64,000 nucleotides of DNA from a virus. The stretch lies in the IMG/VR virus record IMGVR_UViG_3300018080_000107. One strand, 5' to 3'. A program made the translations under genes and the position numbers. A model generated the notes under the pieces. It saw nothing but the letters and a program-made list of their open reading frames with translations. It had not been told where the DNA came from and searched no databases. This document shows, in pieces, positions 1-64,000 of this stretch; position 1 is the stretch's first letter, and the number at the start of each line of letters is the position of its first letter.

Positions 1-261
1 AATGCCTTCCTTCTCAATTGCAGTCGCATGATGATCAATCCAATGAACGTCTCCAGTGATTGAAAGTAAAGTTTCCCAATCTCCTGGGTTCTGCAAACTG
101 AAATCAACAATAAAAACAGTCTCCCCCGCCTCAATCTGCTCAAAAGGAACCTTCTTATTATAGTTCATCTCGACAAACTTAATATTCTCGTTTGGGTACT
201 GTAGCCTAATAATAGCTCCAGCGGCCCTTCCGTCAATATCATTATGATGTAGGACTATCAT
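1..261 (-). CDS. DHH-family phosphoesterase, N-terminal part (runs off window)
   Basis: Hand-translated MIVLHHNDIDGRAAG...VFIVDFS...HWIDHH, giving HxDxDG, VD and DHH motifs; absent from ORF track. Confidence 0.85.
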   Translation of the reverse strand, partial: MIVLHHNDIDGRAAGAIIRLQYPNENIKFVEMNYNKKVPFEQIEAGETVFIVDFSLQNPGDWETLLSITGDVHWIDHHATAIEKEGI

Positions 262-847
262 TCTCTTCTCCGTCAATATCAAGAACCACACAACGCTTAT
301 CATCATTAAACTGTACTGGTACAATATCCACATGCTTAGCCTCTGTCATTCGACCGGCCAGATATCCAAGAGTGTCGCTTGTCCGCATAGTGACAATATT
401 ATACACCTCAGCAATCTTCTGTGCCACTGGTGAATCCTCCACCTTGCCTGCCGAAACAATGGCCTGAACCATTTCGGTAACTGGTGGGAAATTGTGACCA
501 GCCTTGAATGCCAACTTGCGCATTAATGGCTCATTGTAACTATCCACCATCACGACAAAAGTTCCATTCTCCTGATCATGACGAGCAACACGTCCGGTAC
601 ACTCAACCATAAACTTAATCATGATATCAGCAGCAGCAATTTCTGAAATCTTCTCAACGATATGTGTTGGTGTCTCATTTTCCCAACCTGCGACAAGAAA
701 CCACTCAAAAGTCTTCTCGCCCTTAAGAATATCATGCTTTGCACACTTGACAACCGTAGCCTTGTAAATACTATCTGCACGCCAAAAAGCTACCTGGATG
801 GTGTCTTCAATCATCTCTGGATTAATCTTATCCATAATCAACTCCAA
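242..847 (-). CDS. hypothetical protein
   Basis: 201-aa ORF overlapping both neighbours in operon. Confidence 0.7.
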   Translation of the reverse strand: MELIMDKINPEMIEDTIQVAFWRADSIYKATVVKCAKHDILKGEKTFEWFLVAGWENETPTHIVEKISEIAAADIMIKFMVECTGRVARHDQENGTFVVMVDSYNEPLMRKLAFKAGHNFPPVTEMVQAIVSAGKVEDSPVAQKIAEVYNIVTMRTSDTLGYLAGRMTEAKHVDIVPVQFNDDKRCVVLDIDGEENDSPTS

Positions 848-1188
848 TCTTCTTCAATTTGTTCAGCCTCAGTTTTAGGCTTATCTTCCATAACTTTACC
901 AACTCGCTGCGTGGGTGACAGTGGTGTAATCAATTGCGGGTATCTTTGCTCACGTACCGTAATATATTTAAATGCAGCATCGTAAACATTGTCACTTACA
1001 CTCGATTCACCATTGTAATACTGCCACGACCACAGAACACAGCATGAACGCAACCCTGCCACAGCTTCTATAACATCCTTTGGAACCTCAGACACATTAA
1101 ATATGTCTTCAGCCGCCTCCCTACCAGCATCACGAACATACTGAGGGATACTTTCGTCCTCAAGCCATAATGGTAAACTTACTCTCAT
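838..1188 (-). CDS. stand-alone NAD-dependent DNA ligase domain Ia-like protein
   Basis: YYNGESSVSDNVYD...YPQLITPLSPTQRVG matches LigA domain Ia; no KxDG adenylation domain follows. Confidence 0.75.
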   Translation of the reverse strand: MRVSLPLWLEDESIPQYVRDAGREAAEDIFNVSEVPKDVIEAVAGLRSCCVLWSWQYYNGESSVSDNVYDAAFKYITVREQRYPQLITPLSPTQRVGKVMEDKPKTEAEQIEEDWS

Positions 1189-1727
1189 TTTGGCGGCAAC
1201 TTTCCACCAGGAACTGGCTCACCAAAACTTTCAATCTTATAACGCCAACCACCACGTCCATTCCCATTACCGGGCCGACCCTTACCATTTCCTTGACCTT
1301 GACCACGACCTTTGCCGTTGCCTTGTCCACCTTTACCATTACCCTTGCCTTTGCCTCCACGCTTATAAGTAACAGGTATACCCTTGCCCATCTTAGGACG
1401 ACCTTGTTCAAGTCCCTCCTCTGCAGGCTTTACGTATGGTACTGTCACGATGCGTGTGGTATCCTTATCAAAAAGCCAAAGCGTAATCTTTTCTTTAGAT
1501 TGGATTCTAAAATATATTACTGTAATTTTCTCTGGCAATTTATTCCACTCTGTCTCTACCGGATAGCCGAGAACCGACACATAAGAAAAATATGCGCCAG
1601 ATCCACATAGTGCGATTAGAGGAACAAATAATGCCAAAGGCCATGACTTATTCTTTAGTGCTACCACAAACGCAGCTACGGCAGCAACACATAGCCCAAC
1701 TAAACTCAATACAAAAAGTTCAAACAT
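1185..1727 (-). CDS. membrane protein with G/K/N-rich tail, third gene of ExbB/ExbD-like module
   Basis: Two N-terminal TM segments, low-complexity GKGNG repeats, translationally coupled to 1727..2323. Confidence 0.7.
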   Translation of the reverse strand: MFELFVLSLVGLCVAAVAAFVVALKNKSWPLALFVPLIALCGSGAYFSYVSVLGYPVETEWNKLPEKITVIYFRIQSKEKITLWLFDKDTTRIVTVPYVKPAEEGLEQGRPKMGKGIPVTYKRGGKGKGNGKGGQGNGKGRGQGQGNGKGRPGNGNGRGGWRYKIESFGEPVPGGKLPPK

Positions 1728-2323
1728 TATTCCTTCCCCACAAAATATTCCGGCCTATTAGTTCTAACCTGATTAACAGTATAGCCCTTACCCCTCTTTT
1801 CAACGGTAAACTTAACAAAGTGTGTCTCACTACGAGGAACAGAAATGATTTGCTTACCAGCATAAAGCATATTCTTCTTCTTTACATCCTGAATAAGAAT
1901 CTCAACCTCAGTATCTGTTCCAGGCTCAACCTGCTGCGGATTGAAATAATGAACATTAACAATATATTCACCCTCCAAAATAGACCGAATTGTAATAATC
2001 TCTTCATTGTCCTTGATTACATATTCTGACCCATCAGGATTATGATACTTCCGCCAGTTTACAACGTCAACGTCCAAGTGCGCAGGGGGCTCATCCCGCT
2101 TATTATATCCAACATGACGACCATCCGGCAACTTTAACCACAGGTCCATATCATTGTTGGCCTTCCAGCGCATTGTGATAAGAATGTTGTTTGCATTCTT
2201 TGCCTGCTCATCGTCCTTCTTCTTTGTCACCATCCAAAACGCAAGAACAAATAGTACGACAAAAGATAAAAGCAAGTTGAACAGCAGGTCAATAATTACA
2301 TTTCTTCCTGCTTTTCCAAACAT
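1727..2323 (-). CDS. ExbD/MotB-like TM protein with YfaP/DUF2135-like domain
   Basis: N-terminal TM with Asp (IIDLLFNLLLSFVVLF); WxxxxDMDLW, LDVD, EEIITI and GEYIVNVHYF motifs. Confidence 0.65.
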   Translation of the reverse strand: MFGKAGRNVIIDLLFNLLLSFVVLFVLAFWMVTKKKDDEQAKNANNILITMRWKANNDMDLWLKLPDGRHVGYNKRDEPPAHLDVDVVNWRKYHNPDGSEYVIKDNEEIITIRSILEGEYIVNVHYFNPQQVEPGTDTEVEILIQDVKKKNMLYAGKQIISVPRSETHFVKFTVEKRGKGYTVNQVRTNRPEYFVGKE

Positions 2324-2791
2324 TTACTCACTCCACTTCTCTCGCACTACAGCGAGTTGAACAATAAGCATGATTGCACACACAAGCCCAACAAGCGTTG
2401 TAACAAGCGCAGTGCCAACTCCAGACGAAATAGAAACCAATGCCTCCTTAAGAGACTCATGATTTGAAACATCGACTTCTGTAAACGCACCAGTTATTGC
2501 CATAATCAATCCAATAATAGTGCCCAAAAGCCCAAGTGTTGTGCAAAGCTCTGTAGCTTTGTCTGTTACACCAAAATCTGCGTCCCTGCCGCGCTTAAAC
2601 ACCTTGTAATTAAGATGAATAGAAGTAGCAACAAAAATGCCCAAGATCACCCATGACAAATGAGTCTGATCACTTGCCGCAATAAACTTACCAAGTCCCG
2701 CAATAAGTGCTGACGCCAAAGCCACCATCATTACAGAAAACGCAACCCACCACCTAACAAGTGGTGAGGACATTCCTTTGCTATTATCCAT
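2324..2791 (-). CDS. MotA/TolQ/ExbB proton channel family protein
   Basis: LGLLGTIIGLIMA and ISSGVGTALVTTLVGLVCAI match the ExbB/TolQ TM2 and TM3 signatures. Confidence 0.85.
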   Translation of the reverse strand: MDNSKGMSSPLVRWWVAFSVMMVALASALIAGLGKFIAASDQTHLSWVILGIFVATSIHLNYKVFKRGRDADFGVTDKATELCTTLGLLGTIIGLIMAITGAFTEVDVSNHESLKEALVSISSGVGTALVTTLVGLVCAIMLIVQLAVVREKWSE

Positions 2792-3164
2792 CAGATTCTC
2801 CTATATCTTCTTCTTTCCATTTGCCGTTCTCATCACGACATTCTATTTTTAGATTTTTTGCCTGCATTGATTCGTCTACAATCTCATCTATTGTTTTTCC
2901 AGACAGAATCTCTTTTACAGCCCTTGCATGCCACACCTTAAATTTAGCACTGCCAACCAAGTTGCGTAACGCTTCTTTAATGTTAGATTTGCGCTCACGA
3001 TGTGATTGACCAGTCACTATAGCACCAGAGGCAGGGTGATGAAGGCGTACACAGTTTTGATGTCGATTCCTGTGTTGGCCCCCAGCACCGCTGCCACTGA
3101 AATACTCAATTCGCAGGTCTTTTTTTGTGATGCTAAAAAGCAGTCTGCGATTAGATTTTGCCAT
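2784..3164 (-). CDS. peptide chain release factor-like GGQ peptidyl-tRNA hydrolase domain protein
   Basis: GSGAGGQHRN...VRLHHPASG...QSHRER...N; catalytic domain only (126 aa). Confidence 0.85.
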   Translation of the reverse strand: MAKSNRRLLFSITKKDLRIEYFSGSGAGGQHRNRHQNCVRLHHPASGAIVTGQSHRERKSNIKEALRNLVGSAKFKVWHARAVKEILSGKTIDEIVDESMQAKNLKIECRDENGKWKEEDIGESDG

Positions 3165-3523
3165 TAGTCCTCTACTGACAGCTTCTCGCCTGCAAGAAGA
3201 AAACGACTACGCTTATTACCCTCTCGGTCCTCCCAAGAATTTTCCTTGAGTTCGCCTTCGACTGTAACGACAACGCTATCATTCTCCTGAATGCGCTCGC
3301 CATCCTCAACATCGGGCAGGAAGTTAGCAAGCTGGCGGTTAATAGCCTTTGCTCGATCACCCCAAAACTCTACACCAATGCCGAAGAAACTTCCACGACT
3401 TGTCTTTGTGCGAACATAAACATTCAACACATCCTTACCTGTCGCGGTACTGCGAAGCTGCTTGTTGCTAACTACGCCTGTCAACATAATACGATTACCA
3501 AACTGTTCTGTCTTATCAGCCAT
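3164..3523 (-). CDS. ssb: single-stranded DNA-binding protein (OB fold, no acidic tail)
   Basis: NRIMLTG...VEFWG...VTVEGELKENSWEDREGNKRS. Confidence 0.85.
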   Translation of the reverse strand: MADKTEQFGNRIMLTGVVSNKQLRSTATGKDVLNVYVRTKTSRGSFFGIGVEFWGDRAKAINRQLANFLPDVEDGERIQENDSVVVTVEGELKENSWEDREGNKRSRFLLAGEKLSVED

Positions 3524-3600
3524 TTGTTACCTCCAAAAAATACCTTGGCTGTCAAAATATTGAGCAAAAATACATTTTCCCGCTCTTACACCAAATAACC

Positions 3601-4845
3601 TTACTCACTTTTTACTGATGAGTCAAGCCCCATAAGCAAATTGCTACCCTGTGGCAGTATCGAGTTAGGTAGATTACCACTCCACTTCTTCGCCATTTCA
3701 AGACGCGCCTCGGCTTCCATCCTGTCAATTTCGAGCCGAATCTTTGCAGTCTGGGCCTCAAGAGCCTTATTGAACTCCTCGGCACACAGACGGTTATTCA
3801 CTTCGATAGAAAGCAGTCGTTCGTTTTCCTGCTTTTGAGCCATCTTAAGGTTTTCCTTACGCTCAATTTCCATCTCAGCTTCATAGTTCTTATCAATGGC
3901 ATCCTGAATACGCTTATTCTCATAACTAAGACCACCTGAATGTCCAAGCATTCTAATAGTCACGCCAAACTTCTTCCAATACTTACTTGATTCAGCAAAT
4001 GCGATGTCAAAAATAGCAGCCTTATCTGTCTTACAAGCAGCCAAATCACGAGCACCGAACTCACGAGCAAGAATCTTGGTAATAGATGCCCTAATGTCCT
4101 TGTCAATTACATCAGCAAGTGGTCTACCCTGCGGAAAATTGTAAAGATACGTAGCAGTGTTGGGCTCTTCGATTGCAGCAGTAATAGTACATCCAATACC
4201 AAACCCAATCGAATCCTTAGACTCTACATAAATTAGATCATCATTCTTAGAAGTTCCTGTTTCATGCTCTGCGGTCCACTCACGCGATACCGGCGAACGA
4301 TCTACAGTAATAACACGCACTGTCTCTACAATCTCTACATCATACCACATACGCCCAGTTGACTTATAACGACGTGGAATATTGATACGCTTTGCAGCGA
4401 CCTTACGCTCCTCAAGAAATGCAACCGAATCGAACTTTCCCTGGCTGGTCTTATTTGCACCCTCAAGAGGTACTACGAAACCAGTCTCACTTGGCCCGAT
4501 ATCCTTATACATTTCACCCATATAGGGCTTACATCCAACAACGCCAAAACATAGCGCCGCAAACAAAAACAACGACACAGACTTTCTCACTACATCCTCC
4601 TTAAATAACTTGCACAGTGGACCAATCCACAACAGAAATAAAAATACACAAAGTACAACTCCAACAACCTTTAAGATGGCAGTATCTACAATCGCAGTCC
4701 TGGCAACATTATAAGCGACATCATCATCTTTTAGTTGCTCGACCGCCAACTGCCCCTCAATGGTGCCACGAGACACATCATATGCCCCATAAAGAAAAAC
4801 ACCAACAATAACAACAAGTAAACTAAGTACAACTCTAAGCTTCAT
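3601..4845 (-). CDS. SPFH/band-7 domain membrane protein
   Basis: N-terminal TMs, SKDSIGFGIGCTITA motif, C-terminal coiled coil ending KWSGNLP. Confidence 0.75.
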   Translation of the reverse strand: MKLRVVLSLLVVIVGVFLYGAYDVSRGTIEGQLAVEQLKDDDVAYNVARTAIVDTAILKVVGVVLCVFLFLLWIGPLCKLFKEDVVRKSVSLFLFAALCFGVVGCKPYMGEMYKDIGPSETGFVVPLEGANKTSQGKFDSVAFLEERKVAAKRINIPRRYKSTGRMWYDVEIVETVRVITVDRSPVSREWTAEHETGTSKNDDLIYVESKDSIGFGIGCTITAAIEEPNTATYLYNFPQGRPLADVIDKDIRASITKILAREFGARDLAACKTDKAAIFDIAFAESSKYWKKFGVTIRMLGHSGGLSYENKRIQDAIDKNYEAEMEIERKENLKMAQKQENERLLSIEVNNRLCAEEFNKALEAQTAKIRLEIDRMEAEARLEMAKKWSGNLPNSILPQGSNLLMGLDSSVKSE

Positions 4846-4875
4846 AAAATAAACCTCCTAAATACCAAATAAAAA

Positions 4876-5301
4876 TTACTTGCGCAAACCCTTTGATGGG
4901 TCTATTGAAACAGCATTACTACCGTTGGGCAACTTAGTAACATTGATTCTAATATCCCCGCCTTCATTTAGTTCGTCAGAAATATCAATACCCGTGTCCA
5001 GCGCCCATTTTCGTGCCTTATGCATAAAGGCGTCATACATTCCCTTAAGCGCCGCATTCTGAGCCTTAAGATCACAAACTTCTGATTCCAGTAAATCTGC
5101 TCGCTCTGTCTGGTCAACAAACTTCTGCTGCCACTCCTGGCATTTGGTACGCAATGCATTCGTTTCTTTATTTCTATGCCCCAACCTTGTTGTCAATTCT
5201 GAAATGCGCATACGTAATTTAAACTTCGTCTGGATAAAAATAATACCAAGTATCGCAATAGTAATACATGAAAAAATACCCACAACTGAAACCGCTGTCA
5301 T
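4876..5301 (-). CDS. TM-anchored coiled-coil protein
   Basis: Start reassigned to MTAVS after GGAG RBS; downstream of class II promoter. Confidence 0.65.
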   Translation of the reverse strand: MTAVSVVGIFSCITIAILGIIFIQTKFKLRMRISELTTRLGHRNKETNALRTKCQEWQQKFVDQTERADLLESEVCDLKAQNAALKGMYDAFMHKARKWALDTGIDISDELNEGGDIRINVTKLPNGSNAVSIDPSKGLRK

Positions 5302-5413
5302 TTTAACTCCTCTGGGCCGCGCCCTCACTATTATGTATGTAGTTTGACCGAAGGTCTGTCGAGTCCTTTTTGTTGCGTTGGGGAGGGATACAATTTCACT
5401 CCCCTCAATATAA

Positions 5414-5439
5414 TAGACGATTAAATCACCCGAAATTAC
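5414..5439 (-). promoter_or_regulatory. class II promoter GTAAT-N15-CGTCTA
   Basis: One of 7 intergenic copies. Confidence 0.7.
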
Positions 5440-5450
5440 ATGAAAATTTA

Positions 5451-5708
5451 TCAATTTTCCTTCGGGTGGTTGCAGCGATAATGAACTATCGCAACATTCG
5501 TTAGGCGCACTACCTTATTTTTGCCTACTCCATGCACCCGTACAGACTTTGGCGTATGCTCTTGGAAAGATTCGCCACAAAAATGACACTTCTTAGTTAA
5601 TAGATACAATAGAATAAATGAAGACTGATTTATTTCAACAGAATAGCCTTTTTCTTTAAGCATTCGGCATAATTTCGCATATATTCGTCTCGCTGTACCC
5701 CTTGCCAC
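5451..5708 (-). CDS. degenerate HNH-like zinc-binding protein, paralog of 7004..7333
   Basis: KGYxVxI, CxxC and IVHxxCN shared with 7004..7333. Confidence 0.6.
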   Translation of the reverse strand: MARGTARRIYAKLCRMLKEKGYSVEINQSSFILLYLLTKKCHFCGESFQEHTPKSVRVHGVGKNKVVRLTNVAIVHYRCNHPKEN

Positions 5709-5722
5709 GATGCCCCCATATG

Positions 5723-5962
5723 CTATTGTCTGTTATAAGCCTCACAATCTGAACATTCTTCATCCTCACCAATGTCATGATGCCACTTTCCACACATCCT
5801 ACAAAACTCACCCTCTGGCTCTTCATAATAAACATTAAGCGCATCCAATAAGCTGCCAATATGACAGCCAACAAAACTATGCCCTTCGTGAATGCAGTCA
5901 CCATCTACAAAAACCTGAATCCAATCATCTCCTCGTAGAATCTTGACCTCATGATGCTCCAT
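5723..5962 (-). CDS. hypothetical protein
   Basis: Coupled ORF with two CxxC pairs. Confidence 0.6.
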   Translation of the reverse strand: MEHHEVKILRGDDWIQVFVDGDCIHEGHSFVGCHIGSLLDALNVYYEEPEGEFCRMCGKWHHDIGEDEECSDCEAYNRQ

Positions 5963-6581
5963 ACTGGCACTCCCTCCTAAACAAAGCGTATAGTTGATGG
6001 CTCATATCTTTATACTGCGGATATGACAAAAATACTGTAGGCATAGCATTTCTAATGTTTTTCTTCTTATATGGCGCATGTCCTGGCTTATTCCAAGCTC
6101 TCAACCATCGAACCACAATATAATGATACATATAAGCGTTGGCTTTTTGTATATAACTATCTATATCTATTGGAAGATGAAATTTGTGTATAAGTGCAAC
6201 TGTTCTTTTTTCACAATCCAACTCAACCTCAATTGTCCGTCTAATCGCATCATCTATAAAAGAAGGCTCTAACTCTCTCCCATTCAACCACTCATCTATA
6301 AGAACAGAAGAATCCTCTCCGTCCATGTCACAATTTGTCCACGCATAACATTGAGACTTCCACTGAAGCATATGACAAAACTCATGTGCAAGAACTTCAA
6401 TCCACTCTTCTTCTGGGCAGCCTATCGCAACCGCCAATTCCAATGGACTCTCTTCAAAGTAGCCAGCTATCCCAATTCCATCATATAAAATATGCGGCTC
6501 ATCTACAAATTGAACATCAACCCCTTGGAGCCAACATCTCATTTCTACATATCGCTTAAATAACCTGGCAGACCACTTCAT
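5949..6581 (-). CDS. putative zincin metallopeptidase
   Basis: LAHEFCHMLQ (HExxH) plus distal ELDCE. Confidence 0.6.
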   Translation of the reverse strand: MKWSARLFKRYVEMRCWLQGVDVQFVDEPHILYDGIGIAGYFEESPLELAVAIGCPEEEWIEVLAHEFCHMLQWKSQCYAWTNCDMDGEDSSVLIDEWLNGRELEPSFIDDAIRRTIEVELDCEKRTVALIHKFHLPIDIDSYIQKANAYMYHYIVVRWLRAWNKPGHAPYKKKNIRNAMPTVFLSYPQYKDMSHQLYALFRRECQYGAS

Positions 6582-6958
6582 TAATCCCCCTCATCTGACC
6601 TCATCTCCTCCTGACAGTCGTTGCAAATCCCACGCTCCTCTTCATCTTCACAAAGTTCACAACCACATTCACCACATCGAGGCTCATAATAATCAAATGG
6701 ATTAAATCCACTAATAGTTCCAGTTCCAAGAACTCTTGTTAAAACTTCAATATCATTCGGGTCATCTGTTACAAGCTCGACATCTTTCTCTTCCAAAGTC
6801 CCATAAATTTCTGAATGTTTGCCAAGGACTTCGCCAAAATATATTTGATTGCCATACATTTCGAGCATTTGAGACTCAGTAGCAAAAAACATACCATCAA
6901 GACTACCCATGCGTCCACAATCCCAGAAAAACTTCCATAGACACAATTTATTACTCAT
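6581..6958 (-). CDS. hypothetical phage protein
   Basis: Coupled ORF, GAGG RBS. Confidence 0.7.
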   Translation of the reverse strand: MSNKLCLWKFFWDCGRMGSLDGMFFATESQMLEMYGNQIYFGEVLGKHSEIYGTLEEKDVELVTDDPNDIEVLTRVLGTGTISGFNPFDYYEPRCGECGCELCEDEEERGICNDCQEEMRSDEGD

Positions 6959-7003
6959 AATACCTCACTCTTTTCCTATACATCACTTTGACAGTGAAGT
7001 ATT

Positions 7004-7333
7004 CTAATAAGGCTCTGGCTCTTTATGCGAACCGGCATTAGTGTTGCCAAGCATATTACAAGAAAGATGCACAATAGTAATATCCTTAATCGTAATTACT
7101 TTACAATCTTCTTCAACATCTACCTTAATAGACTTGACATGACTACGCTCATCTGCTCCGGTTCCAAAACCTCCACCACAAACTCCACATCGAAGTGCCT
7201 TGAGATAAACAGGATAAAACTGTTTCGTTGTGATGTCTACCTCATAGCCCTTCTTCTGCCAACGATACTTGAACTTATAGAACACCTTTGAAGCATGTCC
7301 TTTGTCCGTGTGTGCCCATTCTCCATTAGGCAT
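7004..7333 (-). CDS. degenerate HNH-like zinc-binding protein, paralog of 5451..5708
   Basis: CGVC...IVHLSCN. Confidence 0.6.
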   Translation of the reverse strand: MPNGEWAHTDKGHASKVFYKFKYRWQKKGYEVDITTKQFYPVYLKALRCGVCGGGFGTGADERSHVKSIKVDVEEDCKVITIKDITIVHLSCNMLGNTNAGSHKEPEPY

Positions 7334-7335
7334 AA

Positions 7336-7761
7336 CTATTCCCCCTTTTTAAACTTTTCTACCCATTCTGGTAACACATACAGCGCACTGTTGTCAATAG
7401 TTCCCTCTTCCCACTTACTACTGTCATTACCAGGCGCATATAGATATTCCACGTTCCCATTTTGCAAAAACTCAAATTCGAGGACCGAACTTTCGCTATG
7501 TATCTCAAGCTGCACCCCTCCATCCACAAGAGGCACTATTTGCCATTCAACATCGAGCAATTGCGGAAATTCCTTTATTGCCTCGTTTATGTCCATTACG
7601 ATTGATGGATTAATAAATTCGGCACTATAACCATCCCAGCCTTTTTCAAGCTGTATTAATCGCTGCAGGGCTTTATTAATACGTATATAGCTTATAAGAC
7701 GGGCTCGGTTGCCTCGAATTCCGGCTCCCTCTCCCGCCGATACTCTATCGGGCCGTTTCAT
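7336..7761 (-). CDS. hypothetical protein
   Basis: LEKGWDGYSA...PLVDGGVQLE; start reassigned to MKRPD. Confidence 0.6.
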   Translation of the reverse strand: MKRPDRVSAGEGAGIRGNRARLISYIRINKALQRLIQLEKGWDGYSAEFINPSIVMDINEAIKEFPQLLDVEWQIVPLVDGGVQLEIHSESSVLEFEFLQNGNVEYLYAPGNDSSKWEEGTIDNSALYVLPEWVEKFKKGE

Positions 7762-7987
7762 TTTCCAAGAACTCCTTAATTGGTAAAAGAATGGAAGTCC
7801 ACAATTGTTTCTGTCCACCTTCAAACCCAAATTCCTCTATGTCCTTAGTCGCGGCGATAGAAAGATGCGTATCTGCGTGCTCTAATAGTTTGAGCGCCTT
7901 TTTATATTTCTCTTCTAATGCGTCATAACAATCCTGGCAGACATTATTCTCGTATCTCTCTTGTTCACATTCGCTGCAGCAGTTCAT
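7745..7987 (-). CDS. hypothetical protein
   Basis: Coupled ORF. Confidence 0.55.
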   Translation of the reverse strand: MNCCSECEQERYENNVCQDCYDALEEKYKKALKLLEHADTHLSIAATKDIEEFGFEGGQKQLWTSILLPIKEFLENETAR

Positions 7988-8283
7988 TACTCAGCCGCCA
8001 TCTTTTCCGCAACTTCCCACAGATAATTTTCATCGAGCACTTCAAAACCGAGGACCACACCGAGGCTATCAAGTTCCTCCTCGTCAAGAAAGAAATCGCC
8101 AACTTGCGAAAGGTCCGTCACCATACACTCCTCTGGCCGAAATCCCATAAGTGATAAAAGCGTATAAACCTGTTCCCCGTACTGGACCATCTTATCTTGC
8201 GCGGCAAACTCTATCTTACCTTCGCGTGCCAATCGGGCGATTAACTCACGGTCTTCCTGACTTGCTTCTTTACGCTCCATCAA
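7987..8283 (-). CDS. hypothetical protein
   Basis: Coupled ORF, GGAGG RBS. Confidence 0.65.
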   Translation of the reverse strand: MMERKEASQEDRELIARLAREGKIEFAAQDKMVQYGEQVYTLLSLMGFRPEECMVTDLSQVGDFFLDEEELDSLGVVLGFEVLDENYLWEVAEKMAAE

Positions 8284-8513
8284 AATCCTCCACTAATATG
8301 TTGCTGGAATAACATTCCGAACACCCATGCTAAAAAACCAAATATAAGGGCACCCACTCCACTGCCGATCATTTCTATCCACAGTATTACAGTTTCGACC
8401 CTATCTTCACCTTCACCGTCTTTAATCGCACGTGCCTTCTTTCCACACCCACAACCAAACATGAATGCAAAAAACAAGTATACGATAAACATCACTGCGT
8501 ATTCCATTGTCAC
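8280..8513 (-). CDS. small membrane protein
   Basis: Two hydrophobic segments; ATGA overlap. Confidence 0.6.
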   Translation of the reverse strand: MTMEYAVMFIVYLFFAFMFGCGCGKKARAIKDGEGEDRVETVILWIEMIGSGVGALIFGFLAWVFGMLFQQHISGGF

Positions 8514-8773
8514 CTCGGTATTATTTCAAATTCATCTAAACCACACAATTCCCCATCATCTGGATTCCCGTCTATTGGCCCACGAAATAATCCGGCAATT
8601 TTATTTTGATTTGCGATTAAAAATTCGTGCGTCCAAGTTTCATCGGGCTTCTGATGACCAAGCCATATACAATCACCGTCCTCTATCTCACATTCCGAAC
8701 CAGCCAGAAACCAAGTCCCATCTGATATAAACCTATATAGTGCATTAAAATCAAGCTTCATATTGCTCCGCAT
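8510..8773 (-). CDS. hypothetical protein
   Basis: Coupled ORF. Confidence 0.6.
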   Translation of the reverse strand: MRSNMKLDFNALYRFISDGTWFLAGSECEIEDGDCIWLGHQKPDETWTHEFLIANQNKIAGLFRGPIDGNPDDGELCGLDEFEIIPR

Positions 8774-8811
8774 ATCATGAAATATTATTAGCGCAATAAT
8801 CCCAGCCGCAA

Positions 8812-9015
8812 CTAAGCAGCCCCTTCATTATCAAGCTCATGTAAAAGTCTCTCGGCCATTTCTCCTATGCAGCCACATGGGTAAAAGTGTTTAAAGTGCT
8901 TCCATTTCTTTTTACACTCCGTGCAGGACTCATACCGCTTGGTACAGTCGCGCTCATTATGCAGCACCGTCAACAACCCGCCTATTATTTGTCGAATGCG
9001 TTTTGTATTCGCCAT
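8812..9015 (-). CDS. hypothetical protein
   Basis: AAGGAGG RBS. Confidence 0.6.
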   Translation of the reverse strand: MANTKRIRQIIGGLLTVLHNERDCTKRYESCTECKKKWKHFKHFYPCGCIGEMAERLLHELDNEGAA

Positions 9016-9034
9016 GTTCGCCTCCTTAATAAAT

Positions 9035-9140
9035 GGGCGACCCTGGTAGCCGGTGCGTCCACTACTGTCGCCCCGATCTCACGTTACAGTATCCTTACGG
9101 TCAAGCCGCCTCGAACGAACTACCAGGAATCTTACCGCCC
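9035..9140 (-). ncRNA. candidate structured ncRNA (three-way junction)
   Basis: GC-rich intergenic segment; stems GGGCG/CGCCC, CCTGGTAG/CTACCAGG, TACTGT/ACAGTA; TATAAT just upstream. Confidence 0.45.
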
Positions 9141-9177
9141 ACATTATTATTATACGTCTTCTATAGGGAGGGTTTGT

Positions 9178-9774
9178 TTACTTCATGCGACTTTCCCAAC
9201 CTCCATTTTGGTTTTTAACCTTTCCCTGTGAAATATTAGCTATTACTATGTCCATTTCCTTAATTCTCTCTTCGAGCACTTCAATACGCCGATTCGCAAC
9301 CTTTACGCTCTGGACTATTTCAGCAAGGTCGAAATTATTAATTACTGGCTGTCGAGATGCTTTGCTTTCAACTTCGCTTGCTACCTCTGCAACAGTGACC
9401 AGTAACTTATCCTGTTCTGTAACATCAGGAATATTACTCTCGATTCGTGCTTCTGCGAGTATTCGCTGTTTCTTTCTTTCCTCAAGCTTCTCATTGCTAT
9501 CGGCCTTTTGTTGTCGCCGCCTATCCAAATAACACGATCTACGCTTACAATACTTCTGGTTGCCACTATCTGGTGTAAACCAACATCCGCAAGATAAACA
9601 CTTTCGCGCATCTCCATCCTCAATGAATTTTGTCTTTGGCTTGCCCTTATTAAGTTTCTTTACCTCTGCGTTGCGTTTGCGCTGACAATCGATGTCACCA
9701 CATGTGATTTGATCACGACGCTTCTTAACAAATTCCCGATCACAATAAGGACACACTACCTTATCTTCTAACAT
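9178..9774 (-). CDS. double zinc-finger coiled-coil protein
   Basis: Two CxxC...CxxxxC units; start reassigned to MLEDK after AAGGAG. Confidence 0.65.
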   Translation of the reverse strand: MLEDKVVCPYCDREFVKKRRDQITCGDIDCQRKRNAEVKKLNKGKPKTKFIEDGDARKCLSCGCWFTPDSGNQKYCKRRSCYLDRRRQQKADSNEKLEERKKQRILAEARIESNIPDVTEQDKLLVTVAEVASEVESKASRQPVINNFDLAEIVQSVKVANRRIEVLEERIKEMDIVIANISQGKVKNQNGGWESRMK

Positions 9775-9860
9775 GACCACTCCTTCTTTTAAATAAACCT
9801 TACCTATAAGTAAACATGAGGGCCTTTTTTTACCCCCCCACTCTTTTCTCCTCATTCTTA

Positions 9861-9887
9861 TAGACGCTACATTTGTATAGTTATTAC
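9861..9887 (-). promoter_or_regulatory. class II promoter GTAAT-N16-CGTCTA
   Basis: One of 7 copies. Confidence 0.7.
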
Positions 9888-9995
9888 GTAATAATTTCAA
9901 AAAAATACATAAGTCTTTTATTCACCCCCACTTAACAATAGGGAGGGAATTAATATTTCGGTTTATTTTATGCCTGGTGGACCCCCCGCCCGTTC

Positions 9996-10970
9996 ATGAA
10001 AATCCGTTAATATTTTTCCAAAAACCCTACCGGGGTATCTGTCAAGAAACTTGACACCCCAAAATCACCCAGGAAATAATAGGTCGCCCGTTCTTTCCCT
10101 GTCTCTATTCTGTACATAGCCCTTACCTTATCTACTATTTGGACAATATCTAAGCAATCGAAAGTATATTATTTTTCTTTCATATTCACCCTCATTGGCA
10201 TGAAAACGCATTAATAATCATAATCATTAACAATCTTTCATAATAGGCTGATGTCAGGATTAAAATATATTCATAGCGCCGATTCGCCCAATCATTAAAA
10301 ATCGTTAATACTTCTCTCCCTGGCATGAAATTGCATTCATACTCTACATATAGCAAATATCTATTTAATTGACGAAAAAAGGGGATTTTATCTTTTTCTT
10401 GATACTTGCCAAATAGGCAATGTGCCCCATTCTTACCTGGCCCACTACCCTATTTCTACCCTATGCCAAATAGGCAATCGCGGGAAAAGATTAAAAACCT
10501 TTCATATCCTGCCATAGTGACATATGCCCTAAACATTAACGCCCATTCATTTTGCGCCATTCTGGCAGGTAGGTAAAAATGCCCTATAGGAATTTTTTGA
10601 GTATGGAAAAATGCCATAGTGTGGCCCACAGTAGAAACCCGGAATTATTAACGTTCCTTAATATTTCTATACCTTGCTATACTGTATAGGTATATCTTAC
10701 ATGGGGGATTCTTACATATATGGAATAATGGGAAAGGTTTATTCTCTTTTGTCGTAAGGCTTTACGACGATATGAGGGATTTTCTATTAGACGCCCTATA
10801 AGGCACCATCAACGGCTTTCATGGTCGATATATGCTTAGGTATTCGCCCTATAGTGATTTGCTCTTGTGTGCTATCTCACGGCTTGCTATTTTGCTTAGT
10901 ACCGAAAATGTACCATGATTAGACAGTTTTTAGATTCTCCCCGGAAGTAATAAGATGAATACCCTTTAAT
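9996..10970. repeat. non-coding region with 10 copies of palindrome ATKAA-N6-TTMAT
   Basis: Copies start at 9996, 10200, 10226, 10259, 10294, 10325, 10490, 10535, 10647 and 10955. Confidence 0.85.
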
Positions 10971-11023
10971 GTGATGTCAAGAAAGTAGACAGTTTATATT
11001 TATAAAGTATTGCGCCCAAAAGA

Positions 11024-11554
11024 TTAAGGAAAGTTAATATTGCCCTTTCTTGCCCTTCTACTATTACAAGATTTACATATAATCCTTACGTTACTTAGTT
11101 CATAATGTCCTTTACTATCTATTCGGTCTATAGTTGGTTTATCAGTTTTTGAATCCCGCATCATAGGCTTTCCGCATATAGGGCAATCATGAATATTCTT
11201 TAACAATCCTTCTATATCCGATAATGAAAGAAGGTTAATAATACCCTTTGCGCCATAATACCTATATGATTTATGGGTTTTATCATAACACCTTCTATTA
11301 ATATCCTTTAATATAAACTTTGCCCTATTAGCCTTCATGTATTGTTTGTAATATTTAGGATTTTTATTCTTATTCTGTCTACTGTAATTAATGCGTGATT
11401 CTCTATTCCGCTCATAATAGGCTTTTTGCCATTCTTTCCTTTTGTCTTGATTCTTTACATAGTGTGCCCTTTGTGTGCATTTATCACTACAATATTTCCT
11501 TTGCTTTCCCGTCAATTCTTGCCCACAAACTATACACTTTTTCCCATTGCCCAT
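11024..11554 (-). CDS. HNH-like endonuclease with N-terminal zinc finger
   Basis: CPICG...TIDRIDSKGHYELSNVRIICKSCN; start reassigned to MGNGKK. Confidence 0.75.
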   Translation of the reverse strand: MGNGKKCIVCGQELTGKQRKYCSDKCTQRAHYVKNQDKRKEWQKAYYERNRESRINYSRQNKNKNPKYYKQYMKANRAKFILKDINRRCYDKTHKSYRYYGAKGIINLLSLSDIEGLLKNIHDCPICGKPMMRDSKTDKPTIDRIDSKGHYELSNVRIICKSCNSRRARKGNINFP

Positions 11555-11664
11555 TATTAAAATTCCTTCATAATTAATACCAGAAATAGACACATCCTCT
11601 ATATTACTAGACTATCATTTTAGCCCATCTTTACATTAAAAGACTTTCATAATTCTAAGCCTAC

Positions 11665-11691
11665 AAAAAAAGCCTACCAAAAAGGTAGGCT
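11665..11691 (-). terminator. intrinsic terminator
   Basis: AGCCTACC/GGTAGGCT hairpin with U-tract on minus strand. Confidence 0.7.
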
Positions 11692-11713
11692 ATATAGGAA
11701 ATGAAACGAAGAT

Positions 11714-12043
11714 TTAACAATCGGTAAACTCAGGAATAGCACCTAGAACTTGATAGATTAATGCGTGTTTATACATCGATGTATTTTCGGCAAGGCTATA
11801 TCCTTTGTATCCGTTCTTTCTAGCATTGCGCAACATCACATAGTACAGAAAATCGAAAACTTGCAGCGGGACATTGTTTAGATGTTCGTCAACCTTGAAA
11901 CGTTCCCGCAAATCGTCAACGCCCGATAATCCAAACATCGATAAATCGTCAGGATTCAGACAAACGCCCATCTTTTTGACAAGATTTCTGTATTTTTCGT
12001 AATGCTCTTTTGTCGTCTTTTTTGTCAATTGTGTAGTCATCAT
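11714..12043 (-). CDS. hypothetical protein
   Basis: ORF with GAAAGG RBS inside the 16-bp box. Confidence 0.7.
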   Translation of the reverse strand: MMTTQLTKKTTKEHYEKYRNLVKKMGVCLNPDDLSMFGLSGVDDLRERFKVDEHLNNVPLQVFDFLYYVMLRNARKNGYKGYSLAENTSMYKHALIYQVLGAIPEFTDC

Positions 12044-12055
12044 ATTAACGCCCTT

Positions 12056-12289
12056 TCATTCTGAAAAATCGTATTCATAAAGACTTTTCATAACTTCATA
12101 AACTGTATCGAAAGTAACACTATAGCCATCAAACTTGCTATCGCCATAATAGCGCAAGAAAGTATCAACGGCTTCCGATAGGCTATCGGCTTGCCTGATA
12201 CAATCTAAGGCAAAATGGTATAGTTCATAATCGTTATTTATCCAAAGGCTTATAGCCCAATGATGACGGGTTTGATGTCCGTTATACAT
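12056..12289 (-). CDS. hypothetical phage protein
   Basis: YNG...HWAISLWINNDYELY phage-type motif. Confidence 0.7.
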   Translation of the reverse strand: MYNGHQTRHHWAISLWINNDYELYHFALDCIRQADSLSEAVDTFLRYYGDSKFDGYSVTFDTVYEVMKSLYEYDFSE

Positions 12290-12304
12290 AGTTCAACCTT
12301 TCAT

Positions 12305-12460
12305 TTACTGATTATTTGCGATTCTTTCGGCTTCCGTAACCAGATGTGCATTTTCGCCCATTTTGGCCAATTCGGCCATTCTTTCGGCTTTCGTCGCGCC
12401 AAAATTCACAAGGCGATAGGCTTCCGCGAAAAATTCGATTCTTTCATTTTCGTTCATCAT
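12305..12460 (-). CDS. hypothetical protein
   Basis: Start reassigned to MMNENE after GAAAGG. Confidence 0.55.
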   Translation of the reverse strand: MMNENERIEFFAEAYRLVNFGATKAERMAELAKMGENAHLVTEAERIANNQ

Positions 12461-12473
12461 TTTCCCCTTTCGA

Positions 12474-12569
12474 TTAAAAAGAAAAGGCTTCAAGCATACT
12501 GAAACCGACATAAGCAAAGTAAACGGCTTTGATTGTCAAGATGATGCAAACGGCTTTAAACTTACTCAT
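12474..12569 (-). CDS. 31-aa hydrophobic peptide, copy A
   Basis: MSKFKAVCIILTIKAVYFAYVGFSMLEAFSF; GAAAGG RBS; class I promoter upstream. Confidence 0.7.
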   Translation of the reverse strand: MSKFKAVCIILTIKAVYFAYVGFSMLEAFSF

Positions 12570-12604
12570 TGTTTTTTACCTTTCGTTTTTATTGCCCTCT
12601 ATAG

Positions 12605-12622
12605 GTAGCCTTGAAAACAAGG
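12605..12622 (-). promoter_or_regulatory. class I promoter motif CCTTGTWTNNAGGCTAC (representative copy)
   Basis: Minus-strand copies also at 13477, 14559, 15609, 15905, 16700, 17636, 18232, 18755, 19292, 19846, 20728, 21226, 25049, 26389, 26945, 28242, 30003, 30830, 32090, 32414 and 33314; plus-strand copies at 16043, 21277, 33372, 35709, 37559 and 42394. Confidence 0.85.
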
Positions 12623-12659
12623 CATATACAGATTAAAATCAATTAATCTTTTTTGCTTC

Positions 12660-12755
12660 CTAAAAATCGAAGGCTTCAATCATACTGATGGCCACATAAC
12701 CGAAATAGATAGCCTTGATAGTCAAGATGGCGATGACGGCTTTAAACTTACTCAT
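12660..12755 (-). CDS. 31-aa hydrophobic peptide, copy B
   Basis: MSKFKAVIAILTIKAIYFGYVAISMIEAFDF; 23/31 identical to copy A. Confidence 0.7.
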   Translation of the reverse strand: MSKFKAVIAILTIKAIYFGYVAISMIEAFDF

Positions 12756-12800
12756 TTTGTTACCTTTCGTTTTTCGGCTTGTTTGTTACTCGACTATCTA

Positions 12801-12828
12801 AGTATACGATGGTATGCAGGATGCGCAA
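12801..12828 (-). promoter_or_regulatory. host sigma70-type promoter
   Basis: TTGCGC-N16-TATACT followed by leader TAGATAGTCGAGTAACAA shared with the 13939 promoter. Confidence 0.6.
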
Positions 12829-12870
12829 GGTTTATTTTCCCCGATTCTCGGTTTTTCCTAAACCCTTTAT

Positions 12871-13446
12871 TTATACAATCTTATCGGATTTTCGCCGATT
12901 ACATTTTGCACAAAGTAATTGAACGTTTTCGGGATTGTCGTTTCCACCTTTGCTATACGGTAAGATGTGGTCATATTGTAGGCTTTCATTTGTGCCACAT
13001 TTTACACATCGACCATTAGAACGGACAAAAGCTATTTTTTTAGACAATTCCGGGATTTCTCGCCTATCCTCTTGTGTTTTATGATTAAATGAACGATGAT
13101 TAATATTTAGCCATTCTATAGCTTCTTGCAATTCTGTTTTATCGGTTTCAGGTTTTATCGATTGTCTGATTTCCCTTAATACCCTTTCGGATTCCTCTTG
13201 TGTCTCATAAATTAAACCATCTTCATTTTTCGGCCTTTCGGCTTTTTCCTTGTCTTTATCGTATGCAAGGGAAACAAGGATAGATGTCAGTATTCCCCAC
13301 AATAACCAAAACATCAGATGTGATATATCAAAGCATACTGATGCAAACCCAACCCAAAAGATAGATATTAAACCGAACCATAGAAAACGCCATGCAAGCT
13401 TTACGGCTTGCCCTATAGCCTTGATAGTATTAATAGTGTTTTCCAT
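12871..13446 (-). CDS. membrane-anchored HNH endonuclease
   Basis: Two N-terminal TMs; CVKCG...QYDHILPYSKGG...NVQLLCAKCNRRKS. Confidence 0.85.
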   Translation of the reverse strand: MENTINTIKAIGQAVKLAWRFLWFGLISIFWVGFASVCFDISHLMFWLLWGILTSILVSLAYDKDKEKAERPKNEDGLIYETQEESERVLREIRQSIKPETDKTELQEAIEWLNINHRSFNHKTQEDRREIPELSKKIAFVRSNGRCVKCGTNESLQYDHILPYSKGGNDNPENVQLLCAKCNRRKSDKIV

Positions 13447-13537
13447 TTTTTGCCTTTCGTTTTTACCCTTCTATTAATACCCTTCAAAACAAGGCTATAC
13501 AGATGAAAACTTATTAATCTTTCTCGGCTTGCCCATA

Positions 13538-13566
13538 GGGGAAAGGCTTAGCGCCCTTCCCCCTTT
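13538..13566. terminator. putative terminator hairpin
   Basis: GGGGAAAGG/CCCTTCCCC inverted repeat downstream of 13576..13893. Confidence 0.5.
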
Positions 13567-13575
13567 GCCCTTGTT

Positions 13576-13893
13576 TTAGCTTGCAACCTTGCCAATGCTT
13601 GCCCTTGCCCTTTTAAGGCTATCCGAAACGGCTTGTTGTGTTGTATTCAAGGCTTCCGCGATAGCCTTCTGATTCAATCCTTCCCGATAGTACAATTGAA
13701 CGATGGTTTTTTGCTTTTCGGTAAGGGTATCGGAATAGTCCAGAATGATGGCCGTTTCAATCCTTCCCGTCATCAATTTCCTGATGTCTTCATCGTCTAC
13801 CCTTCCCGATTCCATCGACGGGATAAGGCTTTCGACGGCTTCACAAAGGCTTTTGCAATTGTTTCTCTTTTCGCATGTTTCACAGTTAGTCAT
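13576..13893 (-). CDS. sigma70 region-4 HTH protein with N-terminal Cys cluster
   Basis: LTEKQKTIVQLYYREGLNQKAIAEALNTTQQAVSDSLKRA; CETC...C...C. Confidence 0.8.
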   Translation of the reverse strand: MTNCETCEKRNNCKSLCEAVESLIPSMESGRVDDEDIRKLMTGRIETAIILDYSDTLTEKQKTIVQLYYREGLNQKAIAEALNTTQQAVSDSLKRARASIGKVAS

Positions 13894-13938
13894 GATTCGC
13901 CCTTTCGTTTTTGTTTCGGCTTGTTACTCGACTATCTA

Positions 13939-13967
13939 ATACTACGATGCTATGCTCATATCGTCAA
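13939..13967 (-). promoter_or_regulatory. host sigma70-type promoter
   Basis: TTGACG-N17-TAGTAT upstream of the HTH gene. Confidence 0.65.
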
Positions 13968-14001
13968 GGAAGATTAAAGACTTTTAATAATTGCCCTTTC
14001 C

Positions 14002-14517
14002 CTATGCTGGCGCATAGGTATAATCGGGAGAAAAATCGATACAGTAAACGGCTTTGATTTCCCCATCATTGTCAACGTCAAGGGTAATGTTTCCCCCGTG
14101 TCTATCGCCGATGTCGATTCCTACGGCGTCCATCTTTTCCTGGCAGTATCGGGAAAGATTAAAACCCTTAAATCTAACGTCCATACTAGAAATGCCCTTA
14201 TCATAGCAATAATCGGTAAGTGTAGTATTGCCACAATGTGACATCACGATGCCGAACCTTTCCACGTTTTCGCCGGAAACCTTTACGATAACCTTAAAAA
14301 CGCCAATAGGTTTAGGGGAAACGCCCGATGGTTCTGCTTGTTTCAAAAGCTTATATTCGGCCATTGCTTCACAGTATGCAGCGGAAAGGGTTTTCTGTTT
14401 CAATACCTTGACGCCAATAGAATCAGTAAGCTTGAAATACATAGAATAAAGACCACTACCCATCATCGGCTTATGAGTAACAATAAATTCGGCTTTCATG
14501 TTTTCGTAATTAGTCAT
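14002..14517 (-). CDS. minimal protein kinase-like protein, paralog 1
   Basis: GSGLYS loop, GVKV, helix-C Glu, DRHGGN catalytic loop, IDF. Confidence 0.75.
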   Translation of the reverse strand: MTNYENMKAEFIVTHKPMMGSGLYSMYFKLTDSIGVKVLKQKTLSAAYCEAMAEYKLLKQAEPSGVSPKPIGVFKVIVKVSGENVERFGIVMSHCGNTTLTDYCYDKGISSMDVRFKGFNLSRYCQEKMDAVGIDIGDRHGGNITLDVDNDGEIKAVYCIDFSPDYTYAPA

Positions 14518-14858
14518 GATTCAACCTTTCGTTATTGTTTTTGTTTCGCCCTTCATAGGTAGCCTTGAATACAAGGCTATACAGAAAATTAAATCGTTTT
14601 AATATTTCTCTCATATCACGCATCTATATATAATAGTATAGGCTTTTCCCCTATGCAAATATCGTTCCCGACACCATCCGATTGTCCAAATAATAGACAA
14701 AAAAACCTGAAATAATAGCTTTCTCTGTGAAGCCTTCTAAGCCGTTTTAACGGCTTTAAGCCTTTATATGTATATCTACCCTCATTTGTCGCGCATCGAC
14801 GTTATCCGTCTAAACCCTTACTATATATAGACTTATGACGACGTATTTTGAAAACCCG

Positions 14859-14874
14859 TGCAAGAATCGTGCCA
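14859..14874 (-). promoter_or_regulatory. sigma54 (-24/-12) promoter consensus
   Basis: TGGCACGATTCTTGCA, a perfect match. Confidence 0.6.
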
Positions 14875-14885
14875 GACGCCCTTTT

Positions 14886-15013
14886 ATTAAACCTTTTTAA
14901 TATTTCAAGCCGATTTATTAAATTGCTTTCATTTTCAATCTATACTATTGCTATAGACTTTTTTATTAAATTGCCTTCATAATTGTAGACTTGGATTATT
15001 AAGATTCTTTCAT
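14886..15013. repeat. four ATKAA-N6-TTMAT boxes
   Basis: Copies at 14886, 14917, 14965 and 14998. Confidence 0.85.
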
Positions 15014-15028
15014 AATTCGGACACCATC

Positions 15029-15056
15029 AAAAAAAGCCTACCGAATAGATAGGCTT
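15029..15056 (-). terminator. intrinsic terminator
   Basis: AAAGCCTA/TAGGCTTT hairpin, similar to the 11665 terminator. Confidence 0.65.
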
Positions 15057-15100
15057 TGTAGTTAATTAGTTTTCTACTATTACTGATTTTTAATCATTGC

Positions 15101-15116
15101 TGGAACGGTTTTTGCT
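15101..15116 (+). promoter_or_regulatory. sigma54-like promoter
   Basis: TGGAACGGTTTTTGCT (GG-N10-GC). Confidence 0.45.
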
Positions 15117-15148
15117 ACCCCATAGGCTTTCCCCTTTATGAAAATTGT

Positions 15149-15427
15149 TTAACTTACTAATTCAAGCCTTTCAGATTCTTCATTGTAATCGATTCCCAAT
15201 ATGCGCATAATATCGCATGATACATCTAGGTCACTACCCAAAACATCGATGCCGTATTTATCGCCATCTAACGGCCAAGCCGTAACATCGATGGTTACAC
15301 AAGGAAAAGGATAGATAGCCTTCATTTTGTAGGCTTCAAGGCGATACTTTCGCCCTTCATACTCGAAAACCTTGCCATTAACAGATAGAAAAACTTCATT
15401 GTAATCGGAAAGAAGATTAAAAGACAT
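15149..15427 (-). CDS. hypothetical protein
   Basis: Start and stop both overlap 16-bp boxes. Confidence 0.7.
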   Translation of the reverse strand: MSFNLLSDYNEVFLSVNGKVFEYEGRKYRLEAYKMKAIYPFPCVTIDVTAWPLDGDKYGIDVLGSDLDVSCDIMRILGIDYNEESERLELVS

Positions 15428-15442
15428 TAATTTTACCTTTCG

Positions 15443-15577
15443 TTACTGCCAAGTTTTGATGGCGTTTCTGTTGTTTTCTTTTCGTCCGATATCGGATACT
15501 TTAGCAAAGCCGATTCGGATACCTTCCGCCACTATAGCAAAGGTAAACAGGATACCGATAGTTGCAAATATTGTCAT
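15443..15577 (-). CDS. 44-aa membrane peptide
   Basis: MTIFATIGILFTFAIVAEG...KTWQ; GAAAGG RBS; class I promoter. Confidence 0.6.
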   Translation of the reverse strand: MTIFATIGILFTFAIVAEGIRIGFAKVSDIGRKENNRNAIKTWQ

Positions 15578-15645
15578 GATTCAGCCTTTCAGTTATCGCC
15601 CTCTATAGATAGCCTTCAATACAAGGCGATACAGATGAAAAAGCT

Positions 15646-15873
15646 TTAATATTTCATGATTCCAGTAAAAAGCCTTTGTCCAATAAGATGACAATCTTCG
15701 GGCAATGGCGTAAACGTCCAATTAGCGCCAGGAAGCCGAAAAGCTTGCCCATCGATGTATGCTGTACAATGCTTTGTAGTAAGCTTTATTTGTCCTTCCC
15801 TGCCCATTGCGCCATCATTCTTGGCCGTTACTACCCTTCCGATTATCGCATCGATTCTTACGGTTTTAAGCAT
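15646..15873 (-). CDS. hypothetical protein
   Basis: Own class I promoter and RBS. Confidence 0.65.
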   Translation of the reverse strand: MLKTVRIDAIIGRVVTAKNDGAMGREGQIKLTTKHCTAYIDGQAFRLPGANWTFTPLPEDCHLIGQRLFTGIMKY

Positions 15874-16196
15874 TATTTAGCCTTTCAGTTATCGCCCTTC
15901 ATTGTAAGCCTTCAATACAAGGCGATACAGATGAAAATGGTTTAATCTTTCTATGTTTTGCCCTTCTAATATAGATAGTATAGAAGCCTATTCAAATGGT
16001 ATGCCAGATTTTCAATTATGAAAGAAATTTAATCTGCATAGGCTTTGTTTTCAAGGTTACTGATGACGGGAAAAAATAAAGGGTAAAAAAAGGTAGTTTG
16101 AAAAAGAAACATGTAAAATTTCCCTATGGGTAAAAAATCCCTATATGGAAAAATAGGTCGGTAAGAAATACCTGTTTGAAATCCATACATGGGAAA

Positions 16197-16385
16197 ATGA
16201 AGATTCTTTAATGATTAAGATTCTTTCATTATGAATAGATTTTAATGTGAAAGGATTTTCATGAAAAAAAGTTAATGAAGAAATTTTCATGAAAGAAATT
16301 TCATGAAGGGATTTTAATCCTTAGAGCAGAAAAAAACCGGCGTCGGAGTCATTTTCCTTAGAGCCGGTTAATATTGGCGTCGGAG
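16197..16385. repeat. tandem array of 8 ATKAA-N6-TTMAT boxes plus two AGAGC-N11-GGCGTCGGAG motifs
   Basis: Boxes at 16197, 16214, 16231, 16247 (GTGAA variant), 16261, 16275, 16289 and 16303; bipartite motifs at 16323 and 16360. Confidence 0.85.
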
Positions 16386-16466
16386 TCATTTTTTGATTCC
16401 GGCGTTTTTTTGTTTAGCAAGTAGGGGAACGGCTTTTCAGCCGCCCCCCTCAAACCTGGAGAGTTT

Positions 16467-16655
16467 TCAAATTTTCACAATATAAAGGTCGTTTCCGTTC
16501 TTTTGAATCCTAAAGCCATTCTGGCTTGCGAATGCCCGATGTGCTGGCGACACGTCAAAGAACCTTGAAAGCTTCTCGAAACGCTTGCTGCCTATCTTGT
16601 CCATTGCTTCCGTCAATGCGTCCATTACATTACTCGTCAGTTCTGAAGTCAACAT
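16467..16655 (-). CDS. hypothetical protein
   Basis: Start reassigned to MLTSE after GAAAGG. Confidence 0.6.
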   Translation of the reverse strand: MLTSELTSNVMDALTEAMDKIGSKRFEKLSRFFDVSPAHRAFASQNGFRIQKNGNDLYIVKI

Positions 16656-16744
16656 TGCTTTGCCTTTCTGTTTTAGGTTTTTACTTTCGTCTCTCATAAG
16701 TAGCCTTCTATACAAGGTCTGAATTATTAATCTTCTTTAATCTA

Positions 16745-17173
16745 TCAACACTTTTCCAAAAGTGAATCTTCTTTCATCTTTCGGATTTTCGCCTTATACT
16801 TTCGTGTTGCCTTGCGAACCTTTTGCCGCCCCTTATCGGTCTTATGATAGTCCCTAACGGCTTTTCGTTGCCTATCCGCACCACAAGCCTTACAATACTT
16901 CTTTCGTCCGTCACGCGCCCACATAGGCTCCCCACATTGCAAACAATCCTTGATGACGCCCCCTCTTTTCCTTTGCACCATCAAAACCTCTACAATGCCC
17001 CGTAAAGCCTTTAGACGCTCAATAGGTCTTAGGGTACACGCACGCCACGCATCAAGCTCATGCGTTCTTGTATAGGCGCTACAGGCAAGCTTAGGTCGTG
17101 CTTCGATATCGATACCAAAAAGTAGCCCATTTTTTTGTGCCGTTACTCCACCGTTCAATTTAACAGTCTTCAT
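16745..17173 (-). CDS. zinc-finger basic protein
   Basis: CLQCG...YCKAC and basic tail. Confidence 0.65.
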   Translation of the reverse strand: MKTVKLNGGVTAQKNGLLFGIDIEARPKLACSAYTRTHELDAWRACTLRPIERLKALRGIVEVLMVQRKRGGVIKDCLQCGEPMWARDGRKKYCKACGADRQRKAVRDYHKTDKGRQKVRKATRKYKAKIRKMKEDSLLEKC

Positions 17174-17234
17174 CTTTATAAACCTCTTTTTTGTTGTCAG
17201 GAAAATTATTAACCGCCATTAATGTGAACGCTTG

Positions 17235-17408
17235 TTAATCGTCGGCAAGCTTAACCAGTATAGCCGTCCAAATAATCGCCCAAGGAATTGACACCGCAAA
17301 CATTGCAAGCCGTTGCCAAAAGGTGTCTGGCTCAAGCAAAAGCCAAGGTGCCATGATTCCACCGATAAGCAAACACAAAAAGATAATCACTCTAAGCAAA
17401 TCAGACAT
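17235..17408 (-). CDS. 57-aa two-TM membrane protein, paralog of 25445..25735
   Basis: MSDLLRVIIF...PWLLLEPDTFWQRLA...; bracketed by boxes. Confidence 0.65.
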   Translation of the reverse strand: MSDLLRVIIFLCLLIGGIMAPWLLLEPDTFWQRLAMFAVSIPWAIIWTAILVKLADD

Positions 17409-17422
17409 TTTATTAATCCTTA

Positions 17423-17599
17423 TTAATTTTTCTTTTCAACCTTGTACCAAGCCAACTGAATGCCGCCCGTCTTAGTACAATAGCGGACTTCATCAGCACT
17501 CTTAAGCTTATTGGTTATAGTTCTACTGTCAACAATCTTGATGGCTTCCGCAAGCACTTCCTCAGCGAATGCTTTCACTTTCAGTTCTTTTTTAGTCAT
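17423..17599 (-). CDS. 58-aa hypothetical protein
   Basis: MTKKELKVKAFAEE...; class I promoter upstream. Confidence 0.6.
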   Translation of the reverse strand: MTKKELKVKAFAEEVLAEAIKIVDSRTITNKLKSADEVRYCTKTGGIQLAWYKVEKKN

Positions 17600-17662
17600 G
17601 ATGTTTCCTTTGTTAAAGTTTTTTGCTCTCTATAAGTAACCTCAAATACAAGGCCATATAGA

Positions 17663-18202
17663 TTAATCTTCTCTCACACAACAGTATGATGGTGAAAAGT
17701 CGATACACCAAACCTTTGATATTGCCCCAAAAGCGTCAGTTTCTACGATGATGTTTCCGGCGTGTCTATCCCTAAGATTCAATCCGCAAGCCTTCATTTT
17801 GTCGTAAATATAATCGCAAAGCTCAGTTTCAGCAAACTCGATATCATCAATGCTGTAATCATCTTCATCCCAATAACCTGAATCAAATTCTTCATTTTCC
17901 CTTTTCCACTGATAAAGCGACATCCCCGGACAATGCGTCATCAAGATGCCGATACGCACTATCGGCGTGCCATCAAGATGTGCCCCGTCTTTAACCTTGA
18001 CAATGCCAATGCCCTTTGGAGTGATTCCGCTAGATTCAGCCTGCTTAATATAACTGTACTCTTCAACGGCTTCATCAAAAGCCTCATCAAGTTCTTCATT
18101 CTTCAGAACCTTGATTCCGATAGTTTCAGACACCATATAATAGGTGCTATAAAGACCACTACCAACCGATGTTTTGTGAGTTACATTAAGAGTTACTTCC
18201 AT
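17663..18202 (-). CDS. minimal protein kinase-like protein, paralog 2
   Basis: GSGLYS, GIKV, EEY, DRHAGN, WCIDFSP; aligns end to end with 14002..14517. Confidence 0.75.
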   Translation of the reverse strand: MEVTLNVTHKTSVGSGLYSTYYMVSETIGIKVLKNEELDEAFDEAVEEYSYIKQAESSGITPKGIGIVKVKDGAHLDGTPIVRIGILMTHCPGMSLYQWKRENEEFDSGYWDEDDYSIDDIEFAETELCDYIYDKMKACGLNLRDRHAGNIIVETDAFGAISKVWCIDFSPSYCCVRED

Positions 18203-18343
18203 TCTTTCCTCCATTAATATCACCCTCATCAGTAGCCTTTAATACAAGGTCATCTATATGAAAATTCTTTAATCTTGGGTCCAAAAAAAAGGCGCACCAA
18301 CAAGGCACGCCACAAAACGAAAGGTCATAACGATGAATTCTGT

Positions 18344-18724
18344 TTAATCTTCCTCTACTTCAATCTCCATAAGGTTAGTAGTATCTACACCGAAAGCTTC
18401 AAGATGTTCTTTAAGGTCTGCAAGCTCATCGGCAAGTATCGTGCCGTTTATATAGTCTTCATCACTATCGCACTCGATGCCCCACAATCCGCCAGAACGT
18501 AAGGTTTCTATCCGCCTATCGCCCCGTTCATTAGTGGGATAAGATACGGTAGCCTCTACCCACATACCAAGCATCCACACGTCGCCATTATGAAATTGCT
18601 TTAATCTTTCTTCGTTGCTCGCATTGTGCTCATCCGTGAAAGTCTCGTCATACTCCAGATAAGACAAGTCGGGAAATTCGTCAACAACCTTCACAAACTT
18701 CAGTTTATCAATCGTCGGTTTCAT
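18344..18724 (-). CDS. hypothetical acidic protein
   Basis: Own class I promoter; stop codon in box. Confidence 0.7.
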   Translation of the reverse strand: MKPTIDKLKFVKVVDEFPDLSYLEYDETFTDEHNASNEERLKQFHNGDVWMLGMWVEATVSYPTNERGDRRIETLRSGGLWGIECDSDEDYINGTILADELADLKEHLEAFGVDTTNLMEIEVEED

Positions 18725-18791
18725 TGCTTCGCCTTTCTTTATTAGCCTCTATAGTTAGCCTCTAATACAAGGTCAGAAGTATTAAAATCCC

Positions 18792-19262
18792 TTAATCTAC
18801 GCACTGTCCGATGAAAACGTCACAAGCATCCCCTTCCCCGCAAGTAATCCAACATCCAATACTTTCAGCTTCTTTATCTAATGCTTCCCGAAATATCTCA
18901 TCAAGCTCAGCTTCCCATTCTTCCACATTACTACACGCCCACGGCATGTAAAATTTACCCGATGGATACAAGGAAAATACCGTGCCCAAGAAAACCATTT
19001 TAGACTTATTTCCGTCATAGTCTTCTATTACTTCTGATTCATCCAAAGCCTCTACGATTTTTTCCTTATACAGTATCCCATTATTAATAAGCTCTAATAC
19101 CTCTACTCTTTTTTGGTACTCATCTGTTTCTTGCACATCATAAAGCTTATCACCGATTGCCTTTAGATTCTGTACAATATCCACCGTCCGCCCATAGCGC
19201 ACGGCATAAAGTCCCGTGCTTACCACAATACTGTTTCTGTTAAGTTCTTCACTTGTAATCAT
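18792..19262 (-). CDS. hypothetical acidic protein
   Basis: Own class I promoter; stop codon in box. Confidence 0.7.
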   Translation of the reverse strand: MITSEELNRNSIVVSTGLYAVRYGRTVDIVQNLKAIGDKLYDVQETDEYQKRVEVLELINNGILYKEKIVEALDESEVIEDYDGNKSKMVFLGTVFSLYPSGKFYMPWACSNVEEWEAELDEIFREALDKEAESIGCWITCGEGDACDVFIGQCVD

Positions 19263-19328
19263 GTTTCACCTTTCAGTTATCGCCCTCATCAGTAACCTTC
19301 AAAACAAGGTGATATACATTAAAATTCT

Positions 19329-19814
19329 TTAAGGAATCGGGACAACATCCCCGCCGCAATTGTGCCTATACTTGCCGCCACGACGATAAGCCTTAACCAT
19401 ATTGGTATGTTTACGCTTTGTAATCGGCATTACAGTTTCGCACTTCATACAAACAGCCCTATAATCCCTTGCATTGTGCTTACAAGCCATACTATGGCAC
19501 CTTTCGGCATTGCCGCCTATCCGCCTATGCATAGCCTTCCATCGCCTGTTGTGACCGTTTCCAGGACCAACAAGAAGATGTGCTATTTCGTGCAGAACCG
19601 TGTTTCTGAAATTGCTTTCATTTTCCGCCCTTCTGAAAATCTCATTGCTCAGTTGAACCATAAACAGTTTATGCTTTGCTTTACCGGCAGTAGTCCGAAG
19701 TCTCGTATTGACACTAAAAACGATACGCCCAAGCTCCCCTTGATAGATGGGAAACCGCATCATAAGTTCCGTTCTAATTTCCTTTGCCCTTGTAATCATT
19801 TCTCTTGCGTTCAT
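19329..19814 (-). CDS. SprT-like zinc metalloprotease
   Basis: RLRTTAG, VLHEIAHL, GHNRRWK, C-terminal CxxC. Confidence 0.85.
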   Translation of the reverse strand: MNAREMITRAKEIRTELMMRFPIYQGELGRIVFSVNTRLRTTAGKAKHKLFMVQLSNEIFRRAENESNFRNTVLHEIAHLLVGPGNGHNRRWKAMHRRIGGNAERCHSMACKHNARDYRAVCMKCETVMPITKRKHTNMVKAYRRGGKYRHNCGGDVVPIP

Positions 19815-19879
19815 AGTTTGCCCTTTCAGTTATTGCTCTCTATAGGACACCTTGAATACAAGGTCATACATATTAAAAC

Positions 19880-20104
19880 TTATTCATAATCAATCTCAGC
19901 ACCAAAGACGGAAGCCGGTATATTATCGGGATTCTGACGTTTCATCCATGATGGCGGATTGTCAAGCTTCACCTTAACACCGAGATAACCATCTTCCTCA
20001 AAATAACTTACAACCTTTCCCGTGCCAAGTCCGTTTAGTAGAACCTTAACAATTGAACCGATAGCCGGTACGCCACTTTTGCCAGACCATTTAATATCTT
20101 TCAT
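19880..20104 (-). CDS. hypothetical protein
   Basis: Bracketed by boxes. Confidence 0.65.
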   Translation of the reverse strand: MKDIKWSGKSGVPAIGSIVKVLLNGLGTGKVVSYFEEDGYLGVKVKLDNPPSWMKRQNPDNIPASVFGAEIDYE

Positions 20105-20117
20105 GATAAACCTTTCA

Positions 20118-20279
20118 TTAAATAGGATTGAACGTAGGATTAACTTGCGTCAATGGCGCTATCGTCCATTCTGAATCAATATTCATTTCAGCCCACATTG
20201 ATGCAACCTCCATACAATCCCAAGGTCCATAAAAAGTTGCACCGTCAACCATATTCCCAACAATCAAAACGTAAACCAT
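20118..20279 (-). CDS. 53-aa hypothetical protein
   Basis: MVYVLIVGNMVDGATFYGPW...; GGAG RBS inside box. Confidence 0.6.
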   Translation of the reverse strand: MVYVLIVGNMVDGATFYGPWDCMEVASMWAEMNIDSEWTIAPLTQVNPTFNPI

Positions 20280-20290
20280 ATTAATCTCCA

Positions 20291-20695
20291 TTAACCTATG
20301 ACGTTATCAATGCTTCCATTCTCACAATGCCACGTTTCACAATCATCAATCTCCATTCCGATTTTTGTGAAAGTTCTTTCAGTAATCAGCCCATCCCTTT
20401 CGCAAGCCTTCAAGGCTTCCCGCCAAAGCTCGATAATTTCCCAATGGGTACGCCCTTCCCCGCCACACTCGGCAGCCTCATGAATGCGATTACACATTTC
20501 ACGCTTTTCAGGACAAGCCGAGTAGCCCAAGCCACTTATGAAAGATTCTTCATAAGCCTGAAAGTATTCTGAATTATAGAAGTCCTCAAGATTATGAATC
20601 CCTTCATCATTCTGCTTGCGTACAAGCTTCAGCCTTTCGGCTTTCTCGTCAATCGTCACGTCAACAGGACAAAATTCAATCGTTACAGTTTTCAT
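20291..20695 (-). CDS. hypothetical protein
   Basis: Start reassigned to MKTVT; own class I promoter. Confidence 0.65.
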   Translation of the reverse strand: MKTVTIEFCPVDVTIDEKAERLKLVRKQNDEGIHNLEDFYNSEYFQAYEESFISGLGYSACPEKREMCNRIHEAAECGGEGRTHWEIIELWREALKACERDGLITERTFTKIGMEIDDCETWHCENGSIDNVIG

Positions 20696-20756
20696 TGTTT
20701 CACCTTTCGTTATTGCCGCCCTCATCTATAGCCTGCAATACAAGGCGACATACAGA

Positions 20757-21191
20757 TTAATCTTTCTTAATTTTGTATATGATGTAAGCGCCCTTCTTTT
20801 CCGCCACAACCTCAAAAGGCAGTACACGATTTACTTGATAAGTTCCGGTTTTCGTCCATCCTTCTTTCTTGATGTCTCGCCTAACTGTAATGTATGCAGT
20901 TCCACCAACAACAAGGTAATCATGAATGCCCTTTAATACACCGTGAACCTCATCGTCAGTTATGACATTCAATACATAATTACAAACAACTGTATCAAAT
21001 TGCCCTTCCGGCTTCTCAGGACGATGGAACGGGTCAAAGCCTGCAATACCAAGCTCATCGGCGTCAAAGCCTTTCCCACAACCATAGTCCAATACACGCC
21101 CCGTCAGAAGTCCTCTATCCCTTAGAAGTCGCATAGGGACACTAAGGGTTTTTCTCGTGATTGCTGTTTTGTGTGCTTTGTCATTCTTCAT
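20757..21191 (-). CDS. class I SAM-dependent methyltransferase
   Basis: VLDYGCGKGFD...FDP...FDTVVCNYVLNVI. Confidence 0.8.
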   Translation of the reverse strand: MKNDKAHKTAITRKTLSVPMRLLRDRGLLTGRVLDYGCGKGFDADELGIAGFDPFHRPEKPEGQFDTVVCNYVLNVITDDEVHGVLKGIHDYLVVGGTAYITVRRDIKKEGWTKTGTYQVNRVLPFEVVAEKKGAYIIYKIKKD

Positions 21192-21362
21192 TAGTTTGCC
21201 TTTCATTTGTTTTCCGCCCTCATTGGTAGCCTGAAATACAAGGTATTGTGAAAAAAGATTAACTGTATATCCTAAGTCTTGTATTTGAGGCTACTTATGA
21301 ACGGGGAGTTATCCCCACCTATTCTATCTTATATAACAAGCGAAAATAGGAGGATTTGCCAG

Positions 21363-21530
21363 ACGAAAATGAGTTAATGATTACGAAAGTTTAATGATTA
21401 ATGTTTTTTAATGAATGAATTTTAATGAAGATTCTTTAATGTGAAAATCGCTTAATGTATGATGTGATTTTCATAGAGCCAGAAGGTTTCGGCGTCGAAG
21501 GCTAAGAGCGGCCAATATCCGGCGTCGAAG
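21363..21530. repeat. tandem array of about 7 ATKAA-N6-TTMAT-like boxes plus two AGAGC-N11-GGCGTCGAAG motifs
   Basis: Exact boxes at 21397, 21411 and 21425; near matches at 21363, 21380, 21441 and 21459; bipartite motifs at 21475 and 21505. Confidence 0.8.
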
Positions 21531-21577
21531 CCTTTTTTTGTTGACCCGACATTAAGAAATTTTAATCTAATGTGCAT

Positions 21578-21650
21578 AAAAAAACCCACCGCAACAAGCG
21601 ATGGGTTCTGGTTTGTCCCTGGTCGGGTCGCTACGCTGCGACCCGCCATG
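21578..21650 (-). terminator. terminator and hairpins after the MazG operon
   Basis: AACCCA/TGGGTT hairpin with A-run and CGGGTCGC/GCGACCCG hairpin. Confidence 0.55.
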
Positions 21651-21658
21651 CTTGAGTG

Positions 21659-21988
21659 TTACCTATCATCCCCACTTCCATGAAGCTTCCCCCTGCGCTT
21701 CCTATCATAAAGCTTATCAATATTTGTTTGTGCAATATCGGCAAGGTCAAGATTAAGTTCTTCCGCCAAAGCTGCGAGATACCATAGCACGTCTCCCAGT
21801 TCCTTCTTTAGCGCCCGTCTAAGCTCGTCTGACAGCACTCCACCACTGTCGCGTATCATCTTCTTAATCTTCTCTGCTATCTCTCCAGCCTCGCCACAAA
21901 GCCCCAGTGTTGGATAAATAATATTGTTTCCCTTATTCGGATAAACAGCAGTCTCCATCGCCCTTTGCTGATACATATTAAAGTCCAT
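21659..21988 (-). CDS. MazG-like nucleoside triphosphate pyrophosphohydrolase
   Basis: LGLCGEAGEIAEKIKK...KELGDVLWY...GSGDDR. Confidence 0.9.
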   Translation of the reverse strand: MDFNMYQQRAMETAVYPNKGNNIIYPTLGLCGEAGEIAEKIKKMIRDSGGVLSDELRRALKKELGDVLWYLAALAEELNLDLADIAQTNIDKLYDRKRRGKLHGSGDDR

Positions 21989-22428
21989 TAATTTCCCCCT
22001 TTGTTCCCATACTTTTCCTGCATTTCAATCTTGCGCTGCAAAACTCTAATGTCTCTTTGTGCCTTTTCCCTTACTGGCTTGACAACGCAACGCTCATATA
22101 TAGCATTGATTTCTTTTACATCGCCACGCATTGCTCCCTTTGCTCGTGCAAAAGCAATTTGACGCCCCATCCTTTTGCTGAAAGTATCGTCACACTGACA
22201 AAACGCATGGCCGATAGATACAGTTGCCCACGCCTTCAAGTCGCCATCACGCAAACGCTTCTTGATGATTGCCGTAGTCATAAACTCTACATCTTCAACA
22301 GCACGCTCAGTCATTTCATCGATAAAACCGCCCTCAACAGTCCTATCTACCGCACGCCTAAGCTCGTCGTTAGTGAAAAACACATCCTTGTGCTCGAAAA
22401 ATACCTGATAGTCGCCTTCTTTCCACAT
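21988..22428 (-). CDS. hypothetical phage protein
   Basis: GHAFC...DTFSKRMGRQIAFARA motif. Confidence 0.7.
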   Translation of the reverse strand: MWKEGDYQVFFEHKDVFFTNDELRRAVDRTVEGGFIDEMTERAVEDVEFMTTAIIKKRLRDGDLKAWATVSIGHAFCQCDDTFSKRMGRQIAFARAKGAMRGDVKEINAIYERCVVKPVREKAQRDIRVLQRKIEMQEKYGNKGGN

Positions 22429-22431
22429 AAT

Positions 22432-22683
22432 TTACTCCTGTACAAAACCAAGCCAAATAATTTTCTCTGATTTTAACAGAAAAGTATTCAACAATTCTGA
22501 CACTGCATCAATATGTCCTTTGACAAACCGAGTATGATGAATACCCGCAATGCTCGTGAATGTTATTAAGGTTTTTTCACCGTCCACAAACTTGATGGAA
22601 CAAGCATACTGACACAACGGGAAATACTCTGTCCGACATTCATTATCAATCGCTATTACTTTGTTCATTACCAATGCTTCCAA
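22432..22683 (-). CDS. hypothetical protein
   Basis: ORF in operon. Confidence 0.55.
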   Translation of the reverse strand: MEALVMNKVIAIDNECRTEYFPLCQYACSIKFVDGEKTLITFTSIAGIHHTRFVKGHIDAVSELLNTFLLKSEKIIWLGFVQE

Positions 22684-22840
22684 AAACTCTTATGGTATCC
22701 ACACTTTGTACACAGAAGCGACACCCTATCGCCAGTCCGCTTGTCACCAAAACAACCCTTCACTTGTGCCCACTCCTCATGCTTTTCAAATTCATGTTTA
22801 CAAAAACACTGTCTTAGATAATTTATAAACCAACGCACTA

Positions 22841-23518
22841 TTAAACCTCTACCTTTTCTGCATATTTCTTATGATAATTCTTTAAGAAAGTCGGTGCCTT
22901 ATTGAATTGGTCAGGAGAAAAATAAACTCTCCGGTCAAGAAATCCCATAAAATAAAACGTCACATAGCTCGACAAAAACATGTCGTTATTATGTTCAAGA
23001 TCCACAATATGGTCGAATAGCACTACCGCCGCCTTAATATCCGCCACTGTGAAAAGAGGCATCATAGCCTCCAACTTACCGGCTTCCCTTGCGATGATGG
23101 CCCAGTTATCGCCACCATACATTCTATCCCAATGCAGTTGATTGAATGCCCTTTCACACTCCTCAAATGAAATTATCCTATTGTCACGTATGCTTATGAA
23201 AACATATTCATTTTTGTAGTTTCTTTTCAGCCAAGCCTCATTATGTTCCTTCCTCCTATTCTGCTTGGCAAGTGCTTCCTCTGGACTATTTGAATACCAG
23301 TCTACCGTATGTTGATTTTCAGAACTACCATGCCGCCAATGGCGCAATTCCTTACAGCACGCATTCTTACAAACTGTTAAAAGCTTCCCAATCTTCCCTT
23401 CAAGCTCACTGATTACCCTGCGCAACTCAGCCTCACGCATTTTATGCAGATGTGGAAGCATATGTGAAATCAAATAAACAGAATGAAAATCGCCAATCTT
23501 CATCTTCATACGCATCAT
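22841..23518 (-). CDS. hypothetical phage protein
   Basis: 225 aa; YGGDNW...FDHIVDLEHNN motif. Confidence 0.7.
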   Translation of the reverse strand: MMRMKMKIGDFHSVYLISHMLPHLHKMREAELRRVISELEGKIGKLLTVCKNACCKELRHWRHGSSENQHTVDWYSNSPEEALAKQNRRKEHNEAWLKRNYKNEYVFISIRDNRIISFEECERAFNQLHWDRMYGGDNWAIIAREAGKLEAMMPLFTVADIKAAVVLFDHIVDLEHNNDMFLSSYVTFYFMGFLDRRVYFSPDQFNKAPTFLKNYHKKYAEKVEV

Positions 23519-23781
23519 CAGTTCTCCAACACGTCAACCTCATTAGCCTTAACAATATGAATACGCCTTGTCTTATCAAGCAAAACAGTATAAGCCTCTG
23601 TATGTGGATGTACATACGTCACCGTACCAACCTTACCACGAATAAGCGGACTAATATAGTTCAGTCGCTTGATGCAAACCCTGTCACCCTTTTCAAGATA
23701 AACATGTCCTTTAATCTTCTTCATATCAAACCTCCTATAATAAGCCCCAGAAACAAGGCTCATTAAGATTTTTTCACGCAC
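23518..23781 (-). CDS. hypothetical SH3/KOW-like protein
   Basis: KGDRV...GKVGTV; true start may be downstream. Confidence 0.5.
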   Translation of the reverse strand: MREKILMSLVSGAYYRRFDMKKIKGHVYLEKGDRVCIKRLNYISPLIRGKVGTVTYVHPHTEAYTVLLDKTRRIHIVKANEVDVLEN

Positions 23782-24035
23782 TTAACAAATGTCTCACAAT
23801 CTTCAGGAATTATAAAAGCCGTGAAAGGCTTCCCCCTGCCAAACGGTGGCTGGTTCTTAATCGCATATACCAATGAAGGATTGCTAAACCCCATAGGCAC
23901 CGCTTCATCGCCCCAATATACTGCATTAACTTCGTCAGTATAGAAACCGCCACAACGCCCACATCGGCACTCTCGCCTATGTTCGGAAACCAACCGAACC
24001 ACATCTTGACAATGCGTACATAAAACTAATTTCAT
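23763..24035 (-). CDS. hypothetical Cys-rich protein
   Basis: CTHCQD...CRCGRC. Confidence 0.65.
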   Translation of the reverse strand: MKLVLCTHCQDVVRLVSEHRRECRCGRCGGFYTDEVNAVYWGDEAVPMGFSNPSLVYAIKNQPPFGRGKPFTAFIIPEDCETFVKCVKKS

Positions 24036-24229
24036 ACTTTCTTCCTCTGAAACATTACCTTATAGTAATATTTCGTGTAAGAACCTTCTTCATAATCATA
24101 AGATACTTCTTCTGAATCTTCTTTCATCCATACGACAAACCAACCAAGCTTGCCTTCTTCGTCAAGAACCTTGATTAAGTCTTTTTCACTAATCAACGTT
24201 ATTAACTGTGATTCATATTCATCGTACAT
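24032..24229 (-). CDS. hypothetical protein
   Basis: Coupled ORF. Confidence 0.55.
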   Translation of the reverse strand: MYDEYESQLITLISEKDLIKVLDEEGKLGWFVVWMKEDSEEVSYDYEEGSYTKYYYKVMFQRKKV

Positions 24230-24585
24230 TAATCGTCATCCTCATCCTTAAGCTTAAGTAGTCGCTTAATAGATTCAATATCAGCCTCAATCTCATCGCG
24301 TTCTTCTTTTACTTCCGCAAGGCGATTGCGACAATGGCTCAAATCAATATTCAAATTCTTGATTTTTCGTTCCAAGTCACATTTCTGATTATATGCACTA
24401 CTACACTTAGCACAATACAAACTAAAAAAAACAATTGTTCCAACAAACAACAATCCTGCGCCAATGGATAGTGCCAACAATCCACCAAGATGCATTTCAA
24501 CAATCATTATTACTCCATCATAATCTTCCAAATTTACCGGGTGGCTCCATAGCACCCAAAGGCAAACCATAACGTTCTTTAACAA
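24229..24585 (-). CDS. TM coiled-coil protein
   Basis: Hydrophobic segment then heptads; start likely near 24508. Confidence 0.55.
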   Translation of the reverse strand: MLKNVMVCLWVLWSHPVNLEDYDGVIMIVEMHLGGLLALSIGAGLLFVGTIVFFSLYCAKCSSAYNQKCDLERKIKNLNIDLSHCRNRLAEVKEERDEIEADIESIKRLLKLKDEDDD

Positions 24586-24814
24586 GGTTCAACAGACGCC
24601 AAATTGCAATAAGCTCATCGATGTCTCGATAGTCTGTCTTCCAAGCCCAATCAAGTTCTTCCCAACAAATCCGAACAGATTCCTTATCAAACTCTTCTAA
24701 CTCTTCAAGGAAAAGTTCAGGATTGTAATACCTAATATCAACAACGCCCCAACCCTTTTCCCACCTTAGCCATTTTCCAGAATTACTCATACCATCTTCC
24801 TTCCGGTTCAACAT
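24518..24814 (-). CDS. hypothetical protein
   Basis: ORF in operon. Confidence 0.55.
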   Translation of the reverse strand: MLNRKEDGMSNSGKWLRWEKGWGVVDIRYYNPELFLEELEEFDKESVRICWEELDWAWKTDYRDIDELIAIWRLLNLVKERYGLPLGAMEPPGKFGRL

Positions 24815-25028
24815 CTGCCCAGTCTAACTTATACGCACGCCTAATAAGTATTAGCTCGTACCAAATCACTCTCAGTCTCATGCTAAGTGCTTCAGACCAA
24901 CCCTCAGTTCTGTGAACTCGATTAAGTCTCCGCAACTCCAAGTGATGGTCATATACAAGCTCATAATCACGTGCAGTCATAACAGGCACCAAGTGCCGTA
25001 TGTAACGCCAATATTCCGTCATATCCAT
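24783..25028 (-). CDS. hypothetical protein
   Basis: Follows class I promoter at 25049. Confidence 0.55.
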   Translation of the reverse strand: MDMTEYWRYIRHLVPVMTARDYELVYDHHLELRRLNRVHRTEGWSEALSMRLRVIWYELILIRRAYKLDWADVEPEGRWYE

Positions 25029-25088
25029 TTTAAAGCTCCCTTCTATAGTAAGCCTTAAAAACAAGGTGTCAGGAAAATTAATATGCGC

Positions 25089-25448
25089 TCATACAAAATG
25101 AAGATGACACTCGTTTCTTCCCTGCCTCCACTTTGCTATTGTGTCCTCAGTGCCTCCCGTCCTATCAGAAGCCACACAAGCTATCAAGACGTGCGAACGT
25201 TTAGCAATATGTGTGTTGCGTGCTAATCCTGCCCGACGCCCTTCAGCAGACCAATTAGGATAGAATATCAAGATGGGCATTCCATATTCTTTTGCTATTT
25301 CCTCTGCAAAATGGTCAGCCCCCTTTGGACAACCGCCAGACACAAGGATGTCGCCGGGTTCATATAGTTCAAGTATTTTACTTTCGACCTTGATTTTATC
25401 AACCTGCGAATCCCTGCGCCTGCTTCCTACTACTCCAATATATTTCAT
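25089..25448 (-). CDS. SLOG superfamily (DprA/Smf/YspA-like) protein
   Basis: IGVVGSR, VSGGCPKGAD, RN, GGTEDTI. Confidence 0.8.
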   Translation of the reverse strand: MKYIGVVGSRRRDSQVDKIKVESKILELYEPGDILVSGGCPKGADHFAEEIAKEYGMPILIFYPNWSAEGRRAGLARNTHIAKRSHVLIACVASDRTGGTEDTIAKWRQGRNECHLHFV

Positions 25449-25735
25449 CGATTTCTGCGCCTAAAATCAAGCATAGCCTTACGCGCATTGGCTATACGCC
25501 GCTTATTACTCGGCACCATCAACACCTGAAGAATGCCAAGTCCAGCCATACAGACAAGAACCTCAAGCCAGAACACAATCGCACCAGCCCAAATTGTACC
25601 AGCCACAATGGCAAACTTCTCCCAGAAAGTTTCTGGTCCCATCAGCGTCCAAGGCAAAGTACAAAGATAACAAAACAGCGCGATAAACGCAACCACCCAC
25701 ACGATAGCCAAACCTACATGAATCAAAGTTCTCAT
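25445..25735 (-). CDS. membrane protein, paralog of 17235..17408
   Basis: PWTLMGPETFWEKFA. Confidence 0.6.
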   Translation of the reverse strand: MRTLIHVGLAIVWVVAFIALFCYLCTLPWTLMGPETFWEKFAIVAGTIWAGAIVFWLEVLVCMAGLGILQVLMVPSNKRRIANARKAMLDFRRRNR

Positions 25736-25760
25736 TACTCTTTCCTTAAAAACAACTCTA

Positions 25761-25789
25761 AAAAAATGGGCGGGTAACATCCCCGCCCG
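25761..25789 (-). terminator. intrinsic terminator
   Basis: GGGCGGG/CCCGCCC hairpin with U-tract. Confidence 0.7.
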
Positions 25790-25820
25790 TCCATACGAAA
25801 GGAGTCGGGCAAACGCCCGT

Positions 25821-26004
25821 TGTGAACACCTCCAAAAATCCCCCAGTTGGCGTTCTTTATTTATGAACGCTTTCCTCTGGCAAGGCGGACGATTTGCTCT
25901 GGCAATACAGTTCTACGGTGGCCAGACCTCCCCATATTAGCCTCAACTTAAAGCTACCAGACCTTAAGCGATTTGTCGCCCCTAATAAACAACCGGGTTC
26001 TACA
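25821..26004 (-). ncRNA. candidate structured ncRNA
   Basis: Closing stem CCCGGTTG/CAACTGGG; internal GGCGA/TCGCT, TCTGGTA/TGCCAGA, GCGTTC/GAACGC. Confidence 0.4.
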
Positions 26005-26030
26005 ATAAACTATATTTTTAAAATTAATAA

Positions 26031-26186
26031 TGTTGCGAAGGTATCAGCCCCGCATTGCCGCTGGTACGACCGAACGATTTGTTGCAGCACGGTTTCTACG
26101 TCCATTCAACATGTTTACTGAACTCCAGCGTGCCGCGTCCTACAGGATGCCAGTCCCACAGGTTTTTGTCGTTCCTGCTTTACAAT
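26031..26186 (-). ncRNA. candidate structured ncRNA
   Basis: Stems GAACGA/TCGTTC, GCGGCACG/CGTGCTGC, GTACCAGC/GCTGATAC. Confidence 0.4.
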
Positions 26187-26221
26187 TTACAATACGCAAC
26201 CCATCCTTGGGTCACTTGCGC

Positions 26222-26365
26222 TTAACTCCTGCGCCGCAACCAAGCTACAAACTTCTTGGAATGCGGCCCCTCACGACCCTCAAGCCAGCACAGCACTTCC
26301 GATGCTGTCAACTCGCCCTTTTTAACCTTTTGCTTTAGTGCTCCAGGCTTAATTGCTTCAGCCAT
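26222..26365 (-). CDS. 47-aa basic protein
   Basis: MAEAIKPGALKQKV...; AAGGAGGT RBS. Confidence 0.6.
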   Translation of the reverse strand: MAEAIKPGALKQKVKKGELTASEVLCWLEGREGPHSKKFVAWLRRRS

Positions 26366-26406
26366 TCAATACACCTCCTTCTCTATAGTAGACGCTAAAA
26401 ACAAGG

Positions 26407-26691
26407 TCACTCTACATTAATTTTTTGTAATTTTCCCCTATATCCAATATCCTCCTTCCGATGTAATTCTTTATGACACTCAACACAAAGAATGTCACAC
26501 TTTCGCAACTCTCTTATTACCTTTAGCATAGATGTTTCACGTCCAGCACCAAGGGAAAAAACCTTTGTTGACGCATCCCTATGATGAAACGTTAAATCTT
26601 TGTCACCTCCACAAATTTCGCAAGTGCTCTTATCCTTTATTTCATCCAGTACGTCTTTAATAAATCGTCTGTTTTTGGTGTGCTTGCCCAT
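26407..26691 (-). CDS. HNH endonuclease
   Basis: CEICG...LTFHHRD...KCDILCVECHKELH. Confidence 0.8.
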   Translation of the reverse strand: MGKHTKNRRFIKDVLDEIKDKSTCEICGGDKDLTFHHRDASTKVFSLGAGRETSMLKVIRELRKCDILCVECHKELHRKEDIGYRGKLQKINVE

Positions 26692-26909
26692 TAATCCATC
26701 ACCTCGGCTTCAAGCTGCACATCCATTTCCTCACCAAAATTAAGGTCCATAACCTGCTTAGCAAACTGTTTACCAAATATATTGATGGTATCAACATGAA
26801 TACTAAACAGATGGTACGTGACACTACTTGTGCCAGTTCCAACCTTGCGCTTGCTGTAAACATGAAACATGTCACAGTCATACTCGTCTCGCTTCAAAAT
26901 AGCCTGCAT
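26691..26909 (-). CDS. hypothetical protein
   Basis: AAGGAG RBS; class I promoter. Confidence 0.65.
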   Translation of the reverse strand: MQAILKRDEYDCDMFHVYSKRKVGTGTSSVTYHLFSIHVDTINIFGKQFAKQVMDLNFGEEMDVQLEAEVMD

Positions 26910-26978
26910 TATTTTTCTCCTTTGTTAAGGGCCTCTCTCTATAGGAAGCCTCGAATACAAGGTGGTCAAGATTAAAAA

Positions 26979-27311
26979 TCAATAACGCCTGCCATACCGC
27001 CGAAAAGATTCACGCTTATCCTTAAGAATCTCCCTTGCAAGCGCATCTACTGCCCTTTGGTTGTAAGGCAGCCCAAGTGCCCTTTCTTCTGCCAGTTGCG
27101 GCGCAAGAAGTCTTTCCGCCTGCTCTCGAAGCTCGTATTTATCCTCACTCCATGATGGTATCGTGGTAGCCTTTTTCTCTTTTTGGATTATCGTGCCCTG
27201 CTCATATGCATAACCAATACCCCATACGGCACCAACAAGCAACAGTATCGCAAGAGGAATAACCAAAACCAATCCAGCACCCTTAAAAACTTCCTTTTGG
27301 TAATCAGTCAT
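26979..27311 (-). CDS. membrane-anchored hypothetical protein
   Basis: One TM; start reassigned to MTDYQ. Confidence 0.6.
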   Translation of the reverse strand: MTDYQKEVFKGAGLVLVIPLAILLLVGAVWGIGYAYEQGTIIQKEKKATTIPSWSEDKYELREQAERLLAPQLAEERALGLPYNQRAVDALAREILKDKRESFRRYGRRY

Positions 27312-27669
27312 TGATACTCTTAACCTCCAAACGTGCGTCAGACCGACACTCCACAAATGCATCCATAGCCTGCTTCATATCCACGGCGTTTCCAGTGGTT
27401 ACAACCTTTTCACCTGGAAGCTCAACAAAAGCCTTTGACTCTTTCAAGCCCCATCCGGTTACAGTCCGAACAGCCTTAATAGCCCGAATCTTGTCACAAC
27501 CATACTCATGCATAACAAGCTGCTTAAGCTGATACTTAAACGCCTGCACAACTGGACTCAGCGCATCAAGTGCCTCCACAACACCCATGATATCACCACT
27601 CTCAACGCGAACAGTAGAATCTGCATTCTCAACAATAATTGTAATCTTCATATTACCAATCTCTTTCAA
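27304..27669 (-). CDS. ribosomal protein bL12 (L7/L12) C-terminal domain protein
   Basis: DKIRAIKAVRTVTGWGLKESKAFVELP. Confidence 0.8.
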   Translation of the reverse strand: MKEIGNMKITIIVENADSTVRVESGDIMGVVEALDALSPVVQAFKYQLKQLVMHEYGCDKIRAIKAVRTVTGWGLKESKAFVELPGEKVVTTGNAVDMKQAMDAFVECRSDARLEVKSIND

Positions 27670-27991
27670 CCTTTATACGAATCATGTTTGCCGCTTCCGG
27701 TCGCACCGAAATACCACGCATTCCCCTAACTTCAAGCATTCCACGCCTATCAACCCTTATGTCGATATTCTCCCAATCCTGTTGTTTTCCAGTCTTAAAT
27801 CTGATTGTAGAATTTTTCGGCAAAGGCTTATCACCATTGGTATGGTCAACAAGAATTACGTTTGTTTCACCTTCTCCGCGATAAAGCGCCTCAAGTTCTT
27901 CTTTTCTTTCCCTCTGCTCTCTAAGTCGCATTTCCAACACTTTGATATGTGATTGCGCCCACTTCGGCAGTTTTTCTATATTTCCACTCAT
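27653..27991 (-). CDS. hypothetical phage protein
   Basis: KLPKWAQ...VRPEAAN. Confidence 0.7.
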   Translation of the reverse strand: MSGNIEKLPKWAQSHIKVLEMRLREQRERKEELEALYRGEGETNVILVDHTNGDKPLPKNSTIRFKTGKQQDWENIDIRVDRRGMLEVRGMRGISVRPEAANMIRIKVERDW

Positions 27992-28209
27992 TCTTCAAGA
28001 TTCCTTACTCTATCTTCCGCATTAATTTGCATGTCCTTAATCCGTTGAATAAGGTCAAGCACTTCCCAGGTACTTACATAATTTTCACACTCACCTTGAA
28101 ACTTAGGACCGCAAAGATAAGTGGCGAAACGACTAAGCTCACTTGTGATTTCCTCAGACAGTTCCGCATTAATCTTAGCAATCTCTTGCAGCTTGTTGAT
28201 AAACTTCAT
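27988..28209 (-). CDS. hypothetical protein
   Basis: Start reassigned to MKFIN after AAGGAG. Confidence 0.6.
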   Translation of the reverse strand: MKFINKLQEIAKINAELSEEITSELSRFATYLCGPKFQGECENYVSTWEVLDLIQRIKDMQINAEDRVRNLEE

Positions 28210-28358
28210 TTCGTTTCTCCTTGTTATTAACGCCCTCATCAGTAGCCTCAAAAACAAGGCGCTCAACATTAATCTTCTTTAATAAAGGGGGCGATGCCTG
28301 GCACCGCCCTCGCCTCCACCACCGGGAAGCCTCCCGGAAAAACAATGCGAACGATTAA

Positions 28359-28625
28359 TCAACGATAATCAAAATGAATACCAGCCGGAAAATGTCCACC
28401 CTTTTTCCACTCGTCAACCATAGCAACGGCCTTATCGAATGAATCAGTAGTAAGTGTAGCGTGCTTCCTGCCGCCTTCCATTAGGATAACATGAATACAC
28501 TTGCCATTTACCCGCCCTTTGACGCTTCCAGACCTATCCCTACGGTTCAAAAGCTTCTCAGCAGACCCATCCTTTGCCAACATACATTTAATAAAGTCCT
28601 GATTACGATATACCTTCTTAGCCAT
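28359..28625 (-). CDS. hypothetical protein
   Basis: Coupled ORF. Confidence 0.6.
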   Translation of the reverse strand: MAKKVYRNQDFIKCMLAKDGSAEKLLNRRDRSGSVKGRVNGKCIHVILMEGGRKHATLTTDSFDKAVAMVDEWKKGGHFPAGIHFDYR

Positions 28626-29020
28626 TATTCCTCACCTCGAATGAAATTATCTTCACTTTCTTCAGCCTCAACCTTTGGCTCGCCGTTACTATTTCGGAAA
28701 TATTCATCTACCCTTTCAGCAGACCGACAAGCCCTATCACCGACATCAGCCAGTGCATCATTGGCTCTCTCAAGCTTCCTGCGTTCCTCGCTTAAAAGCT
28801 GTCCAACCTTATAATGCTCACTCTGCCACTCCCGCAAAGTTGCCCCAAGCTTCTCATACTTGGCGCTAAGTCGCCTGTTTGCATCAAGCACCTCGGCAAG
28901 ATTTTCTTCACCCTCTCGGATGGTCCTATTCTTTGCCCATGATGTAACCAATAGACCAAGAATTAAACCGACCACATCACCAAGTACAAAAAAGATAAAC
29001 GCGATAACATTAAGTTCCAT
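28625..29020 (-). CDS. TM coiled-coil protein
   Basis: N-terminal TM plus heptads. Confidence 0.6.
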   Translation of the reverse strand: MELNVIAFIFFVLGDVVGLILGLLVTSWAKNRTIREGEENLAEVLDANRRLSAKYEKLGATLREWQSEHYKVGQLLSEERRKLERANDALADVGDRACRSAERVDEYFRNSNGEPKVEAEESEDNFIRGEE

Positions 29021-29145
29021 TTAGTTCTCCGTCATTCTTTCTATGAAAGCCCGTATGCCCTTTGCCGCTGGTGACGGCTTCCGGGTTGCACAATAACCAA
29101 GCAGCAGTATAAGCCCTGCCACAGACAATCCTATAAGCCATTTCT

Positions 29146-29439
29146 TCATATTATCAAACTCACAAACTCATGGTAGTAATGTTCGATTTCACTAAATCCA
29201 TTCGCATGTCCATGTTCCCAAGCAAGCTCCCAAACTTTATTTGCTTTCGGATGGTCCTGAACACCATAAGACGCTTCAAGATTATTGCGAAACGCTCTTA
29301 CTTTTTCTCGTTCTTCTTCTTGGCGTTTGCGGCGTTCCTCTTTCTCCATCTCTTTAATCTTTGCTTCCGTATTCTTTGCAGCCGCCTTATAAGCCTCAAG
29401 CTCAACTTTCAATTGTCCTTTGCTTTTCGCCATCCTCAC
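29146..29439 (-). CDS. hypothetical phage protein
   Basis: HPKA...LAWEHGHANG. Confidence 0.65.
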   Translation of the reverse strand: MRMAKSKGQLKVELEAYKAAAKNTEAKIKEMEKEERRKRQEEEREKVRAFRNNLEASYGVQDHPKANKVWELAWEHGHANGFSEIEHYYHEFVSLII

Positions 29440-29577
29440 CCTCCGTAGGCATTAGTTTAATCAAACTACTGATAACATTTGACACCGCAAAACCAGCAGA
29501 CCCCGTATCTCCAGCCTTAATTGCCTCTTGTGCTATATAGGCAGACGCCAAAGCATTTCTAACTTCCATTTCAGAAA

Positions 29578-29985
29578 TCACAACTGTTCTCCATCTTCAC
29601 AACCATAATCCGAATCATCAATAACATAGTTTTCAACGTTCTGATTAAACAAGAAATCAAGCTTTTTGAAATCCTCGCCCTCAAATTTATGATCGCCCAA
29701 ACGAATAGCAGTTACAACCCGTTCTTCGTCTCCACACGGCGGATTCCAATAGTCTCCAGGGTCTTCACCCCACCAAACTTCCACTTCAACCATAAACTCA
29801 ACAGATTTCGGCTTGCCCTTTCCAGTTGTCATTTGACAAATCATACTAAACAAATCACAATCAAGTTTGACATAAGGCAGCGAACGAACATCATTAAGTC
29901 CGTCTACATAGACGGGAATATGCCCTTTGCCTTTATCAATCCAAGTCTCAATCGGTATTTCTATTGTAAATTTTCCACTCGGCAT
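29578..29985 (-). CDS. hypothetical protein
   Basis: Follows class I promoter at 30003. Confidence 0.65.
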   Translation of the reverse strand: MPSGKFTIEIPIETWIDKGKGHIPVYVDGLNDVRSLPYVKLDCDLFSMICQMTTGKGKPKSVEFMVEVEVWWGEDPGDYWNPPCGDEERVVTAIRLGDHKFEGEDFKKLDFLFNQNVENYVIDDSDYGCEDGEQL

Positions 29986-30023
29986 TATTACCTCCCTCAG
30001 TAATAGCCCTCAATACAAGGTCT

Positions 30024-30290
30024 TCAGAAAACTTTTTCCTCAAGTCGTTCTATAATGCTCCTCATGCGCTTTTTAAGGTCGTCAACACTGACAGAATCCA
30101 TGCGCCGATTCAGAAACATCATCATTCCCTTTGCTCGTTTCAGCAGTTCAGGAACACTGCAATAGACAGTTATCGGACAAGGCAGTTCAAAATAATTTTC
30201 AACCTGCACTATCCACATATGAACCGCATATACTAAAGCTTCATTCATTTCCATTGGCTTATCCATTAATCTGCCTTTCAAAAAACACAA
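30024..30290 (-). CDS. hypothetical protein, related to 30259..30561
   Basis: EALVYAVHMW...LKRAKGMM vs EAVTWAIHTW...LPRARGML. Confidence 0.55.
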   Translation of the reverse strand: MCFLKGRLMDKPMEMNEALVYAVHMWIVQVENYFELPCPITVYCSVPELLKRAKGMMMFLNRRMDSVSVDDLKKRMRSIIERLEEKVF

Positions 30291-30561
30291 TAAGCTTTAC
30301 CAATCGTTCCTCAAGTTCATTTTCAAGTTTGTATCTGCCTAAATTATACGAAAGATCAGCCGCAGTCTCTTTGACAAACTCAAGCATACCCCTCGCCCGT
30401 GGAAGCATACATTCCGCATCCACCTTAGACAAACAACCGTCTTTAATATTGAACTCTCTAACACATACCCAAGTATGTATAGCCCAAGTTACTGCTTCTT
30501 CTTTAGTCATTCTGTTTTTTCCATTCCTCAAAACTCGGCTTATCGCCGTTATTCCAGCCAC
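30259..30561 (-). CDS. hypothetical protein
   Basis: Tandem paralog; start likely MTKEE. Confidence 0.55.
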   Translation of the reverse strand: MAGITAISRVLRNGKNRMTKEEAVTWAIHTWVCVREFNIKDGCLSKVDAECMLPRARGMLEFVKETAADLSYNLGRYKLENELEERLVKLIVFFERQING

Positions 30562-30811
30562 AACGACATTCTACAGAGTTGTCTTCAAGAACTTCCATGA
30601 AATATTGGTCACGTCCACAGTTGGGACACTCATCCGGCATGTCTTCATCATAGTCAGGCACAAAAAGATATTCGCCACAACAATGACAAGAAAGATTCCG
30701 CTCTACGGCTTCCTCTTCATAAATTGCCTCGAAGTATCCTTCACGACCGATAACACAATCAAGACAATAAATCTCATTATCGTCAACAGTGTAACCAACA
30801 ATGTCACTCAT
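30503..30811 (-). CDS. Cys-rich hypothetical protein
   Basis: AAGGAGG RBS; class I promoter. Confidence 0.65.
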   Translation of the reverse strand: MSDIVGYTVDDNEIYCLDCVIGREGYFEAIYEEEAVERNLSCHCCGEYLFVPDYDEDMPDECPNCGRDQYFMEVLEDNSVECRCGWNNGDKPSFEEWKKQND

Positions 30812-30872
30812 GACAACCTCCTTCTATTTGATACCCTCAATACAAGGGTCAAGAAGATTAAAATCCGCTCAT

Positions 30873-31079
30873 TTAAGTAAAGAACGCCCAACACTCATAT
30901 TCTGTATCCCAATACCATCCACCAAGGTCTTCAAGTGCCTTATAGTCTTCTTTTGACATTACATTAGGATTAATCTTAAAACAGGTATAGATTATATCAT
31001 GTTCAGCACTGATACCCCATCTCTCCTCTGGTTCCTGATGTTTGCTTAATATTTCTACACCACTTAAAAAATTCTTCAT
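30873..31079 (-). CDS. hypothetical phage protein
   Basis: SAEHDIIY...W...W. Confidence 0.65.
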   Translation of the reverse strand: MKNFLSGVEILSKHQEPEERWGISAEHDIIYTCFKINPNVMSKEDYKALEDLGGWYWDTEYECWAFFT

Positions 31080-31285
31080 CAGTCTTCTATTACCTCTGCA
31101 ATGTCAAGCATATGGTCACAAAGATTAATAAGCCCGTCAAAATGCTCTATCCTCTTAACCAGCTTATCATCATCAACAACACAATTATCGATGATGTCTT
31201 GATACTCTGCCCGTGCTTCAAACAAAGAATTTCGTTGCTTCCTAAGCAGTGGTATATTAATGTCTTGAACAAAAAGATCCATCAT
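31079..31285 (-). CDS. hypothetical protein
   Basis: Coupled ORF. Confidence 0.6.
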   Translation of the reverse strand: MMDLFVQDINIPLLRKQRNSLFEARAEYQDIIDNCVVDDDKLVKRIEHFDGLINLCDHMLDIAEVIED

Positions 31286-31497
31286 TTACTCCTTTTCCAA
31301 AGCCTGGTAGCATCTTGCCACCTTTTACGTTCTCTTTCATCAATTGACAAATCCCAGCCGATTACTTTTCGTCCACATTTTGGACAATTCGGCTCGTCGC
31401 TACATATAGCAACCTCACAACACTCTGTAAACATTGTTGAATTAGTTCCTTGTGGCATTATTGGAATCATGCCAACAACTTCTGAATTAATAAGCAT
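31282..31497 (-). CDS. hypothetical Cys-rich protein
   Basis: TECC...CPKC. Confidence 0.6.
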   Translation of the reverse strand: MLINSEVVGMIPIMPQGTNSTMFTECCEVAICSDEPNCPKCGRKVIGWDLSIDERERKRWQDATRLWKRSK

Positions 31498-31499
31498 AT

Positions 31500-31709
31500 C
31501 TACACCTTATATACTTCTAACGTTGTCATAATTTCAGACAAGGAAGAAGGTTCAGCATTTTTTTCCAAATTAAACAAATCGTCCAACTCTCGCAAAACCC
31601 AATGTTTGCACCAAGTCGTAAAGCACAAAACACGCTCTCCCTCGACAATATAAAAATTTGTCCTATCTGAATATCGTCTCTTATAGACTTTCACTTTGCA
31701 CCTTCCCAA
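31500..31709 (-). CDS. hypothetical protein
   Basis: ORF in operon. Confidence 0.5.
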   Translation of the reverse strand: MGRCKVKVYKRRYSDRTNFYIVEGERVLCFTTWCKHWVLRELDDLFNLEKNAEPSSLSEIMTTLEVYKV

Positions 31710-31906
31710 AACTCTGGGTCGTACATCGGGTCTTCTTCATCCGGCAATTCATCCCAATCAATTTCCGGTTGATTCCTCGCTTCTTCCGCAGCTTTCTCGT
31801 ATTCTGGCCAAAGTAGATACGCCAACATCTTCATTCTCCTTACCAAAAGCTTTACCCCATTTTCTGTCCATCTCAGACTCACTAATACACTTAGGTCGTC
31901 TTCCAC
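31691..31906 (-). CDS. hypothetical protein
   Basis: ORF in operon; may start upstream at ATG after AAGGAG. Confidence 0.5.
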   Translation of the reverse strand: MEDDLSVLVSLRWTENGVKLLVRRMKMLAYLLWPEYEKAAEEARNQPEIDWDELPDEEDPMYDPEFWEGAK

Positions 31907-31951
31907 TTCCTTTGCCGTTCTGCATATGTTTCTCCTTTTATTTTCAAAGCC

Positions 31952-32084
31952 GGGACGGTGTTAATTCACTTCGTTCGCGTCGGGATATGTTTCCGCCATG
32001 TGTTTCAAACCGACGCCTGCGACTTACTGCGCATCCGGTTAGTTCCAGTCGATTCGCACCGCTTTGTACGGCAGTGCCCGTCCC
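31952..32084 (-). ncRNA. candidate four-way-junction ncRNA or structured leader
   Basis: Begins GGG 5 nt after class I promoter; stems GGGACGG/CCGTCCC, GCACTGC/GCGGTGC, CGACT/AGTCG, GCGTCGG/CCGACGC. Confidence 0.55.
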
Positions 32085-32120
32085 TATAGTAAGCCTTAGA
32101 TACAAGGTGCCGAAGATGAA

Positions 32121-32429
32121 TTATTCTTCATCTGGCTCTCCATAACTGCTCTCAAATTCTTCATTGCATCCATCACATATTTTAGGTGCCCCCTCGTCAT
32201 ATTGAAATTGATGCAACTTATGAGGATAACCATCAATCCTGCGCTCTGCCTCTATCTTCAAAGCACAATCGCCACAGTAGATATTCCCATCCACTTCATC
32301 ATAATAAAGAATTGTATAGCCTCCCGGCCAAGCATAAGTCGGGAAAAGCCTATCCTCTATCTTAATCACCGCTTGTCGCATAAATTCAACTCTTGTCATA
32401 TCGCCTCCTATCATATACCTTAAAAACAA
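32121..32429 (-). CDS. hypothetical phage protein
   Basis: YAWPGGY...CGDC...CDGC; true start likely MTRVE. Confidence 0.65.
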   Translation of the reverse strand: MFLRYMIGGDMTRVEFMRQAVIKIEDRLFPTYAWPGGYTILYYDEVDGNIYCGDCALKIEAERRIDGYPHKLHQFQYDEGAPKICDGCNEEFESSYGEPDEE

Positions 32430-32438
32430 GGTGGGAGA

Positions 32439-33272
32439 TTACTCCCCCACCTTTTCGAGAACTTCCGCCTTACGAGGACGCTTAAAGAAACCAAAAGTCT
32501 CGTCGTCCTTAGAGGCTTCCACATTGGCCGTGAAAGCAACCTTGTCGCCCCGCTCAATACTGACAGCACTGGGAACCGTTCCCCAAACCTTGAAGCCCCT
32601 ATCGTCCTTTACAAGCATCTTGAGAGTTTCACCATAATGACTATCCTGCCACTTCTTGGCAAGCACGGTGCCCCTAATCACAATGCCATTACCAGCAACA
32701 ACAGGCTTTGCATTCGCCTTATCCTCAGCTTCCCTCTTGGCACGATCAACCATTTCGGTAGCAATCTTCTTGACAAGTGCAACCTGCTTTTCAGAAAGGC
32801 TACCAAAGCGATAAAGCTTGTTTCTGATATCCGTAACAATGTGATGTTCCGCATTGATATAGTCAGAAAGATTATTCTCTGCAATAAAAGCCTCAGCTTC
32901 ATCCTTCTGCTTCATACTAATACGGATAGCGGCAACCTGCTTTTTGAGATTACGATAAGCAAACTCCTGCCTATCGCTGCAACCGAAAGCCTTGGCGGCA
33001 CAGATATGGCCGACACAAACATACTGACCCGTAGGAATATGCTTGTATACTTCGCCATAAGCGAAAGAAGCGCCACAGTGGTCACAGGTGCCCTTTTCCT
33101 GATGATTCCCATTAAAAGGATTAGAATTAAGCTTTTTCCGAATTTCCTGCATCCAAGGACTACGACTTGCAAGAATCTCCCAAATGTTTCCACCCTGGTA
33201 GTAAGGACCGACCCACTCATAATCAGCAGGATTGAAGTTAGTAGGTGCGTGAACGTCATTTCGCTTCGTCAT
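32439..33272 (-). CDS. hypothetical protein with zinc finger and C-terminal OB-like domain
   Basis: CDHCG...VGHICA; C-terminal KVWGTVPS...FGFFKRP. Confidence 0.7.
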   Translation of the reverse strand: MTKRNDVHAPTNFNPADYEWVGPYYQGGNIWEILASRSPWMQEIRKKLNSNPFNGNHQEKGTCDHCGASFAYGEVYKHIPTGQYVCVGHICAAKAFGCSDRQEFAYRNLKKQVAAIRISMKQKDEAEAFIAENNLSDYINAEHHIVTDIRNKLYRFGSLSEKQVALVKKIATEMVDRAKREAEDKANAKPVVAGNGIVIRGTVLAKKWQDSHYGETLKMLVKDDRGFKVWGTVPSAVSIERGDKVAFTANVEASKDDETFGFFKRPRKAEVLEKVGE

Positions 33273-33313
33273 TTTGAACTCCTTGGTAAAAGTTTTGTTT
33301 TCGCCTTCTATAG

Positions 33314-33389
33314 TACGCCTCGAATACAAGGCCATACACAAGATTAATCTTTTTTAATCTATATGTCCACAACTTGTACAGAGGGCTAC
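33314..33389. promoter_or_regulatory. divergent class I promoters sharing one 16-bp box at the strand switch
   Basis: Minus copy 33314-33331, box 33343-33358, plus copy 33372-33389. Confidence 0.75.
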
Positions 33390-33438
33390 TTATGACGGAC
33401 GAAAATTTTTACTGACGTATTTTATCACAAAGGAGTAT

Positions 33439-33828
33439 TTGATGGGTTTCTTTAGTTGGAAGTGTAAGGTTTGCGGCCATTCAATGCGTGCAGAGTATGT
33501 GACCGACCATCCTGAATTGTCGCAAGTTGTTGTCATTGAATCAGATGGCAGCATTCTCCGTGGAGAATATGATGGCTATGGTCGTGTAATCACTCGATGT
33601 GGAGCAGAGCAGGAGTTTGATAGCTGCGGTGAGCCTGAATGCTATCATCTCGAATGTTGGAAAAAGGCTGGAGAGCCTACTAAGTACACCAAAGGCAGTG
33701 ATTATGCAGAAGACCAAGGATATTTCTTTGGTCCTGGCGACCCAGACTATGTTGAAAAAGACGAAATCAGTTTTGACGACGATGATGATGAAGACTATCC
33801 TTATTATGATGACGAGGAGGACAATTGA
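33439..33828 (+). CDS. hypothetical protein with acidic tail
   Basis: MGFFSWKC...YDGYG...DQGYF. Confidence 0.7.
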   Translation: MMGFFSWKCKVCGHSMRAEYVTDHPELSQVVVIESDGSILRGEYDGYGRVITRCGAEQEFDSCGEPECYHLECWKKAGEPTKYTKGSDYAEDQGYFFGPGDPDYVEKDEISFDDDDDEDYPYYDDEEDN

Positions 33829-34052
33829 AACATTTCATTAGAGTAAGCCAAGATTCTTTTAATGCTGTAGCGGACATACAGAGAAAGTTTTTTGGCAAGT
33901 TTACAGAATGGTCATTTTGTGGATTTGTTGACGGGTGTATCGTTTTCAAACATCCTGACGGGCGACAAAAAGCCTTTACGAGATGCGCGAAAACGGCCCC
34001 TGCAAAGTCCGTCAAATCAAAACATGGATGGTATGTAGGTAAAATATGTTGA
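33825..34052 (+). CDS. hypothetical protein
   Basis: Coupled ORF. Confidence 0.5.
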   Translation: MKHFIRVSQDSFNAVADIQRKFFGKFTEWSFCGFVDGCIVFKHPDGRQKAFTRCAKTAPAKSVKSKHGWYVGKIC

Positions 34053-34197
34053 GAACAGCACTTAAATGGCTATGGGAACTTTTCCTGCTAATTGCTTTAG
34101 GCTATGGAGTGTTCAGGCTTTGTACAGATACTTACCTTTGGATGTCAGAATATGTTGAGAGCCAAGGGTCAGCCATACAAAAAATTAAAGAAAGTCT

Positions 34198-34224
34198 GTA
34201 ATTCTTCATCAAAAATACCGTCTA
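34198..34224 (+). promoter_or_regulatory. class II promoter GTAAT-N16-CGTCTA
   Basis: One of 7 copies. Confidence 0.7.
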
Positions 34225-34287
34225 CAATAGTAGGAAAACCGTATTGTAGGTTAATAGGAAAAATCTATCTTAACAAAGGAGCGTTTT

Positions 34288-34830
34288 ATGGCATTTAACA
34301 GAGAGTGTAAGCATTGCGGTAAGTCCTTCAAGACAGAGAAGGAAAATTACCACTACTGCTGCATGGATTGCCGTAACGAAGCGCAACAAGCCTGGAACCA
34401 GAAAAAGAAGTCTGGCAACGTCCGTGGTGAAGGTAACGACTATAAGCCACGCGGCGGGGGAAACAGGTACAGCGGCAGCAAAAAGGGAACTCCTAAAAAA
34501 AGCTCCTATGGCCGAAGCTTCGATACAGACAAGCCTTATAGCAGCAAGAAGCAGGAAAGCGATGAAAAGCCTGTCAAGACTACAGAGGCCACCATCGAAC
34601 CTGAGAAGATTCGTATTTCAATCGAAGTTGACAAAGATTGGTTGCTTAATGCGCTTGCTGAAAAGCTTGCAAGCAAAATCGATCCAATGCCAACAAAGAC
34701 AGAAGAACCTGCCAAAAAGGCAGAAGAGAAACAAGAAGAACCACCGGCCGATGAACCATCACCAGAAGAGATTGCCGAAGCAATGGGTTCTGATAATTCT
34801 CCAACACAAGACGACGATATACCGTTTTAA
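34288..34830 (+). CDS. zinc-finger protein with SSB-like C-terminal DDDIPF tail
   Basis: CKHCG...CCMDC; ends QDDDIPF. Confidence 0.75.
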   Translation: MAFNRECKHCGKSFKTEKENYHYCCMDCRNEAQQAWNQKKKSGNVRGEGNDYKPRGGGNRYSGSKKGTPKKSSYGRSFDTDKPYSSKKQESDEKPVKTTEATIEPEKIRISIEVDKDWLLNALAEKLASKIDPMPTKTEEPAKKAEEKQEEPPADEPSPEEIAEAMGSDNSPTQDDDIPF

Positions 34831-34849
34831 TAATAAGTTAAGTATATCT

Positions 34850-34882
34850 CCGTTGAGAGCCCGTAATTGGGGCCTCTAACGG
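34850..34882 (+). terminator. hairpin or terminator
   Basis: CCGTTGAGAGCCC/GGGGCCTCTAACGG inverted repeat. Confidence 0.5.
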
Positions 34883-34895
34883 CCAACAGAGTTGA

Positions 34896-35014
34896 CAGGT
34901 GATATCGGTCAGGCAGTGCGGTGAGAGGCTGGTAAGGCCACTCTGGAGCCCCCTGAAGACATAGCTGGCTCGGCTATAGTCTGGACTAAACAATAGCGCC
35001 GAAATCATCACTGG
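34896..35014 (+). ncRNA. candidate structured ncRNA
   Basis: GC-rich intergenic; TCAGG/CCTGA and ATAGCTG/CGGCTAT stems; followed by strong hairpin near 35018-35058. Confidence 0.35.
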
Positions 35015-35144
35015 TAGCCCCTCTGACCTCCCTTTTTGATAAGGGGGGGTCGGGGGGGATTATCAATTAGGCAACATATTTATGTTTCATCATGATGCTG
35101 CTTTCCTCTTGGCAATGTCGCTACATTGTGCTACGCAGTGTCAT

Positions 35145-35234
35145 GAGGAAAATATATATATGAGGCCACATTTAATAATGAGGCTATCATTTAATCAAGA
35201 GGCTACATCAATACCAAGAGGCTAGATATAGAGG
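35145..35234 (+). repeat. phased GAGG(C) repeats
   Basis: GAGG at 35145, 35162, 35180, 35199, 35218 and 35231. Confidence 0.6.
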
Positions 35235-35242
35235 TAACAATA

Positions 35243-35704
35243 TTGAGGACAATAAGGCTAACAAAAAACAAGAAGGCAAAAGTTGATGACGAAGATTATG
35301 AATGGTTGTCGCAATATAAATGGTATGCCTGTGAAATGCGCAATAAGTGGTATGCGGTAAGAAAAGTAAATCGAAAAAACGTGTACATGCACAGATTTAT
35401 TATTTCTCCTGATATCAGGTTGCAGATAGATCATATTGATGGAGATGGACTTAATAATACACGAGAGAATTTGCGAGTTTGTACTTCCACTGAAAACGCT
35501 AGGAATCGTAGAAAAATTAATGGGGGTTCATCTCAGTATAAAGGCGTCCATTGGCATAAAAGGCAATGCCAGTGGATAGCTAGAATTACAATTGACAGAA
35601 AACAAATTCAAATAGGCAGTTTTAATTCAGAAATTGAAGCTGCTAAGGCATATGATGACAAGGCCAGATATTATTTTGGTGAGTTTGCCAAATTAAATTT
35701 TTGA
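35243..35704 (+). CDS. HNH-AP2 homing endonuclease
   Basis: MHRFI...IDHIDGDGLNNTRENLR...YKGV...W.A.I...EAAKAYD. Confidence 0.9.
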   Translation: MRTIRLTKNKKAKVDDEDYEWLSQYKWYACEMRNKWYAVRKVNRKNVYMHRFIISPDIRLQIDHIDGDGLNNTRENLRVCTSTENARNRRKINGGSSQYKGVHWHKRQCQWIARITIDRKQIQIGSFNSEIEAAKAYDDKARYYFGEFAKLNF

Positions 35705-35746
35705 ATCACCTTGTTTTTAAGGCTACTTGTGAGGAGGTAATAATAC

Positions 35747-36331
35747 TTGAAGCTACATACTATTGAGGATTTAAAACCAGTTGATTTTTATATTCAACAC
35801 TTTGCCAATGCGAACAGGAAAACTTATAGAGACAAACAACGATGTGCTGATTCCTGCGACTTAAGGCAAGAGGCAGTATTAAATATTATTAAGGCATATC
35901 CATCTTTGAAAAAGAAACTGGAAGATGGTGCCAAGATTAATATTTTTGCTTATCTTTGGCACGTGGTTAATAACAGGCTAACGACTTATAAACTTGAAAA
36001 TGGATTTGTTGTAGTTCCTAAGAATTATAAAGTTTACAAAGAACATAGGGAGGACTTTAATACTGTGCTAAGTACAACTGTTGATGTTTACCAGGCGGAA
36101 CAATTTTTGCAGAGTGCAAGTGGTGTCACTGATTTTACAGAAGACGTGGACTTGCGACTTGATGTAGAGACTTTTGCAGAAAAGAATGATCCACTTGGAG
36201 TTATTAATCTTAAGTTGCAAGGTTATAATTTAAGAGAAATCTCCGCCATGCTTGACGTTGATTATCGACAGTTAATAACTTATAATGATAGATTGCGAGA
36301 AAGGCTATCTGCTTTTTTGGTACAACAATAG
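35747..36331 (+). CDS. phage ECF-like RNA polymerase sigma factor
   Basis: Region 2-like DLRQEAVLNIIKAY...FAYLWHVVNN; region 4-like GYNLREISAMLDV; class I promoter at 35709. Confidence 0.7.
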   Translation: MKLHTIEDLKPVDFYIQHFANANRKTYRDKQRCADSCDLRQEAVLNIIKAYPSLKKKLEDGAKINIFAYLWHVVNNRLTTYKLENGFVVVPKNYKVYKEHREDFNTVLSTTVDVYQAEQFLQSASGVTDFTEDVDLRLDVETFAEKNDPLGVINLKLQGYNLREISAMLDVDYRQLITYNDRLRERLSAFLVQQ

Positions 36332-36605
36332 ACAAAGTTACGAGACAAGTTATTTGACAAAGTGCATTTTTTAGAACAAAGTCCTTAAAGTAAGGACAAA
36401 CTTAGAACAAACGGAGGAAATTATTATGGCTAAGAAAGTTGGCGGCAGGAAAAGTAATAAAGGATATCGCCCACAGAAGCCCTGTCCGACATGTGGAGAG
36501 ATGATGGAAATCGTGGTTGTGTATCCTAAAAAGCAAACAAAGTGGAAGTGCGACAAGTGCAACGTTTACTTTGCCAAGAAAAGAAATGACCATAAGGGAG
36601 CATAA

Positions 36606-36899
36606 ATGTTTACTGAAGAAGAACTTACCGTATTAGACGTTGTTGCTGACGTATATCCAAAAGACGGAACGCTTCTTGTAATGGACAAGATTTTTGATAG
36701 TTCATATAGGGCTACTAAGGCAACAATAGGTCGTGTGCTTCGTAATATTTTAAGCGAAGTGCCGCAAGATGTTGCACAGTTTATACTTAACGCAACTCCT
36801 GAAGAACGGGCAATGACAGTAATAGCTGACGACTTGCTGACATATGCTTATAAGATTCCGAAGGGTGTTGACCCACTTCGACCTTCACAAGTTATTTAA
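36606..36899 (+). CDS. hypothetical protein
   Basis: GGAG RBS. Confidence 0.65.
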   Translation: MFTEEELTVLDVVADVYPKDGTLLVMDKIFDSSYRATKATIGRVLRNILSEVPQDVAQFILNATPEERAMTVIADDLLTYAYKIPKGVDPLRPSQVI

Positions 36900-36914
36900 T
36901 AAAAGGTATTTACA

Positions 36915-37334
36915 ATGACGACCAAAACTATTATTCACACAAAAGAAGAAGTTGATAATATGCTTCCGCTCATTCGGCAAATTGCTGAAGACATTCAGGA
37001 AATGTGGAAAACTATTATTAAACAGCGTTCAGAACTTGCTGAAAAAGAACAAGACCCTGTTCGCTATGCTGACGACATCGACCCACTGAAGACTGAACTT
37101 AATGGCAGTATTGATAAAATCAATCAGTATATTAAGGAAGTTGAATCCCTTGGCGCTTTTGTCGAGGAGTTTAAAAGAGGTATTATTAACTTTCCGTCAC
37201 TGGTTTACGGACGCAAGGTTTTTATTTGCATCCAGCCTACCAAGGAAACATCAGCAGAGTTCTTTCATGAACTTGATGAAACATTTGCAGACCGTGTAGG
37301 ACTTCCGCCGAAAGAACGAAGGCTTGTCAGGTAG
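36915..37334 (+). CDS. DUF2203-like protein
   Basis: EVDNMLPLI...GIINFPS...GRKVFIC...FFHELD...FADR. Confidence 0.7.
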   Translation: MTTKTIIHTKEEVDNMLPLIRQIAEDIQEMWKTIIKQRSELAEKEQDPVRYADDIDPLKTELNGSIDKINQYIKEVESLGAFVEEFKRGIINFPSLVYGRKVFICIQPTKETSAEFFHELDETFADRVGLPPKERRLVR

Positions 37335-37339
37335 TATTA

Positions 37340-37543
37340 ATGGATATTGAACATAGTAACTTATCAGGTATATCTGAATGTGATGAGTGTGGGAAGAAGG
37401 CTTATGACCTTTGGGAAATAGCACCAAGGTTTACAGCAGAAAATTGTACATTCCCAAATATGTGTCCACCTAATTCTATTTGGCTTTGTGACGACTGTAT
37501 TAAAGAGTTGACACTGGAGCTTATAGATTTGGACATTAACTAA
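37340..37543 (+). CDS. hypothetical zinc-binding protein
   Basis: CDEC...LCDDC. Confidence 0.55.
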   Translation: MDIEHSNLSGISECDECGKKAYDLWEIAPRFTAENCTFPNMCPPNSIWLCDDCIKELTLELIDLDIN

Positions 37544-37626
37544 TTTTAATATTCCTGACCTTGTTTTCGAGGCTACTATTGAAGGCGTTACTTTTCATTC
37601 TTATTTCTTTTTAAAAGGAGGCTAAC

Positions 37627-38601
37627 ATGCCTGCAAATCTTGAAACCATGTTTTATAATGTGGAAAACGGCGTACCCTGGCATCGTTCAGGTCGGGCAGT
37701 TGAGGGAGTTTTGACAGCGGAAGAGGCTATTGTTGCTGCGGAACTCGATTGGGAAGTCGAGAAGCATCCGATTTTCCTGGAAGACGGCACTCGCATTGAC
37801 GGAAAGTTTGCAACGGTGCGAAGTAAGGACAACCAGCCACTTGGTGTTGTTGGTTCACGCTACACACCTATCCAGAATCAAGAAGCATTTGATTTTCTCG
37901 ATGCTCTTGTTGGTACTGGTGAGGCCAAGTATGAAACGGCTGGTTCACTGGATGACGGTCGGAAGATTTGGCTTCTGGCCCGTGTTCCTGGCAATATTGA
38001 ACCTGTTGCTGGTGACGTAATTGAGCGTTATATCTGTCTTTATAACTCTCACAATGGGGTTTCTGGTCTTGGCGGCCTATTTACTCCTACTCGTGTTGTC
38101 TGTCAGAATACGCTTAATATGGCTATTGGACGGGCCAAGGCGGTCTATAAGATTCGCCACACGCAGAATTATGCCTCCAAGATGGATGAGGCACGTGAGG
38201 TTCTTGGCTTTGCCGTGAACTATTACGAACGCTTTGGTGAGGCTATGAAGACTCTCGCCGGTAAGCAGGTAAGTGTTGACGAGACAAGGGTTTTCGTCGA
38301 TACTCTTATCCCTAAGCCTGATACAAAGCAGGATGGGCGCGTCGAAAACTGGAGAGAGCGTCAGAATACGCTTCTTCGGCTTGTCGAGGCTGGTAAGGGC
38401 ACCGATATCCGTGGTGTCCGTGGAACGGCTTACGGGCTGTTTAACGCCGCTACAGAGTATGCTGACCATTACATTAAGCTTAATGGTAAGAAGCTTACTC
38501 CAGAGCAGCAGCTTGCAAAGAGGGCAGATAGCATTCTCTTTGACGGCAAGATTAAGAAGTTTAAGGAGCAGGCAACTAAGCTGGTTCTTGAGCTTGTGTA
38601 A
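37627..38601 (+). CDS. DUF932 / TIGR03299 phage-plasmid protein
   Basis: PWH.G...YTPIQN...ETAGSL..GR...NSHNG...RVVCQNTL...IRHT. Confidence 0.85.
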   Translation: MPANLETMFYNVENGVPWHRSGRAVEGVLTAEEAIVAAELDWEVEKHPIFLEDGTRIDGKFATVRSKDNQPLGVVGSRYTPIQNQEAFDFLDALVGTGEAKYETAGSLDDGRKIWLLARVPGNIEPVAGDVIERYICLYNSHNGVSGLGGLFTPTRVVCQNTLNMAIGRAKAVYKIRHTQNYASKMDEAREVLGFAVNYYERFGEAMKTLAGKQVSVDETRVFVDTLIPKPDTKQDGRVENWRERQNTLLRLVEAGKGTDIRGVRGTAYGLFNAATEYADHYIKLNGKKLTPEQQLAKRADSILFDGKIKKFKEQATKLVLELV

Positions 38602-38615
38602 GTAGAATTGTCTTA

Positions 38616-38636
38616 AGGGGGGCACAGTGCCCCCCT
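38616..38636 (+). terminator. terminator hairpin
   Basis: GGGGGCAC/GTGCCCCC. Confidence 0.6.
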
Positions 38637-38696
38637 ATCGCTTATATTGCGAAAAGACGTATTAAATATTAACAGAGCAGCATCAAAGGAGAGCTT

Positions 38697-39371
38697 ATGG
38701 ATTACAAAGTGTGCTTATTTTATGGTGATGATATAATAAGAGATGTTGCAAAATCTTTTTCTCACCATGAAGAGGCACTAAGATGGGTTGTCCTTAAGCG
38801 TATCAAACTCCCAACTCTTTTTGGTGCAATCATTTACAAACGTAAGAAGTACCTTGAACACTTTTTAACTAATAAAGGCTGGAAAATTTTTGCCTTCATG
38901 AAGGAGATAGAGCAGTGCATTATCACCATCGAAGGTGTTCCGCCTCTTATAGCCTATCTGGACGACTCTAAGCGCACCGAGAGAGAGCTTATGTTCACAG
39001 ATATGCTTGGATGTCAATTGACCTCACAGAAGCTTGTACTGGCTTATACGGGCGCTCTGCGTAGACGTGGTATATTTGCTGTGCTGCTTCATGAAATAGG
39101 CCATGCTGTGTTTGAATATAAAACAAACATGAGCTATGAATCATTTCCTATGAGGCATGAGCTTGAAGCCTGGCAATTTGCTATCAGGAATTGTGATAAG
39201 GTCGATGTTAGGCCAGATTATATGCGCCGATTGGCAAAAGAGTGTTTAAATACATATATCGAAGAACACACCAGAAAAGGCCATTTATTCGGATGCGGAA
39301 TGCCCCGTAAGAGATGGTGGAAGCTATATCGTAAACTCACTAAGGGCAGACACGAATTGTCCTTAGATTAA
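38697..39371 (+). CDS. putative metallopeptidase
   Basis: LLHEIGHA...ELEAW. Confidence 0.6.
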   Translation: MDYKVCLFYGDDIIRDVAKSFSHHEEALRWVVLKRIKLPTLFGAIIYKRKKYLEHFLTNKGWKIFAFMKEIEQCIITIEGVPPLIAYLDDSKRTERELMFTDMLGCQLTSQKLVLAYTGALRRRGIFAVLLHEIGHAVFEYKTNMSYESFPMRHELEAWQFAIRNCDKVDVRPDYMRRLAKECLNTYIEEHTRKGHLFGCGMPRKRWWKLYRKLTKGRHELSLD

Positions 39372-39388
39372 AAAGTGCGAAAAAGTTC

Positions 39389-39415
39389 GTAATAATCCCA
39401 CAAATTTAACGTCTA
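39389..39415 (+). promoter_or_regulatory. class II promoter GTAAT-N16-CGTCTA
   Basis: One of 7 copies. Confidence 0.7.
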
Positions 39416-39469
39416 ATATAGTGGACGTTCGTACTTTTATTATCACAGTTATTTTAGGAGGAAGTAGTA

Positions 39470-39832
39470 ATGGCAAAGCGTAAGTGTAAGAAGCACCCTA
39501 AGTACCAGGGTCTACGTCGGCCACGTGCTAAGGATGAGAATGGTGAGCTATGCGCTGATTGTGTAGCCATCTTTGAAGAGGCTCGTGCGGCAGGTCTGAA
39601 GGAGACACGTGCGCCTCGTCAACGTAAGGAGAAGCCTGAAGAGGTTGAGACTCCTGTTGTGGCAGAGGCGGCTGTAGAGGAGGTTGTAGAGCCCGAAGTA
39701 GAGGCTCCAGAACCAGAGGTTGAGGAAGAGGAAGAGTCTTGTGATGAGTGTCCTGATGACGATGACCTGGATGGTCTTCTTGAGGATACTGATTGGGACT
39801 TCGACGACGACGATGAGGATGAGGAGATTTAA
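39470..39832 (+). CDS. protein with basic N-terminus and highly acidic C-terminus
   Basis: CKKHPKY...CADC then long E/D tract. Confidence 0.7.
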   Translation: MAKRKCKKHPKYQGLRRPRAKDENGELCADCVAIFEEARAAGLKETRAPRQRKEKPEEVETPVVAEAAVEEVVEPEVEAPEPEVEEEEESCDECPDDDDLDGLLEDTDWDFDDDDEDEEI

Positions 39833-40051
39833 TTGATACAGCATATTACTCTTGATTATTGGGCAGATTTTATCTTTGTATTTGGTTCGCTATTTGCCAT
39901 TGTGGCATCGATAGCATTCTTTGTCGTTCTATGTAAGATTGCTAGCAATACCAAGGTGCTCAACCGAACACTGCACGATATTCGTATTGCTCAGTCTGCA
40001 TTTGGCAAAAGATTAAAGAAAGTAGAGGATAATCCGTGGCTAAAAAAGTAA
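39833..40051 (+). CDS. small membrane protein
   Basis: One TM. Confidence 0.5.
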   Translation: MIQHITLDYWADFIFVFGSLFAIVASIAFFVVLCKIASNTKVLNRTLHDIRIAQSAFGKRLKKVEDNPWLKK

Positions 40052-40236
40052 GTGGCAAACTGCATAACGCTGTTCAATGTCCAAATTGCGAAGAGGTATT
40101 GGTATCTCTACATCGCCATGATTTCAGACAATGTTCTTGTGGCGACTTGGCAATAGATGGCGGCAGTGATTATTGTAGGATTGTAGCCAAACCCAATTTG
40201 CAATTCAAGAGTTTAAAGGTTCGACTTTCACAGTAG
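40036..40236 (+). CDS. small Cys-rich phage protein
   Basis: NAVQCPNC...S.HRHDF..CSCG...IDGG. Confidence 0.7.
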   Translation: MAKKVSGKLHNAVQCPNCEEVLVSLHRHDFRQCSCGDLAIDGGSDYCRIVAKPNLQFKSLKVRLSQ

Positions 40237-40302
40237 TTCTGGTCGTCATATATGCCACCTTCATCTCGTGGTGGGGGTGGCATTTGTTTTATCAGGAGAA
40301 TT

Positions 40303-40522
40303 TATGGCCAAAGATAGGCTCGTCATAGTAATTTCAATTTATATGTTGAATAACCCAGAGGCTTACAAGAAGACAGACCCTTGGCGTGCCTACATACTAA
40401 GAATACGTGAAAGACTTGATAAGAAAATTTACTACCTGAAGAAGCATAAGACTGCTTTAGGAGTTTCAAACAGTTCAGTGGAGGTATGGCAACGTGGAAA
40501 ATCCACAGATGTTTCAAAGTGA
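40303..40522 (+). CDS. hypothetical protein
   Basis: Start reassigned to MAKDR after AGGAG. Confidence 0.5.
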
Positions 40523-40874
40523 AGTTATAATTCGTTTACCAAGACACACAATAATGTCGTTGCAAAACATTCTTCATATGTTGATTCGACAAGGGAAAGA
40601 TAAGTTTGACTATGATTCTGGTCTTGTATTTGGCCCTTTGGTGGATGATCCGAATATCCTAAAGAAATTACAGGACGAAACATATGTAGACGCGATGTCA
40701 TTATTCGCTTCAATTACTGCACATGCCGATGTGTTTATGACAAGCGATTTCACACTTGAATTTGGAGATGATCAACAAGGATGTGGCGGCAATTGTCAGT
40801 GTGGCTTTAGTGATAATTTTGCACCAGATGACCCATTTGGAGGAATTGACTTTGAGGGGTTTGATCTAAACTAA
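40494..40874 (+). CDS. hypothetical protein
   Basis: ORF in operon. Confidence 0.6.
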   Translation: MENPQMFQSEVIIRLPRHTIMSLQNILHMLIRQGKDKFDYDSGLVFGPLVDDPNILKKLQDETYVDAMSLFASITAHADVFMTSDFTLEFGDDQQGCGGNCQCGFSDNFAPDDPFGGIDFEGFDLN

Positions 40875-41009
40875 TGGCAAAAGAATACATCGAGACTAAG
40901 TATTTTCTTGATACCGGCAATGAGGTAATCGAAATAAGTAGAAGAATGTTTACCTTGTACAAGGCGTCAGGAAAAGTAATAAAAACTAATGGAACCAGAA
41001 TTATTGTAA

Positions 41010-41579
41010 GTGAGGAACAGAATGAGCAGGAAGGTAAAGCTTGAAGCTTGCGGCTATGTAGACTGTTTGATTTGTAGTGATAGACTGCGGTACACAAGTG
41101 AGGTTTCGTTAGTTGAAAAGTGTTCGTGTGGCAACTTGGAAATTCACAACGTGTTTAATGTATGTGACAATGCTGGTGTCTCTACTCTTTATGATAAAGG
41201 TGAAGAACATCAGTATTCAGTCAAACCAGACTACTATCATTATGTTGGCAAAAGAACAATTGTAGTTGATCTGGATAAAACCCTTGCCGAAAACGACTTT
41301 CCTTTTATTGGCAAAGAAAATGTAGACCTAATAAAACATCTTCATGCTCAGTTGTTGAAAAGCTACAAGGTGATTCTTTTTACTTGTCGTTTGAATCCAG
41401 ACATCGTAGGTGGGCAAGAAGAAGCAGATTGGCATAAGGGCAAAATTCGTGAATGGCTTGATTTGCACGGGTTACAGGAAGTAACCATTTGGGAACACAA
41501 AAAACCATACGGTGTTGTGTATTGGGATGATAAGTCTGTGAATCCAAGGGGCAATCAAGTTGTGGGGTTTCTCGAATAA
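41010..41579 (+). CDS. HAD-superfamily phosphatase-like protein with N-terminal Cys domain
   Basis: IVVDLDKTL, LFTCR, KP, YWDDK. Confidence 0.75.
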   Translation: MRNRMSRKVKLEACGYVDCLICSDRLRYTSEVSLVEKCSCGNLEIHNVFNVCDNAGVSTLYDKGEEHQYSVKPDYYHYVGKRTIVVDLDKTLAENDFPFIGKENVDLIKHLHAQLLKSYKVILFTCRLNPDIVGGQEEADWHKGKIREWLDLHGLQEVTIWEHKKPYGVVYWDDKSVNPRGNQVVGFLE

Positions 41580-42379
41580 TGCAATTTTCTAATCCTGTTC
41601 TGTATGTAGAACCAAAAATTTCAAATGAAGCAAGACATAGCGCCATTCAAAGAATTATCAATGTTTTACGGGATGATTTAGATCCAAGCAATGGTGTTAT
41701 TGAAAGCTTGCAACGTATCAATGCATTGGTTAAAGAGCGTGCAAAATATGCTAATACTGCCAATACTCATATAGGACTTCCAAGACTTGGTTTCGGCAAA
41801 TATAACTTTGAGTGGTTTTTGAACAATACAGAAATGTTTAGCAATGCAACAGCGGCGTTTCAACAAAAAGGACTTGAAGTAGATACTGTTATGCTTTATG
41901 AGGTTGCATATGGTTCACATTGTATTTTTCTTCATAGATTAATCAAAGATGAATATAAGGATGGTGTTGGTCCGCTATTTAAGCTTTATGGTGAAAAGCT
42001 ATTTTGTTCCCCCAATGTTGTGACTCCATCATGTGTCTATGGAGGATTCAATTCTAGAATGCGCGTTCTGGAGCTTATGGTAGCCCTACAGACGCTTGCT
42101 AAGAACAATACGATATTGGACCCATACAAACTTGAAGCTATGAAGGATTGCTTTATAGCGGTTTACATGAGTGGTGAGCCTGAACTAAGGCGCAGGATAG
42201 CAGATGGTTATATTCCAATCAACCGTAGTGATGATGAAATTTTCACACCCGACCAATCCATGAATGCTCGTATTGAATACGAAATGTGTATTTATCATGC
42301 ATACAAGATTATGTTGTGGCTGGATTTTTGGGCAAATGAAGGCTTTGACATTTCTGTAAGAACTGAAATCGAAAATTAA
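41579..42379 (+). CDS. hypothetical protein
   Basis: 266-aa coupled ORF. Confidence 0.7.
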   Translation: MQFSNPVLYVEPKISNEARHSAIQRIINVLRDDLDPSNGVIESLQRINALVKERAKYANTANTHIGLPRLGFGKYNFEWFLNNTEMFSNATAAFQQKGLEVDTVMLYEVAYGSHCIFLHRLIKDEYKDGVGPLFKLYGEKLFCSPNVVTPSCVYGGFNSRMRVLELMVALQTLAKNNTILDPYKLEAMKDCFIAVYMSGEPELRRRIADGYIPINRSDDEIFTPDQSMNARIEYEMCIYHAYKIMLWLDFWANEGFDISVRTEIEN

Positions 42380-42452
42380 AATTCTTTCATCGACCTTGTT
42401 TATAAGGCAAGCTATAGAGGACAATGTATTTAGATTTGTATTTGGAGGTTAT

Positions 42453-43583
42453 GTGTCTGCTATACTTGAATTAACACAAGAAATCGGTAATTTTGAATTT
42501 ACCCTGTCTATATTTAAGGCTCTACGTGCAAAGATAGAGCATACTTATGGCATTAAGAACCGCATTGGACGTTCGTTTGATGGTGGTTTCAAAGGCGTGC
42601 TTGCAGTTGGGCAGGCTGGATGTGGTAAAACCAAAACACTTAAGAGTATTTTCAATGGTTTAGAACTTAATAAAACAGATTATCATGGAAATCCTCTTGG
42701 CGTATGGGTTCCTTCTGGCATTTCAACTGGAGTAGGTCTTTTTGAGCTTTTGACTCAGAATAATAGTGCTGTCATTGTAATCGATGAACTTGATGCAAAT
42801 ACGGCACTTCACGTCAATGTTCTCAAACAAATTGCTTCTGGCGCTATTTGTCGCATGAAGCACAGAGAGATTGACCCTACCCCATTTTCTGGTGTTCTAA
42901 TCGGTGCCACCAATGGCATTCCGTTTAAGAAAAAGAACATCGATCATCTTGTTGCAATGCTTGAACGCTTCACAATTGTACATATGCGTGGAAAGTCTAA
43001 TCTTGATTATTATGTCACTGATGACAATTACAAGAAAGAGCTTCCTGATAGCGTATGGAAAACAATTGCGGATTGTCTTTTGAACAACTGCGCAGTTGAT
43101 TTGACAGAAGAGGAACATGATTTTGGACGCTCTCTTTTTGAGGAGAAGGCGCGAGAAAACCTTGATGCGTCTAAGACTCTTTATCGCCAAGCAAATGATG
43201 TCATGGATATCTTGCTGTTTCTGAAAAGATTCTGTCAGGTTGACACCGTGTTGGACGGTGGTTTAATCGAAAGTGTTGCGAAAACTCTCGTTAATAATAC
43301 TATCCATGTGAATCCATCTAAGCTTATATGCATGGACCCAGTTGAACGAAGTGTTTATGATTTCGTTGATTGTTCAGAAGATCATGCAACAAGCTTTACC
43401 AAAATTGTAGAGTTTTGTGAAAATAATGGCTTCATGGTTGATATCAGGACTATAAGAAAAATTCTTAATCGAATGGTTATTGTCCGTATTCTTAATAAGT
43501 ACAACGGAGATATTTTTACCACTCGAAGTAAGGCCAATGTAATATCGAATGTTGGCGTAATGGCCAGTGCCCTTAATGGATAA
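42453..43583 (+). CDS. P-loop (AAA+-like) ATPase with probable C-terminal winged helix
   Basis: GQAGCGKT Walker A, VIVIDE Walker B, ATN, ERF; GTG start after GGAGG; class I promoter at 42394. Confidence 0.7.
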   Translation: MSAILELTQEIGNFEFTLSIFKALRAKIEHTYGIKNRIGRSFDGGFKGVLAVGQAGCGKTKTLKSIFNGLELNKTDYHGNPLGVWVPSGISTGVGLFELLTQNNSAVIVIDELDANTALHVNVLKQIASGAICRMKHREIDPTPFSGVLIGATNGIPFKKKNIDHLVAMLERFTIVHMRGKSNLDYYVTDDNYKKELPDSVWKTIADCLLNNCAVDLTEEEHDFGRSLFEEKARENLDASKTLYRQANDVMDILLFLKRFCQVDTVLDGGLIESVAKTLVNNTIHVNPSKLICMDPVERSVYDFVDCSEDHATSFTKIVEFCENNGFMVDIRTIRKILNRMVIVRILNKYNGDIFTTRSKANVISNVGVMASALNG

Positions 43584-43596
43584 TGAAAGGAATCTA

Positions 43597-44655
43597 ATGA
43601 TTTTTGTCAAGCAAGAAGGTATAACTTTTGATGACGTGCTTTTAATGCCACAGCACTCAACTATTAAATCGAGGCAAGATGTTGACCTTGTTAGCTTGGT
43701 CACAAATGAAGATCAGTTTGAGATTCCGATTATTGCTGCAAATATGGATACTGTAACTGGTTATGAGATGGCACTTGCTATGCATGAACTTGGTGGACTT
43801 GGAATTGTCCATCGGTTTATGAGTCCAGAAGAACAAGCAGGTATTATTAGAAGTTTATATTCTGCCGGTGTTGGTTCTCCTGCTGCTGCAATTGGCGTCA
43901 ATAGCATGAAGAATGGACGGCTCAAAAAGCTTGTTGGGTCTGGAGCAGAAATCATTTGTATTGATGTTGCACATTCTGACCATACGTTGGTTTATGATAT
44001 CCTTGACGAAATCAGAAATGAATATGATCGTTTGCCTTTTAGTATTATAGTCGGCAATATTGCCACATATGGTGCTGCCACAAGGCTTTTGACAGTATAC
44101 GGAGACATGATTGGTGCCCTTAAGGTAGGCATTGGGCCTGGAAGCCTTTGTTCTACTCGAATCGTTACAGGACATGGCGTACCGCAAATCACTGCGATAG
44201 ATAGCGTCAGAAAGGCCATAGACTCTCTCAATTCTGATGTTAAGCTGATTGCTGATGGTGGCATTAGAAATTCAGGAGATATTGTAAAGGCTCTTGCTGC
44301 TGGTGCTGATTCTGTAATGATCGGTGGTCTGTTGGCGGGATGTGACGAAACACCTGGAAACATCATAACGGTCAATGAGAGGCGCTGTAAGGTCTACAGA
44401 GGCATGGCAAGCTACGATGCAATGGCAGACATCGGCAAGAATACAAAGGCTGCTGAAGGCTTCTCTGCGGTCGTCTCGTGTAAAGGTCCGGTAAAGCCTA
44501 TTGTTGAAGATTTAATAAGTGGCATTCGGTCTGGCTGTTCCTATAGTGGAGCACGTGACTTGAACCAGCTTCGTAAAAATGCCCAGTTTATTAAGGTGTC
44601 GCCTGCCACAGTTGCAGAGAATCATCCTCATTTGTTTAATAGGCTCAAAGATTAA
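43597..44655 (+). CDS. guaB: IMP dehydrogenase / GMP reductase (no CBS domain)
   Basis: TFDDVLL, ANMDTV, KVGIGPGSLCSTR (catalytic Cys), IADGGI, YRGMAS. Confidence 0.9.
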   Translation: MIFVKQEGITFDDVLLMPQHSTIKSRQDVDLVSLVTNEDQFEIPIIAANMDTVTGYEMALAMHELGGLGIVHRFMSPEEQAGIIRSLYSAGVGSPAAAIGVNSMKNGRLKKLVGSGAEIICIDVAHSDHTLVYDILDEIRNEYDRLPFSIIVGNIATYGAATRLLTVYGDMIGALKVGIGPGSLCSTRIVTGHGVPQITAIDSVRKAIDSLNSDVKLIADGGIRNSGDIVKALAAGADSVMIGGLLAGCDETPGNIITVNERRCKVYRGMASYDAMADIGKNTKAAEGFSAVVSCKGPVKPIVEDLISGIRSGCSYSGARDLNQLRKNAQFIKVSPATVAENHPHLFNRLKD

Positions 44656-44680
44656 AATTCTGTCATTTTAGAGATTTTCA

Positions 44681-44706
44681 GTAATCTTTTGGCAAATCAT
44701 CGTCTA
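44681..44706 (+). promoter_or_regulatory. class II promoter GTAAT-N15-CGTCTA
   Basis: One of 7 copies. Confidence 0.7.
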
Positions 44707-44746
44707 TTACAATAGAGCAGGCTACTTTTACAGTTGGAGATAATCT

Positions 44747-45700
44747 ATGTTAAGAGAATATAAAGACAAAGAACGTGTTACCCTGTATGGAGTTGTGGAA
44801 AGTGTAGTCGAGAAGCAGGGCAAGAACAAAAAGCCATTTGTTTCTATTACTATTTCTGCTGATGGGAAAACCGCAAGATGTTTTAAGTGGCAATGTACTA
44901 AGACACAGGCGGCAGTGAAGCAACGTGATATTGTTCAGATTGATGGCACTATTGATGTTTATAAAGAGAATGGCTCTAAGAGTCTTCATGTCGATAAAAT
45001 TATTGCCATTAAGAGTCCTTCCCAAGATTTAATAAAGAAGATCCTTCCAAGTCTATCCAAGACAGATGAAAAGCATTACATTGACGAACTACAAAAGCTT
45101 GTTGAAAGTATTGAAGACGAAGAATATAAGTCTCTCGTTAAGTCAGTTTTGCGTAATGCCTATCATGGATTTGTTAAGAGTCCAGCGGCTAAAAAGAATC
45201 ACGATGCCTTTATAGGTGGACTACTTAAACACACTGTTAATGTAACCACGATTGCCGCACAGGTTGCACAACATTATGGTGGAGCTATTGATAGAAGCCT
45301 GCTGATCGCTGGAGCAATAATTCATGATATTGGCAAAATCAAATTCTATAACATTGATATTGGCGGAATTGATATATCAACAGAAGGTGTTATGCTTGAC
45401 CACGTTTTCTTGAGTTTAGAGATGCTCCGTGATATCGTCGGAGAACATGGACCCGCCATCTCAGAAGAGAAGATGTTAATGTTGAAGCATATTATTGTTT
45501 CCCATCATGGACAAAAGGATTGGGGAGCACTCAATGAGCCTTGTTTCCCAGAAGCAATGATTGTACACCTTGCAGACATGATAGATAGCAATATGGTAAT
45601 GATGCAGCGTGCTCTTGACGACGTGGAGCCAGGCAATGTAACAGAAGATAGGATCTTTCCATTTGGTAGGAAGTTATATCGAAGAACGGAAGAAATATGA
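44747..45700 (+). CDS. YhaM/Cbf1-like OB-fold plus HD-domain 3'-5' exonuclease
   Basis: PAAKKNHDAFIGGLLKHT, IHDIGKI, HIIVSHHG, HLADMIDS. Confidence 0.85.
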   Translation: MLREYKDKERVTLYGVVESVVEKQGKNKKPFVSITISADGKTARCFKWQCTKTQAAVKQRDIVQIDGTIDVYKENGSKSLHVDKIIAIKSPSQDLIKKILPSLSKTDEKHYIDELQKLVESIEDEEYKSLVKSVLRNAYHGFVKSPAAKKNHDAFIGGLLKHTVNVTTIAAQVAQHYGGAIDRSLLIAGAIIHDIGKIKFYNIDIGGIDISTEGVMLDHVFLSLEMLRDIVGEHGPAISEEKMLMLKHIIVSHHGQKDWGALNEPCFPEAMIVHLADMIDSNMVMMQRALDDVEPGNVTEDRIFPFGRKLYRRTEEI

Positions 45701-46581
45701 TTAGTGATCTGCACGCATACCTGTTACCATTTGTGCTAACGGGCAATCTGGACGGCAGCAAGAAGACACACGATCATAGCAAGTACGCTCATGCATATGT
45801 TCATAGATTCAATGAGTGGGAATGGAATTTACTCAATATGGATTATTGGCACGGCCAGAGTATTGATTTTTATGTTGACAACATCGATACGGCTGCTAAA
45901 GAGCGTGCTTTTTTCCGTGGTGTTATAGAGTGTTGCAATTTTAGATTTAATCCAACTACAGTCGGCACTACGTTGCCATATAAGCTTGCTCAGTTTGCAG
46001 GCGATTATTGCAAGAGGGTGTTCGGTGAAAAAATTACATGCCATCGTGGTCGTGGAATAACAAACATTGGATTTTCCTGGGAGTTGTTCGCACACTTGGT
46101 GTTCTGGACAATATATCAGGATAGTGATTTATATCGACCATATAATGAGCGCATATACAAGCGTTTCAATTTGACACGATTTTTACCAGAGCTTAAAAAA
46201 GTCGCTGCAAAAAGCGGATGTCAGAAAATGCAAGTTGGTGCAATGTTGGTTGTTGATGGCGATATAAAGAAAGTTGGATGGAATGGACATCCTAAGAATA
46301 CACGTCGAGATAATGTGTGTCTTAGAATGAATGTTCCGCACGGCACAGATATTTCTGTTGGGTATTGTATTCATGCAGAAGAGAATCTACTTCTTAGAGC
46401 AAGCCCAAACCAGCTACGGAAGGGTATTGTGTTTATTACACATCCGCCATGTTTAATTTGCACCAAGCATCTTATTCAGGCCGGTGTGCCGTTTGTAGTT
46501 TTTGTACGTGGTGATTATCCTCTTTATGGCCCAGAGTTGGCTTGGGATCTTGGAGGGAAAACAAGGTTTTACGGAGTATAG
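45697..46581 (+). CDS. dCMP deaminase with N-terminal extension
   Basis: SGC...VGA...GWNG, IHAEEN, PCLIC. Confidence 0.8.
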   Translation: MISDLHAYLLPFVLTGNLDGSKKTHDHSKYAHAYVHRFNEWEWNLLNMDYWHGQSIDFYVDNIDTAAKERAFFRGVIECCNFRFNPTTVGTTLPYKLAQFAGDYCKRVFGEKITCHRGRGITNIGFSWELFAHLVFWTIYQDSDLYRPYNERIYKRFNLTRFLPELKKVAAKSGCQKMQVGAMLVVDGDIKKVGWNGHPKNTRRDNVCLRMNVPHGTDISVGYCIHAEENLLLRASPNQLRKGIVFITHPPCLICTKHLIQAGVPFVVFVRGDYPLYGPELAWDLGGKTRFYGV

Positions 46582-46582
46582 T

Positions 46583-46963
46583 ATGATATATACGCTAAAG
46601 TGTGATAAGTGTGGAGTTGAGGAACTTGTTAAGGCTCCTATCCAAGAAGGACCGCCTCATGATTTGCCATGCGGTATGTGTGAAGACGGCACAATGTATA
46701 GTCAATTTGGAACTAACTTCATTTTAAAGGGTGGAGGTTGGCCTGGCAAGGCTATTAAACAAGAGCGTGAAGGACAAGAGGCTCGTGCTGCTGAAATGAT
46801 GCAAGAGGGCAAGATACAACGTAACAATCGTAAAGCGATTAGTAAAGAGGTTCTTGCAGAACGCAGAAAAGGCAGAGCAAGTTGGGCAGAGTATCAACAA
46901 AAGAATCCTGAAAAAGTAAAACAATATAGAGAAAATATGACTCATGGCATTAAGCCAAATTAA
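46583..46963 (+). CDS. FmdB-like zinc-ribbon protein
   Basis: MIYTLKCDKC...CGMC...FILKGGGW. Confidence 0.7.
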   Translation: MIYTLKCDKCGVEELVKAPIQEGPPHDLPCGMCEDGTMYSQFGTNFILKGGGWPGKAIKQEREGQEARAAEMMQEGKIQRNNRKAISKEVLAERRKGRASWAEYQQKNPEKVKQYRENMTHGIKPN

Positions 46964-46974
46964 GGAAAGTTAAT

Positions 46975-47838
46975 ATGAATCCATTTGCACATCAAATTAC
47001 AAAACCATATCAATATGGCAACAAAAAAGAAATGCCCGAATCTATCTCGGTTGTTACGGGTAGCTACAACTATTCACACTTTCTTAGGCATCTTATATAT
47101 AGGATGACAAAAGTTCAGGTTGCTCTACCAAAGAAATATGAAATTGTAATTGCTGACACTGGTTCTACTACAGAAGATCAGGAAAAAATGCTTGCTCTTA
47201 TGGAAGAGTACCGAGGTGTAGTCAATATTAAGTATGTCATGCATAATAAGAATGATATTAGAGGATCTATTCCGCATTTTCATGCATGGTCTTTTGGTGT
47301 TAATGCTGCGTTCAATGCCGCAGAGAATGATGTTGTGATCTATTGTGATTCTTCTATCCTTGTTCCAGAGGATTTTGTGCTTTCTCTTGGTAGTCCACAT
47401 GTTAGACATGATAAACTTTTCACAAGGTGCGCAACGTATAACTACAACATGAAGGAAACTGAAGTATCAATCCAAGAAGAGATGTATAAAAGACCTTGGA
47501 ATGAAATTTGGGCCTTGCTTAGCAAGAAGAAAAGTTCTCTCGGTCGATCTGGATGGAGTGTTAAGCGCAAAGAGTTGCTTGATGTTCGTGGAGCAGACGT
47601 GCGATTTACTCATTATGGCTGTCATGATGACGATCTTATTATGCGAATGATGATGAACGGCTGTAGAAACATGAGTTCTGACACAAAGGCAGTACATCAA
47701 AGTCATTCTGATACAGATAGAAACGCACGAGATAAGTATAATGAAAAGATATTAATTCAAAATGTAAGAGGTAAAGTTATTCGACCAAACACTCAAGCAG
47801 ATTTTGAAAGGTATGATTGGATTAAAACCAATTTCTAA
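46975..47838 (+). CDS. GT2-family glycosyltransferase
   Basis: ISVV...YN, IADTGS, N.A, YCDS, YGCHDDDL, HQSH. Confidence 0.8.
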   Translation: MNPFAHQITKPYQYGNKKEMPESISVVTGSYNYSHFLRHLIYRMTKVQVALPKKYEIVIADTGSTTEDQEKMLALMEEYRGVVNIKYVMHNKNDIRGSIPHFHAWSFGVNAAFNAAENDVVIYCDSSILVPEDFVLSLGSPHVRHDKLFTRCATYNYNMKETEVSIQEEMYKRPWNEIWALLSKKKSSLGRSGWSVKRKELLDVRGADVRFTHYGCHDDDLIMRMMMNGCRNMSSDTKAVHQSHSDTDRNARDKYNEKILIQNVRGKVIRPNTQADFERYDWIKTNF

Positions 47839-47839
47839 A

Positions 47840-49150
47840 ATGAGAGCACTATTTATAACCAAACCATTTTTTATTGAGCCATTGGGCATAATGTATCTTG
47901 TTGCTGCTGCAAAAGCTGCTGGTCATCAAGCCGATATTGCAATTGCAGATGACCTGATTGAAACAAAGATTCCAATGTATGATCCAGATGTGTTGTGCTA
48001 CAGTATTATGACCGGGGATCAAAATTATTATGATAAACTCAATAAGCGGTTAAAGAAATTATATGGTTTACCTTCATTGGTTGGTGGACCACATCCAACA
48101 TTTTTCCCAGAAATGATGGACGAAACAAGCTTCGATCATATTTGTATTGGGGAAGGAGAAGCGTTTTTTGCCGATTTTCTCAATGAGGTTACAAAAACAA
48201 ATGAACATAATTTAATAGAAGATTTGGATACTATTCCTTTTGCAGATAGAGATTGTGTTTTTAAGTATGATAAGATTAATCGTGGACCAATCAAACATTT
48301 TATTGCTTCCAGAGGTTGTCCATATGATTGCTCTTATTGTTTCAATAGGGCATATTCAGATTTATACAAAGGACGTGGACGTAGAGTTAGATTCCGAACG
48401 GTAGACAATGTATTAAAAGAAGTTAAGGAAGTAATTGAAAGTTCTCCTACAGAATTTGTGTATTTTCAGGACGATACTTTTATATTGCGTCCATCATGGA
48501 TCAAAGAGTTCGCTGACAAATATCCGCGAATCACAAACTTACCATTCCATTGTCATACAAGGGCTAATCTGGTCACTGAGGACATTGTTAAGGACTTGGC
48601 AAGGGCTGGATGCTATAGTGTTCACATTGCTGCTGAGACTGGCAATGAGGCTATTAGGGAAAGGCTCCTTAATAGAACCATGTCAGACGATACGATTGTA
48701 AATGCAGTGGAGTTATTTAGAAAGTATGGGATCAAAACCATGCTTCAGAATATTCTTGGCTTACCTGGAACAACTATAAAAAATGACTTTGAAACATTGG
48801 AACTTAATATTCGTTGTCAACCAGATTATGCATGGGCGAGTATTTTTCAACCATATCCGAAAACGTATCTTGGTAGATATAGTCAAGAAATTGGAGAGTA
48901 TACCGGCGATTTTTCTGATCTTGGAAGTAGCTTCTTTGATGTCTCTCCATTAAATTTTTCTCATAAAAATGAAGTGGCCAATTTGCAGAAGCTTTTTGCA
49001 TTTGCTGTACAGAATCCTGTAATATATGAAAGTGGGCTTTTGCATGTGTTGATTTATTTGCCATACGAACAAATGAAGGATAGATATTGTAATTTATATC
49101 GGGCTTTGAGGAAACAATCAGATAAGACGTTGTATGGAATTGAGTTATAG
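47840..49150 (+). CDS. cobalamin-binding (class B) radical SAM enzyme
   Basis: PLGIMYL, GGPHPT, GEGE, SRGCPYDCSYC, QDDTF. Confidence 0.9.
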   Translation: MRALFITKPFFIEPLGIMYLVAAAKAAGHQADIAIADDLIETKIPMYDPDVLCYSIMTGDQNYYDKLNKRLKKLYGLPSLVGGPHPTFFPEMMDETSFDHICIGEGEAFFADFLNEVTKTNEHNLIEDLDTIPFADRDCVFKYDKINRGPIKHFIASRGCPYDCSYCFNRAYSDLYKGRGRRVRFRTVDNVLKEVKEVIESSPTEFVYFQDDTFILRPSWIKEFADKYPRITNLPFHCHTRANLVTEDIVKDLARAGCYSVHIAAETGNEAIRERLLNRTMSDDTIVNAVELFRKYGIKTMLQNILGLPGTTIKNDFETLELNIRCQPDYAWASIFQPYPKTYLGRYSQEIGEYTGDFSDLGSSFFDVSPLNFSHKNEVANLQKLFAFAVQNPVIYESGLLHVLIYLPYEQMKDRYCNLYRALRKQSDKTLYGIEL

Positions 49151-49155
49151 GAGTT

Positions 49156-50232
49156 ATGATGTTACACCCGTATAATCCTGCCAAAGTTTTCTGCCATCAT
49201 AAAACATGGGAGTCTGTTGCTCGCTGGGTTTCAGACAGATGTTCAAAAGATGACAGTGCTTGGCTTCCGGCACCCATTACAGTTTCGGTAGATCCTGCAA
49301 ACATATGTAATTGCAAATGCCTAAATTGCAATGCCGATTTTATTCTTGAGCAAGATAAACGCTGCATGATGTCTAAGGAATACTTAGAAAAGCTTGCAGA
49401 CTTTTTGTTTGATTGGCAAGTCCGTGGAGTATGTCTTGGTGGAGGTGGTGAATCATTGTGCAACCCCTACACTGGAAAGTTTATCCATGACTTGAAATAT
49501 AATGACATTGGTATCGGTATGGTATCAAATGGAATTTTGCTTGATCGTGTCCCGGAATTGAAAGAACTAAATTGGCTTGGAATTTCAATGGATTCAGGCA
49601 CGCCGGAAGTGTGGGGATTGGTTCATGGAGCATCGCCAAAGTTGTTCGATAGAGTTGTCAAAGGAATGACTGATTTGGTGTCCCAAGATGTAGATGTAAC
49701 ATATAAATACCTTGCTAGACCTGAGAATGTTCAGGACGTATATAAAGGTGTAGAGATGGCCAAACTCATTGGGTGTAGAAACTTCCACATTAGACCAGCA
49801 GCGCCACCTTGGTTCGACAACGAGAAAAAGAATCTATTTAAGCCAGAGCAGGTTGATTCTGTAATCGAACAGCTTGAAGCAGCAAGGAAAGATTTTCCTG
49901 AAGTTAATGTTATTGGAATATTCAATAAACTTGGTGCAAACAATTGGCGCATAGTACATCCTTTTAGAAATTGTTGGGCAATATTTGTAACATGCGTCTT
50001 TCAAGCCAATGGCAAAATTGGGTTCTGTTGTGATAATCGTGGGAACGATCATTTTGAAATTGGTCCGTTTGATGACCCACGAAAGTTACTTGATTTTTGG
50101 GGTAGCTCTAAACATTTTAAAATGCAATGCGGCAAGTGTTTTGAAAGCTGTCCTCGTTGTACCTTTAAGGTGTTCAATGAATATTTTGAAAAGTGTGTAC
50201 TTGATGATGATTTCATGTTAAGTTTTATTTAA
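49156..50232 (+). CDS. radical SAM protein with SPASM/Twitch domain
   Basis: CNCKCLNC, GGGES, C-terminal CW...CC...CPRC. Confidence 0.85.
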   Translation: MMLHPYNPAKVFCHHKTWESVARWVSDRCSKDDSAWLPAPITVSVDPANICNCKCLNCNADFILEQDKRCMMSKEYLEKLADFLFDWQVRGVCLGGGGESLCNPYTGKFIHDLKYNDIGIGMVSNGILLDRVPELKELNWLGISMDSGTPEVWGLVHGASPKLFDRVVKGMTDLVSQDVDVTYKYLARPENVQDVYKGVEMAKLIGCRNFHIRPAAPPWFDNEKKNLFKPEQVDSVIEQLEAARKDFPEVNVIGIFNKLGANNWRIVHPFRNCWAIFVTCVFQANGKIGFCCDNRGNDHFEIGPFDDPRKLLDFWGSSKHFKMQCGKCFESCPRCTFKVFNEYFEKCVLDDDFMLSFI

Positions 50233-50240
50233 GGAGTGTA

Positions 50241-50816
50241 ATGAGTAAGCAATACAATATTATTTACATTGATCCACCTTGGCAATATCGAGACGCACGC
50301 AAGACAGGCGGTAAGGCATATTTGGGTGCCGAAGCACAATATACAACTATTCCAACCAGTGTTTTGTGCGAATTGAATATTAAGAACATATGCGCTAAAG
50401 ATTGTGTGATGTTTATGTGGGTTACTAGCCCTTTGCTACCAGACGGCTTGAGGCTGTTTGACGCATGGGGATTTAAATATAAAACAGTTGGTTTTTGCTG
50501 GAATAAAAAAACTAAGACTGGTAAAGATCAATTTCTTTTCGGCCATTGGACAGGAAGCAATGTAGAATTGTGTCTTATTGGTGTCCGTGGTAAACCTAAA
50601 CGTGTTGATAAAACAGTTCGACAACTTGTACCGGCACTACGTAGCGAACATAGTAAAAAGCCTGATGAAGTCAGAAATAGAATAGTTCAGCTTATGGGCG
50701 ATTTGCCAAGAGTAGAGTTGTTTGCTACAAAGTTGGTTGAAGGATGGGACTGTGTTGGATTTAAGGCTAATGGCGTTAATGTATTTGATTTTATAGAGGA
50801 GGCTCAAAATGACTAA
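50241..50816 (+). CDS. MT-A70-family adenine methyltransferase
   Basis: IYIDPPW, FMWVT, WGFKY, EHSKKP, ELFA. Confidence 0.9.
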   Translation: MSKQYNIIYIDPPWQYRDARKTGGKAYLGAEAQYTTIPTSVLCELNIKNICAKDCVMFMWVTSPLLPDGLRLFDAWGFKYKTVGFCWNKKTKTGKDQFLFGHWTGSNVELCLIGVRGKPKRVDKTVRQLVPALRSEHSKKPDEVRNRIVQLMGDLPRVELFATKLVEGWDCVGFKANGVNVFDFIEEAQND

Positions 50817-51213
50817 GAGAATGTACTTGTTTTTATTTTTGGTGGCACTTGCCTTTTTTCCTGGATGTAAGCGTCGGTGTCGTCACTACCATTTTGATTG
50901 CAATTGTGATGATACGGTAGTTGAACAGCCTGTAGACAATGAGCTTTCTTGTCTTATGGACGAGGTTCTTATCGAGGAAAATATTGAGCTTGACCTTACT
51001 CTCGTATTTTCTCTTGGAGGGGGCGCAGGAATCCTCCAGTGCAATCGAAGCAACTTGTTTAATGAGGATATTCATGTGACCGAGGACATGTCTCCATTGG
51101 TTTTTGAGAACGTACAGCCAGGCAACTACACATTTACTATTATTCCTGATAATGGTTTGCCAGTAGAATGTGAAATCAAAGTTGAAAGAAATAAAGAGGT
51201 GGAAGATGAGTAG
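50809..51213 (+). CDS. putative lipoprotein
   Basis: Signal ending FFPGC. Confidence 0.6.
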   Translation: MTKRMYLFLFLVALAFFPGCKRRCRHYHFDCNCDDTVVEQPVDNELSCLMDEVLIEENIELDLTLVFSLGGGAGILQCNRSNLFNEDIHVTEDMSPLVFENVQPGNYTFTIIPDNGLPVECEIKVERNKEVEDE

Positions 51214-52111
51214 TGATATTGTAGTCGGAATTGTCGGCGGCGGATTTGTTGGCAGTGCTCATGCTCGCGCTTTAATCGACGCTGGATTTAAAGTGCTTGT
51301 ACATGATATCAATGAGAACTATCAAGACAATTTTCCGCAGTTCGGAAGTCTACCAGATGTAGCTCCGCTTGAAGCATTGGCATTAACTTGTCATATTATT
51401 CTTGTTTGTGTTCCCACACCACCACTTAATTATGGAGATAACGACACTTGTGGAGAAGCAAACATTAGCATTGTTGACGAAGTTCTATTCCAACTAAATG
51501 AATTTGTTGGCAATCATCGCAAACCAAGTGTTTGTATTAAGTCAACCCTACCGCCAGAAACAACACGCAATTTGCAGGCTCTATCGCCCAATCTACGACT
51601 GTCATTTAGTCCAGAATTTTTAACTGAAGCAGATCCACTTGGAACACTAACTAAGTCAGATAGAATTGTACTCGGTAGTGATTTATGTTTGGATGGAGAC
51701 TTGATATATGTTCTTGAGAGCATCAATGTTAATCCAGACATGAAGCTTGTTCTTTGTTCTTCTACAGAGGCAGAGCTAATTAAACTAATGTCTAATTCTT
51801 TTCTTGCTATGAAGGTTACATTCGCCAATTGGTTCTACGATATTTGTGGAATGACTGGTGCTAACTATGAAATGGTTAGACTTGGAGTGGAGCTTGATCC
51901 ACGTATTGGTCCATCACATCTGAGAGTTCCGGGCAACGATGGTAAGCGCGGATATAGTGGTAGTTGTTTTCCAAAGGACGTTGGTAATATTGTAGCGTTT
52001 TGTCATCTGAATGGCCTTGAGGCAGATGTCATGGATGTTATTCAAAAGGCCAATAGTCAATATCGCACAGATCATGATTGGGTGGCCAATCGATACCGGG
52101 AGGAAGAGTAA
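51206..52111 (+). CDS. UDP-glucose/GDP-mannose dehydrogenase family (short form)
   Basis: GGGFVG, VCVPTP, IKST, SPEFL, AELIK..SN, GYSGSCFPKD. Confidence 0.9.
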   Translation: MSSDIVVGIVGGGFVGSAHARALIDAGFKVLVHDINENYQDNFPQFGSLPDVAPLEALALTCHIILVCVPTPPLNYGDNDTCGEANISIVDEVLFQLNEFVGNHRKPSVCIKSTLPPETTRNLQALSPNLRLSFSPEFLTEADPLGTLTKSDRIVLGSDLCLDGDLIYVLESINVNPDMKLVLCSSTEAELIKLMSNSFLAMKVTFANWFYDICGMTGANYEMVRLGVELDPRIGPSHLRVPGNDGKRGYSGSCFPKDVGNIVAFCHLNGLEADVMDVIQKANSQYRTDHDWVANRYREEE

Positions 52112-52725
52112 TGGGGATTCAACCAGAGACACAGTATATTCTTGATCATTTTCCATATGTCAAAGATGGTCCAGGATTTTTTATTGAGTGTGGTGCCAAC
52201 GATGGCGAATATTATTCTGTATGTAAACCATTAGAAGATGCTTATGGTTGGACTGGAGTTAATATTGAATGCAATCCTTGGTGTTGGGAGGATCTACAGC
52301 GCAATCGTCCTGATTGTATCAATTTGCGCTTAGCTCTTGCAGCAGAGAGTCATCAAACACTTCAATTTCAAATTCCTCGCAATGACGCCAGCGGCAGGGA
52401 TAGAAAAACTGGCATGGCTTCATTTTTGAAGATGCGTGAGTGGGGAAATAGAGAAATTGAAAAGGTTTCGGTAATCACCTTGACATACGCAGACCTACTC
52501 AGATATCACAGGATTGAAAAGGTTGATCTATTTGTACTGGACATTGAGGGAGCAGAAATGACTGTTCTTAATTCTTTGACTCCAGATATGGTGCTGCCAA
52601 AGATATTCTGTGTAGAGTTTGTTCATATTCCAGGCAAGAAAGCAACTGTTGATCAGTGTCTTTTAAAACTTGGGTATAAATTTATTGGCAGAAGAGGACA
52701 TAACATTATGTATGAATTGCAATAG
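52111..52725 (+). CDS. FkbM-family methyltransferase
   Basis: FIECGANDG, GWTGVNIE, LDIEGAE. Confidence 0.85.
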   Translation: MGIQPETQYILDHFPYVKDGPGFFIECGANDGEYYSVCKPLEDAYGWTGVNIECNPWCWEDLQRNRPDCINLRLALAAESHQTLQFQIPRNDASGRDRKTGMASFLKMREWGNREIEKVSVITLTYADLLRYHRIEKVDLFVLDIEGAEMTVLNSLTPDMVLPKIFCVEFVHIPGKKATVDQCLLKLGYKFIGRRGHNIMYELQ

Positions 52726-52734
52726 GGGGAAATA

Positions 52735-53121
52735 ATGGAAATGCCACTTTCTGAGTTAGCAGATCGGCTAACAATTTTAAGATTGAAGATTGAGAGGTTG
52801 CCAGAAGACAACACTATGGCTAACCAATTTGCTATCTTTAATGCAGAAGTACAGAAACAACTCGCAAGATTTCCAGATGATATTCGTGAACAGATCCAAC
52901 ATGAGATCGCTATTCTATATGAAGAAAATGCTAAGACGTGGGATTTGGAGTTTGATATTCGCAGAGGCGAACTTAATGAAGATCATTTAGAGGAAATTGG
53001 GCGAAGGGCTTTATTAATCAGAAAAAGTAATGCACGCAGACTTCGGCGAAAGAATAAAATCGCCAGGCTTAGCTGCGACATGACAATGTGGGATAGGAAA
53101 GTTGACCACGGATCAGAATGA
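52735..53121 (+). CDS. hypothetical protein of glycan clusters (DUF6165-like)
   Basis: SELADRLTILRLK...WDLEFDIR...N..R...KNKI. Confidence 0.65.
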   Translation: MEMPLSELADRLTILRLKIERLPEDNTMANQFAIFNAEVQKQLARFPDDIREQIQHEIAILYEENAKTWDLEFDIRRGELNEDHLEEIGRRALLIRKSNARRLRRKNKIARLSCDMTMWDRKVDHGSE

Positions 53122-53262
53122 GGTTAATATGACAAATGAAGAACGAGTTGAAATGGAAATCACCGCAAGACGCATGTATCAAGCTTTTAAAAATGGAGAT
53201 CAGGAACTTGGTGATAGAATCTGGCAAGAGTGGAAAGAGAAAATAGCACAAGGATTGGGACA

Positions 53263-54399
53263 ATGATTCTACAAGAAACTTCGAGAACAAAAGTAGAACT
53301 ACACGATATTGATGGGCAAAAGACAGTTCAAAAAACATTCAAAAATATAAAGCCTGAACGTTTCCAACAAATAATCAAAGCAATGCTTTCATGTAAGAAG
53401 TCTGGAGGGGTGATCCCCATACTTTCTATTGGAGTTGATTCGCAACCATCTTATTTAATGCCATATTGTGAACAGACACTAACTAAGTATATTAAAGAAC
53501 ATCCAGATCAAAAAGATCGAGTTTTAGAACAACTATCACGAACGTTGTTTGAACTTTGGAATAGTGGCTTTATTCATAATGATGTTCACGGCAACAATGT
53601 GCTGATGGATTATAGTGGCAATCCAATGCTGATAGATTTTGAACATTGCAGCATAAGGCCAAATGATGTTCCGTTTATTCATAGTCCAGATTTAGTTGGT
53701 GGTGGAAAAACACATGCTCATTGGAACAAACCAGGAGAAGTTGATCTTGGTGTATTAATAGGTGGAAACAATATTTCTGTTGCCAAGATTGCCGACTTGG
53801 TAATCAGAAAAGCATACAACGAATGTTCTGGCCCATTCTGGGAGCGTGTTACAAAGAACCAAGTGTATGGTACAATTGATATACCTCATTTCAAAATAGA
53901 TGGAAGACGGAATGCCTCAGATCGATTAGATAAGTTTGGCATTGATCTTGCTGGCAAAACTGTTTTGGATCTTGGTTGTAATACCGGCCATATGTGTTTT
54001 GAAGCAATGAACCGTGGCGCTACACGAGTAACGGGATTAGAGTATATTGCTCCACGTGCGGCAGCCGCCAACCTTGTTTCAACGTTTGTTGGTTGGGGTC
54101 ACAAGGCACAATTTCATCACTGTGATTTTGACGTTGACGATTTGAGCAGTCACCGCTCTGATATTACATTTGCGTTTGCGATAGATCATCAAGCAAAGGA
54201 CGCGCAAAAACTATATCGCAATTTATATGAGTTGACCAATGAAACATTGTTATTTGAGACTTCTCGACAACCAGAGTTTCGTGAATGGTGTAAAGACCAA
54301 CTATTAAAAGTTGGCTTTAGCTCAGTAGATTATATTGGCGAATCAAGTAGTTCTGATAGAAAGAGTCGATCAAGAATGGATTACATCGTGAGGAAATAA
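53263..54399 (+). CDS. kinase-like / SAM methyltransferase fusion
   Basis: IHNDVHGNNV...LIDFE then VLDLGCNTG. Confidence 0.8.
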   Translation: MILQETSRTKVELHDIDGQKTVQKTFKNIKPERFQQIIKAMLSCKKSGGVIPILSIGVDSQPSYLMPYCEQTLTKYIKEHPDQKDRVLEQLSRTLFELWNSGFIHNDVHGNNVLMDYSGNPMLIDFEHCSIRPNDVPFIHSPDLVGGGKTHAHWNKPGEVDLGVLIGGNNISVAKIADLVIRKAYNECSGPFWERVTKNQVYGTIDIPHFKIDGRRNASDRLDKFGIDLAGKTVLDLGCNTGHMCFEAMNRGATRVTGLEYIAPRAAAANLVSTFVGWGHKAQFHHCDFDVDDLSSHRSDITFAFAIDHQAKDAQKLYRNLYELTNETLLFETSRQPEFREWCKDQLLKVGFSSVDYIGESSSSDRKSRSRMDYIVRK

Positions 54400-55223
54400 T
54401 GAGAACAATTGCTTTACTCCAGGTTTACAACGAAGCTACGTTTGTTGAACGTGCCATACTCAACAGGCTTCCATATGTAGATAGAATCATTGTCACAGAA
54501 GGACGACTTACAGTTTTTGGCAATATGTCTATGCGCTCAACTGATGGGACTCGTGAGATTGTAGAGCGTCTTGCAAGAGATCATGAAAAAGTTGTATTGT
54601 TAGACCCACTGCCAGAAAACGCTTTTTCCACATGCAACAATAGGGAAAGGTGCGAAGGTATTAATAAAAACTACATGCTTGATAATTCTGGAATTGAACA
54701 TGGAGATATTGTTCATGTTTTAGATGCTGACGAATTTTATACACCAGACGGCATTATGTGGATCATTGAGCAATTTAGAAAAGATGATTCAAAGCGTCAG
54801 TGTTGGCCAGAAGAATGGCAATTTGCATACAACCTTAAACTATCATTCAAAGCAAGGCACGGCTCAAGATTTTTACGGTTTATCAATGGGGCTCATTTTG
54901 GCCACACAAACCACTTCTTTCATGGCAATTATGATCTGGTCAAAGATAAATCATTCATAGTCCCACGATCTATTAGTGGCGTTTGTCATTTGTCTTGGAA
55001 TAAACATCCGTCCTTGATTCGGGAAAAGGTTGTAAGTTTCAATCGGCCAGATTTTACTGCTTGGTTTAACAATGTATATCTAAGATGGCCTTCGTCTGGA
55101 GGTCATTTCCTCAACAACCAATCTTTACAGGCGCACAAGTTGCCACTGCCAAAAGAGTTAGAAGATTTTACTGATGATTTCTATTCTGAGATCAAAGCAA
55201 ATTGGAGGTCGTATCTTATTTAG
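54399..55223 (+). CDS. GT2-like glycosyltransferase
   Basis: VYNE, STDGT, VLDADE. Confidence 0.75.
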   Translation: MRTIALLQVYNEATFVERAILNRLPYVDRIIVTEGRLTVFGNMSMRSTDGTREIVERLARDHEKVVLLDPLPENAFSTCNNRERCEGINKNYMLDNSGIEHGDIVHVLDADEFYTPDGIMWIIEQFRKDDSKRQCWPEEWQFAYNLKLSFKARHGSRFLRFINGAHFGHTNHFFHGNYDLVKDKSFIVPRSISGVCHLSWNKHPSLIREKVVSFNRPDFTAWFNNVYLRWPSSGGHFLNNQSLQAHKLPLPKELEDFTDDFYSEIKANWRSYLI

Positions 55224-55236
55224 TCATAATTTTAAT

Positions 55237-55263
55237 GTAATAAATCGTCATTTTGATCGTCTA
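55237..55263 (+). promoter_or_regulatory. class II promoter GTAAT-N16-CGTCTA
   Basis: One of 7 copies. Confidence 0.7.
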
Positions 55264-55283
55264 TTATATTGAAGAGGTGGCTT

Positions 55284-56054
55284 ATGAGTAATATGAAGAC
55301 AATTTATATTGGAAGTGGTGGCCTGGGTGATTCAGTTATTCTTGGTGCCAAGTTGATGAACATTGTTGATGGTGCTCATCAGCCTGGTGATATGGTTCAC
55401 TACACTCATCTTGAAAGTAACAAACGTTCTAATTATGAACATGCTTTAATTGAATATTGGAGATTGGTAGCAAATTACTTTAGAAGTAGGGCTATCATTT
55501 TTACATTCAATGTTGAATTTTATCCTCATGGTAAATTTTGGCAACATGTTCCACAGAAGGTATTTAACACTTCTACTGGACTAACTACAAAAGTAGATAG
55601 GTTATGTTCAAAGGTTCCGGGTCAATTGGTTATTCCAGATTCTGGCTTTGAACAATGTGTTGCTGTGATTATTGATGGCGGCGGCGGTTCAAGAGGCATA
55701 AGTCCAAAAGCTTGCATCGATTTTGCAGAAGACAATAATCTATTGGTTGTTGCTATTGGACAAAAAGAACGTGAAATCAACTCTTCAAAAGTTTATAATT
55801 TAACAGGAAGAACTTGTTTAACAGAGGCATTGTCAATTGTTTCTGGTTGTAAGGCTGTTATTGGTCCAGATGGGATCATAACATATTTTGCTGCCATGTA
55901 TCAAGTGCCAACATGTATTTTCTATCATGCGCCGAATTTGCCGGTGCAATATTCATTACATCAATTACCGGACAGACAAGTGGTTGCGTGTGTAACACAG
56001 TCTATAATTAACGAAGAAAGGTTGTTAAATGAAGTATTGGAAAGACTGGCTTAA
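55284..56054 (+). CDS. GT9 (heptosyltransferase)-like glycosyltransferase
   Basis: GGLGDSV, NLTGRTCL, IGPDG...AA...VPT. Confidence 0.7.
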   Translation: MSNMKTIYIGSGGLGDSVILGAKLMNIVDGAHQPGDMVHYTHLESNKRSNYEHALIEYWRLVANYFRSRAIIFTFNVEFYPHGKFWQHVPQKVFNTSTGLTTKVDRLCSKVPGQLVIPDSGFEQCVAVIIDGGGGSRGISPKACIDFAEDNNLLVVAIGQKEREINSSKVYNLTGRTCLTEALSIVSGCKAVIGPDGIITYFAAMYQVPTCIFYHAPNLPVQYSLHQLPDRQVVACVTQSIINEERLLNEVLERLA

Positions 56055-56517
56055 GATTGGCATTTTAATTACCGTTACTATTGTTTCGGTATTTTGTGCT
56101 GTTAAATTTAGGACAGTTATAGTGGTCGGATCATCTATGAGTCCAGCACTAAGAAATGGTGATCGATGTTTAATGTACAAAACACAGAATATAGAGCGAT
56201 ATGATGTAATTTGCTTCAAATATTCTAATGGTGATTCATATGCCAAAAGAGTTATTGGACTACCAGGAGAACGTATATTTGTTTGTGAAACAGGTATAGC
56301 AATATGTAGCAAAACAGATAAGTCAGTACAAGTTTTAGAAGAGAAGTATTTGGTTTTTCGCAATAACGGATTCACTGGTTTGATCGATGTTGGAAAAGAC
56401 GAAGTGTATGTACTTGGAGACAATCGACCCAATTCACATGATTCACGTATTTTTGGACCAGTGAAAATTAATAAGATTGAAGGCGTACTTGAATTTATAC
56501 TTTGGAATCGTCCATAG
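56029..56517 (+). CDS. lepB: signal peptidase I
   Basis: GSSMSPAL, KRVIGLPG, GDNRPNSHDSR.FG. Confidence 0.9.
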   Translation: MKYWKDWLKIGILITVTIVSVFCAVKFRTVIVVGSSMSPALRNGDRCLMYKTQNIERYDVICFKYSNGDSYAKRVIGLPGERIFVCETGIAICSKTDKSVQVLEEKYLVFRNNGFTGLIDVGKDEVYVLGDNRPNSHDSRIFGPVKINKIEGVLEFILWNRP

Positions 56518-56526
56518 GAGGAAAAA

Positions 56527-56723
56527 TGAGTCAGACTAAAGATGGAATTATCACAGTTGTTTCGGCAGTGCGTGGCAAGCCTCGTTTCAAGGGAGATAAG
56601 GGGCCGGTACTTCATTGGACAGTAGCCAAGATTGGCGGAAAGAAGATCAATAAAAAGTTCAAGACACAAGCAGATGCCCGTGAATTTGCTCGTGCTATGG
56701 AGACAGCAGATGCAAGAAAGTAA
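56527..56723 (+). CDS. small basic protein
   Basis: MSQTK start after AGGAGG. Confidence 0.55.
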
Positions 56724-57363
56724 AGTAAACTTTATGCAATTGGGTGATCCACAAGTAACCATAATGGGACTGACACCTAATGCTGAGCGCCATATGGAAT
56801 ATTGTGCAAGATTTTGTTATAACTCTCTTGATAAAATGAAAGACGGCTCTCATGTAGGTTTTTTGCGTGGAGCTATGAAACGTGGTCATTGGTCAATTCT
56901 AGGTCATGCTCATTGTACATTTATTATAGAGGGCATTAGTCGTGCATGTAGCCATCAGTTGGTTCGGCATGCACACTTACGATATCTACAACGCAGTCAA
57001 CGATATTGCATGGAAGATGTGCCAGAGTATATCATCCCGGAGAATGTTCATAATGGTAGATTGACTGACACATTTCACAATCTTATGGCACACATCTGGG
57101 ACGCATACGCATTGTTTGCCTCGAAGATCAAACGTGAAGATGCTAGGTTTGTTTTGCCGAATGCGTGCAAGACTTCGATGGCAGTTAGTGGCAGCCTCCA
57201 GGCTTGGTGGGATTTCTTGCGGCTACGTCTTGACAAACATGCTCAGTGGGAAATTCGTACCGTTGCAAAGATGGTTTATGGACTTCTTAATGTTTGGGTG
57301 CCAAGTGTGTTTAATGAAGAACTATTAATAATTCAGCCAAAATTGAATTTGGAGTTTGAATAA
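56710..57363 (+). CDS. thyX: flavin-dependent thymidylate synthase
   Basis: GHWSI, SRACSHQLVRH...SQRY, EDARFVLP, AQWEIR. Confidence 0.9.
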   Translation: MQESKVNFMQLGDPQVTIMGLTPNAERHMEYCARFCYNSLDKMKDGSHVGFLRGAMKRGHWSILGHAHCTFIIEGISRACSHQLVRHAHLRYLQRSQRYCMEDVPEYIIPENVHNGRLTDTFHNLMAHIWDAYALFASKIKREDARFVLPNACKTSMAVSGSLQAWWDFLRLRLDKHAQWEIRTVAKMVYGLLNVWVPSVFNEELLIIQPKLNLEFE

Positions 57364-58210
57364 TATGCAACTAAGTATAATCCACACGACATATAATAGG
57401 GCAGGACACTTAGAGAGGATTCTTCCAAGATTTGAACTAAATGCTAAAAGACATCCAGATATTGATTTTGAAGTTGTCATTCTTGATGGTGGCAGTTCTG
57501 ACAATACTGCCGAAGTAGCAAAACAGTTTATGAAGCGTGAAACTGTTAAAGTGAAATACGTTCATGTTGGCTTTGGAAAGTGGACAAACCCATCGTTGCC
57601 TCGCAACATCGCTCTAAGGCATGCTGAAGGCCGTATAGGCTGCACCACTGACGCAGACCATTGGATAGGACAAGATTTCATTAGGGGCGCTTACAGAGCC
57701 TTTGAAGATGGCAGTGATGATAAGGTCAGTATTGGAATGGTGTGGGATACAAATGAGTCAAGGGGTGTTCCTTGGCCAAAAATTAATAATGCAATACTAT
57801 CCTCAAAACTTGACGACAATTTAGACATTCTTGAATTTTATAGACAGGTTGGTATACCAATCCGTGAACCAAAGTCTGGCTGGATTGTTGCTTATCCTAT
57901 GTGGGCAGTTGAGGAAAATCATGGATATTGTGAAGATTTTGCAGGTTCAGATTGGGGAAGAGATGAAGATATTTTTCTTTTGATGTTGCAAGAGCGGCTG
58001 CAAACAACTACCGAACATCATAAAGAGTTTGCTGCTATACACTTGTGTCATTCTGTAAGTGAATTTGGGATTCGACGGAATGCATCAAAGAATCATGAAA
58101 TTTTTAAGCGCAAGATTGACGATTTGCATGCAGCAATTTCAGACAATGTAATGCGCGATTGGGGCAAGGTGCCCGAAGGAGTAAATTATGAAGTCAGACA
58201 GAATTTCTAA
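57356..58210 (+). CDS. GT2-family glycosyltransferase
   Basis: TYNR, DGGSSD, RN, TDAD, WGRDED, HLCH. Confidence 0.8.
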   Translation: MNNMQLSIIHTTYNRAGHLERILPRFELNAKRHPDIDFEVVILDGGSSDNTAEVAKQFMKRETVKVKYVHVGFGKWTNPSLPRNIALRHAEGRIGCTTDADHWIGQDFIRGAYRAFEDGSDDKVSIGMVWDTNESRGVPWPKINNAILSSKLDDNLDILEFYRQVGIPIREPKSGWIVAYPMWAVEENHGYCEDFAGSDWGRDEDIFLLMLQERLQTTTEHHKEFAAIHLCHSVSEFGIRRNASKNHEIFKRKIDDLHAAISDNVMRDWGKVPEGVNYEVRQNF

Positions 58211-58655
58211 ACACGTTTATTTGGCTGGACCGATTACAGGTTGTTCTTATGATGGATGTACTGATTGGCGCAAAAATGTAGCTACTCTATTAAACATGGT
58301 TGGTTATACTTGTTCTTCTCCCATGAGAGGCAAGCAGTTTTTGAAGGATGTTAAGTCTATTGCTTCAACTGGCTATAGTGGCATAGCGGACGATCATGCT
58401 GTTGTGAAACGAGATAAGAACGACGTATTAAATTGTGATGTTCTTTTGATCAACCTTGAAGGAGCATCAATTGTAAGCATCGGATCAATGTTTGAGTTGG
58501 CATGGGGAGCAGATCATAATAAGTTCTGCCTGGTCGTTTTAGATGAAAATAATCCACACGACCATTGTTTTGTAAAACAGAATGCGTCATTGGTCGTACC
58601 CAGTTTGCAAGCGGCTGTTGATTATCTTGTAGATGTGTACAATAAGCAATTTTAG
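58188..58655 (+). CDS. nucleoside 2-deoxyribosyltransferase-like protein
   Basis: VYLAGPI, RD, SIGSMFELAW. Confidence 0.8.
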   Translation: MKSDRISKHVYLAGPITGCSYDGCTDWRKNVATLLNMVGYTCSSPMRGKQFLKDVKSIASTGYSGIADDHAVVKRDKNDVLNCDVLLINLEGASIVSIGSMFELAWGADHNKFCLVVLDENNPHDHCFVKQNASLVVPSLQAAVDYLVDVYNKQF

Positions 58656-58664
58656 AGAAAATCT

Positions 58665-58690
58665 GTAATAATTCTACAAATCAACGTCTA
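58665..58690 (+). promoter_or_regulatory. class II promoter GTAAT-N15-CGTCTA
   Basis: One of 7 copies. Confidence 0.7.
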
Positions 58691-58710
58691 TAATAGTAGA
58701 GGAGGTAATT

Positions 58711-59193
58711 ATGCCTTATATTAAACCAGAGTTTCGTGAAGTTGTTGATGTTCATATTGAAAAGGTCGTAGAAAGAGCACTTCGAGAAGGTGACATTACA
58801 CCGGATCGCATGGGAAACATTATTAGTGCAATTGCGATTTGTTCATATCAACGTCGTATTCCTGTTGCTAGTATATCAAATTATGTCCCTATGGATACTT
58901 TAATTTGTAGGGATTTAATCAAGGCGATTATTAAAGATTTGCCAGAAGAAATGATATATGGTGCTTTGAATTATTGTATCACTCGCTTTCTGGTGATATC
59001 TGCCCTTAAGGATGGAATCAGGTACAACAAGGGTCAAGCGATTATGGAAGCAATTGAAGAGGCTCGTGAATATGTTCATGAAAAGCCGCTTCATGCTATG
59101 CTTACCTGTGTCGAAATGGAGTTTTATCGCAAGGTAATGGGTCCATATGAAGACATCAAATGTGAAGAATCAGGTGATGTTTATGAAGTCTGA
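58711..59193 (+). CDS. conserved phage protein (MPYI...GxLNY...EFYR...PYED...GDV family)
   Basis: Characteristic motifs. Confidence 0.7.
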   Translation: MPYIKPEFREVVDVHIEKVVERALREGDITPDRMGNIISAIAICSYQRRIPVASISNYVPMDTLICRDLIKAIIKDLPEEMIYGALNYCITRFLVISALKDGIRYNKGQAIMEAIEEAREYVHEKPLHAMLTCVEMEFYRKVMGPYEDIKCEESGDVYEV

Positions 59194-59620
59194 TATGTTA
59201 TTTCCACGGATTCGAGATGTTTCTAAGCTTTGGGGCTGGGAAGAGCATTTAAAAAATGACGATGCGTTTTGTGTCAAAATTCTTGGTGTCAATCAAGGTT
59301 GTTCTTGTAGTATTCATTGGCACGTAGAAAAAAGTGAAATGTTTGTCATGAAGCGTGGCAAAATGCTCGTTGAGGTTTGGGATCGTCTTCCAGAAGATTA
59401 TTCTAATTCTGATGTGATGCGCCTTCTTAAGCACCATCCACAAAGATTTATTCTTGAAGAAGATGGAAACCTTAATACAGGACATATTATGATTGCCACA
59501 AGAGTTCCACATCGCTTTACTGGACTATCAGACGAAGCGGCGATGTTTGTGGAGTGTTCTACTTTTGATTCACCGGATGACAGCTATAGAGCGATTGAGA
59601 GTATTTGCGTGGAGGAATAA
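59183..59620 (+). CDS. cupin sugar isomerase-like protein
   Basis: WGWE, SIHWHVEKSE, PHRF, ECST..DS. Confidence 0.75.
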   Translation: MKSDMLFPRIRDVSKLWGWEEHLKNDDAFCVKILGVNQGCSCSIHWHVEKSEMFVMKRGKMLVEVWDRLPEDYSNSDVMRLLKHHPQRFILEEDGNLNTGHIMIATRVPHRFTGLSDEAAMFVECSTFDSPDDSYRAIESICVEE

Positions 59621-59889
59621 TGCCACTCACAGAGATTCTTGGTTGGATTGGTAATATTGGTTTTGTAATAGGATGCATTCTTCTTGCTCGAAAGAAACAT
59701 GAAGGCTTCTATTGCAATACAGTTGCCAATGGACTTTATGGAGCGCAAGCTATTTTAATGCATAACAATTCATTGCTTGCATTATCTCTGCTATTGGCAG
59801 GCATTAATATATACGGTGTTGTTCAATGGAAAATAACAGGGGGTAAGAATGCCAGTATACAAGAAGGCTCAGAAAGTAAAGAAAACTAA
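59620..59889 (+). CDS. PnuC-like small membrane protein
   Basis: Three TMs; ILGW...G..N...NIYG..QW. Confidence 0.55.
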   Translation: MPLTEILGWIGNIGFVIGCILLARKKHEGFYCNTVANGLYGAQAILMHNNSLLALSLLLAGINIYGVVQWKITGGKNASIQEGSESKEN

Positions 59890-60427
59890 AAAGACAACTA
59901 AGAAAAAGTCAGTTCAAAAGCCGGAAGAGCCACCTGTTGGCATTCTTGTTTGTGGAGAGCTTAGTTCTGAAACAATCAATTCGGTTTGGGAAGCCTATGA
60001 CGATGATCGTGAGTTTATTCTAACACTCTGTTCGCCGGGTGGTGACATTATTGTTTATCATGCTCTACTGGATTTCCTTGGGCATGCACGAGAACAAGGT
60101 AGATTGACTACTGTTGGTATGGGAGAGTGTTTTTCTGGTGCCCCACTGCTTCTTGCTGGAGGATCAGAAGGTAGACGTGTTGCATATAAGAGTACGCTAT
60201 TCGGACTGCATGAACCTTTTTTGACACAGGTTCCACCAGATCCAGGCGCACAATTTACAGTGCTGAAACAACTTGAATCTATTAAGGACCAATATTATGG
60301 ATTCCTTGCTCAATTCACCAAACATCGTCAAGCATGGTGGCGGGAGAGACTTGAAGGAAAAAGCATGTGGCATATGGATGCAAAAGAAGCTATGAAGCTT
60401 GGCATCATTGATGGAGTTATTGAATGA
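59849..60427 (+). CDS. ClpP-like protease
   Basis: SPGGD, GECFSG, GLHEP, A.EA.KLGIID. Confidence 0.75.
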   Translation: MPVYKKAQKVKKTKKTTKKKSVQKPEEPPVGILVCGELSSETINSVWEAYDDDREFILTLCSPGGDIIVYHALLDFLGHAREQGRLTTVGMGECFSGAPLLLAGGSEGRRVAYKSTLFGLHEPFLTQVPPDPGAQFTVLKQLESIKDQYYGFLAQFTKHRQAWWRERLEGKSMWHMDAKEAMKLGIIDGVIE

Positions 60428-60870
60428 TAGTAGGTATTAAGTCTGGTTGTTATACCTTGTTTCATGGTGGTCATTTTTGGATGCTTGAGCAGTGCGCTAA
60501 GCAGTGTCATTATCTCATAGCACTAACCAACGATGATGATTATGTCATGAAGAAAAAAAGGTTTATCGCCATTCCGGCAGAAGAACGCTTGTTAATATTA
60601 CAACATCATGATTGTGTTAATGAAGCACATATGTTTCATGGCGACACAGAACACGAGTGGATTAAGAACTTTGTTGAAAATCGACTTGAACAACAATTTG
60701 GTCGTGATGCAATTTTGCGCGTTTTCCACAGTGAAGAACTTAAAGATCAGGAGTGGGTGCCAGGACAAGGCTATGCACACGATATAACATTTGTGCCGAA
60801 GCAATCATCTCCATATCAAACGTCAGTGACAGAAATGTGTAAGAGAATTAGAGGTGATAGTAGTGAGTAA
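60424..60870 (+). CDS. cytidylyl/adenylyltransferase (RfaE domain II-like)
   Basis: SGCYTLFHGGH (HxGH), ND, ER, TS.T. Confidence 0.75.
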   Translation: MIVGIKSGCYTLFHGGHFWMLEQCAKQCHYLIALTNDDDYVMKKKRFIAIPAEERLLILQHHDCVNEAHMFHGDTEHEWIKNFVENRLEQQFGRDAILRVFHSEELKDQEWVPGQGYAHDITFVPKQSSPYQTSVTEMCKRIRGDSSE

Positions 60871-61798
60871 AATATTGGTAATTGGCGATGTCATGTTTGA
60901 CATTCATATGCAATGTAATAGCTCCCGCCTTTCGCCAGAGGCACCAGTTCCCGTTTGTCTTTTGGACAAATCAAGAAAAATTCTTGGTGGCGCAGCTAAT
61001 GTGGCTGCACAGATTGCACAGGCATCAGCTTGTACGCTTGCTTACATTTATTCTAAATCAGACATTACAAAGGTGGATCTTGAACATGTTTGTGCGTTGA
61101 ATTATATTGATACGCTAAAGCTTGAAACAAAAACACACTATGATATTCCTCAGAAAACAAGGATCTGGTCTAATGGTCAGCAAGTATGTCGGCTTGATAA
61201 AGAAGAGGAATTTCCAGCGTTCAGTTCTGAAACACGCTTGAGGTGGCTTAAGACAATTAAGGATTTTATTGTAGACCAAGGGACAAAACTTATTATTTTG
61301 TCTGACTACAACAAGGGAATATTCGACGACGATTTTTTACAGAATATTATTGATATAGCTAACAAGATGGGTGTTATTACTATTCTCGATCCAAAGCGTC
61401 CGACATACAGCACTCTTGAAGGACTATCGATTACTACACCTAATAATGCTGAAATGGAAAAAACTATTATGACTCCAGAGGAAGTGTCAGAAAGAATGGT
61501 TGGCACTTATTTGATCCATACTCGTGGAGCAGAAGGCATGGATTGCTATCGAAATAGTAGAAAGTTGACACATGTGTTCGCCCATAATGTTGAGGTTTCT
61601 GATACGTGCGGATGTGGAGATACGGTTGTTTCATTTCTTGCATTGGCACTACAAAAGGTTGGATATCAATTAGATCAGGTTACTATTAAACAAGCTATGG
61701 AGGCTGCAAGCTATGCTGCTTCCAGAACTGTAACCCATCATGGAAGTTATGTACTTACTAAAGAAGAAACGCAGGCAGTATTTGGTTTTGTGAGGTAA
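60854..61798 (+). CDS. PfkB kinase, RfaE domain I / heptose-7-phosphate kinase-like
   Basis: IGDVMFD, RLSPEAPVPV, LGGAANVA, SDYNKG, DPK, TPN, DTCGCGDT. Confidence 0.85.
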   Translation: MIVVSKILVIGDVMFDIHMQCNSSRLSPEAPVPVCLLDKSRKILGGAANVAAQIAQASACTLAYIYSKSDITKVDLEHVCALNYIDTLKLETKTHYDIPQKTRIWSNGQQVCRLDKEEEFPAFSSETRLRWLKTIKDFIVDQGTKLIILSDYNKGIFDDDFLQNIIDIANKMGVITILDPKRPTYSTLEGLSITTPNNAEMEKTIMTPEEVSERMVGTYLIHTRGAEGMDCYRNSRKLTHVFAHNVEVSDTCGCGDTVVSFLALALQKVGYQLDQVTIKQAMEAASYAASRTVTHHGSYVLTKEETQAVFGFVR

Positions 61799-61800
61799 GA

Positions 61801-62412
61801 ATGAGCGACAAAAACGTTAAAAATTCAGAAGAAAAACAAGAAGAAGTTGTAAGGTATCGAGATTATTTACATGAAGGCGACATTTACACAAATGATCGCA
61901 ATGAAGAATTTGTGTACGTAAGTGCACTGGTAAGGATTGCTAAACAGCATGCTGGAATGATTGGATTTATGCCACAGGTTGTTCAGGCACCCATTAAAGA
62001 AGACCATTGGTCCGCTACCGTGGTTGTCAGATGTGAGTTTGCTGACGGGAGTTATGCCGGTGGTGCTGCTGATTGTCGATATACAACGGCTGGTGATGGA
62101 TTTCAAAATTATACAACGGCACTGGCGGAAACCAGGGCTCTTGGTCGTGCCTTAAGACGATATCTTGATATCAATTTGTGTACATTTGAGGAACAATATA
62201 CGCCAGATAATAACGCAATTACAGACACACAAAGGAATTGCATTGAAAAGAAGTTTTTTAATAGACGTCTCTTCAGTATAAAAGACGTATGTAAAATAGT
62301 GGGGAGAGAGGTTTCCATTCTAACTGACTTGACTGAAGCAGAAGCCTCTCAAGTTATTGTAAAATTCAATAAAGCTTTACGAAAAAAGCAGTTACAGCAA
62401 AAGAAAGAGTAA
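61801..62412 (+). CDS. putative Rad52/Sak-like single-strand annealing protein
   Basis: ATVVV...G.AD...ALAETRALGRALR; C-terminal LTEAEASQVI. Confidence 0.45.
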   Translation: MSDKNVKNSEEKQEEVVRYRDYLHEGDIYTNDRNEEFVYVSALVRIAKQHAGMIGFMPQVVQAPIKEDHWSATVVVRCEFADGSYAGGAADCRYTTAGDGFQNYTTALAETRALGRALRRYLDINLCTFEEQYTPDNNAITDTQRNCIEKKFFNRRLFSIKDVCKIVGREVSILTDLTEAEASQVIVKFNKALRKKQLQQKKE

Positions 62413-62421
62413 GGAGGACAC

Positions 62422-62775
62422 ATGGACGCACTTTATAATGCACTACCACTTGTTTTGGAGATTCTACTTCCCGTACTAACTCTGCTCATCGCATATGGCG
62501 TTCGGGCATTTGTAAAAAAGATGGGTGCGGAAGAGAAGATTGATACAGACGCACTTGTTGATAAGATTGTCGGAAGGGCAGTTGATTGTGTCGAGCAACT
62601 TGGTGCCGCCGCTCATAAGTATGGCCAGCAGGCTATTAAGCCAGAGGATAAGCTTGCTACTGCTATTAATCTTATTGTAGCAGAAATGAATAAACTTGGC
62701 CTTCCTGTACTCACAGGTGAGATTCTCCGTATGAAGGTTGAGGCTTATATTCGTCGTCGTGAAGAGGCGAAGTAG
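62422..62775 (+). CDS. phage holin (LLH-like)
   Basis: N-terminal TM, AVDCVEQL, KL..A, VEA. Confidence 0.6.
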   Translation: MDALYNALPLVLEILLPVLTLLIAYGVRAFVKKMGAEEKIDTDALVDKIVGRAVDCVEQLGAAAHKYGQQAIKPEDKLATAINLIVAEMNKLGLPVLTGEILRMKVEAYIRRREEAK

Positions 62776-62783
62776 GAGGAGTC

Positions 62784-63296
62784 ATGAAGATTAATACATA
62801 TTTATTGCTATGTCTAATACTACTTCTGGGAAGTGGTTGTTCGTTCTTGCAGAAGATGGACGTTGGCCAGAAGGTAGTATTTATGAAAAGTGCCGCTCGA
62901 ATGGGAACATTCGTAGGGCTTGAACGAGGCATCCGCGATGAAGAGAAGCGTATTGAAGTAGCAACACTCTTAAAGGAAGATATTGCTAAGAATGTTCTTG
63001 CTCTTTTGGACGGAGAAAATGTTCGTATTAGTTCAGAAAATCGTGAACTGCTATTGGCCAAAATTCCAATTGAACTTAGACTATATCTTGAAGATGCCCT
63101 TGAGATTTTGAGTGCATATTCAAAAGAAGCAGATATTAAGGGTATGCTTGATGATAATGCTGTTCGGTTGTTGAGGGCTTTTTTCACCGGGGTAATAGAA
63201 GGCTGTGACCTTATTTTAATGGAAGTGAGTCTCAATTATGATGGGATGGGAAATAGTAGCTGCGCACGTATTACAGAATGTACTCAAGGAAGGTAG
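62784..63296 (+). CDS. putative lipoprotein
   Basis: Lipobox LLGSGC. Confidence 0.6.
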   Translation: MKINTYLLLCLILLLGSGCSFLQKMDVGQKVVFMKSAARMGTFVGLERGIRDEEKRIEVATLLKEDIAKNVLALLDGENVRISSENRELLLAKIPIELRLYLEDALEILSAYSKEADIKGMLDDNAVRLLRAFFTGVIEGCDLILMEVSLNYDGMGNSSCARITECTQGR

Positions 63297-63501
63297 GATT
63301 TTATCCGCCAAAGATATTGAGGTTTTTGAATCCATAAGGGATTTGCTGTTGTCTATTTTGTCCAGCAATCCGCGTTATTGTTTCAACGACACCCATAAAT
63401 GCGAATACCGTGAAGGTGCATGTCACGTTCTATTCACAAAAGGTAATGAGTGGACCGCTGAAGATATCGCAAATTGCAAATATCGCCGCATCATTGAATA
63501 G
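63238..63501 (+). CDS. hypothetical protein
   Basis: ORF in operon. Confidence 0.5.
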   Translation: MMGWEIVAAHVLQNVLKEGRILSAKDIEVFESIRDLLLSILSSNPRYCFNDTHKCEYREGACHVLFTKGNEWTAEDIANCKYRRIIE

Positions 63502-63510
63502 GAGGTTGTC

Positions 63511-64000
63511 ATGAGTCGCATAGGCGCGATTATTCTAACACTCTCATTATTGTTTGGGTGTACCATCGTACATCAAACTGTTTTACACGAACCATGTCTT
63601 GAACATCACCTTGATAAAGCCGAGTATGCGAATACTATCTTGCCTATGGTATGTATGATAGAAGGTCACATTGACGGCAAAAAGCGAGGTGGAGGAAGTG
63701 GAACATGTATTGCTATCAAAGAAGAAGATGGCAAACGGGTTGCTTATATACTCACAGCGAAGCATGTTGTAGATAAAAAGCCGCCGAAAGTTATGGTTTT
63801 TAAAGATGGTAAGTGGATCGAACAGCCGCCACCAAAGCTTGAATTCTTTGTCAGGTTTTGGGAATATGGCGAAAACAATATTCCTATCCAAGAGTGTATA
63901 GAACCTCTATCTATAGTTTGGATGGCAGAAAATGCAGATGCTGCAATTGTAAAAGTAATTAACGCTCCAAGTTTTATCCATCCAGCAAAAATAATGCGTG
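63511..64000 (+). CDS. trypsin-like serine protease lipoprotein, partial (runs off window)
   Basis: Hand-translated MSRIGAII...LLFGC...GSGTCI...ILTAKHVV...DAAIVKV; AGGAGG RBS. Confidence 0.7.
   Translation, partial: MSRIGAIILTLSLLFGCTIVHQTVLHEPCLEHHLDKAEYANTILPMVCMIEGHIDGKKRGGGSGTCIAIKEEDGKRVAYILTAKHVVDKKPPKVMVFKDGKWIEQPPPKLEFFVRFWEYGENNIPIQECIEPLSIVWMAENADAAIVKVINAPSFIHPAKIMR

What the first reader, a model, noticed from the sequence alone, without database searches (positions are those of the whole stretch)
1185..2791. Phage-encoded three-gene ion-motive stator module (ExbB/MotA-like, Asp-TM partner with YfaP-like domain, G/K-rich membrane protein)
Seen: three abutting or coupled genes. 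The first has both MotA/TolQ/ExbB signature helices with their Thr residues. The second has a single TM with an Asp in the position of the essential ExbD/MotB Asp, but a YfaP/DUF2135-like domain instead of an ExbD or OmpA domain. The third has two TMs and a GKGNG-rich tail. Known: MotAB, ExbBD, TolQR and Zorya ZorAB are 5:2 ion-driven rotary motors. Inference: a phage-borne motor or ion channel for superinfection exclusion, membrane-potential control or interference with host Ton, Tol or Zorya systems. An SPFH scaffold protein is encoded in the same operon.
Basis: partly seen in the sequence, partly recalled or inferred. Interest (0 to 1): 0.75.

Follow-up and report, generated by a model that had tools for sequence, protein, structure and literature searches.

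The report
Phage-borne miniature MotA/ExbB-type motor trio
Three tightly packed membrane-protein genes on this probable phage contig encode a stripped-down, undescribed relative of the ion-driven motors behind flagella and the Ton/Tol systems; the same trio recurs in many phages and Proteobacteria, and its job is unknown.

Summary
On the minus strand, A (2324-2791, 155 aa) passes Pfam MotA_ExbB. It keeps both pore helices with their Gly/Thr motifs. B (1727-2323, 198 aa) has one membrane helix whose Asp12 aligns with TolR D23 and ExbD D25. That Asp is present in 221 of 224 relatives; the other 3 are gaps at that column. C (1185-1727, 180 aa) has a two-helix hairpin.

Three things are new here:
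- B's periplasmic part folds confidently as a TerD-like beta-sandwich, with only a weak DUF2135 sequence signal and an invariant acidic cluster.
- C's G/K-rich stretch is a lineage-variable disordered loop inside a small beta domain, not a tail.
- A-B-C is kept in order in essentially every one of 80 viral and 80 bacterial loci that reach far enough, while the flanking genes vary.

The SPFH neighbour is real but is not a conserved partner.

Best reading: a Ton/Tol-like, ion-driven A5B2 motor with periplasmic output and C as a third subunit. Stoichiometry, ion flow and the role in infection are inferred.

I found no paper on it. This scan noted the same trio before on other DNA: 27 earlier notes matched the word search.

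The parts
2324..2791 (-). Gene A: minimal MotA/TolQ/ExbB-family protein, 155 aa. Four predicted membrane helices, a cytoplasmic loop of about 17 residues and no cytoplasmic tail.
   Evidence: Pfam PF01618 at 35.3 bits against a 22.9 cut-off. Partial ZorA, TolQ and ExbB profile hits. A profile hits solved MotA, TolQ, ExbB and PomA. Alignment with E. coli TolQ shows the cytoplasmic insert and tail are missing.
2480..2542 (-). A residues 84-104: first pore-lining helix, motif LGLLGTIIGL (G87, G90, T91, G94).
   Evidence: Invariant columns in A2. Conservation across 191 sequences. Aligned to MotA and TolQ.
2342..2422 (-). A residues 124-150: second pore-lining helix, motif GVGTALVTTLVGL (A128, T131, T132, G135).
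1727..2323 (-). Gene B: ExbD/TolR-like single-pass anchor with a periplasmic beta-sandwich, 198 aa.
   Evidence: 59-sequence alignment. AF2 model with pLDDT 93.2. The family has 2,777 clusters at E<=1e-3.
2288..2290 (-). Codon GAC for B Asp12, the candidate ion-binding residue in the membrane helix.
   Evidence: Present in 221 of 224 relatives, the other 3 being gaps at that column. Aligned with TolR D23 and ExbD D25. Codon read.
1763..2185 (-). B residues 47-187: TerD-like beta-sandwich head. W53, D58, D60, D86 and E108 are invariant.
   Evidence: Foldseek PDB top hits are TerD proteins (3ibz E 4e-4; 2qz7, 2kxt). VIA-align gives 2qz7_B Z 9.6 over 131 residues and 2kxt Z 9.2 over 128, with the next hit at 6.3. 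Conservation.
1185..1727 (-). Gene C: two-helix membrane hairpin plus a small beta domain, 180 aa. It is the conserved third member of the trio.
   Evidence: Homologous across phage and bacterial loci. AF2 model with pLDDT 80.
1569..1724 (-). C residues 2-53: transmembrane hairpin with a short K-rich connecting loop.
   Evidence: Helices 2-23 and 29-53 in the model. Hydrophobicity scan.
1248..1358 (-). C residues 124-160: G/K/N-rich low-complexity loop, predicted disordered and variable between lineages.
   Evidence: pLDDT about 48-50. Composition differs among relatives that are 52-63% identical. No strong DNA tandem repeat.

Best explanation
The three genes encode one inner-membrane machine of the MotAB / ExbBD / TolQR (5:2 stator) kind, reduced to its core.

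Inferred by homology: five copies of A form the ion-conducting ring, using the two conserved Gly/Thr helices. Two copies of B sit in its centre, with Asp12 taking up and releasing the coupling ion (H+ or Na+). Ion flow down the membrane gradient turns ring and axle against each other.

Shown: A has almost nothing in the cytoplasm (a loop of about 17 residues, no tail). B's head and C's domain are predicted to be periplasmic. Any work is therefore delivered in the membrane plane or the periplasm, as in Ton, Tol and Gld, and not to a cytoplasmic rotor.

Shown: B's head is a TerD-like beta-sandwich with an invariant acidic cluster. Inferred: this cluster binds a metal such as Ca2+ or an envelope ligand.

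Inferred: C, anchored by a helical hairpin, takes the place that TolA or TonB holds next to TolQ or ExbB. It is the third subunit or the first client.

The cassette moves as a unit between phage genomes, and a clade of Proteobacteria carries it on the chromosome. In this probable phage it most likely acts as an auxiliary envelope module in the infected cell. Which envelope process it drives is not known.
For: A:
- Pfam MotA_ExbB above the cut-off.
- A profile matches every solved stator A-subunit family over the pore helices.
- Pore-helix Gly/Thr motifs are near-invariant in 191 sequences.

B:
- Asp12 is present in 221 of 224 relatives, the other 3 being gaps at that column.
- Asp12 aligns with TolR D23 and ExbD D25 within a shared (I/L)D(L/V)(L/M)(F/L)xLL(L/I)xF context.
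- The confident model shows an N-terminal helix plus a beta-sandwich. TerD is the top match by two independent aligners.

C is a real family found by a profile in phage, cultured-phage and bacterial loci.

Gene order and coupling:
- A-B is kept in 79 of 80 viral loci. C is kept in 78 of the 78 that reach far enough. Start and stop codons overlap by 1-20 nt in most.
- The same order holds in about 76 of 80 bacterial loci and in cultured Rhizobium phages RHph_I1_18 and RHph_N3_19.
- Flanking genes are not conserved. No neighbour family occurs in more than 13 of 80 viral loci. The trio is therefore the functional unit.

Topology follows the positive-inside rule, read from the sequences.
Against: - No complex was modelled.
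- A's similarity to solved stators is weak (E 8e-4 to 0.08) and limited to two helices.
- Apart from the short membrane motif, B has no detectable sequence relation to ExbD, TolR or MotB.
- C has no TonB or TolA signature: it has two helices instead of one, no conserved His, and no TonB_C hit. Fold searches for its domain gave nothing significant.
- In 65 of the 191 A sequences the first pore Thr is Lys, so the pore chemistry is not uniform across the family.
- There are no expression or phenotype data. I found no paper on the family.
- No phage structural gene was seen in this window. Ten mid-size ORFs had no PHROG match.
Confidence: 0.62

Rival explanations
1. A regulated ion leak rather than a motor. 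A and B form a gated channel whose purpose is to lower or sense the membrane potential of the infected cell, for example to time lysis, block superinfecting DNA entry or shut down host transport. There is no mechanical output. B's head acts as plug or sensor, and C as a regulator.
For: The same conserved pore elements and Asp. A lacks any cytoplasmic or large periplasmic domain to push on. Unplugged MotAB and ExbBD leak protons (established knowledge). The trio lies among non-structural genes in this window.
Against: A mere leak would not need a strictly conserved, well-folded periplasmic head with 5 invariant residues across 224 sequences, nor a conserved third protein. Chromosomal copies are stably kept in many Proteobacteria next to periplasmic enzyme genes, which fits poorly with a depolarising device.
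Confidence: 0.15
2. A dedicated Ton-like energiser. The trio powers outer-membrane receptors or another envelope uptake step during infection as an auxiliary metabolic module, with C acting as the TonB analogue that reaches the outer membrane.
For: Gene order A-B-C mirrors exbB-exbD-tonB and tolQ-tolR-tolA (for tolQRA). Ten bacterial loci have a TonB-dependent receptor gene about 0.5 kb upstream, 9 of them on the opposite strand. Several viral loci carry the inner-membrane peptide transporter SbmA/BacA 20-350 nt downstream.
Against: In the model, C's conserved C-terminal strand folds back onto its own membrane-proximal domain and the variable stretch is a loop. Nothing obviously spans the periplasm. 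There is no TonB_C or TolA-like domain by Pfam or fold search (inconclusive). Receptor and transporter neighbours are each present in a minority of loci.
Confidence: 0.1
3. Interference with host motors. The tail-less A and the non-anchoring B mix into or mimic host ZorAB, TolQR or ExbBD complexes and poison them. This would be counter-defence against Zorya or a block of Tol/Ton-dependent entry by rival phages and colicins.
For: The best PADLOC and NCBIfam hits of A are to the membrane core of ZorA (E 5.6e-8 and 6e-8). A has no tail and B no peptidoglycan-binding domain.
Against: The ZorA hits are no stronger than the generic Pfam hit and cover only the shared helices. The cassette has its own matched B and C partners in every locus. 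The sampled bacterial chromosomal copies form a single clade. No ZorC or ZorD-like genes are nearby.
Confidence: 0.06

Closest known systems
ExbB-ExbD-TonB and TolQ-TolR-TolA (Ton and Tol-Pal inner-membrane motors)
   Same: Three-gene order: channel, Asp anchor, third anchored protein. A shares the two pore helices. B shares the N-terminal helix with the Asp in the same sequence context. Output is on the periplasmic side.
   Different: A has 155 aa and four helices and lacks the cytoplasmic domain of ExbB and TolQ. B's head is TerD-like, not the ExbD/TolR fold. C has a helical hairpin and a small beta domain, with no Pro-rich or long helical spacer and no TonB or TolA C-terminal domain.
MotAB / PomAB flagellar stator
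   Same: A is predicted to have a four-helix topology like MotA. The best solved-structure hit of the A profile is MotA (8gqy, E 7.9e-4). B has the Asp equivalent to MotB D32 (recalled from knowledge of the family, not aligned here).
   Different: No cytoplasmic rotor-binding domain on A. No plug or OmpA-like peptidoglycan-binding domain on B. No flagellar context.
ZorAB of the Zorya anti-phage system
   Same: A's helices 2-4 align with the N-terminal membrane core of ZorA profiles.
   Different: No long ZorA tail, no ZorB peptidoglycan-binding domain, no ZorC/D/E genes. Carried by phages rather than by defence islands.
TerD (tellurite-resistance, Ca2+-binding beta-sandwich)
   Same: Fold of B residues 44-198: Z 9.6 and 9.2, and Foldseek probability 1.00.
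   Different: 9-15% identity and no Pfam TerD hit. TerD proteins are soluble and cytoplasmic, whereas this domain is membrane-anchored and predicted periplasmic. Conservation of the TerD Ca2+ motif was not tested.
DUF2135 / YfaP-type domain (PF09906)
   Same: Shared DxDL...P.G...Y and GEY.VN.H-type motifs. Weak hits in 8 of 27 homologues. One metagenome annotation uses that name.
   Different: The window's own protein has no hit at E<=0.1. The relation is sub-threshold, and DUF2135 itself has no known function; no paper in the library mentions it.

Membership tests
MotA/TolQ/ExbB proton-channel family (PF01618) | Profile score above Pfam's gathering threshold | tested here: met
   35.3 bits against 22.9, E 1.1e-8. 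The precomputed annotation gives PF01618 on 50 of the 52 listed homologues.
MotA/TolQ/ExbB proton-channel family (PF01618) | Two C-terminal pore helices with conserved Gly/Thr motifs | tested here: met
   G87, G90, T91, G94 and A128, T131, T132, G135. Aligned to MotA and TolQ.
MotA/TolQ/ExbB proton-channel family (PF01618) | Pentameric ring around a dimer of the partner (5:2) | not testable with these tools
Not modelled.
ExbB or TolQ proper; MotA proper | Sizeable cytoplasmic domain between or after the helices | tested here: not met
   The alignment with E. coli TolQ shows the insert and the C-terminal tail are absent. NCBIfam TolQ, ExbB and MotA scores lie far below their cut-offs.
ExbD/TolR (PF02472) | N-terminal single membrane helix with an essential Asp | tested here: met
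   D12 aligns with TolR D23 and ExbD D25. Present in 221 of 224 relatives, the other 3 being gaps at that column.
ExbD/TolR (PF02472) | ExbD/TolR-type periplasmic domain | tested here: not met
   No Pfam hit for the window's protein, and ExbD is not among the 25 most-matched families of 27 homologues at E<=1. The model is a TerD-like sandwich.
MotB / ZorB | C-terminal OmpA-like peptidoglycan-binding domain | tested here: not met
   No OmpA Pfam hit and no PADLOC ZorB hit. A different fold.
Zorya system | ZorA with long cytoplasmic tail, plus ZorC/ZorD or ZorE partners | tested here: not met
   A is 155 aa, and its hits cover only the membrane core of ZorA profiles of 420-1063 positions. B, C and the SPFH protein have no PADLOC hit.
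TonB / TolA (for C) | Single N-terminal anchor helix with conserved His (SHLS-type motif) | tested here: not met
   Two helices. The invariant and near-invariant columns of the 50-sequence alignment (G54, G116; P56, I81, Y98) include no His and none lies in the first helix.
TonB / TolA (for C) | TonB_C or TolA domain III fold at the C-terminus | tested here: inconclusive
   No Pfam hit. The VIA search was dominated by the helical hairpin. Foldseek gave only weak OB-like rows, all E>0.1.
DUF2135 (PF09906) | Profile match to the domain | tested here: inconclusive
   None for the window's protein at E<=0.1. 8 of 27 homologues match weakly, best E 0.0019.
TerD (PF02342) | TerD beta-sandwich fold | tested here: met
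   2qz7_B Z 9.6, rmsd 3.7, 131 aligned. 2kxt Z 9.2, 128 aligned. The next hit is Z 6.3. Foldseek E 4e-4 to 8e-3.
TerD (PF02342) | Sequence membership and the TerD Ca2+-binding motif | tested here: inconclusive
   No TerD entry among the Pfam hits listed. 9-15% identity to TerD structures.

The most novel reading that the evidence does not exclude
The trio is a third kind of membrane-gradient-to-periplasm energy transducer, beside Ton and Tol. Its clients would be periplasmic enzymes rather than outer-membrane receptors. The TerD-like, probably metal-binding head of B, together with C, would use rotation to load, remodel or feed proteins in a compartment that has no ATP.

Leads:
- In one phage clade a DegP-like trypsin+PDZ protease gene overlaps C's stop codon.
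- In other viral loci SbmA/BacA follows closely.
- In Burkholderiales and Granulosicoccaceae chromosomes the trio sits beside PQQ-dependent dehydrogenase, cytochrome c and pqqBCE genes.
Probability: 0.12. Interest if true: 0.85.

Novelty: new variant of a known kind. Interest (0 to 1): 0.66.

Why it matters
All known 5:2 ion-driven motors (Mot, Ton, Tol, Gld, Zorya) are bacterial machines with an assigned role. Here is a much smaller version with a new head domain and a new third subunit. In the sampled tree its deepest diversity lies among viral contigs, and it has no described function. At 155 + 198 + 180 residues it could be a minimal model for how ion flow is converted into movement. It would also show that phages bring their own gradient-driven envelope machinery into the cell. 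Two cultured Rhizobium phages carry it, so the question is directly testable.

Tried and rejected
- Complex prediction of two B heads (41-198) with C's periplasmic part (52-180) gave no verdict: ipSAE 0.03 and 0.02 against a mark of 0.32, and controls were not run. This is neither support nor evidence against binding.
- A 5:2 model could not be sent because of the six-chain limit.
- Megablast of window 1-6000 against cultured phages found nothing. tblastn with A found nothing. tblastn with B found only four Rhizobium phages.
- Fold searches for C were uninformative. VIA was dominated by the helical hairpin. Foldseek gave only weak OB-like rows, all E>0.1.
- The B profile against PDB sequences gave only a sub-threshold DxDL motif match to the Ca2+-binding jelly-roll of Tk-subtilisin-like protease, E 0.34.
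- SPFH as a partner was rejected. No homologue of the SPFH, RF-1, SSB-like or two downstream genes lies near the trio in any other locus held at that point.
- An Atlas structural row linking C to a viral Phage_lysozyme-bearing cluster (TM 0.55/0.36) was followed up by looking for PF00959 in five trio-bearing records. Only RHph_N3_19 has one, about 17 kb from the trio. No lysis link is shown.
- The search for related loci with the C alignment failed because no stretch was conserved enough.
- No whole genome is held for the window.
- Ten further mid-size window ORFs had no PHROG match, and tblastn with a phrog_1221 protein did not place the phage taxonomically.
- Literature searches found no description. 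DUF2135 occurs in no paper of the library.
Full report
**What is there.** Coordinates 1185-2791 hold exactly three minus-strand ORFs:
- A: 2324-2791, 155 aa
- B: 1727-2323, 198 aa
- C: 1185-1727, 180 aa

The junctions read from the sequence show tight packing. A's ATG overlaps the end of the upstream RF-1-domain gene. A's TAA is followed at once by B's ATG. B and C share TAATG, and C's TGA overlaps the next ATG.

**Gene A.**
- Pfam MotA_ExbB scores 35.3 bits against a cut-off of 22.9.
- PADLOC and NCBIfam give partial hits to ZorA, TolQ, ExbB and MotA profiles, all far below full-length cut-offs.
- A profile of 30 homologues hits every solved stator A subunit (MotA, TolQ, ExbB, PomA) over the two pore helices, E 8e-4 to 0.08.
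- In 191 distinct A sequences from phage and bacterial loci, G87, G90, G94, A128, T131, T132 and G135 are near-invariant. So is Asp41, at the outer end of helix 2.
- T91 is Thr in 125 sequences and Lys in 65.
- Against E. coli TolQ, A lacks the long cytoplasmic insert and the tail.
- From the charge distribution in the sequence I infer four helices with both ends inside. Only about 17 + 8 residues face the cytoplasm.

**Gene B.**
- Asp12 is invariant in 59 diverse homologues. It is present in 221 of 224 sequences; the other three are gaps at that column.
- It aligns with TolR D23 and ExbD D25 in a shared (I/L)D(L/V)(L/M)(F/L)xLL(L/I)xF context.
- There is no ExbD or OmpA Pfam hit.
- AlphaFold2 on the 59-row alignment gives pLDDT 93.2, with a helix at 4-40 and a beta-sandwich at 47-187.
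- Foldseek against the PDB puts TerD proteins on top (3ibz E 4e-4; 2qz7; 2kxt). The independent VIA search agrees: 2qz7_B Z 9.6 over 131 residues and 2kxt Z 9.2 over 128, with the next hit at 6.3.
- W53, D58, D60 and E108 are invariant, and D86 differs in one of the 224 sequences. I infer a metal or ligand site. This was not tested.
- The family holds 2,777 clusters at E<=1e-3 and 698 at 1e-30 among 1.84 billion representatives. The best 150 are almost all 185-330 aa.

**Gene C.**
- It belongs to a real, fast-evolving family. G54 and G116 are invariant and P56, I81 and Y98 near-invariant in 50 sequences.
- The model (pLDDT 80) shows a hairpin of helices 2-23 and 29-53, then a small beta domain at 67-123. 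It is completed by a confident strand at 163-168 that comes from the conserved C-terminal peptide.
- Residues 124-160, the G/K-rich stretch, are low-confidence. In 52-63% identical relatives they are replaced by G/E-, G/D- or Q/N-rich stretches. It is therefore a variable disordered loop, not a defining tail.
- No known fold was assigned.

**Is the trio a unit?** Yes.
- In 80 IMG/VR loci found with the B alignment, an A homologue lies directly upstream in 79. The exception is cut by the contig end.
- A profile for C finds it directly downstream in 76, after one inserted gene in 2, and cut off by the contig end in 2.
- Most junctions overlap by 1-20 nt.
- The flanks differ. No neighbour family is present in more than 13 of 80 loci. 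The annotated ones are T4-like neck, gp15 and sheath proteins, PhoH, peptide deformylase, dNMP kinase, SbmA/BacA and a DegP-like protease.
- Two large contigs with close relatives again show the trio in unrelated contexts.
- Four cultured Rhizobium phages carry a relative of B. In the two examined, RHph_I1_18 and RHph_N3_19, all three genes are present and annotated only as hypothetical proteins.
- A variable fourth gene sometimes follows C. The DegP-like protease overlaps C's stop in one clade, SbmA/BacA follows within 20-350 nt in another, and an unknown 141-aa gene follows in a third.

**Bacterial copies.**
- The same B profile finds 545 loci in representative bacterial genomes. The best 80 are mostly Burkholderiales, with some Alpha- and Gammaproteobacteria.
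- A-B-C order is kept in about 76 of the 80.
- In a quick, unrooted tree these 26 non-redundant bacterial sequences form one clade (SH-aLRT 96) among several deep viral clades. The window's B sits in a separate, well-supported clade of uncultured sequences, two of them IMG/VR viral contigs (98). The careful tree search did not finish.
- Neighbours in bacteria: a PQQ-dependent dehydrogenase (43 loci), a DUF3108-like gene directly after C (30 loci), and a solute-binding/cytochrome c fusion (29 loci). PqqB-, PqqC- and PqqE-like genes each occur in 12-14 loci. A TonB-dependent receptor gene lies upstream in 10 loci, 9 of them on the opposite strand.

**The SPFH neighbour.** The 414-aa protein at 3601-4845 is SPFH/Band 7-like (Atlas feature score 0.98, structural TM 0.66/0.85). 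No homologue lies near the trio in any other locus held at that point. A terminator-like hairpin sits in the gap after it. I treat it as a chance neighbour.

**Is it a phage?** Probably, but this window holds no hallmark structural gene.
- The window contains PHROG families, but ten further ORFs had no match.
- No whole genome is held for the window.
- The contig is 165,953 bp.
- The trio's relatives lie on viral contigs with T4-like structural genes.
- Earlier first-reader notes list tRNA arrays, a tmRNA and RNA ligases nearby. I did not check these.

**How it most likely works.** By homology, A5B2 forms an ion-conducting rotary core with B Asp12 as the coupling site. That inference rests on the conserved pore elements, not on a model of the complex. 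Because the cytoplasmic mass is almost nil, the output must be periplasmic or in the membrane plane, as in Ton, Tol and Gld. C, whose hairpin could dock on the outside of the ring like TolA or TonB, is the likely third subunit or first client. What the machine acts on during infection is unknown.

**Rivals.** They are a regulated ion leak, a Ton-like energiser of uptake, and interference with host Zorya, Tol or Ton motors. The strictly conserved head and third subunit, together with the chromosomal clade, weigh against the leak and interference readings.

**Novelty.** I found no paper describing the cassette. This scan's own notes hold 27 earlier sightings on other DNA, with the same general reading. 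Those notes are leads, not independent evidence. I re-derived each claim used here.

Noticed in passing
window 2784-3164 (-): A 126-aa RF-1-domain (GGQ, ArfB-like) protein (Pfam RF-1 E 1.4e-14; phrog_3122 E 1.8e-20). Its last codons overlap gene A's start codon, so the trio is translationally coupled to an unrelated ribosome-rescue-type gene.
   Followed up: partly
window 3601-4845 (-): A 414-aa membrane protein of the SPFH/Band 7 kind (Atlas feature score 0.98; phrog_200 'lipoprotein'). It is real, but it is not found near the trio in any other locus held at that point.
   Followed up: yes
window 838-1188 (-): A 116-aa ORF whose ATG overlaps C's stop codon. It resembles only the N-terminal part of NAD-dependent DNA ligase (phrog_3869 E 1.3e-8; Pfam Nlig-Ia E 0.061). 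It may be a stand-alone ligase-adenylation-cofactor domain or a gene remnant.
   Followed up: no
L083-L162 (bacterial loci): In Burkholderiales and Granulosicoccaceae chromosomes the trio sits next to PQQ-dependent dehydrogenase, solute-binding/cytochrome c fusion and pqqB/C/E-like genes. A DUF3108-like gene follows C directly in 30 loci. A Hyphomicrobiaceae locus (L118) carries only a short fragment of the solute-binding/cytochrome c family. This may be a functional link to periplasmic PQQ enzymes or to their metal or cofactor supply.
   Followed up: partly
L065-L074; L007-L015, L053-L060, L077: A variable fourth gene follows C in phage loci. A DegP-like trypsin+PDZ protease overlaps C's stop in one clade, SbmA/BacA follows 20-350 nt downstream in others, and an unknown 141-aa protein follows in a third.
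   Followed up: partly
A homologues of phage and bacterial loci (hmmalign): The first pore-helix Thr (T91, equivalent by my reading to ExbB T148) is Lys in 65 of the 191 A sequences. A basic residue would then sit where it could pair with B's Asp.
   Followed up: no
window 1188-1727 (-), Atlas search: One Atlas structural neighbour of C is a 297-aa, all-viral cluster that always carries Phage_lysozyme (TM 0.55 by query, 0.36 by row). It may be a C-like anchor fused to a muramidase. PF00959 was not found next to the trio in five records searched.
   Followed up: partly
window 1-64000: GC skew is strongly negative up to about 32 kb and positive after about 34 kb, matching a switch of coding strand. 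There are no tRNA genes in this window. Ten mid-size ORFs have no PHROG family, so most of the window is made of orphan genes.
   Followed up: no

Follow-up and report, generated by a model that had tools for sequence, protein, structure and literature searches.

The window analysed here is a 64-kb stretch of the ~166-kb genome of an uncultured phage. It contains a 12-kb early-gene block in which the 16-bp palindrome ATKAA-N6-TTMAT (the box) occurs at ~140 times the chance frequency (Table 1). The window holds 66 exact matches, against 1.2 on average and at most 4 in 100 dinucleotide shuffles. None lies at positions 1-9990, 53 lie at 9990-22000 (0.37 expected from local shuffles), 5 at 22000-34000 (0.10), and 8 at 34000-64000 (0.60). 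One-mismatch boxes are also overrepresented at 9990-22000 (24 versus 5.5 expected). The dinucleotide-shuffle scan thus bears out the enrichment described in an earlier note on this DNA, as well as its expectation of ~0.3 copies from base composition, but not its tallies: 52 rather than 45 exact copies were counted in 9996-21566, and 14 rather than 6 outside it, the extra ones being at 21977, 23196, 24201, 35516, 47741, 48201, 55435, and 57314.

Although 68% of the block is coding, only 8 of its 53 boxes are entirely inside coding sequence (binomial P = 2e-15), and the other 45 avoid coding interiors. Checking against the open reading frames (ORFs) upheld the gene junctions listed earlier: stop codons fall inside boxes at 11023, 12044, 15635, 17412, 18333, 18781, 19872, and 20756 and inside near-boxes at 15138, 17224, 19318, and 20280, and start codons abut or overlap boxes at 11556, 12044, 15416, 20280, and 46959. 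Much of this placement arises because the box is the first element of the promoter module of the next gene, with ATTAA providing the TAA stop. The pattern of the junction box at 12044 recurs at 11556, 17412, 20103, and 20280 and, on the plus strand, at 46959. Boxes that carry a ribosome-binding site, together with the many stop and start overlaps, could indicate a role in RNA or translation for part of the copies.

Pooled over all boxes, the half-site is ATKAAaR, with A at position 6 in 67 of 132 halves and a purine at position 7 in 102 of 132, which extends the box to a 7-2-7 palindrome, a form typical of helix-turn-helix (HTH) or RHH dimers. Fixed arms around a variable 6-bp core, as previously proposed, are therefore only partly accurate: most cores among the 66 boxes are unique (the commonest occurs four times), and in paralogous modules (family D4) the arms are kept while the core drifts, but positions 6 and 7 are constrained. 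The two halves vary independently, and arm complementarity is rarer than chance (complementary pairs observed versus expected under independence: positions 3/14, 27 versus 34; 6/11, 14 versus 23; 7/10, 14 versus 20; 8/9, 10 versus 18). There is thus no sign of selection for a hairpin or cruciform; each half appears to be read separately, which points to a protein dimer as the reader.

Table 1. Boxes, promoters, arrays, and modules in the 64-kb window
Feature	Position	Strand	Description
Box-rich early block	9996..21992		53 exact and 24 one-mismatch boxes; genes on minus strand
Array A	9996..10970		11 exact boxes in ~1 kb free of ORFs; TATAGGGC motifs between
Junction box	12044..12059	minus	Ribosome-binding site in variable core: TGA stop, AAGGG, ATG right after box
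Class I cores (23)	12592..33358 (span)	minus	PWM scan, score of at least 19
Box-linked core starts	12622, 13494, 14576, 15626, 15922, 16717, 17653, 18249, 18772, 19309, 19863, 20745, 21243, 23758, 25066, 26406, 26962, 28259, 30847, 32107, 33331	minus
Gene for 105-aa protein	13576..13988 (with upstream region); CDS, 13576-13893	minus	Cys4 cluster and sigma region-4-like HTH
Array B	14886..15013		4 boxes; spacings of 31, 48, and 33 bp
Typical class I module	15575..15655	minus	Box 15635-15650 with TAA of gene 15646-15873; 8-bp spacer; core from 15626
Paralogous module	15871..15951	minus	88% identical to 15575-15655; same box arms, different 6-bp core
Module C	16018..16406	plus	Box at 16018, 9-bp gap, antisense class-I-like core at 16043, leader, array
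Module D (twin of Module C)	21250..21545	plus	Core 21277 back to back with minus-strand core 21243; leader
Divergent promoter pair	33301..33402		Single box 33343-33358; cores 33331 minus (gap, 11 bp) and 33372 plus (gap, 13 bp)
Class I promoter	37535..37589	plus	Exact box 8 bp upstream
Class I promoter	42375..42424	plus	Exact box 3 bp upstream

Class I promoters and box arrays

The promoter core of class I is a conserved stretch of ~30 bp, CCTTGTATT..AGGCTA..TATAGAGGGCG, and resembles T7/SP6 promoters at the start site. It runs as one contiguous block through the predicted start, ends in TATAG followed by G-rich bases, and has no sigma-70-like hexamers at proper spacing. A CCTTG...RAGG pseudo-hairpin is invariant in the core (pairing of 4-7 bp only, with a constant left arm and no T-run after it). 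One copy, TCACTATAGGGCGAAT, is free of ORFs, and its TATAG starts at 10853. No polymerase gene was found in the 64-kb window, in which no ORF exceeds 448 aa.

Boxes are tightly coupled to these cores. A box with up to two mismatches lies within 16 bp upstream of 26 of the 29 class I cores, versus 9% of control positions; a gap of exactly 8 bp is the commonest (13 cases), and the relationship is seen on both strands. In the typical module (15575..15655), the core is followed by a leader, a GAAAGG ribosome-binding site, and an ATG at 15577. Seven ECF-like class II promoters largely lack boxes, and sigma-70-like sites are not overrepresented in the block, which assigns the box to a single promoter class. 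The promoter-proximal half is intact in all promoter-linked boxes, the mismatches of weaker ones falling in the distal half, and lies ~19 bp upstream of the invariant AGGCTA. More than half of all boxes have no core nearby.

Besides the divergent pair in Table 1, the back-to-back cores 21243 and 21277 enclose a near-box with two mismatches. A single box between divergent cores fits a symmetric factor working in either orientation. The transcription arms part ways at 33301..33402.

The gene-free arrays reported previously are real, namely Arrays A and B and those within Modules C (16197-16318) and D (21363-21456). Five boxes of Array A (10200-10340) follow one another at 26- to 35-bp intervals, and Array B lies a short distance downstream of an intrinsic terminator (15057-15033, minus strand). 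The Module C array has eight contiguous boxes with a period of 14-17 bp, followed by two copies of TAGAGC..GGCGTCGGAG and a hairpin and T-run terminator (16376-16406); that of Module D has six or seven contiguous boxes or near-boxes, followed by two GGCGTCGAAG motifs, the second alone preceded by TAAGAGC, and a T-run. The two modules share a common layout of promoter, ~150-nt leader, contiguous AT-rich array, G-rich GGCGTCGRAG repeats, and T-run. Both arrays are downstream of antisense class I promoters, from which they are probably transcribed. Box-to-box spacings in arrays are 14 bp (seven times), 16-17 bp (seven times), and 31-36 bp (eight times); sites that are contiguous or about three helical turns apart are reminiscent of cooperative operator arrays.

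Possible operator function and alternative readings

On balance, the box is probably the operator of a single dimeric, sequence-specific DNA-binding protein that controls the early class I transcription units of the phage. The starting points are features observed in the DNA itself: enrichment, symmetry, half-site independence, promoter coupling, and array geometry. The master-operator reading, one of two offered previously, fits every test made here, with independent half-sites, a fixed 8-bp distance to the core on either strand, a box between divergent promoters, and contiguous arrays in its favor; the accompanying suggestion of a protein that covers this segment and activates it is an inference.

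The putative binder, phage encoded or taken over from the host, would be a dimer whose subunits each read one 7-bp half-site (ATKAAaR). Assuming that the G of TATAG is the first transcribed base, a box 8 bp upstream of the ~30-bp core would span about -47 to -32, beyond the footprint predicted for a T7-type polymerase. From this upstream position, a bound dimer would contact the polymerase and serve either to activate it or to shut it off, and a box at the extreme end of the preceding gene could block read-through in the manner of a stoperator. Promoter-free arrays may be cooperative high-occupancy loading sites or titration sites, two of them probably being transcribed from antisense class I promoters. 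In this scheme, protein binding, the identity of the binder, activation or repression, the position of the start site, and the type of polymerase are all predicted.

The 105-aa product of 13576-13893 is the only recognizable DNA-binding protein encoded in the block and is a weak candidate for the box binder. Its gene is preceded by a host-type promoter (TTGACG-N17-TAGTAT, 13967-13939) and a box (13973-13988). Sigma region 4 usually contacts DNA as a monomer that is part of RNA polymerase, and no boxes were found in the flanking DNA of 57 bacterial homologues of the protein.

A bolder extension, which we consider improbable, is that a single small protein of the phage covers the entire 12-kb early block, chromatin-like, through ~80 palindromic sites. 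At each gene it would be an upstream cofactor of a phage-specific polymerase and a roadblock insulating single-gene units, and transcription of the contiguous arrays from the two antisense promoters would serve to load it, evict it, or titrate it. If true, such an arrangement would time the shut-off of early genes in a way for which we know of no counterpart described in lytic phages.

It is likewise doubtful that the box is simply part of the promoter, with its proximal half (TTTTMAT, centered near -35) read directly by the polymerase itself or by a subunit resembling sigma region 4, for example, the 13576-13893 protein. No separate regulator would then be required, and arrays would be sinks for polymerase or sigma-4. 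The integrity of the proximal half and the confinement of mismatches to the distal half agree with this, as do the ~19 bp to AGGCTA, a -35/-10-like spacing, and the fact that the block encodes a stand-alone sigma-4-like protein whose gene has a host-type promoter. However, the majority of boxes have no core near them, the full palindrome is kept at a distance from promoters, region 4 proteins are monomers on asymmetric sites, and a contiguous 30-bp core reaching into the transcribed region is more like the promoter of a single-subunit polymerase.

The ~80-nt modules (box, spacer, core, and leader) might instead be portable homology for gene shuffling, homologous rather than site specific; we regard this as rather unlikely, although it is compatible with an operator function. 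The box would coincide with cassette edges solely through its position as the outermost conserved part of the module. The block is built of one module per gene with small ORFan genes, module paralogues are 60-88% identical, and paralogous small genes (12477-12566 and 12662-12758) stand behind different promoter types. The sole exact repeat of at least 25 nt in the window (31 nt, at 15611 and 15907) lies in the two modules flanking gene 15646-15873. The unitig between these 31-mers has a depth of 20.6, versus 34.1 and 31.2 in its flanks, which faintly suggests that the cassette is missing or replaced in some genomes, but the depth of one contig is not copy number, and the 31-mer depth of 42 fits neither simple model well. 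Shuffling also leaves the palindromic symmetry and the promoter-free arrays unexplained. A search for relatives found none.

PeSL elements of T4-like phages combine an early sigma-70 promoter with a stem-loop terminator (PMC2839356, PMC4122927). The modules are similar as repeated regulatory units flanking small variable ORFs in an early plastic region, possible points of homologous exchange, and differ in having a palindromic box, a phage-specific core, and no recognizable terminator hairpin; exchange here is a possibility only. The PeSL comparison in the earlier note is tenable as possible homologous exchange between whole ~80-nt promoter modules rather than as site-specific exchange at the box.

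A replication origin with iterons or a partition-type centromere is very unlikely. The promoters of Modules C and D would fire into AT-rich arrays, as at T7/T4 R-loop origins, or the arrays would nucleate a segregation or compaction protein. The common layout of the modules favors this, and a contiguous 14-bp period resembles ParR/omega-type centromere-operators, but ~25 boxes are paired one-to-one with promoters over 30 kb, the GC skew turns at ~33 kb, away from the arrays, and no initiator or Par protein was recognized among the window ORFs.

Tyrosine or serine recombinase sites defining exchangeable cassettes, with arrays as scars, are highly improbable. Inverted arms around a 6-bp center and the bracketing of several genes by boxes would suit such sites, but the arms are merely 5-7 bp, array boxes overlap by 2 bp (14-bp period), and the fixed 8-bp link to the core is unexplained. 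Partner sites require matching crossover regions, whereas the centers differ in almost every box; this variation and the lack of a recombinase among the ~65 window ORFs scanned with Pfam tell against the tyrosine-recombinase cassette, the other reading offered previously. Core sites of the dif, loxP, or att type have identical crossover regions in partner sites, and the boxes do not. No box-to-box joints were present in the contigs of one source sequencing run, although contigs drop rare variants.

Equally remote is a role in RNA, as a small AU hairpin, RNase site, or translational operator in early mRNAs and the two antisense array transcripts, since, despite the ribosome-binding sites in the cores of several boxes abutting start codons and the probable transcription of the C and D arrays, arm complementarity is not above chance even with G-U pairs included, a stem of five A-U pairs is too weak, promoter-linked boxes are upstream of the predicted start site, and Rfam gave no match.

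Comparison with known regulatory sites

Among known systems, T4 MotA boxes and mycobacteriophage stoperators come closest. The MotA box, a 9-bp asymmetric element at -30 used with a host sigma-70 -10 element in MotA/AsiA sigma appropriation, occupies a constant upstream position at dozens of promoters that share a temporal class and replaces the -35 element. The palindrome is similarly at a fixed distance from one promoter class, with the frequency and modal gap given above, but is symmetric and further upstream, and its cores lack a -10 element of the host sigma-70 type. Neither a MotA nor an AsiA homologue was recognized.

Overlap with stop and start codons is common among stoperators, and the box likewise has many copies at promoters and short intergenic spaces and over stop and start codons. 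Stoperators of cluster A mycobacteriophages (L5 gp71-type repressor) occur in >20 copies per genome at promoters and in very short intergenic spaces, with one protein proposed to control initiation and stop elongation (PMC9283540). As characterized there, they are asymmetric 13-mers of temperate phages, monomer bound and oriented with transcription, whereas the box is palindromic, 16 bp long, much more densely distributed (53 in 12 kb), arranged in tandem arrays, and tied to a phage-specific promoter class, with one copy between divergent promoters.

The core beside the box shares with T7/SP6-type promoters a contiguous block ending in CTATAG and G-rich initial transcribed bases, but its conserved block is longer and includes the invariant CCTTG...RAGG pseudo-hairpin; we know of no upstream operator at T7-type promoters. 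Among the window ORFs, no CRP-, FNR-, or RHH-family protein was found except for one nonsignificant CopG match (32439-33272). The 5-6-5 geometry of the box and its center near -40 are like those of CRP class II sites, although its sequence is unrelated to TGTGA-N6-TCACA of CRP/FNR, and the contiguous head-to-tail arrays of short palindromes resemble RHH operators (omega, ParR, and MetJ).

Box distribution and promoter context

The 16-bp palindrome ATKAA-N6-TTMAT (box) has 66 exact occurrences in the 64-kb window, compared with a mean of 1.2 and a maximum of 4 in dinucleotide shuffles, so that its enrichment holds against shuffled controls. The earlier note counted 45 boxes within 9996-21566 and 6 outside, but both figures were too low (52 and 14 on recounting); its description of the box was otherwise accurate, and every listed overlap with stop and start codons was verified. 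In the main early block (9990-22000), whose genes are carried by the minus strand, box density reaches one site per ~230 bp, with a further 24 one-mismatch boxes (5.5 expected). Coding sequence makes up 68% of this block, yet only 8 of its 53 exact boxes are wholly intragenic (P = 2e-15).

At many boxes, the coding-strand order is box, conserved block of ~30 bp, CCTTGTATT-nR-AGGCTA-n-CTATAGAGGGCG (class I core), short leader, stereotyped GAAAGG ribosome-binding site, and ATG. A weight matrix (score of at least 19) called 29 class I cores in the window, on both strands and within 12.6-42.4 kb. An exact box lies upstream of 17 of these, a one-mismatch box upstream of 5, and a two-mismatch box upstream of 4, compared with only 9% of control positions. 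The gap between box and core has a mode of exactly 8 bp (13 cases). In no case do mismatches reach the promoter-proximal half of a box; all of them fall in the distal half. Box 33343 lies between divergent cores at 33331(-) and 33372(+), where two transcription arms part, and a near-box lies between divergent cores at 21243(-) and 21277(+). A T7 class II terminator in the spacer was dropped, as only about a third of modules have ATCTGTT.

The seven ECF-like class II promoters (GTAAT-N15/16-CGTCTA) mostly lack boxes; they head gene blocks outside the box-rich region, and the 9887 site begins exactly at its limit. Sigma-70-like sites were not enriched. Short TATAGGGC or CCCTATA motifs, without the upstream CCTTG part, recur amid boxes in ORF-free DNA and may be minimal promoters or second-factor sites.

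Boxes without a class I promoter form four ORF-free arrays (A to D), sit at gene junctions, or, in the case of box 13973, precede the TTGACG-N17-TAGTAT site. Neighboring boxes in arrays C and D have a terminal AT in common. Both arrays belong to twin modules. In each, a box and its antisense class-I-like promoter are followed by a leader, then the contiguous array, then two GGCGTCGRAG motifs, and finally a T-run. In the module tails (16318-16406 and 21484-21545), the paired GGCGTCGRAG motifs are ~37 bp apart and are preceded by TAGAGC or TAAGAGC in three of four copies; module C ends in a predicted terminator (16376-16406). GGCGTCGRAG is a candidate terminator, RNA motif, or protein site.

Coordinates of box classes, promoter sites, arrays, and the modification gene cluster
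Feature	Position	Strand	Remarks
Exact boxes	1-9990		n = 0
Exact boxes	9990-22000		n = 53; 0.37 expected in local shuffles
Exact boxes	22000-34000		n = 5; 0.10 expected
Exact boxes	34000-64000		n = 8; 0.60 expected
Array A	9996-10970		ORF-free; 11 boxes, five spaced 26-35 bp
Array B	14886-15013		ORF-free; spacings 31, 48, and 33 bp
Array C	16197-16318		ORF-free; 14-17 bp periods
Array D	21363-21456		ORF-free; 14-17 bp periods
Junction boxes	11556, 12044, 17412, 20103, 20280, 46959		Ribosome-binding site in free core
Box 13973	13973		Directly upstream of TTGACG-N17-TAGTAT site preceding sigma-4-like gene
Class II sites	5439, 9887	minus	GTAAT-N15/16-CGTCTA
Class II sites	34198, 39389, 44681, 55237, 58665	plus	GTAAT-N15/16-CGTCTA
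TATAGGGC / CCCTATA motifs	10580-10860	minus	TCACTATAGGGCGAAT among the motifs of the two regions
TATAGGGC / CCCTATA motifs	16110-16150		
Gene cluster	43567-58210	plus	GMP reductase/IMPDH-like, HD protein, dCMP deaminase, two radical SAM (one B12-binding), MT-A70 methyltransferase, ThyX, GT2 glycosyltransferases, FkbM methyltransferase, kinase-methyltransferase fusion

Proposed operator model and alternative readings

We favor, at slightly better than even chances, the reading of the box as a protein operator that controls class I transcription. In general, multicopy phage operators linked to a single promoter class have precedents. In T4, MotA boxes occupy a fixed position in a single promoter class. 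Mycobacteriophage stoperators are one operator in many copies, at promoters and gene junctions (PMC9283540). Together with cooperative operator arrays, these are the functionally closest systems, but the box was assigned to none of them because the defining features of each fail. Unlike stoperators, the box is palindromic and has no orientation, and in contrast to MotA boxes, no sigma-70 -10 element accompanies it. Box density and the predicted transcribed arrays go beyond descriptions of stoperators or MotA boxes. If one protein reads all boxes, a single palindrome would join about 25 promoters and four arrays into one switch. Such a model, if true, would represent compact, testable global control of early genes in a large uncultured phage without cultured or sequenced relatives, and the box-plus-core module might be put to use in engineering as an orthogonal promoter/operator pair.

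The class I core ends like a T7 or SP6 promoter, with CTATAG followed by G-rich bases; a copy of the core in ORF-free DNA reads TCACTATAGGGCGAAT, and the CCTTG...RAGG pseudo-hairpin of the core shows no covariation. The core is probably served by a phage-specific polymerase or factor. No polymerase gene was found in the 64-kb window, in which the longest ORF is 448 aa. If the G of TATAG is the start site, the box would lie at about -47 to -32. The remaining probability, somewhat under half, is shared among several readings, one being that the box is an element read by the polymerase itself.

Module shuffling is another of these readings. The sole exact repeat of at least 25 nt in the window is a 31-mer (15611-15641 and 15907-15937) that covers the 3' part of the core, the spacer, and the initial 7 bp of the box; its copies lie in the two modules that flank a 75-aa gene (15646-15873). 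A single run, a sediment metagenome used in contig form and probably the source, contains this DNA. Its unitigs break exactly at the repeat, and the 325-bp unitig between the two copies has a depth of 20.6, versus 34.1 and 31.2 for its flanks, with a repeat k-mer depth of 42. The drop is a weak hint of heterogeneity (possibly presence/absence) of the 15646-15873 cassette. The pattern fits exchange of whole modules rather than exchange at the box, comparable to homologous exchange at the promoter/terminator cassettes (PeSL) of T4-like phages (PMC2839356, PMC4122927). Elsewhere in the block, paralogous genes at 12477-12566 and 12662-12758 encode ~30-aa hydrophobic peptides (MSKFKAV...) with 77% DNA identity; one lies downstream of a box and class I core, the other downstream of a second copy of the sigma-4-like gene's promoter and leader.

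An origin or centromere takes a further part of the remainder, as does site-specific recombination, which the earlier note had proposed in the form of boxes delimiting exchangeable cassettes. Partner sites of tyrosine and serine recombinases require matching crossover regions. Box cores are mostly unique (the commonest occurs four times); arms are short, and neighboring boxes overlap. The unmatched cores count against the recombination proposal. No recombinase appeared among the ~65 window ORFs scanned, and the contigs of the sediment run showed no box-to-box joint.

An RNA reading takes the last share, and the half-sites of the box speak for the operator reading instead. Pooled halves extend the half-site to ATKAAaR (A at position 6 in 67 of 132 halves, purine at position 7 in 102 of 132), so that the box is a 7-2-7 palindrome; an example consensus is ATTAAAGAATTTTAAT. 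Complementarity within boxes was below that under independence at all four variable pairs (27 versus 34 at positions 3/14, 14 versus 23 at 6/11, 14 versus 20 at 7/10, and 10 versus 18 at 8/9), with no change when G-U pairs were allowed, and a hairpin, cruciform, or folded single-strand site is therefore disfavored. Rfam and tRNA scans gave no match. The data fit a protein dimer that would read each half separately and accept G or T at position 3. Modules 15575-15655 and 15871-15951, which are 88% identical, keep the box arms and differ in the 6-bp core. Of known sites, a CsrA-like GGA-loop was dropped, as GGA is not conserved in the cores, and IHF, ArgR, and cre sites were dropped on spacing or central bases.

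Candidate binding proteins and related sites

Only one protein in the main block is recognizable as DNA-binding. This 105-aa product, encoded at 13576-13893, combines a Cys4 cluster and a sigma region-4-like HTH with an LPSMExGRVD motif. Its structural model, of high confidence (pLDDT 89), gave weak best Foldseek matches (E about 0.01) to ECF sigma region 4 and UPF0122 (YlxM-type), and none at E 0.001 or below. No phage relatives of the protein were found. Its 57 chromosomal homologues (loci L126-L182; 44-55% identity, one second copy 33%) form a compact family with the signature CxxC-x5-C-x3-C, LPSMExGRVD, and LYYRE..QQAV. They occur nearly all in Planctomycetota MAGs, which hints at a Planctomycetota host, although these MAGs have a GC content of 51-73%, versus about 40% in the phage. 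No boxes were found up to 5 kb on each side of the 57 homologues. The protein is a weak candidate for the box binder; alternatively, the proximal half-box may serve it as a -35-like element. A second candidate is the 142-aa product of 16745-17173, a very basic protein (38 Lys/Arg) that carries a CxxC...KYCxxC zinc ribbon and may bind nucleic acids as an abundant protein; it gave no informative match in Atlas. It is similar to the N terminus of the HNH protein encoded at 11024-11593.

The main block had no match among 50,697 phage records (megablast and blastn). Core and box-plus-core patterns returned nothing beyond one chance match in IMG/VR, and the eight box-plus-core matches in JGI metagenomes were chance matches, none with module architecture. 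IMG/VR scans seeded with SprT, a 414-aa protein, and the sigma-4 family produced no relatives, or box-free ones with identities no higher than 34%; SprT relatives of 54-58% are encoded on short ENA contigs. Matches to a double-box pattern in IMG/VR were mainly AT-rich chance matches or simple tandem repeats. A real array of similar boxes is present at 3940-4700 of the 6-kb viral contig IMGVR_UViG_3300049999_001344 (L017), in an ORF-free region of ~850 bp with about 15 copies of (GC)ATTAA-N6-TTAAT(GC) and variable cores. This contig and the window have no protein in common, and a similar site may be used there by another system.

Beyond the box-rich region, the window carries a gene cluster of nucleotide- and DNA-modification type, the content of which suggests modified DNA bases.

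Follow-up and report, generated by a model that had tools for sequence, protein, structure and literature searches.

A recurrent 28-bp signal upstream of early genes in an uncultured ~166-kb phage is almost certainly a phage-specific promoter class

A signal present in a total of ~29 copies upstream of early genes in an uncultured ~166-kb phage, here designated class I, almost certainly represents a phage-specific promoter class. The signal was investigated in a 64,000-nucleotide stretch of the genome (the window) and in metagenomic relatives. The promoter assignment derives from the excess of sites (28 versus 2.6 expected), co-orientation with genes, a back-to-back pair, antisense units, 5' stems and conservation. 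In our best reading of the sequence, the class I core appears to be composite, its AGGCTA half being swappable for the CGTCTA of a second promoter class (class II), and there is about an even chance that this composite is read by host core RNA polymerase with a phage-specified sigma-type factor and drives the early block. An initial annotation of the window, which had proposed an activator box and compact core arranged as a fixed module, was partly confirmed in its observations and partly supported in its interpretation.

Results

The class I family described in the initial annotation is real, although the consensus as printed was short by one N. The 17-letter pattern detects a single site at ≤2 mismatches, whereas the 18-bp pattern with the missing N restored, CCTTGTWTNNNAGGCTAC, detects 28 sites at ≤3 mismatches compared with 2.63 expected, a number reached in 0 of 100 shuffles. 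Two sites are spurious, 13639 (plus), which sits within a gene, and 14563 (plus), the palindromic 14559 copy read in mirror image, leaving 26 credible copies. A looser scan detects three further variants, all on the minus strand, at 30820-30847, 32404-32431 and, as a hybrid, 26381-26406. Conservation exceeds the 18 bp originally recognised, extending over a gapless 28-bp block, R-CCTTGTWTT-nr-AGGCTA-cytAT-RRRGG, which carries ~30 bits of information and in which T21 is invariant and positions 22-26 hold only purines. Spacing in canonical class I is very rigid: the gap measures 2 nt in 22 of 24 copies, and the start junction follows after 5 nt in 21. The annotated lack of correspondence to any recognised host sigma consensus is borne out for sigma-70, as sigma-70-like sites occur at chance level (51 versus 49.4) and, in the TATRRR register, the −7 T slot of class I never holds T. 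Among 185,579 bacterial species genomes the class I pattern yields just 2 single matches, in a scan that would miss small degenerate regulons.

Class I copies and associated features of the window (core, class I core)
12605-12622, minus: core, 0 mismatches, box at 9-bp gap
13477-13494, minus: core ahead of HNH gene 12871-13446, box at 8 bp
14559-14576, minus: core, fully palindromic, stable hairpin
15609-15626, minus: core, box at 8 bp, canonical leader
15905-15922, minus: core, box at 8 bp, canonical leader
16043-16060, plus: antisense core, heads ORF-free unit
16376-16412, plus: GC stem and T-run (T7) closing antisense unit from 16043
16700-16717, minus: core, perfect box at 8 bp
17636-17653, minus: core
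18232-18249, minus: core, box at 8 bp; intrinsic terminator 18291-18311 just upstream
18755-18772, minus: core, perfect box at 8 bp
19292-19309, minus: core, box at 8 bp, canonical leader
19846-19863, minus: core ahead of SprT-like gene, box at 8 bp
20728-20745, minus: core, box shifted 2 bp
21226-21243, minus: core ahead of methyltransferase gene, no box
21277-21294, plus: antisense core, heads second ORF-free unit
21520-21540, plus: GC-rich segment and T-run (T7) closing antisense unit from 21277
23741-23758, minus: core, short leader, purine run doubling as SD
25049-25066, minus: core, short leader
26381-26406, minus: hybrid promoter, CCTTGTTTT, 3 nt, CGTCTA, CTAT, purine run
26945-26962, minus: core, box at 8 bp
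28242-28259, minus: core, perfect box at 8 bp overlapping terminator tail
30003-30020, minus: core, no box, short leader
30820-30847, minus: degenerate copy, hexamer slid 1 nt, total length kept
31952-32085, minus: structured RNA, closing stem from ~+2 of predicted transcript
32090-32107, minus: core heading structured ORF-free RNA
32404-32431, minus: degenerate copy, AGGTAT hexamer, ahead of gene 32121-32414
33314-33331, minus: core, head of leftward arm
33341-33360, no strand: box common to both divergent back-to-back class I promoters
33372-33389, plus: core, head of rightward arm
35709-35726, plus: core, 0 mismatches, no box, short leader
37559-37576, plus: core ahead of DUF932 gene, perfect box at 8 bp
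42394-42411, plus: core ahead of AAA ATPase gene, outermost copy

Motif orientation follows that of the genes and flips, as annotated, at ~33.3 kb, the switch lying at 33.35 kb. Below 33.33 kb every copy is minus-strand apart from the two antisense ones (16043 and 21277, plus), above 33.37 kb every copy is plus-strand, and a back-to-back pair occupies the switch itself. Both antisense copies head ORF-free units ending at plus-strand T-run terminators. Class I copies are located 12-46 nt ahead of SD or start codons and many lie 3-27 nt past the upstream gene with no terminator between, indicating that these copies are also transcribed through. Identical spacers and leaders recur in several copies. 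In diverged metagenomic relatives the core and TTATAGAGGG are identical while coding DNA is ~69% identical (GC 30-36%), and the cassette is found in different gene order.

The fixed module was overstated. A palindromic box exactly 8 bp upstream, annotated for most copies, is observed in 12 of 26 (≤2 mismatches), and the ten box/core pairs given as examples are all correct; in ~8 more copies the box is off register by 1-5 bp and in a few it is absent. Placement is flexible and the box is conserved separately, and our best reading of its sequence, ATTAA-N6-TTAAT, is that it would constitute a separate operator for a dimeric regulator, flexibly placed and centred near −40. The leader reported as shared, GGGCGATAACTGAAAGG, is present within 3 edits in 5 of the 26 copies, with looser relatives in ~4 more. 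Self-complementarity of the core holds at 14559 and 19846 and is partial elsewhere. Of the 26 copies, 23-25 have complementary bases at pairs 0-13, 1-12 and 2-11, and 24 carry a purine at position 10, but the dyad goes no further: pair 4-9 (G4 with position 9) is Watson-Crick in only 7 and pair −1/14 in 11. When six window copies were folded as DNA, 14559 alone was stable at −7.8 kcal/mol, the others ranging from −1.3 to −3.1. At 32090, the core is followed by ACTATA-GGGACGG, and a closing stem, GGGACGG/CCGTCCC, begins at position 23, consistent with the annotated 5' end of a structured RNA, although the fold is only modestly above shuffles (z −1.7). Stable 5' stems open at the predicted transcription start.

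A second promoter class, of classic ECF type, reads GTAAT-N15/16-CGTCTA with a purine run after a further 7 nt and is detected 8 times versus 0.3 expected.

Class II promoters
5414-5439, minus: class II, GTAAT-N15-CGTCTA
9861-9887, minus: class II
11608-11634, minus: class II-like, AGTCTA hexamer, box abutting its −35
34198-34224, plus: class II interleaved with class I
39389-39415, plus: class II interleaved with class I
44681-44706, plus: class II
55237-55263, plus: class II
58665-58690, plus: class II

When anchored on CTA, the class I AGGCTA aligns with the class II CGTCTA, and in this register box position (32.5 versus 34 nt upstream), G-N-CTA, yTATA and the purine run are common to both classes. 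AGTCTA at 11634 is a hexamer intermediate between AGGCTA and CGTCTA. Two hybrids only, at −1050 and 26406, join CCTTGTTTT to CGTCTA. Outside class I, CCTTGTWTW occurs ~5 times in 215 kb on both strands, from which the chance of its landing in register within a class II spacer is estimated at ~1e-3.

The phage encodes a new ECF-like sigma of 217 aa containing a Cys4 module. Sigma70_r2 is matched by 40 of 60 members of its family, the family profile matches ECF sigma region 2 in PDB, and the AF2 model (pLDDT 89) aligns whole-length with sigma factors and with RpoS sigma-2 at Z 9.6 (rmsd 3.1 over 93 residues). The position of its gene, next to terminase and ~51 kb along the left arm, where class II and CGTATAATA-type promoters precede it, suggests expression in the middle or late period. 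A second protein, of 105 aa, is a Sigma70_r4 match (E 8e-10), and the two proteins match adjoining parts of phrog_1740.

Region-4 gene and sigma-70-like promoters
12783-12828, minus: second sigma-70-like promoter of same type, TTGCGC-N16-TATACT
13576-13893, minus: stand-alone sigma-70 region 4 protein, 105 aa, N-terminal Cys4; candidate cascade transcription factor
13921-13967, minus: sigma-70-like promoter TTGACG-N17-TAGTAT and conserved start region, ahead of region-4 gene

No T7-type RNAP (PF00940) or other RNAP family was found in gene tables over ~126 kb of the ~166-kb genome, and a joint screen of 79 small and medium window proteins likewise gave none. The virion module contains a single large protein without annotation, a repetitive structural protein of tail-spike-like character.

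Discussion

We propose that class I would drive the early (host-takeover) block on both arms from the divergence at 33.35 kb and that it is most likely read by host core RNA polymerase equipped with a sigma-type specificity factor specified by the phage. The upstream element R-CCTTGTWTT would be contacted at ~−24 to −16, about one helical turn nearer the start than a −35, followed 2 bases on by a putative −10-type hexamer, AGGCTA, as a G-N-CTA variant of the class II CGTCTA, then by a short yTAT(A) discriminator, with initiation predicted within the purine run GARGG. CCTTGTWTT might be read either by the 217-aa sigma, through its Cys4/linker module or its C-terminal domain, or by the 105-aa region-4 protein. 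The start site on which all numbering is based is inferred, as are the reader of each element and the timing.

The sigma-type composite reading, absent from the initial annotation, is suggested by the reality of class II, its match to phage 7-11, the CTA-anchored register, the hybrids and the AGTCTA intermediate. Reprogramming of host RNAP is indicated by the 217-aa and 105-aa sigma-like proteins combined with the lack of an RNAP family in ~126 kb; the activator-remodelled host polymerase offered as one alternative in the initial annotation pointed in the right direction. However, rigid spacing and unbroken conservation, including the TATA-like −4 to −1 and a start on purines, also fit a single-subunit RNAP promoter, and an ECF-type reading must accommodate an AGGCTA which does not contain the CGT typical of ECF −10 elements and lies 2 nt nearer the purine run than CGTCTA in class II. 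We know of no sigma that reads an element of such length at −24 to −16. Timing is also awkward for the 217-aa sigma as class I reader, its gene looking middle or late whereas class I precedes the apparent earliest genes.

Sigma appropriation, analogous to that by T4 AsiA/MotA at middle promoters, is an unlikely alternative in which the host primary-sigma holoenzyme would read rAGGCT as a weak −10 and an early phage protein would read CCTTGTWTT; the 105-aa region-4 protein, produced from its sigma-70-like promoter, might, for example, supply the upstream recognition. A start at position 22 places A11 (23 of 26) at −11 and T15 (23 of 26) at −7, the two bases flipped out by sigma region 2, and TWTTn agrees at 3 of 4 positions with TRTGn of the Gram-positive −16 region. 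In addition, only two genes have a conserved sigma-70-like promoter, one of them encoding the region-4 protein, which could therefore be made first, solving the bootstrapping problem. Conversely, primary sigmas do not usually read a −10 with GGC at its centre, the upstream element would lie at −22 to −14 rather than at −30/−35 as for flap-docked region 4 or MotA, AsiA/MotA homologues are absent from the Pfam and PHROG screens, and in the hybrids the element is joined to CGTCTA, where A−11/T−7 are missing in that register.

We consider it improbable that class I is a contiguous promoter (~−23 to +5) of a phage-encoded or virion-delivered RNAP of T7 or novel type. The gapless 28 bp, ~30 bits and rigid spacing favor such an enzyme, as does a pattern essentially unused by bacteria, and the AT-rich −17 to −13, yTAT(A) at −4 to −1 and G/A-rich start resemble T7/SP6 promoters. 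The T7-like reading of the initial annotation is nevertheless opposed by the gene tables over ~126 kb of ~166 kb, in which neither PF00940 nor another RNAP family appears and the one large unannotated virion-module ORF is tail-spike-like. The phage invests in sigma-like factors instead, and in the hybrids an ECF −10 replaces what would be the specificity region. An N4-like hairpin reading fares no better, as class I differs from N4 hairpin promoters (PMC4496689) in both folding and pairing, 14559 alone of the six copies folded being stable.

A primary role other than as a promoter, whether as a dyad operator (AGCCTTG-N4-CAAGGCT), an RNA-level intercistronic element or a PeSL-type recombination cassette, we regard as very improbable. 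The partial dyad, transcription through many copies, identical spacers and leaders suggestive of copy-and-paste, and the differing gene order among relatives are consistent with such roles, and PeSL provides a precedent for a mobile cassette shuffling small early genes (PMC2839356, PMC4122927). However, no upstream transcription exists on which the back-to-back pair at the strand switch could act, each antisense copy marks out a discrete, terminator-bounded unit, the symmetry stops at pairs 4-9 and −1/14, and the conserved asymmetric half (CTA, yTAT, purine run), at fixed distance to 5' stems and SDs, fits an initiation site; a mobile cassette is in any case compatible with a promoter. Finally, exploitation of a host alternative sigma with a small regulon is highly improbable, since, although it would solve bootstrapping without an injected or pre-made phage factor and the G-N-CTA hexamer is ECF-like, none of the sigma-54, sigma-28 and Bacillus sigma-B/-H/-W/-X/-M geometries compared by eye fits, phages seldom make their main early class dependent on a stress sigma, and the pattern is essentially absent from the bacterial genomes scanned, small degenerate regulons excepted.

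In phage 7-11, promoters of the phage's own sigma have been experimentally mapped as GTAAtg-(16)-aCTA with starts 6-9 bp downstream (PMC8948821), a pattern which class II matches.

Results

Layout and anatomy of class I

The 17-letter consensus printed in the initial annotation for class I, the early promoter-like motif, recovers one weak site, but the 18-mer CCTTGTWTNNNAGGCTAC, with three variable middle bases, works, detecting 28 sites in the window at ≤3 mismatches against 2.63 expected, a number reached in 0 of 100 shuffles. Two of these matches are not independent, as 13639 (+) is intragenic and 14563 (+) is simply the palindromic copy at 14559 read on the other strand. A looser scan with CCTTGTWTW returned 29 sites versus ∼5 expected, adding degenerate copies at 30847 and 32431 and a hybrid at 26406, each preceding a gene. 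Class I thus numbers ∼29 copies, which would drive early genes. The reported flip in orientation holds: copies left of 33.33 kb lie on the minus strand, apart from antisense copies at 16043 and 21277, and those right of 33.37 kb on the plus strand, in agreement with the switch in GC skew and with gene orientation. The first gene after the divergent promoters belongs to an uncharacterised phage-only family in an atlas look-up. Stop-codon recoding was rejected as the reason why long ORFs are rare at 20-32 kb, many small genes being found there instead.

Alignment of 26 copies yields a single gapless block of 28 bp consisting of R, CCTTGT, W, TT, n, r, AGGCTA, c, y, t, A, T and five purines ending in GG. 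T21 is present in 26/26 copies and positions 22-26 are exclusively purine, T being absent. At positions 22 and 23 the bases are always either AG or GA, a perfect anticorrelation that amounts to a 1-nt indel, AT(A)-GARGG, and spacing is constant in 21-22 of 24 copies. Start codons are located ∼12-46 nt past the purine run, which doubles as the Shine-Dalgarno sequence in copies with a short leader. The proposal that class I forms part of a fixed module was sustained in part: the box, a palindrome of the form ATTAA-N6-TTAAT, lies exactly 8 bp upstream in 12 of 26 copies, but is displaced by 1-5 bp in ∼8 more and missing from a few. The shared leader is present within three edits in five copies.

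Box sequences occur at 77 sites in the window at ≤1 mismatch, against 8.9 expected, concentrated at 10-22 kb (9996-21566) and in some cases arranged in tandem arrays. The box also abuts the -35 of several promoters of the second, ECF-type class (class II), and is kept in relatives. Shifts in register of as much as 5 bp ruled out its right half as a -35 element.

Promoter assignment and conservation

Class I is very probably a promoter, a reading which derives from its context, namely co-orientation with genes and a position just before the Shine-Dalgarno sequence and ATG. At the strand switch, two copies stand back-to-back around one box (33314-33389), a location having no upstream source of transcript. 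Each antisense copy stands at the head of a ∼270-370-nt unit without ORFs:

16043-16412, plus strand: antisense unit with class I promoter, tandem boxes, paired GGCGTCG(G/A)AG repeats and a GC stem followed by a T7 run
21277-21540, plus strand: antisense unit with class I promoter, tandem boxes, paired GGCGTCG(G/A)AG repeats and a GC stem followed by a T7 run

In layout, these twin units recall replication origins activated by transcription (T7 ori, T4 oriF/oriG) or, alternatively, a decoy RNA/DNA locus that titrates a regulator. Downstream of the copy at 32090 lies an RNA without ORFs, closed by a stem beginning at position 23 (MFE -45.9, z -1.7); it gave no Rfam match, and tRNA and Rfam scans of the whole window also returned nothing. 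Sigma-70-like sites occur in the region at chance level (51 versus 49.4 expected). Hairpins are present at the 5' ends of two predicted transcripts, that of the class II copy at 5439 (window 5380-5414, minus strand; GAGGGGAG...CTCCCC) and that of the antisense class I copy at 21277 (window 21297-21316, plus strand; GGGGAG...CCCC), and their G-rich/C-rich composition suggests 5'-end stabilisers.

Metagenomic relatives (contigs L009/L012, L013 and L027), in which coding DNA is ∼69% identical and GC content is 30-36%, retain CCTTGTWTWCAAGGYTAC-TTATAGAGGG unchanged, together with the box, which however lies 10-12 bp away. Exact retention in diverged relatives suggests that the class I signal is under selection. 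In a pattern scan of metagenomes, true relatives were detected only on contigs of ≤3 kb. A scan of bacterial genomes gave two matches, both by chance, and an exact-motif scan of IMG/VR gave six single chance matches and no relatives; IMG/VR scans seeded with the AAA protein and the region-4 protein gave none. No match to the window was found by megablast among 50,697 phage records, and the phage is uncultured and without close relative among these deposited phages. Three unrelated metagenome contigs (L008:11066, L017:931 on the minus strand, and L019:2958) share another conserved stretch, GGGCAAAT-CCTTGTTTTTTAGGCTAA-TAATGGGGG, preceded by a T-rich run, which is probably a promoter or RNA 5' region of another lineage.

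Class II and the hybrid sites

Class II, GTAAT-N15/16-CGTCTA followed by 7 nt ending in T and a purine run, is present at 8 sites in the window versus 0.3 expected, and at 12 sites in 107.6 kb if AGTCTA variants are included. On both arms class II copies lie further out than class I, and on the plus arm the two are interleaved. Judged from sequence, class II has the classic ECF geometry, with a (G/T)(G/T)AAC/T-like -35 positioned 15-17 bp before a CGT-type -10, whereas class I has neither GTAAT nor CGT. The class II architecture is nearly identical to that of the gp47 promoters of Salmonella phage 7-11, whose own-sigma promoters have been mapped as GTAAtg-(16)-aCTA with starts 6-9 bp downstream (PMC8948821).

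When the classes are anchored on CTA, both contain a G-N-CTA hexamer, AGGCTA in class I and CGTCTA in class II, with an AGTCTA intermediate at 11634, and in both yTAT(A) precedes a purine run. The frame they share extends to the box centre, 32.5 versus 34 nt upstream. The classes differ in the distance from CTA to the purine run, 5 nt in class I versus 7 nt in class II, and in the content between box and hexamer; GGC of class I aligns with GTC of class II, 2 nt nearer the purine run. Two hybrids join the class I upstream element to the class II hexamer. At -1050, upstream of the window, a perfect box is followed by GTAAA, a 16-nt spacer holding CCTTGTTTTGAA, and CGTCTA, while at 26406 the arrangement is CCTTGTTTT-TAG-CGTCTA-CTAT, then a purine run doubling as the Shine-Dalgarno sequence. 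Outside class I, CCTTGTWTW occurs at only ∼5 sites in 215 kb, counting both strands, and the chance of one landing in register in a class II spacer is therefore estimated at ∼1e-3. The two hybrids link classes I and II.

Sigma-related proteins and the search for a polymerase

Through a protein encoded in the window, an ENA contig of 165,953 bp was identified (47,042 is added to a window coordinate to give the record coordinate), along which gene look-ups covered record 12.9-138.7 kb, ∼126 of 166 kb. The genome is ∼166 kb and circularly permuted, gene order closing the circle. Neither a T7-type RNAP (PF00940) nor a multisubunit RNAP fragment is present in the Pfam tables for ∼126 of ∼166 kb, and no giant gene for an N4-like virion RNAP was found over the same extent. 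Within the window, proteins gave no match to RNAP or to sigma region 2, and the longest ORF is ≤448 aa. A 1566-aa ORF in the virion module (L039:17877-22025) contains ∼11-12 repeated stretches and matches the phrog_4636 tail spike (5e-127) and the phrog_6002 virion structural protein, with no match in Pfam or to PDB sequences; it is predicted to be a repetitive tail-spike-like structural protein. The replication module following the window (contigs L033 and L038, record 109-139 kb) encodes PhoH, RecA, DnaB, Toprim primase, dNMP kinase, a PD-(D/E)XK nuclease, SSB and a DnaE-type Pol III alpha (1131 aa), and downstream of it lie large multi-domain glycosyltransferases and a sugar-nucleotide operon.

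Two sigma-related products are encoded by the phage. A 105-aa stand-alone region-4 protein (13576-13893, minus strand) matches PF04545 at 8e-10 and carries an N-terminal CxxC-x5-C-x3-C (Cys4) motif; a word-based homologue search returned only the protein itself. The second product is encoded upstream of the window:

L035:14265-14918 (window ∼-18421 to -17771), minus strand: 217-aa sigma gene, just upstream of the terminase gene

Alone, the 217-aa protein matches Sigma70_r2 weakly (E 0.009). Exhaustive searching defined a previously undescribed family of 78 representatives at 50% clustering, in which 40 of 60 aligned members match Sigma70_r2 (best 7e-10) and none matches region 4. The family profile matches region 2 of the solved ECF sigmas CnrH, SigW, SigH and SigE (PDB), and a conserved Cys4 cluster follows region 2, region 4 remaining without detection by sequence. 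An AF2 model (pLDDT 89) aligns with sigma factors along its full length, with Z 9.6 and rmsd 3.1 over 93 residues against RpoS sigma-2, Z 9.1 against T4 gp55, and AlgU aligned as far as the end of its region 4. A tblastn search of the 50,697 phage records returned no homologue. A 45%-identical relative (L036) has the same gene order of RNR, sigma, ERCC4, TerL and portal; its sequence spans the structural side alone and is therefore uninformative on class I. A sequence at L035:11024-11145 (window ∼-14530 to -14651), CGTATAATA, contains a perfect TATAAT and directly precedes the operon of RNR, sigma and terminase. Location of the 217-aa sigma gene in this middle/late-looking operon suggests that its product may be a late sigma instead of the class I reader.

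The two proteins match adjoining parts of phrog_1740, at profile positions 81-129 and 126-213, which raises the possibility that the 105-aa protein is a sigma domain that has been split off or can detach. When the pair was modelled as a complex the score was 0.13, which argues neither for nor against binding.

Sigma-70-like promoters precede the region-4 gene and a small ORF:

13921-13967, minus strand: sigma-70-like promoter TTGACG-N17-TAGTAT, before the region-4 gene
12783-12828, minus strand: sigma-70-like promoter TTGCGC-N16-TATACT, before a small ORF beginning MSKFKAV

The start region TAGATAGTCGAGTAACAA is identical in both copies, and a paralogue of the MSKFKAV ORF follows the class I copy at 12605. 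A CG directly before a TAnnnT-like hexamer is common to this pair and the late sites, and the class II hexamer follows CGTC.

Discussion

To our knowledge, class I fits no known promoter consensus, and no matching one was found in the literature searched. The sigma-54, sigma-28 and Bacillus sigma-B/-H geometries, MerR-type spacer operators, LuxR-type class II activation at -42.5 and the Bacteroidetes -33/-7 arrangement were each rejected on spacing or key bases by eye against the class I profile. Compared with TTGACA-N16-18-TATAAT, class I offers no -35/-10 pair in any register; A-11/T-7 is obtained only in the weak rAGGCT register, and T is present in 0/26 copies at -7 of the TATRRR register.

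The reading that we favor, with confidence that is about even, is that host core RNAP uses class I as a composite promoter of the sigma type. The upstream element would be nearer than a -35 by roughly one helical turn, the hexamer would be a G-N-CTA variant of the -10 followed by a short discriminator, transcription would start in the purine run, and the box would be a separate operator near -40. This geometry would be unusual for the sigma-70 family. Several features weigh against the composite reading: AGGCTA lacks the CGT of ECF promoters, the rigidity of canonical class I matches that of single-subunit RNAP promoters, and the 217-aa sigma gene stands in a middle/late-looking operon.

Tentatively, and with less confidence, class I could represent a 'super-extended -10', a new sigma-70-family architecture in which the 9-10 bp element 2 nt before the G-N-CTA hexamer is read by the Cys4 zinc module or divergent C-terminal domain of the phage ECF-like sigma, or by the stand-alone region-4 protein acting as a detachable domain. 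The same sigma-2 would be reused with the GTAAT -35 at class II, such that a combinatorial or split sigma generates two temporal classes.

A mechanism of the appropriation type, in which class I is read as in T4 AsiA/MotA, is unlikely. It is kept alive by the sigma-70-like promoter before the region-4 gene, which suggests that the region-4 protein is perhaps made first. Like T4 middle promoters, class I has an upstream element that takes the place of the -35 but is unusually spaced, would require a phage factor made early, and would belong to an early/middle/late cascade. However, AsiA and MotA homologues are absent from the Pfam and PHROG screens, and class I is without a TAnnnT -10 and has its element at ∼-20 versus -30 in T4.

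More doubtful still is that class I is read by a phage polymerase encoded in the ∼40 kb beyond gene-table coverage. Promoters of the T7 group (T7, T3, SP6, K11) are AT-rich upstream, TATA-like before the start, and produce a purine-rich initial transcript. Class I is likewise compact, contiguous and as rigidly spaced as a single-subunit RNAP promoter, with AT-rich sequence upstream, a TATA-like -4 to -1 and a purine start, but the block reaches 5-6 bp further upstream. In addition, AGGCTA aligns with the ECF -10 of class II and is swapped for CGTCTA in the two hybrids; the would-be specificity region (-12 to -5) is thus interchangeable with an ECF -10, with a 1-nt slide.

The suggestion of a DNA-hairpin promoter of the N4 type is not supported by the copies themselves. 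Class I resembles N4 in having early promoters with an inverted repeat, but N4 virion-RNAP promoters have a hairpin centred at -11 in which variable stem bases keep pairing (PMC4496689), whereas the class I repeat is centred near -15.5 and most copies form only 3-4 pairs. Nearly all copies can form pairs 0-13, 1-12 and 2-11, and 16 can form pair 3-10 (plus 8 with G-T), but pair 4-9 is Watson-Crick in only 7/26 and there is no covariation at variable positions. Folding six window copies as ssDNA gave just one stable structure, that of 14559 (-7.8 kcal/mol), five typical copies having values of -1.3 to -3.1 (z -0.35 to -2.8).

If the composite reading is true, a minimal sigma has been re-aimed by swapping the upstream module while retaining the -10 reader, two promoter classes sharing one polymerase-binding scaffold. 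Synthetic biology would also gain an orthogonal promoter-and-factor pair that is both compact and strong, a detached sigma region 4 could be put to the test, and the Cys4-containing sigmas, with at least 78 diverged metagenome representatives, would constitute a new family. Even on a conservative reading, the sigma-70-like pair, class I, class II and late-type CGTATAAT sites comprise a near-complete transcription map for an uncultured ∼166-kb phage lineage without close isolated relative.

Among known systems, the PeSL cassettes of T4-type phages combine ordinary sigma-70 early promoters with a stem-loop terminator (PMC2839356, PMC4122927). Class I is likewise a repeated regulatory cassette beside many small, poorly conserved early ORFs, its near-identical copies suggest recombination-mediated shuffling, and relatives show a different gene order around the cassette. 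It differs in not being of sigma-70 type and in that a terminator precedes only a minority of copies. Phage-specific promoters read by host RNAP with a phage sigma are already well known. As is predicted for the present phage, phage 7-11 (gp47) and phiEco32 (gp36) supply a divergent sigma of their own to host core RNAP, the gp36 promoter being a single element, tAATGTAtA (PMC8948821). The 217-aa protein belongs to a different family from these sigmas, one with a Cys4 cluster and in which sequence searches detect no region 4. Class I has the CTA hexamer frame in common with the gp47 -10, which ends in CTA, but is without a -35 at N16, its 9-10 bp element standing only 2 nt from the hexamer AGGCTA. 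In contrast to the promoters of both sigmas, the ∼29 class I copies would drive early rather than late genes.
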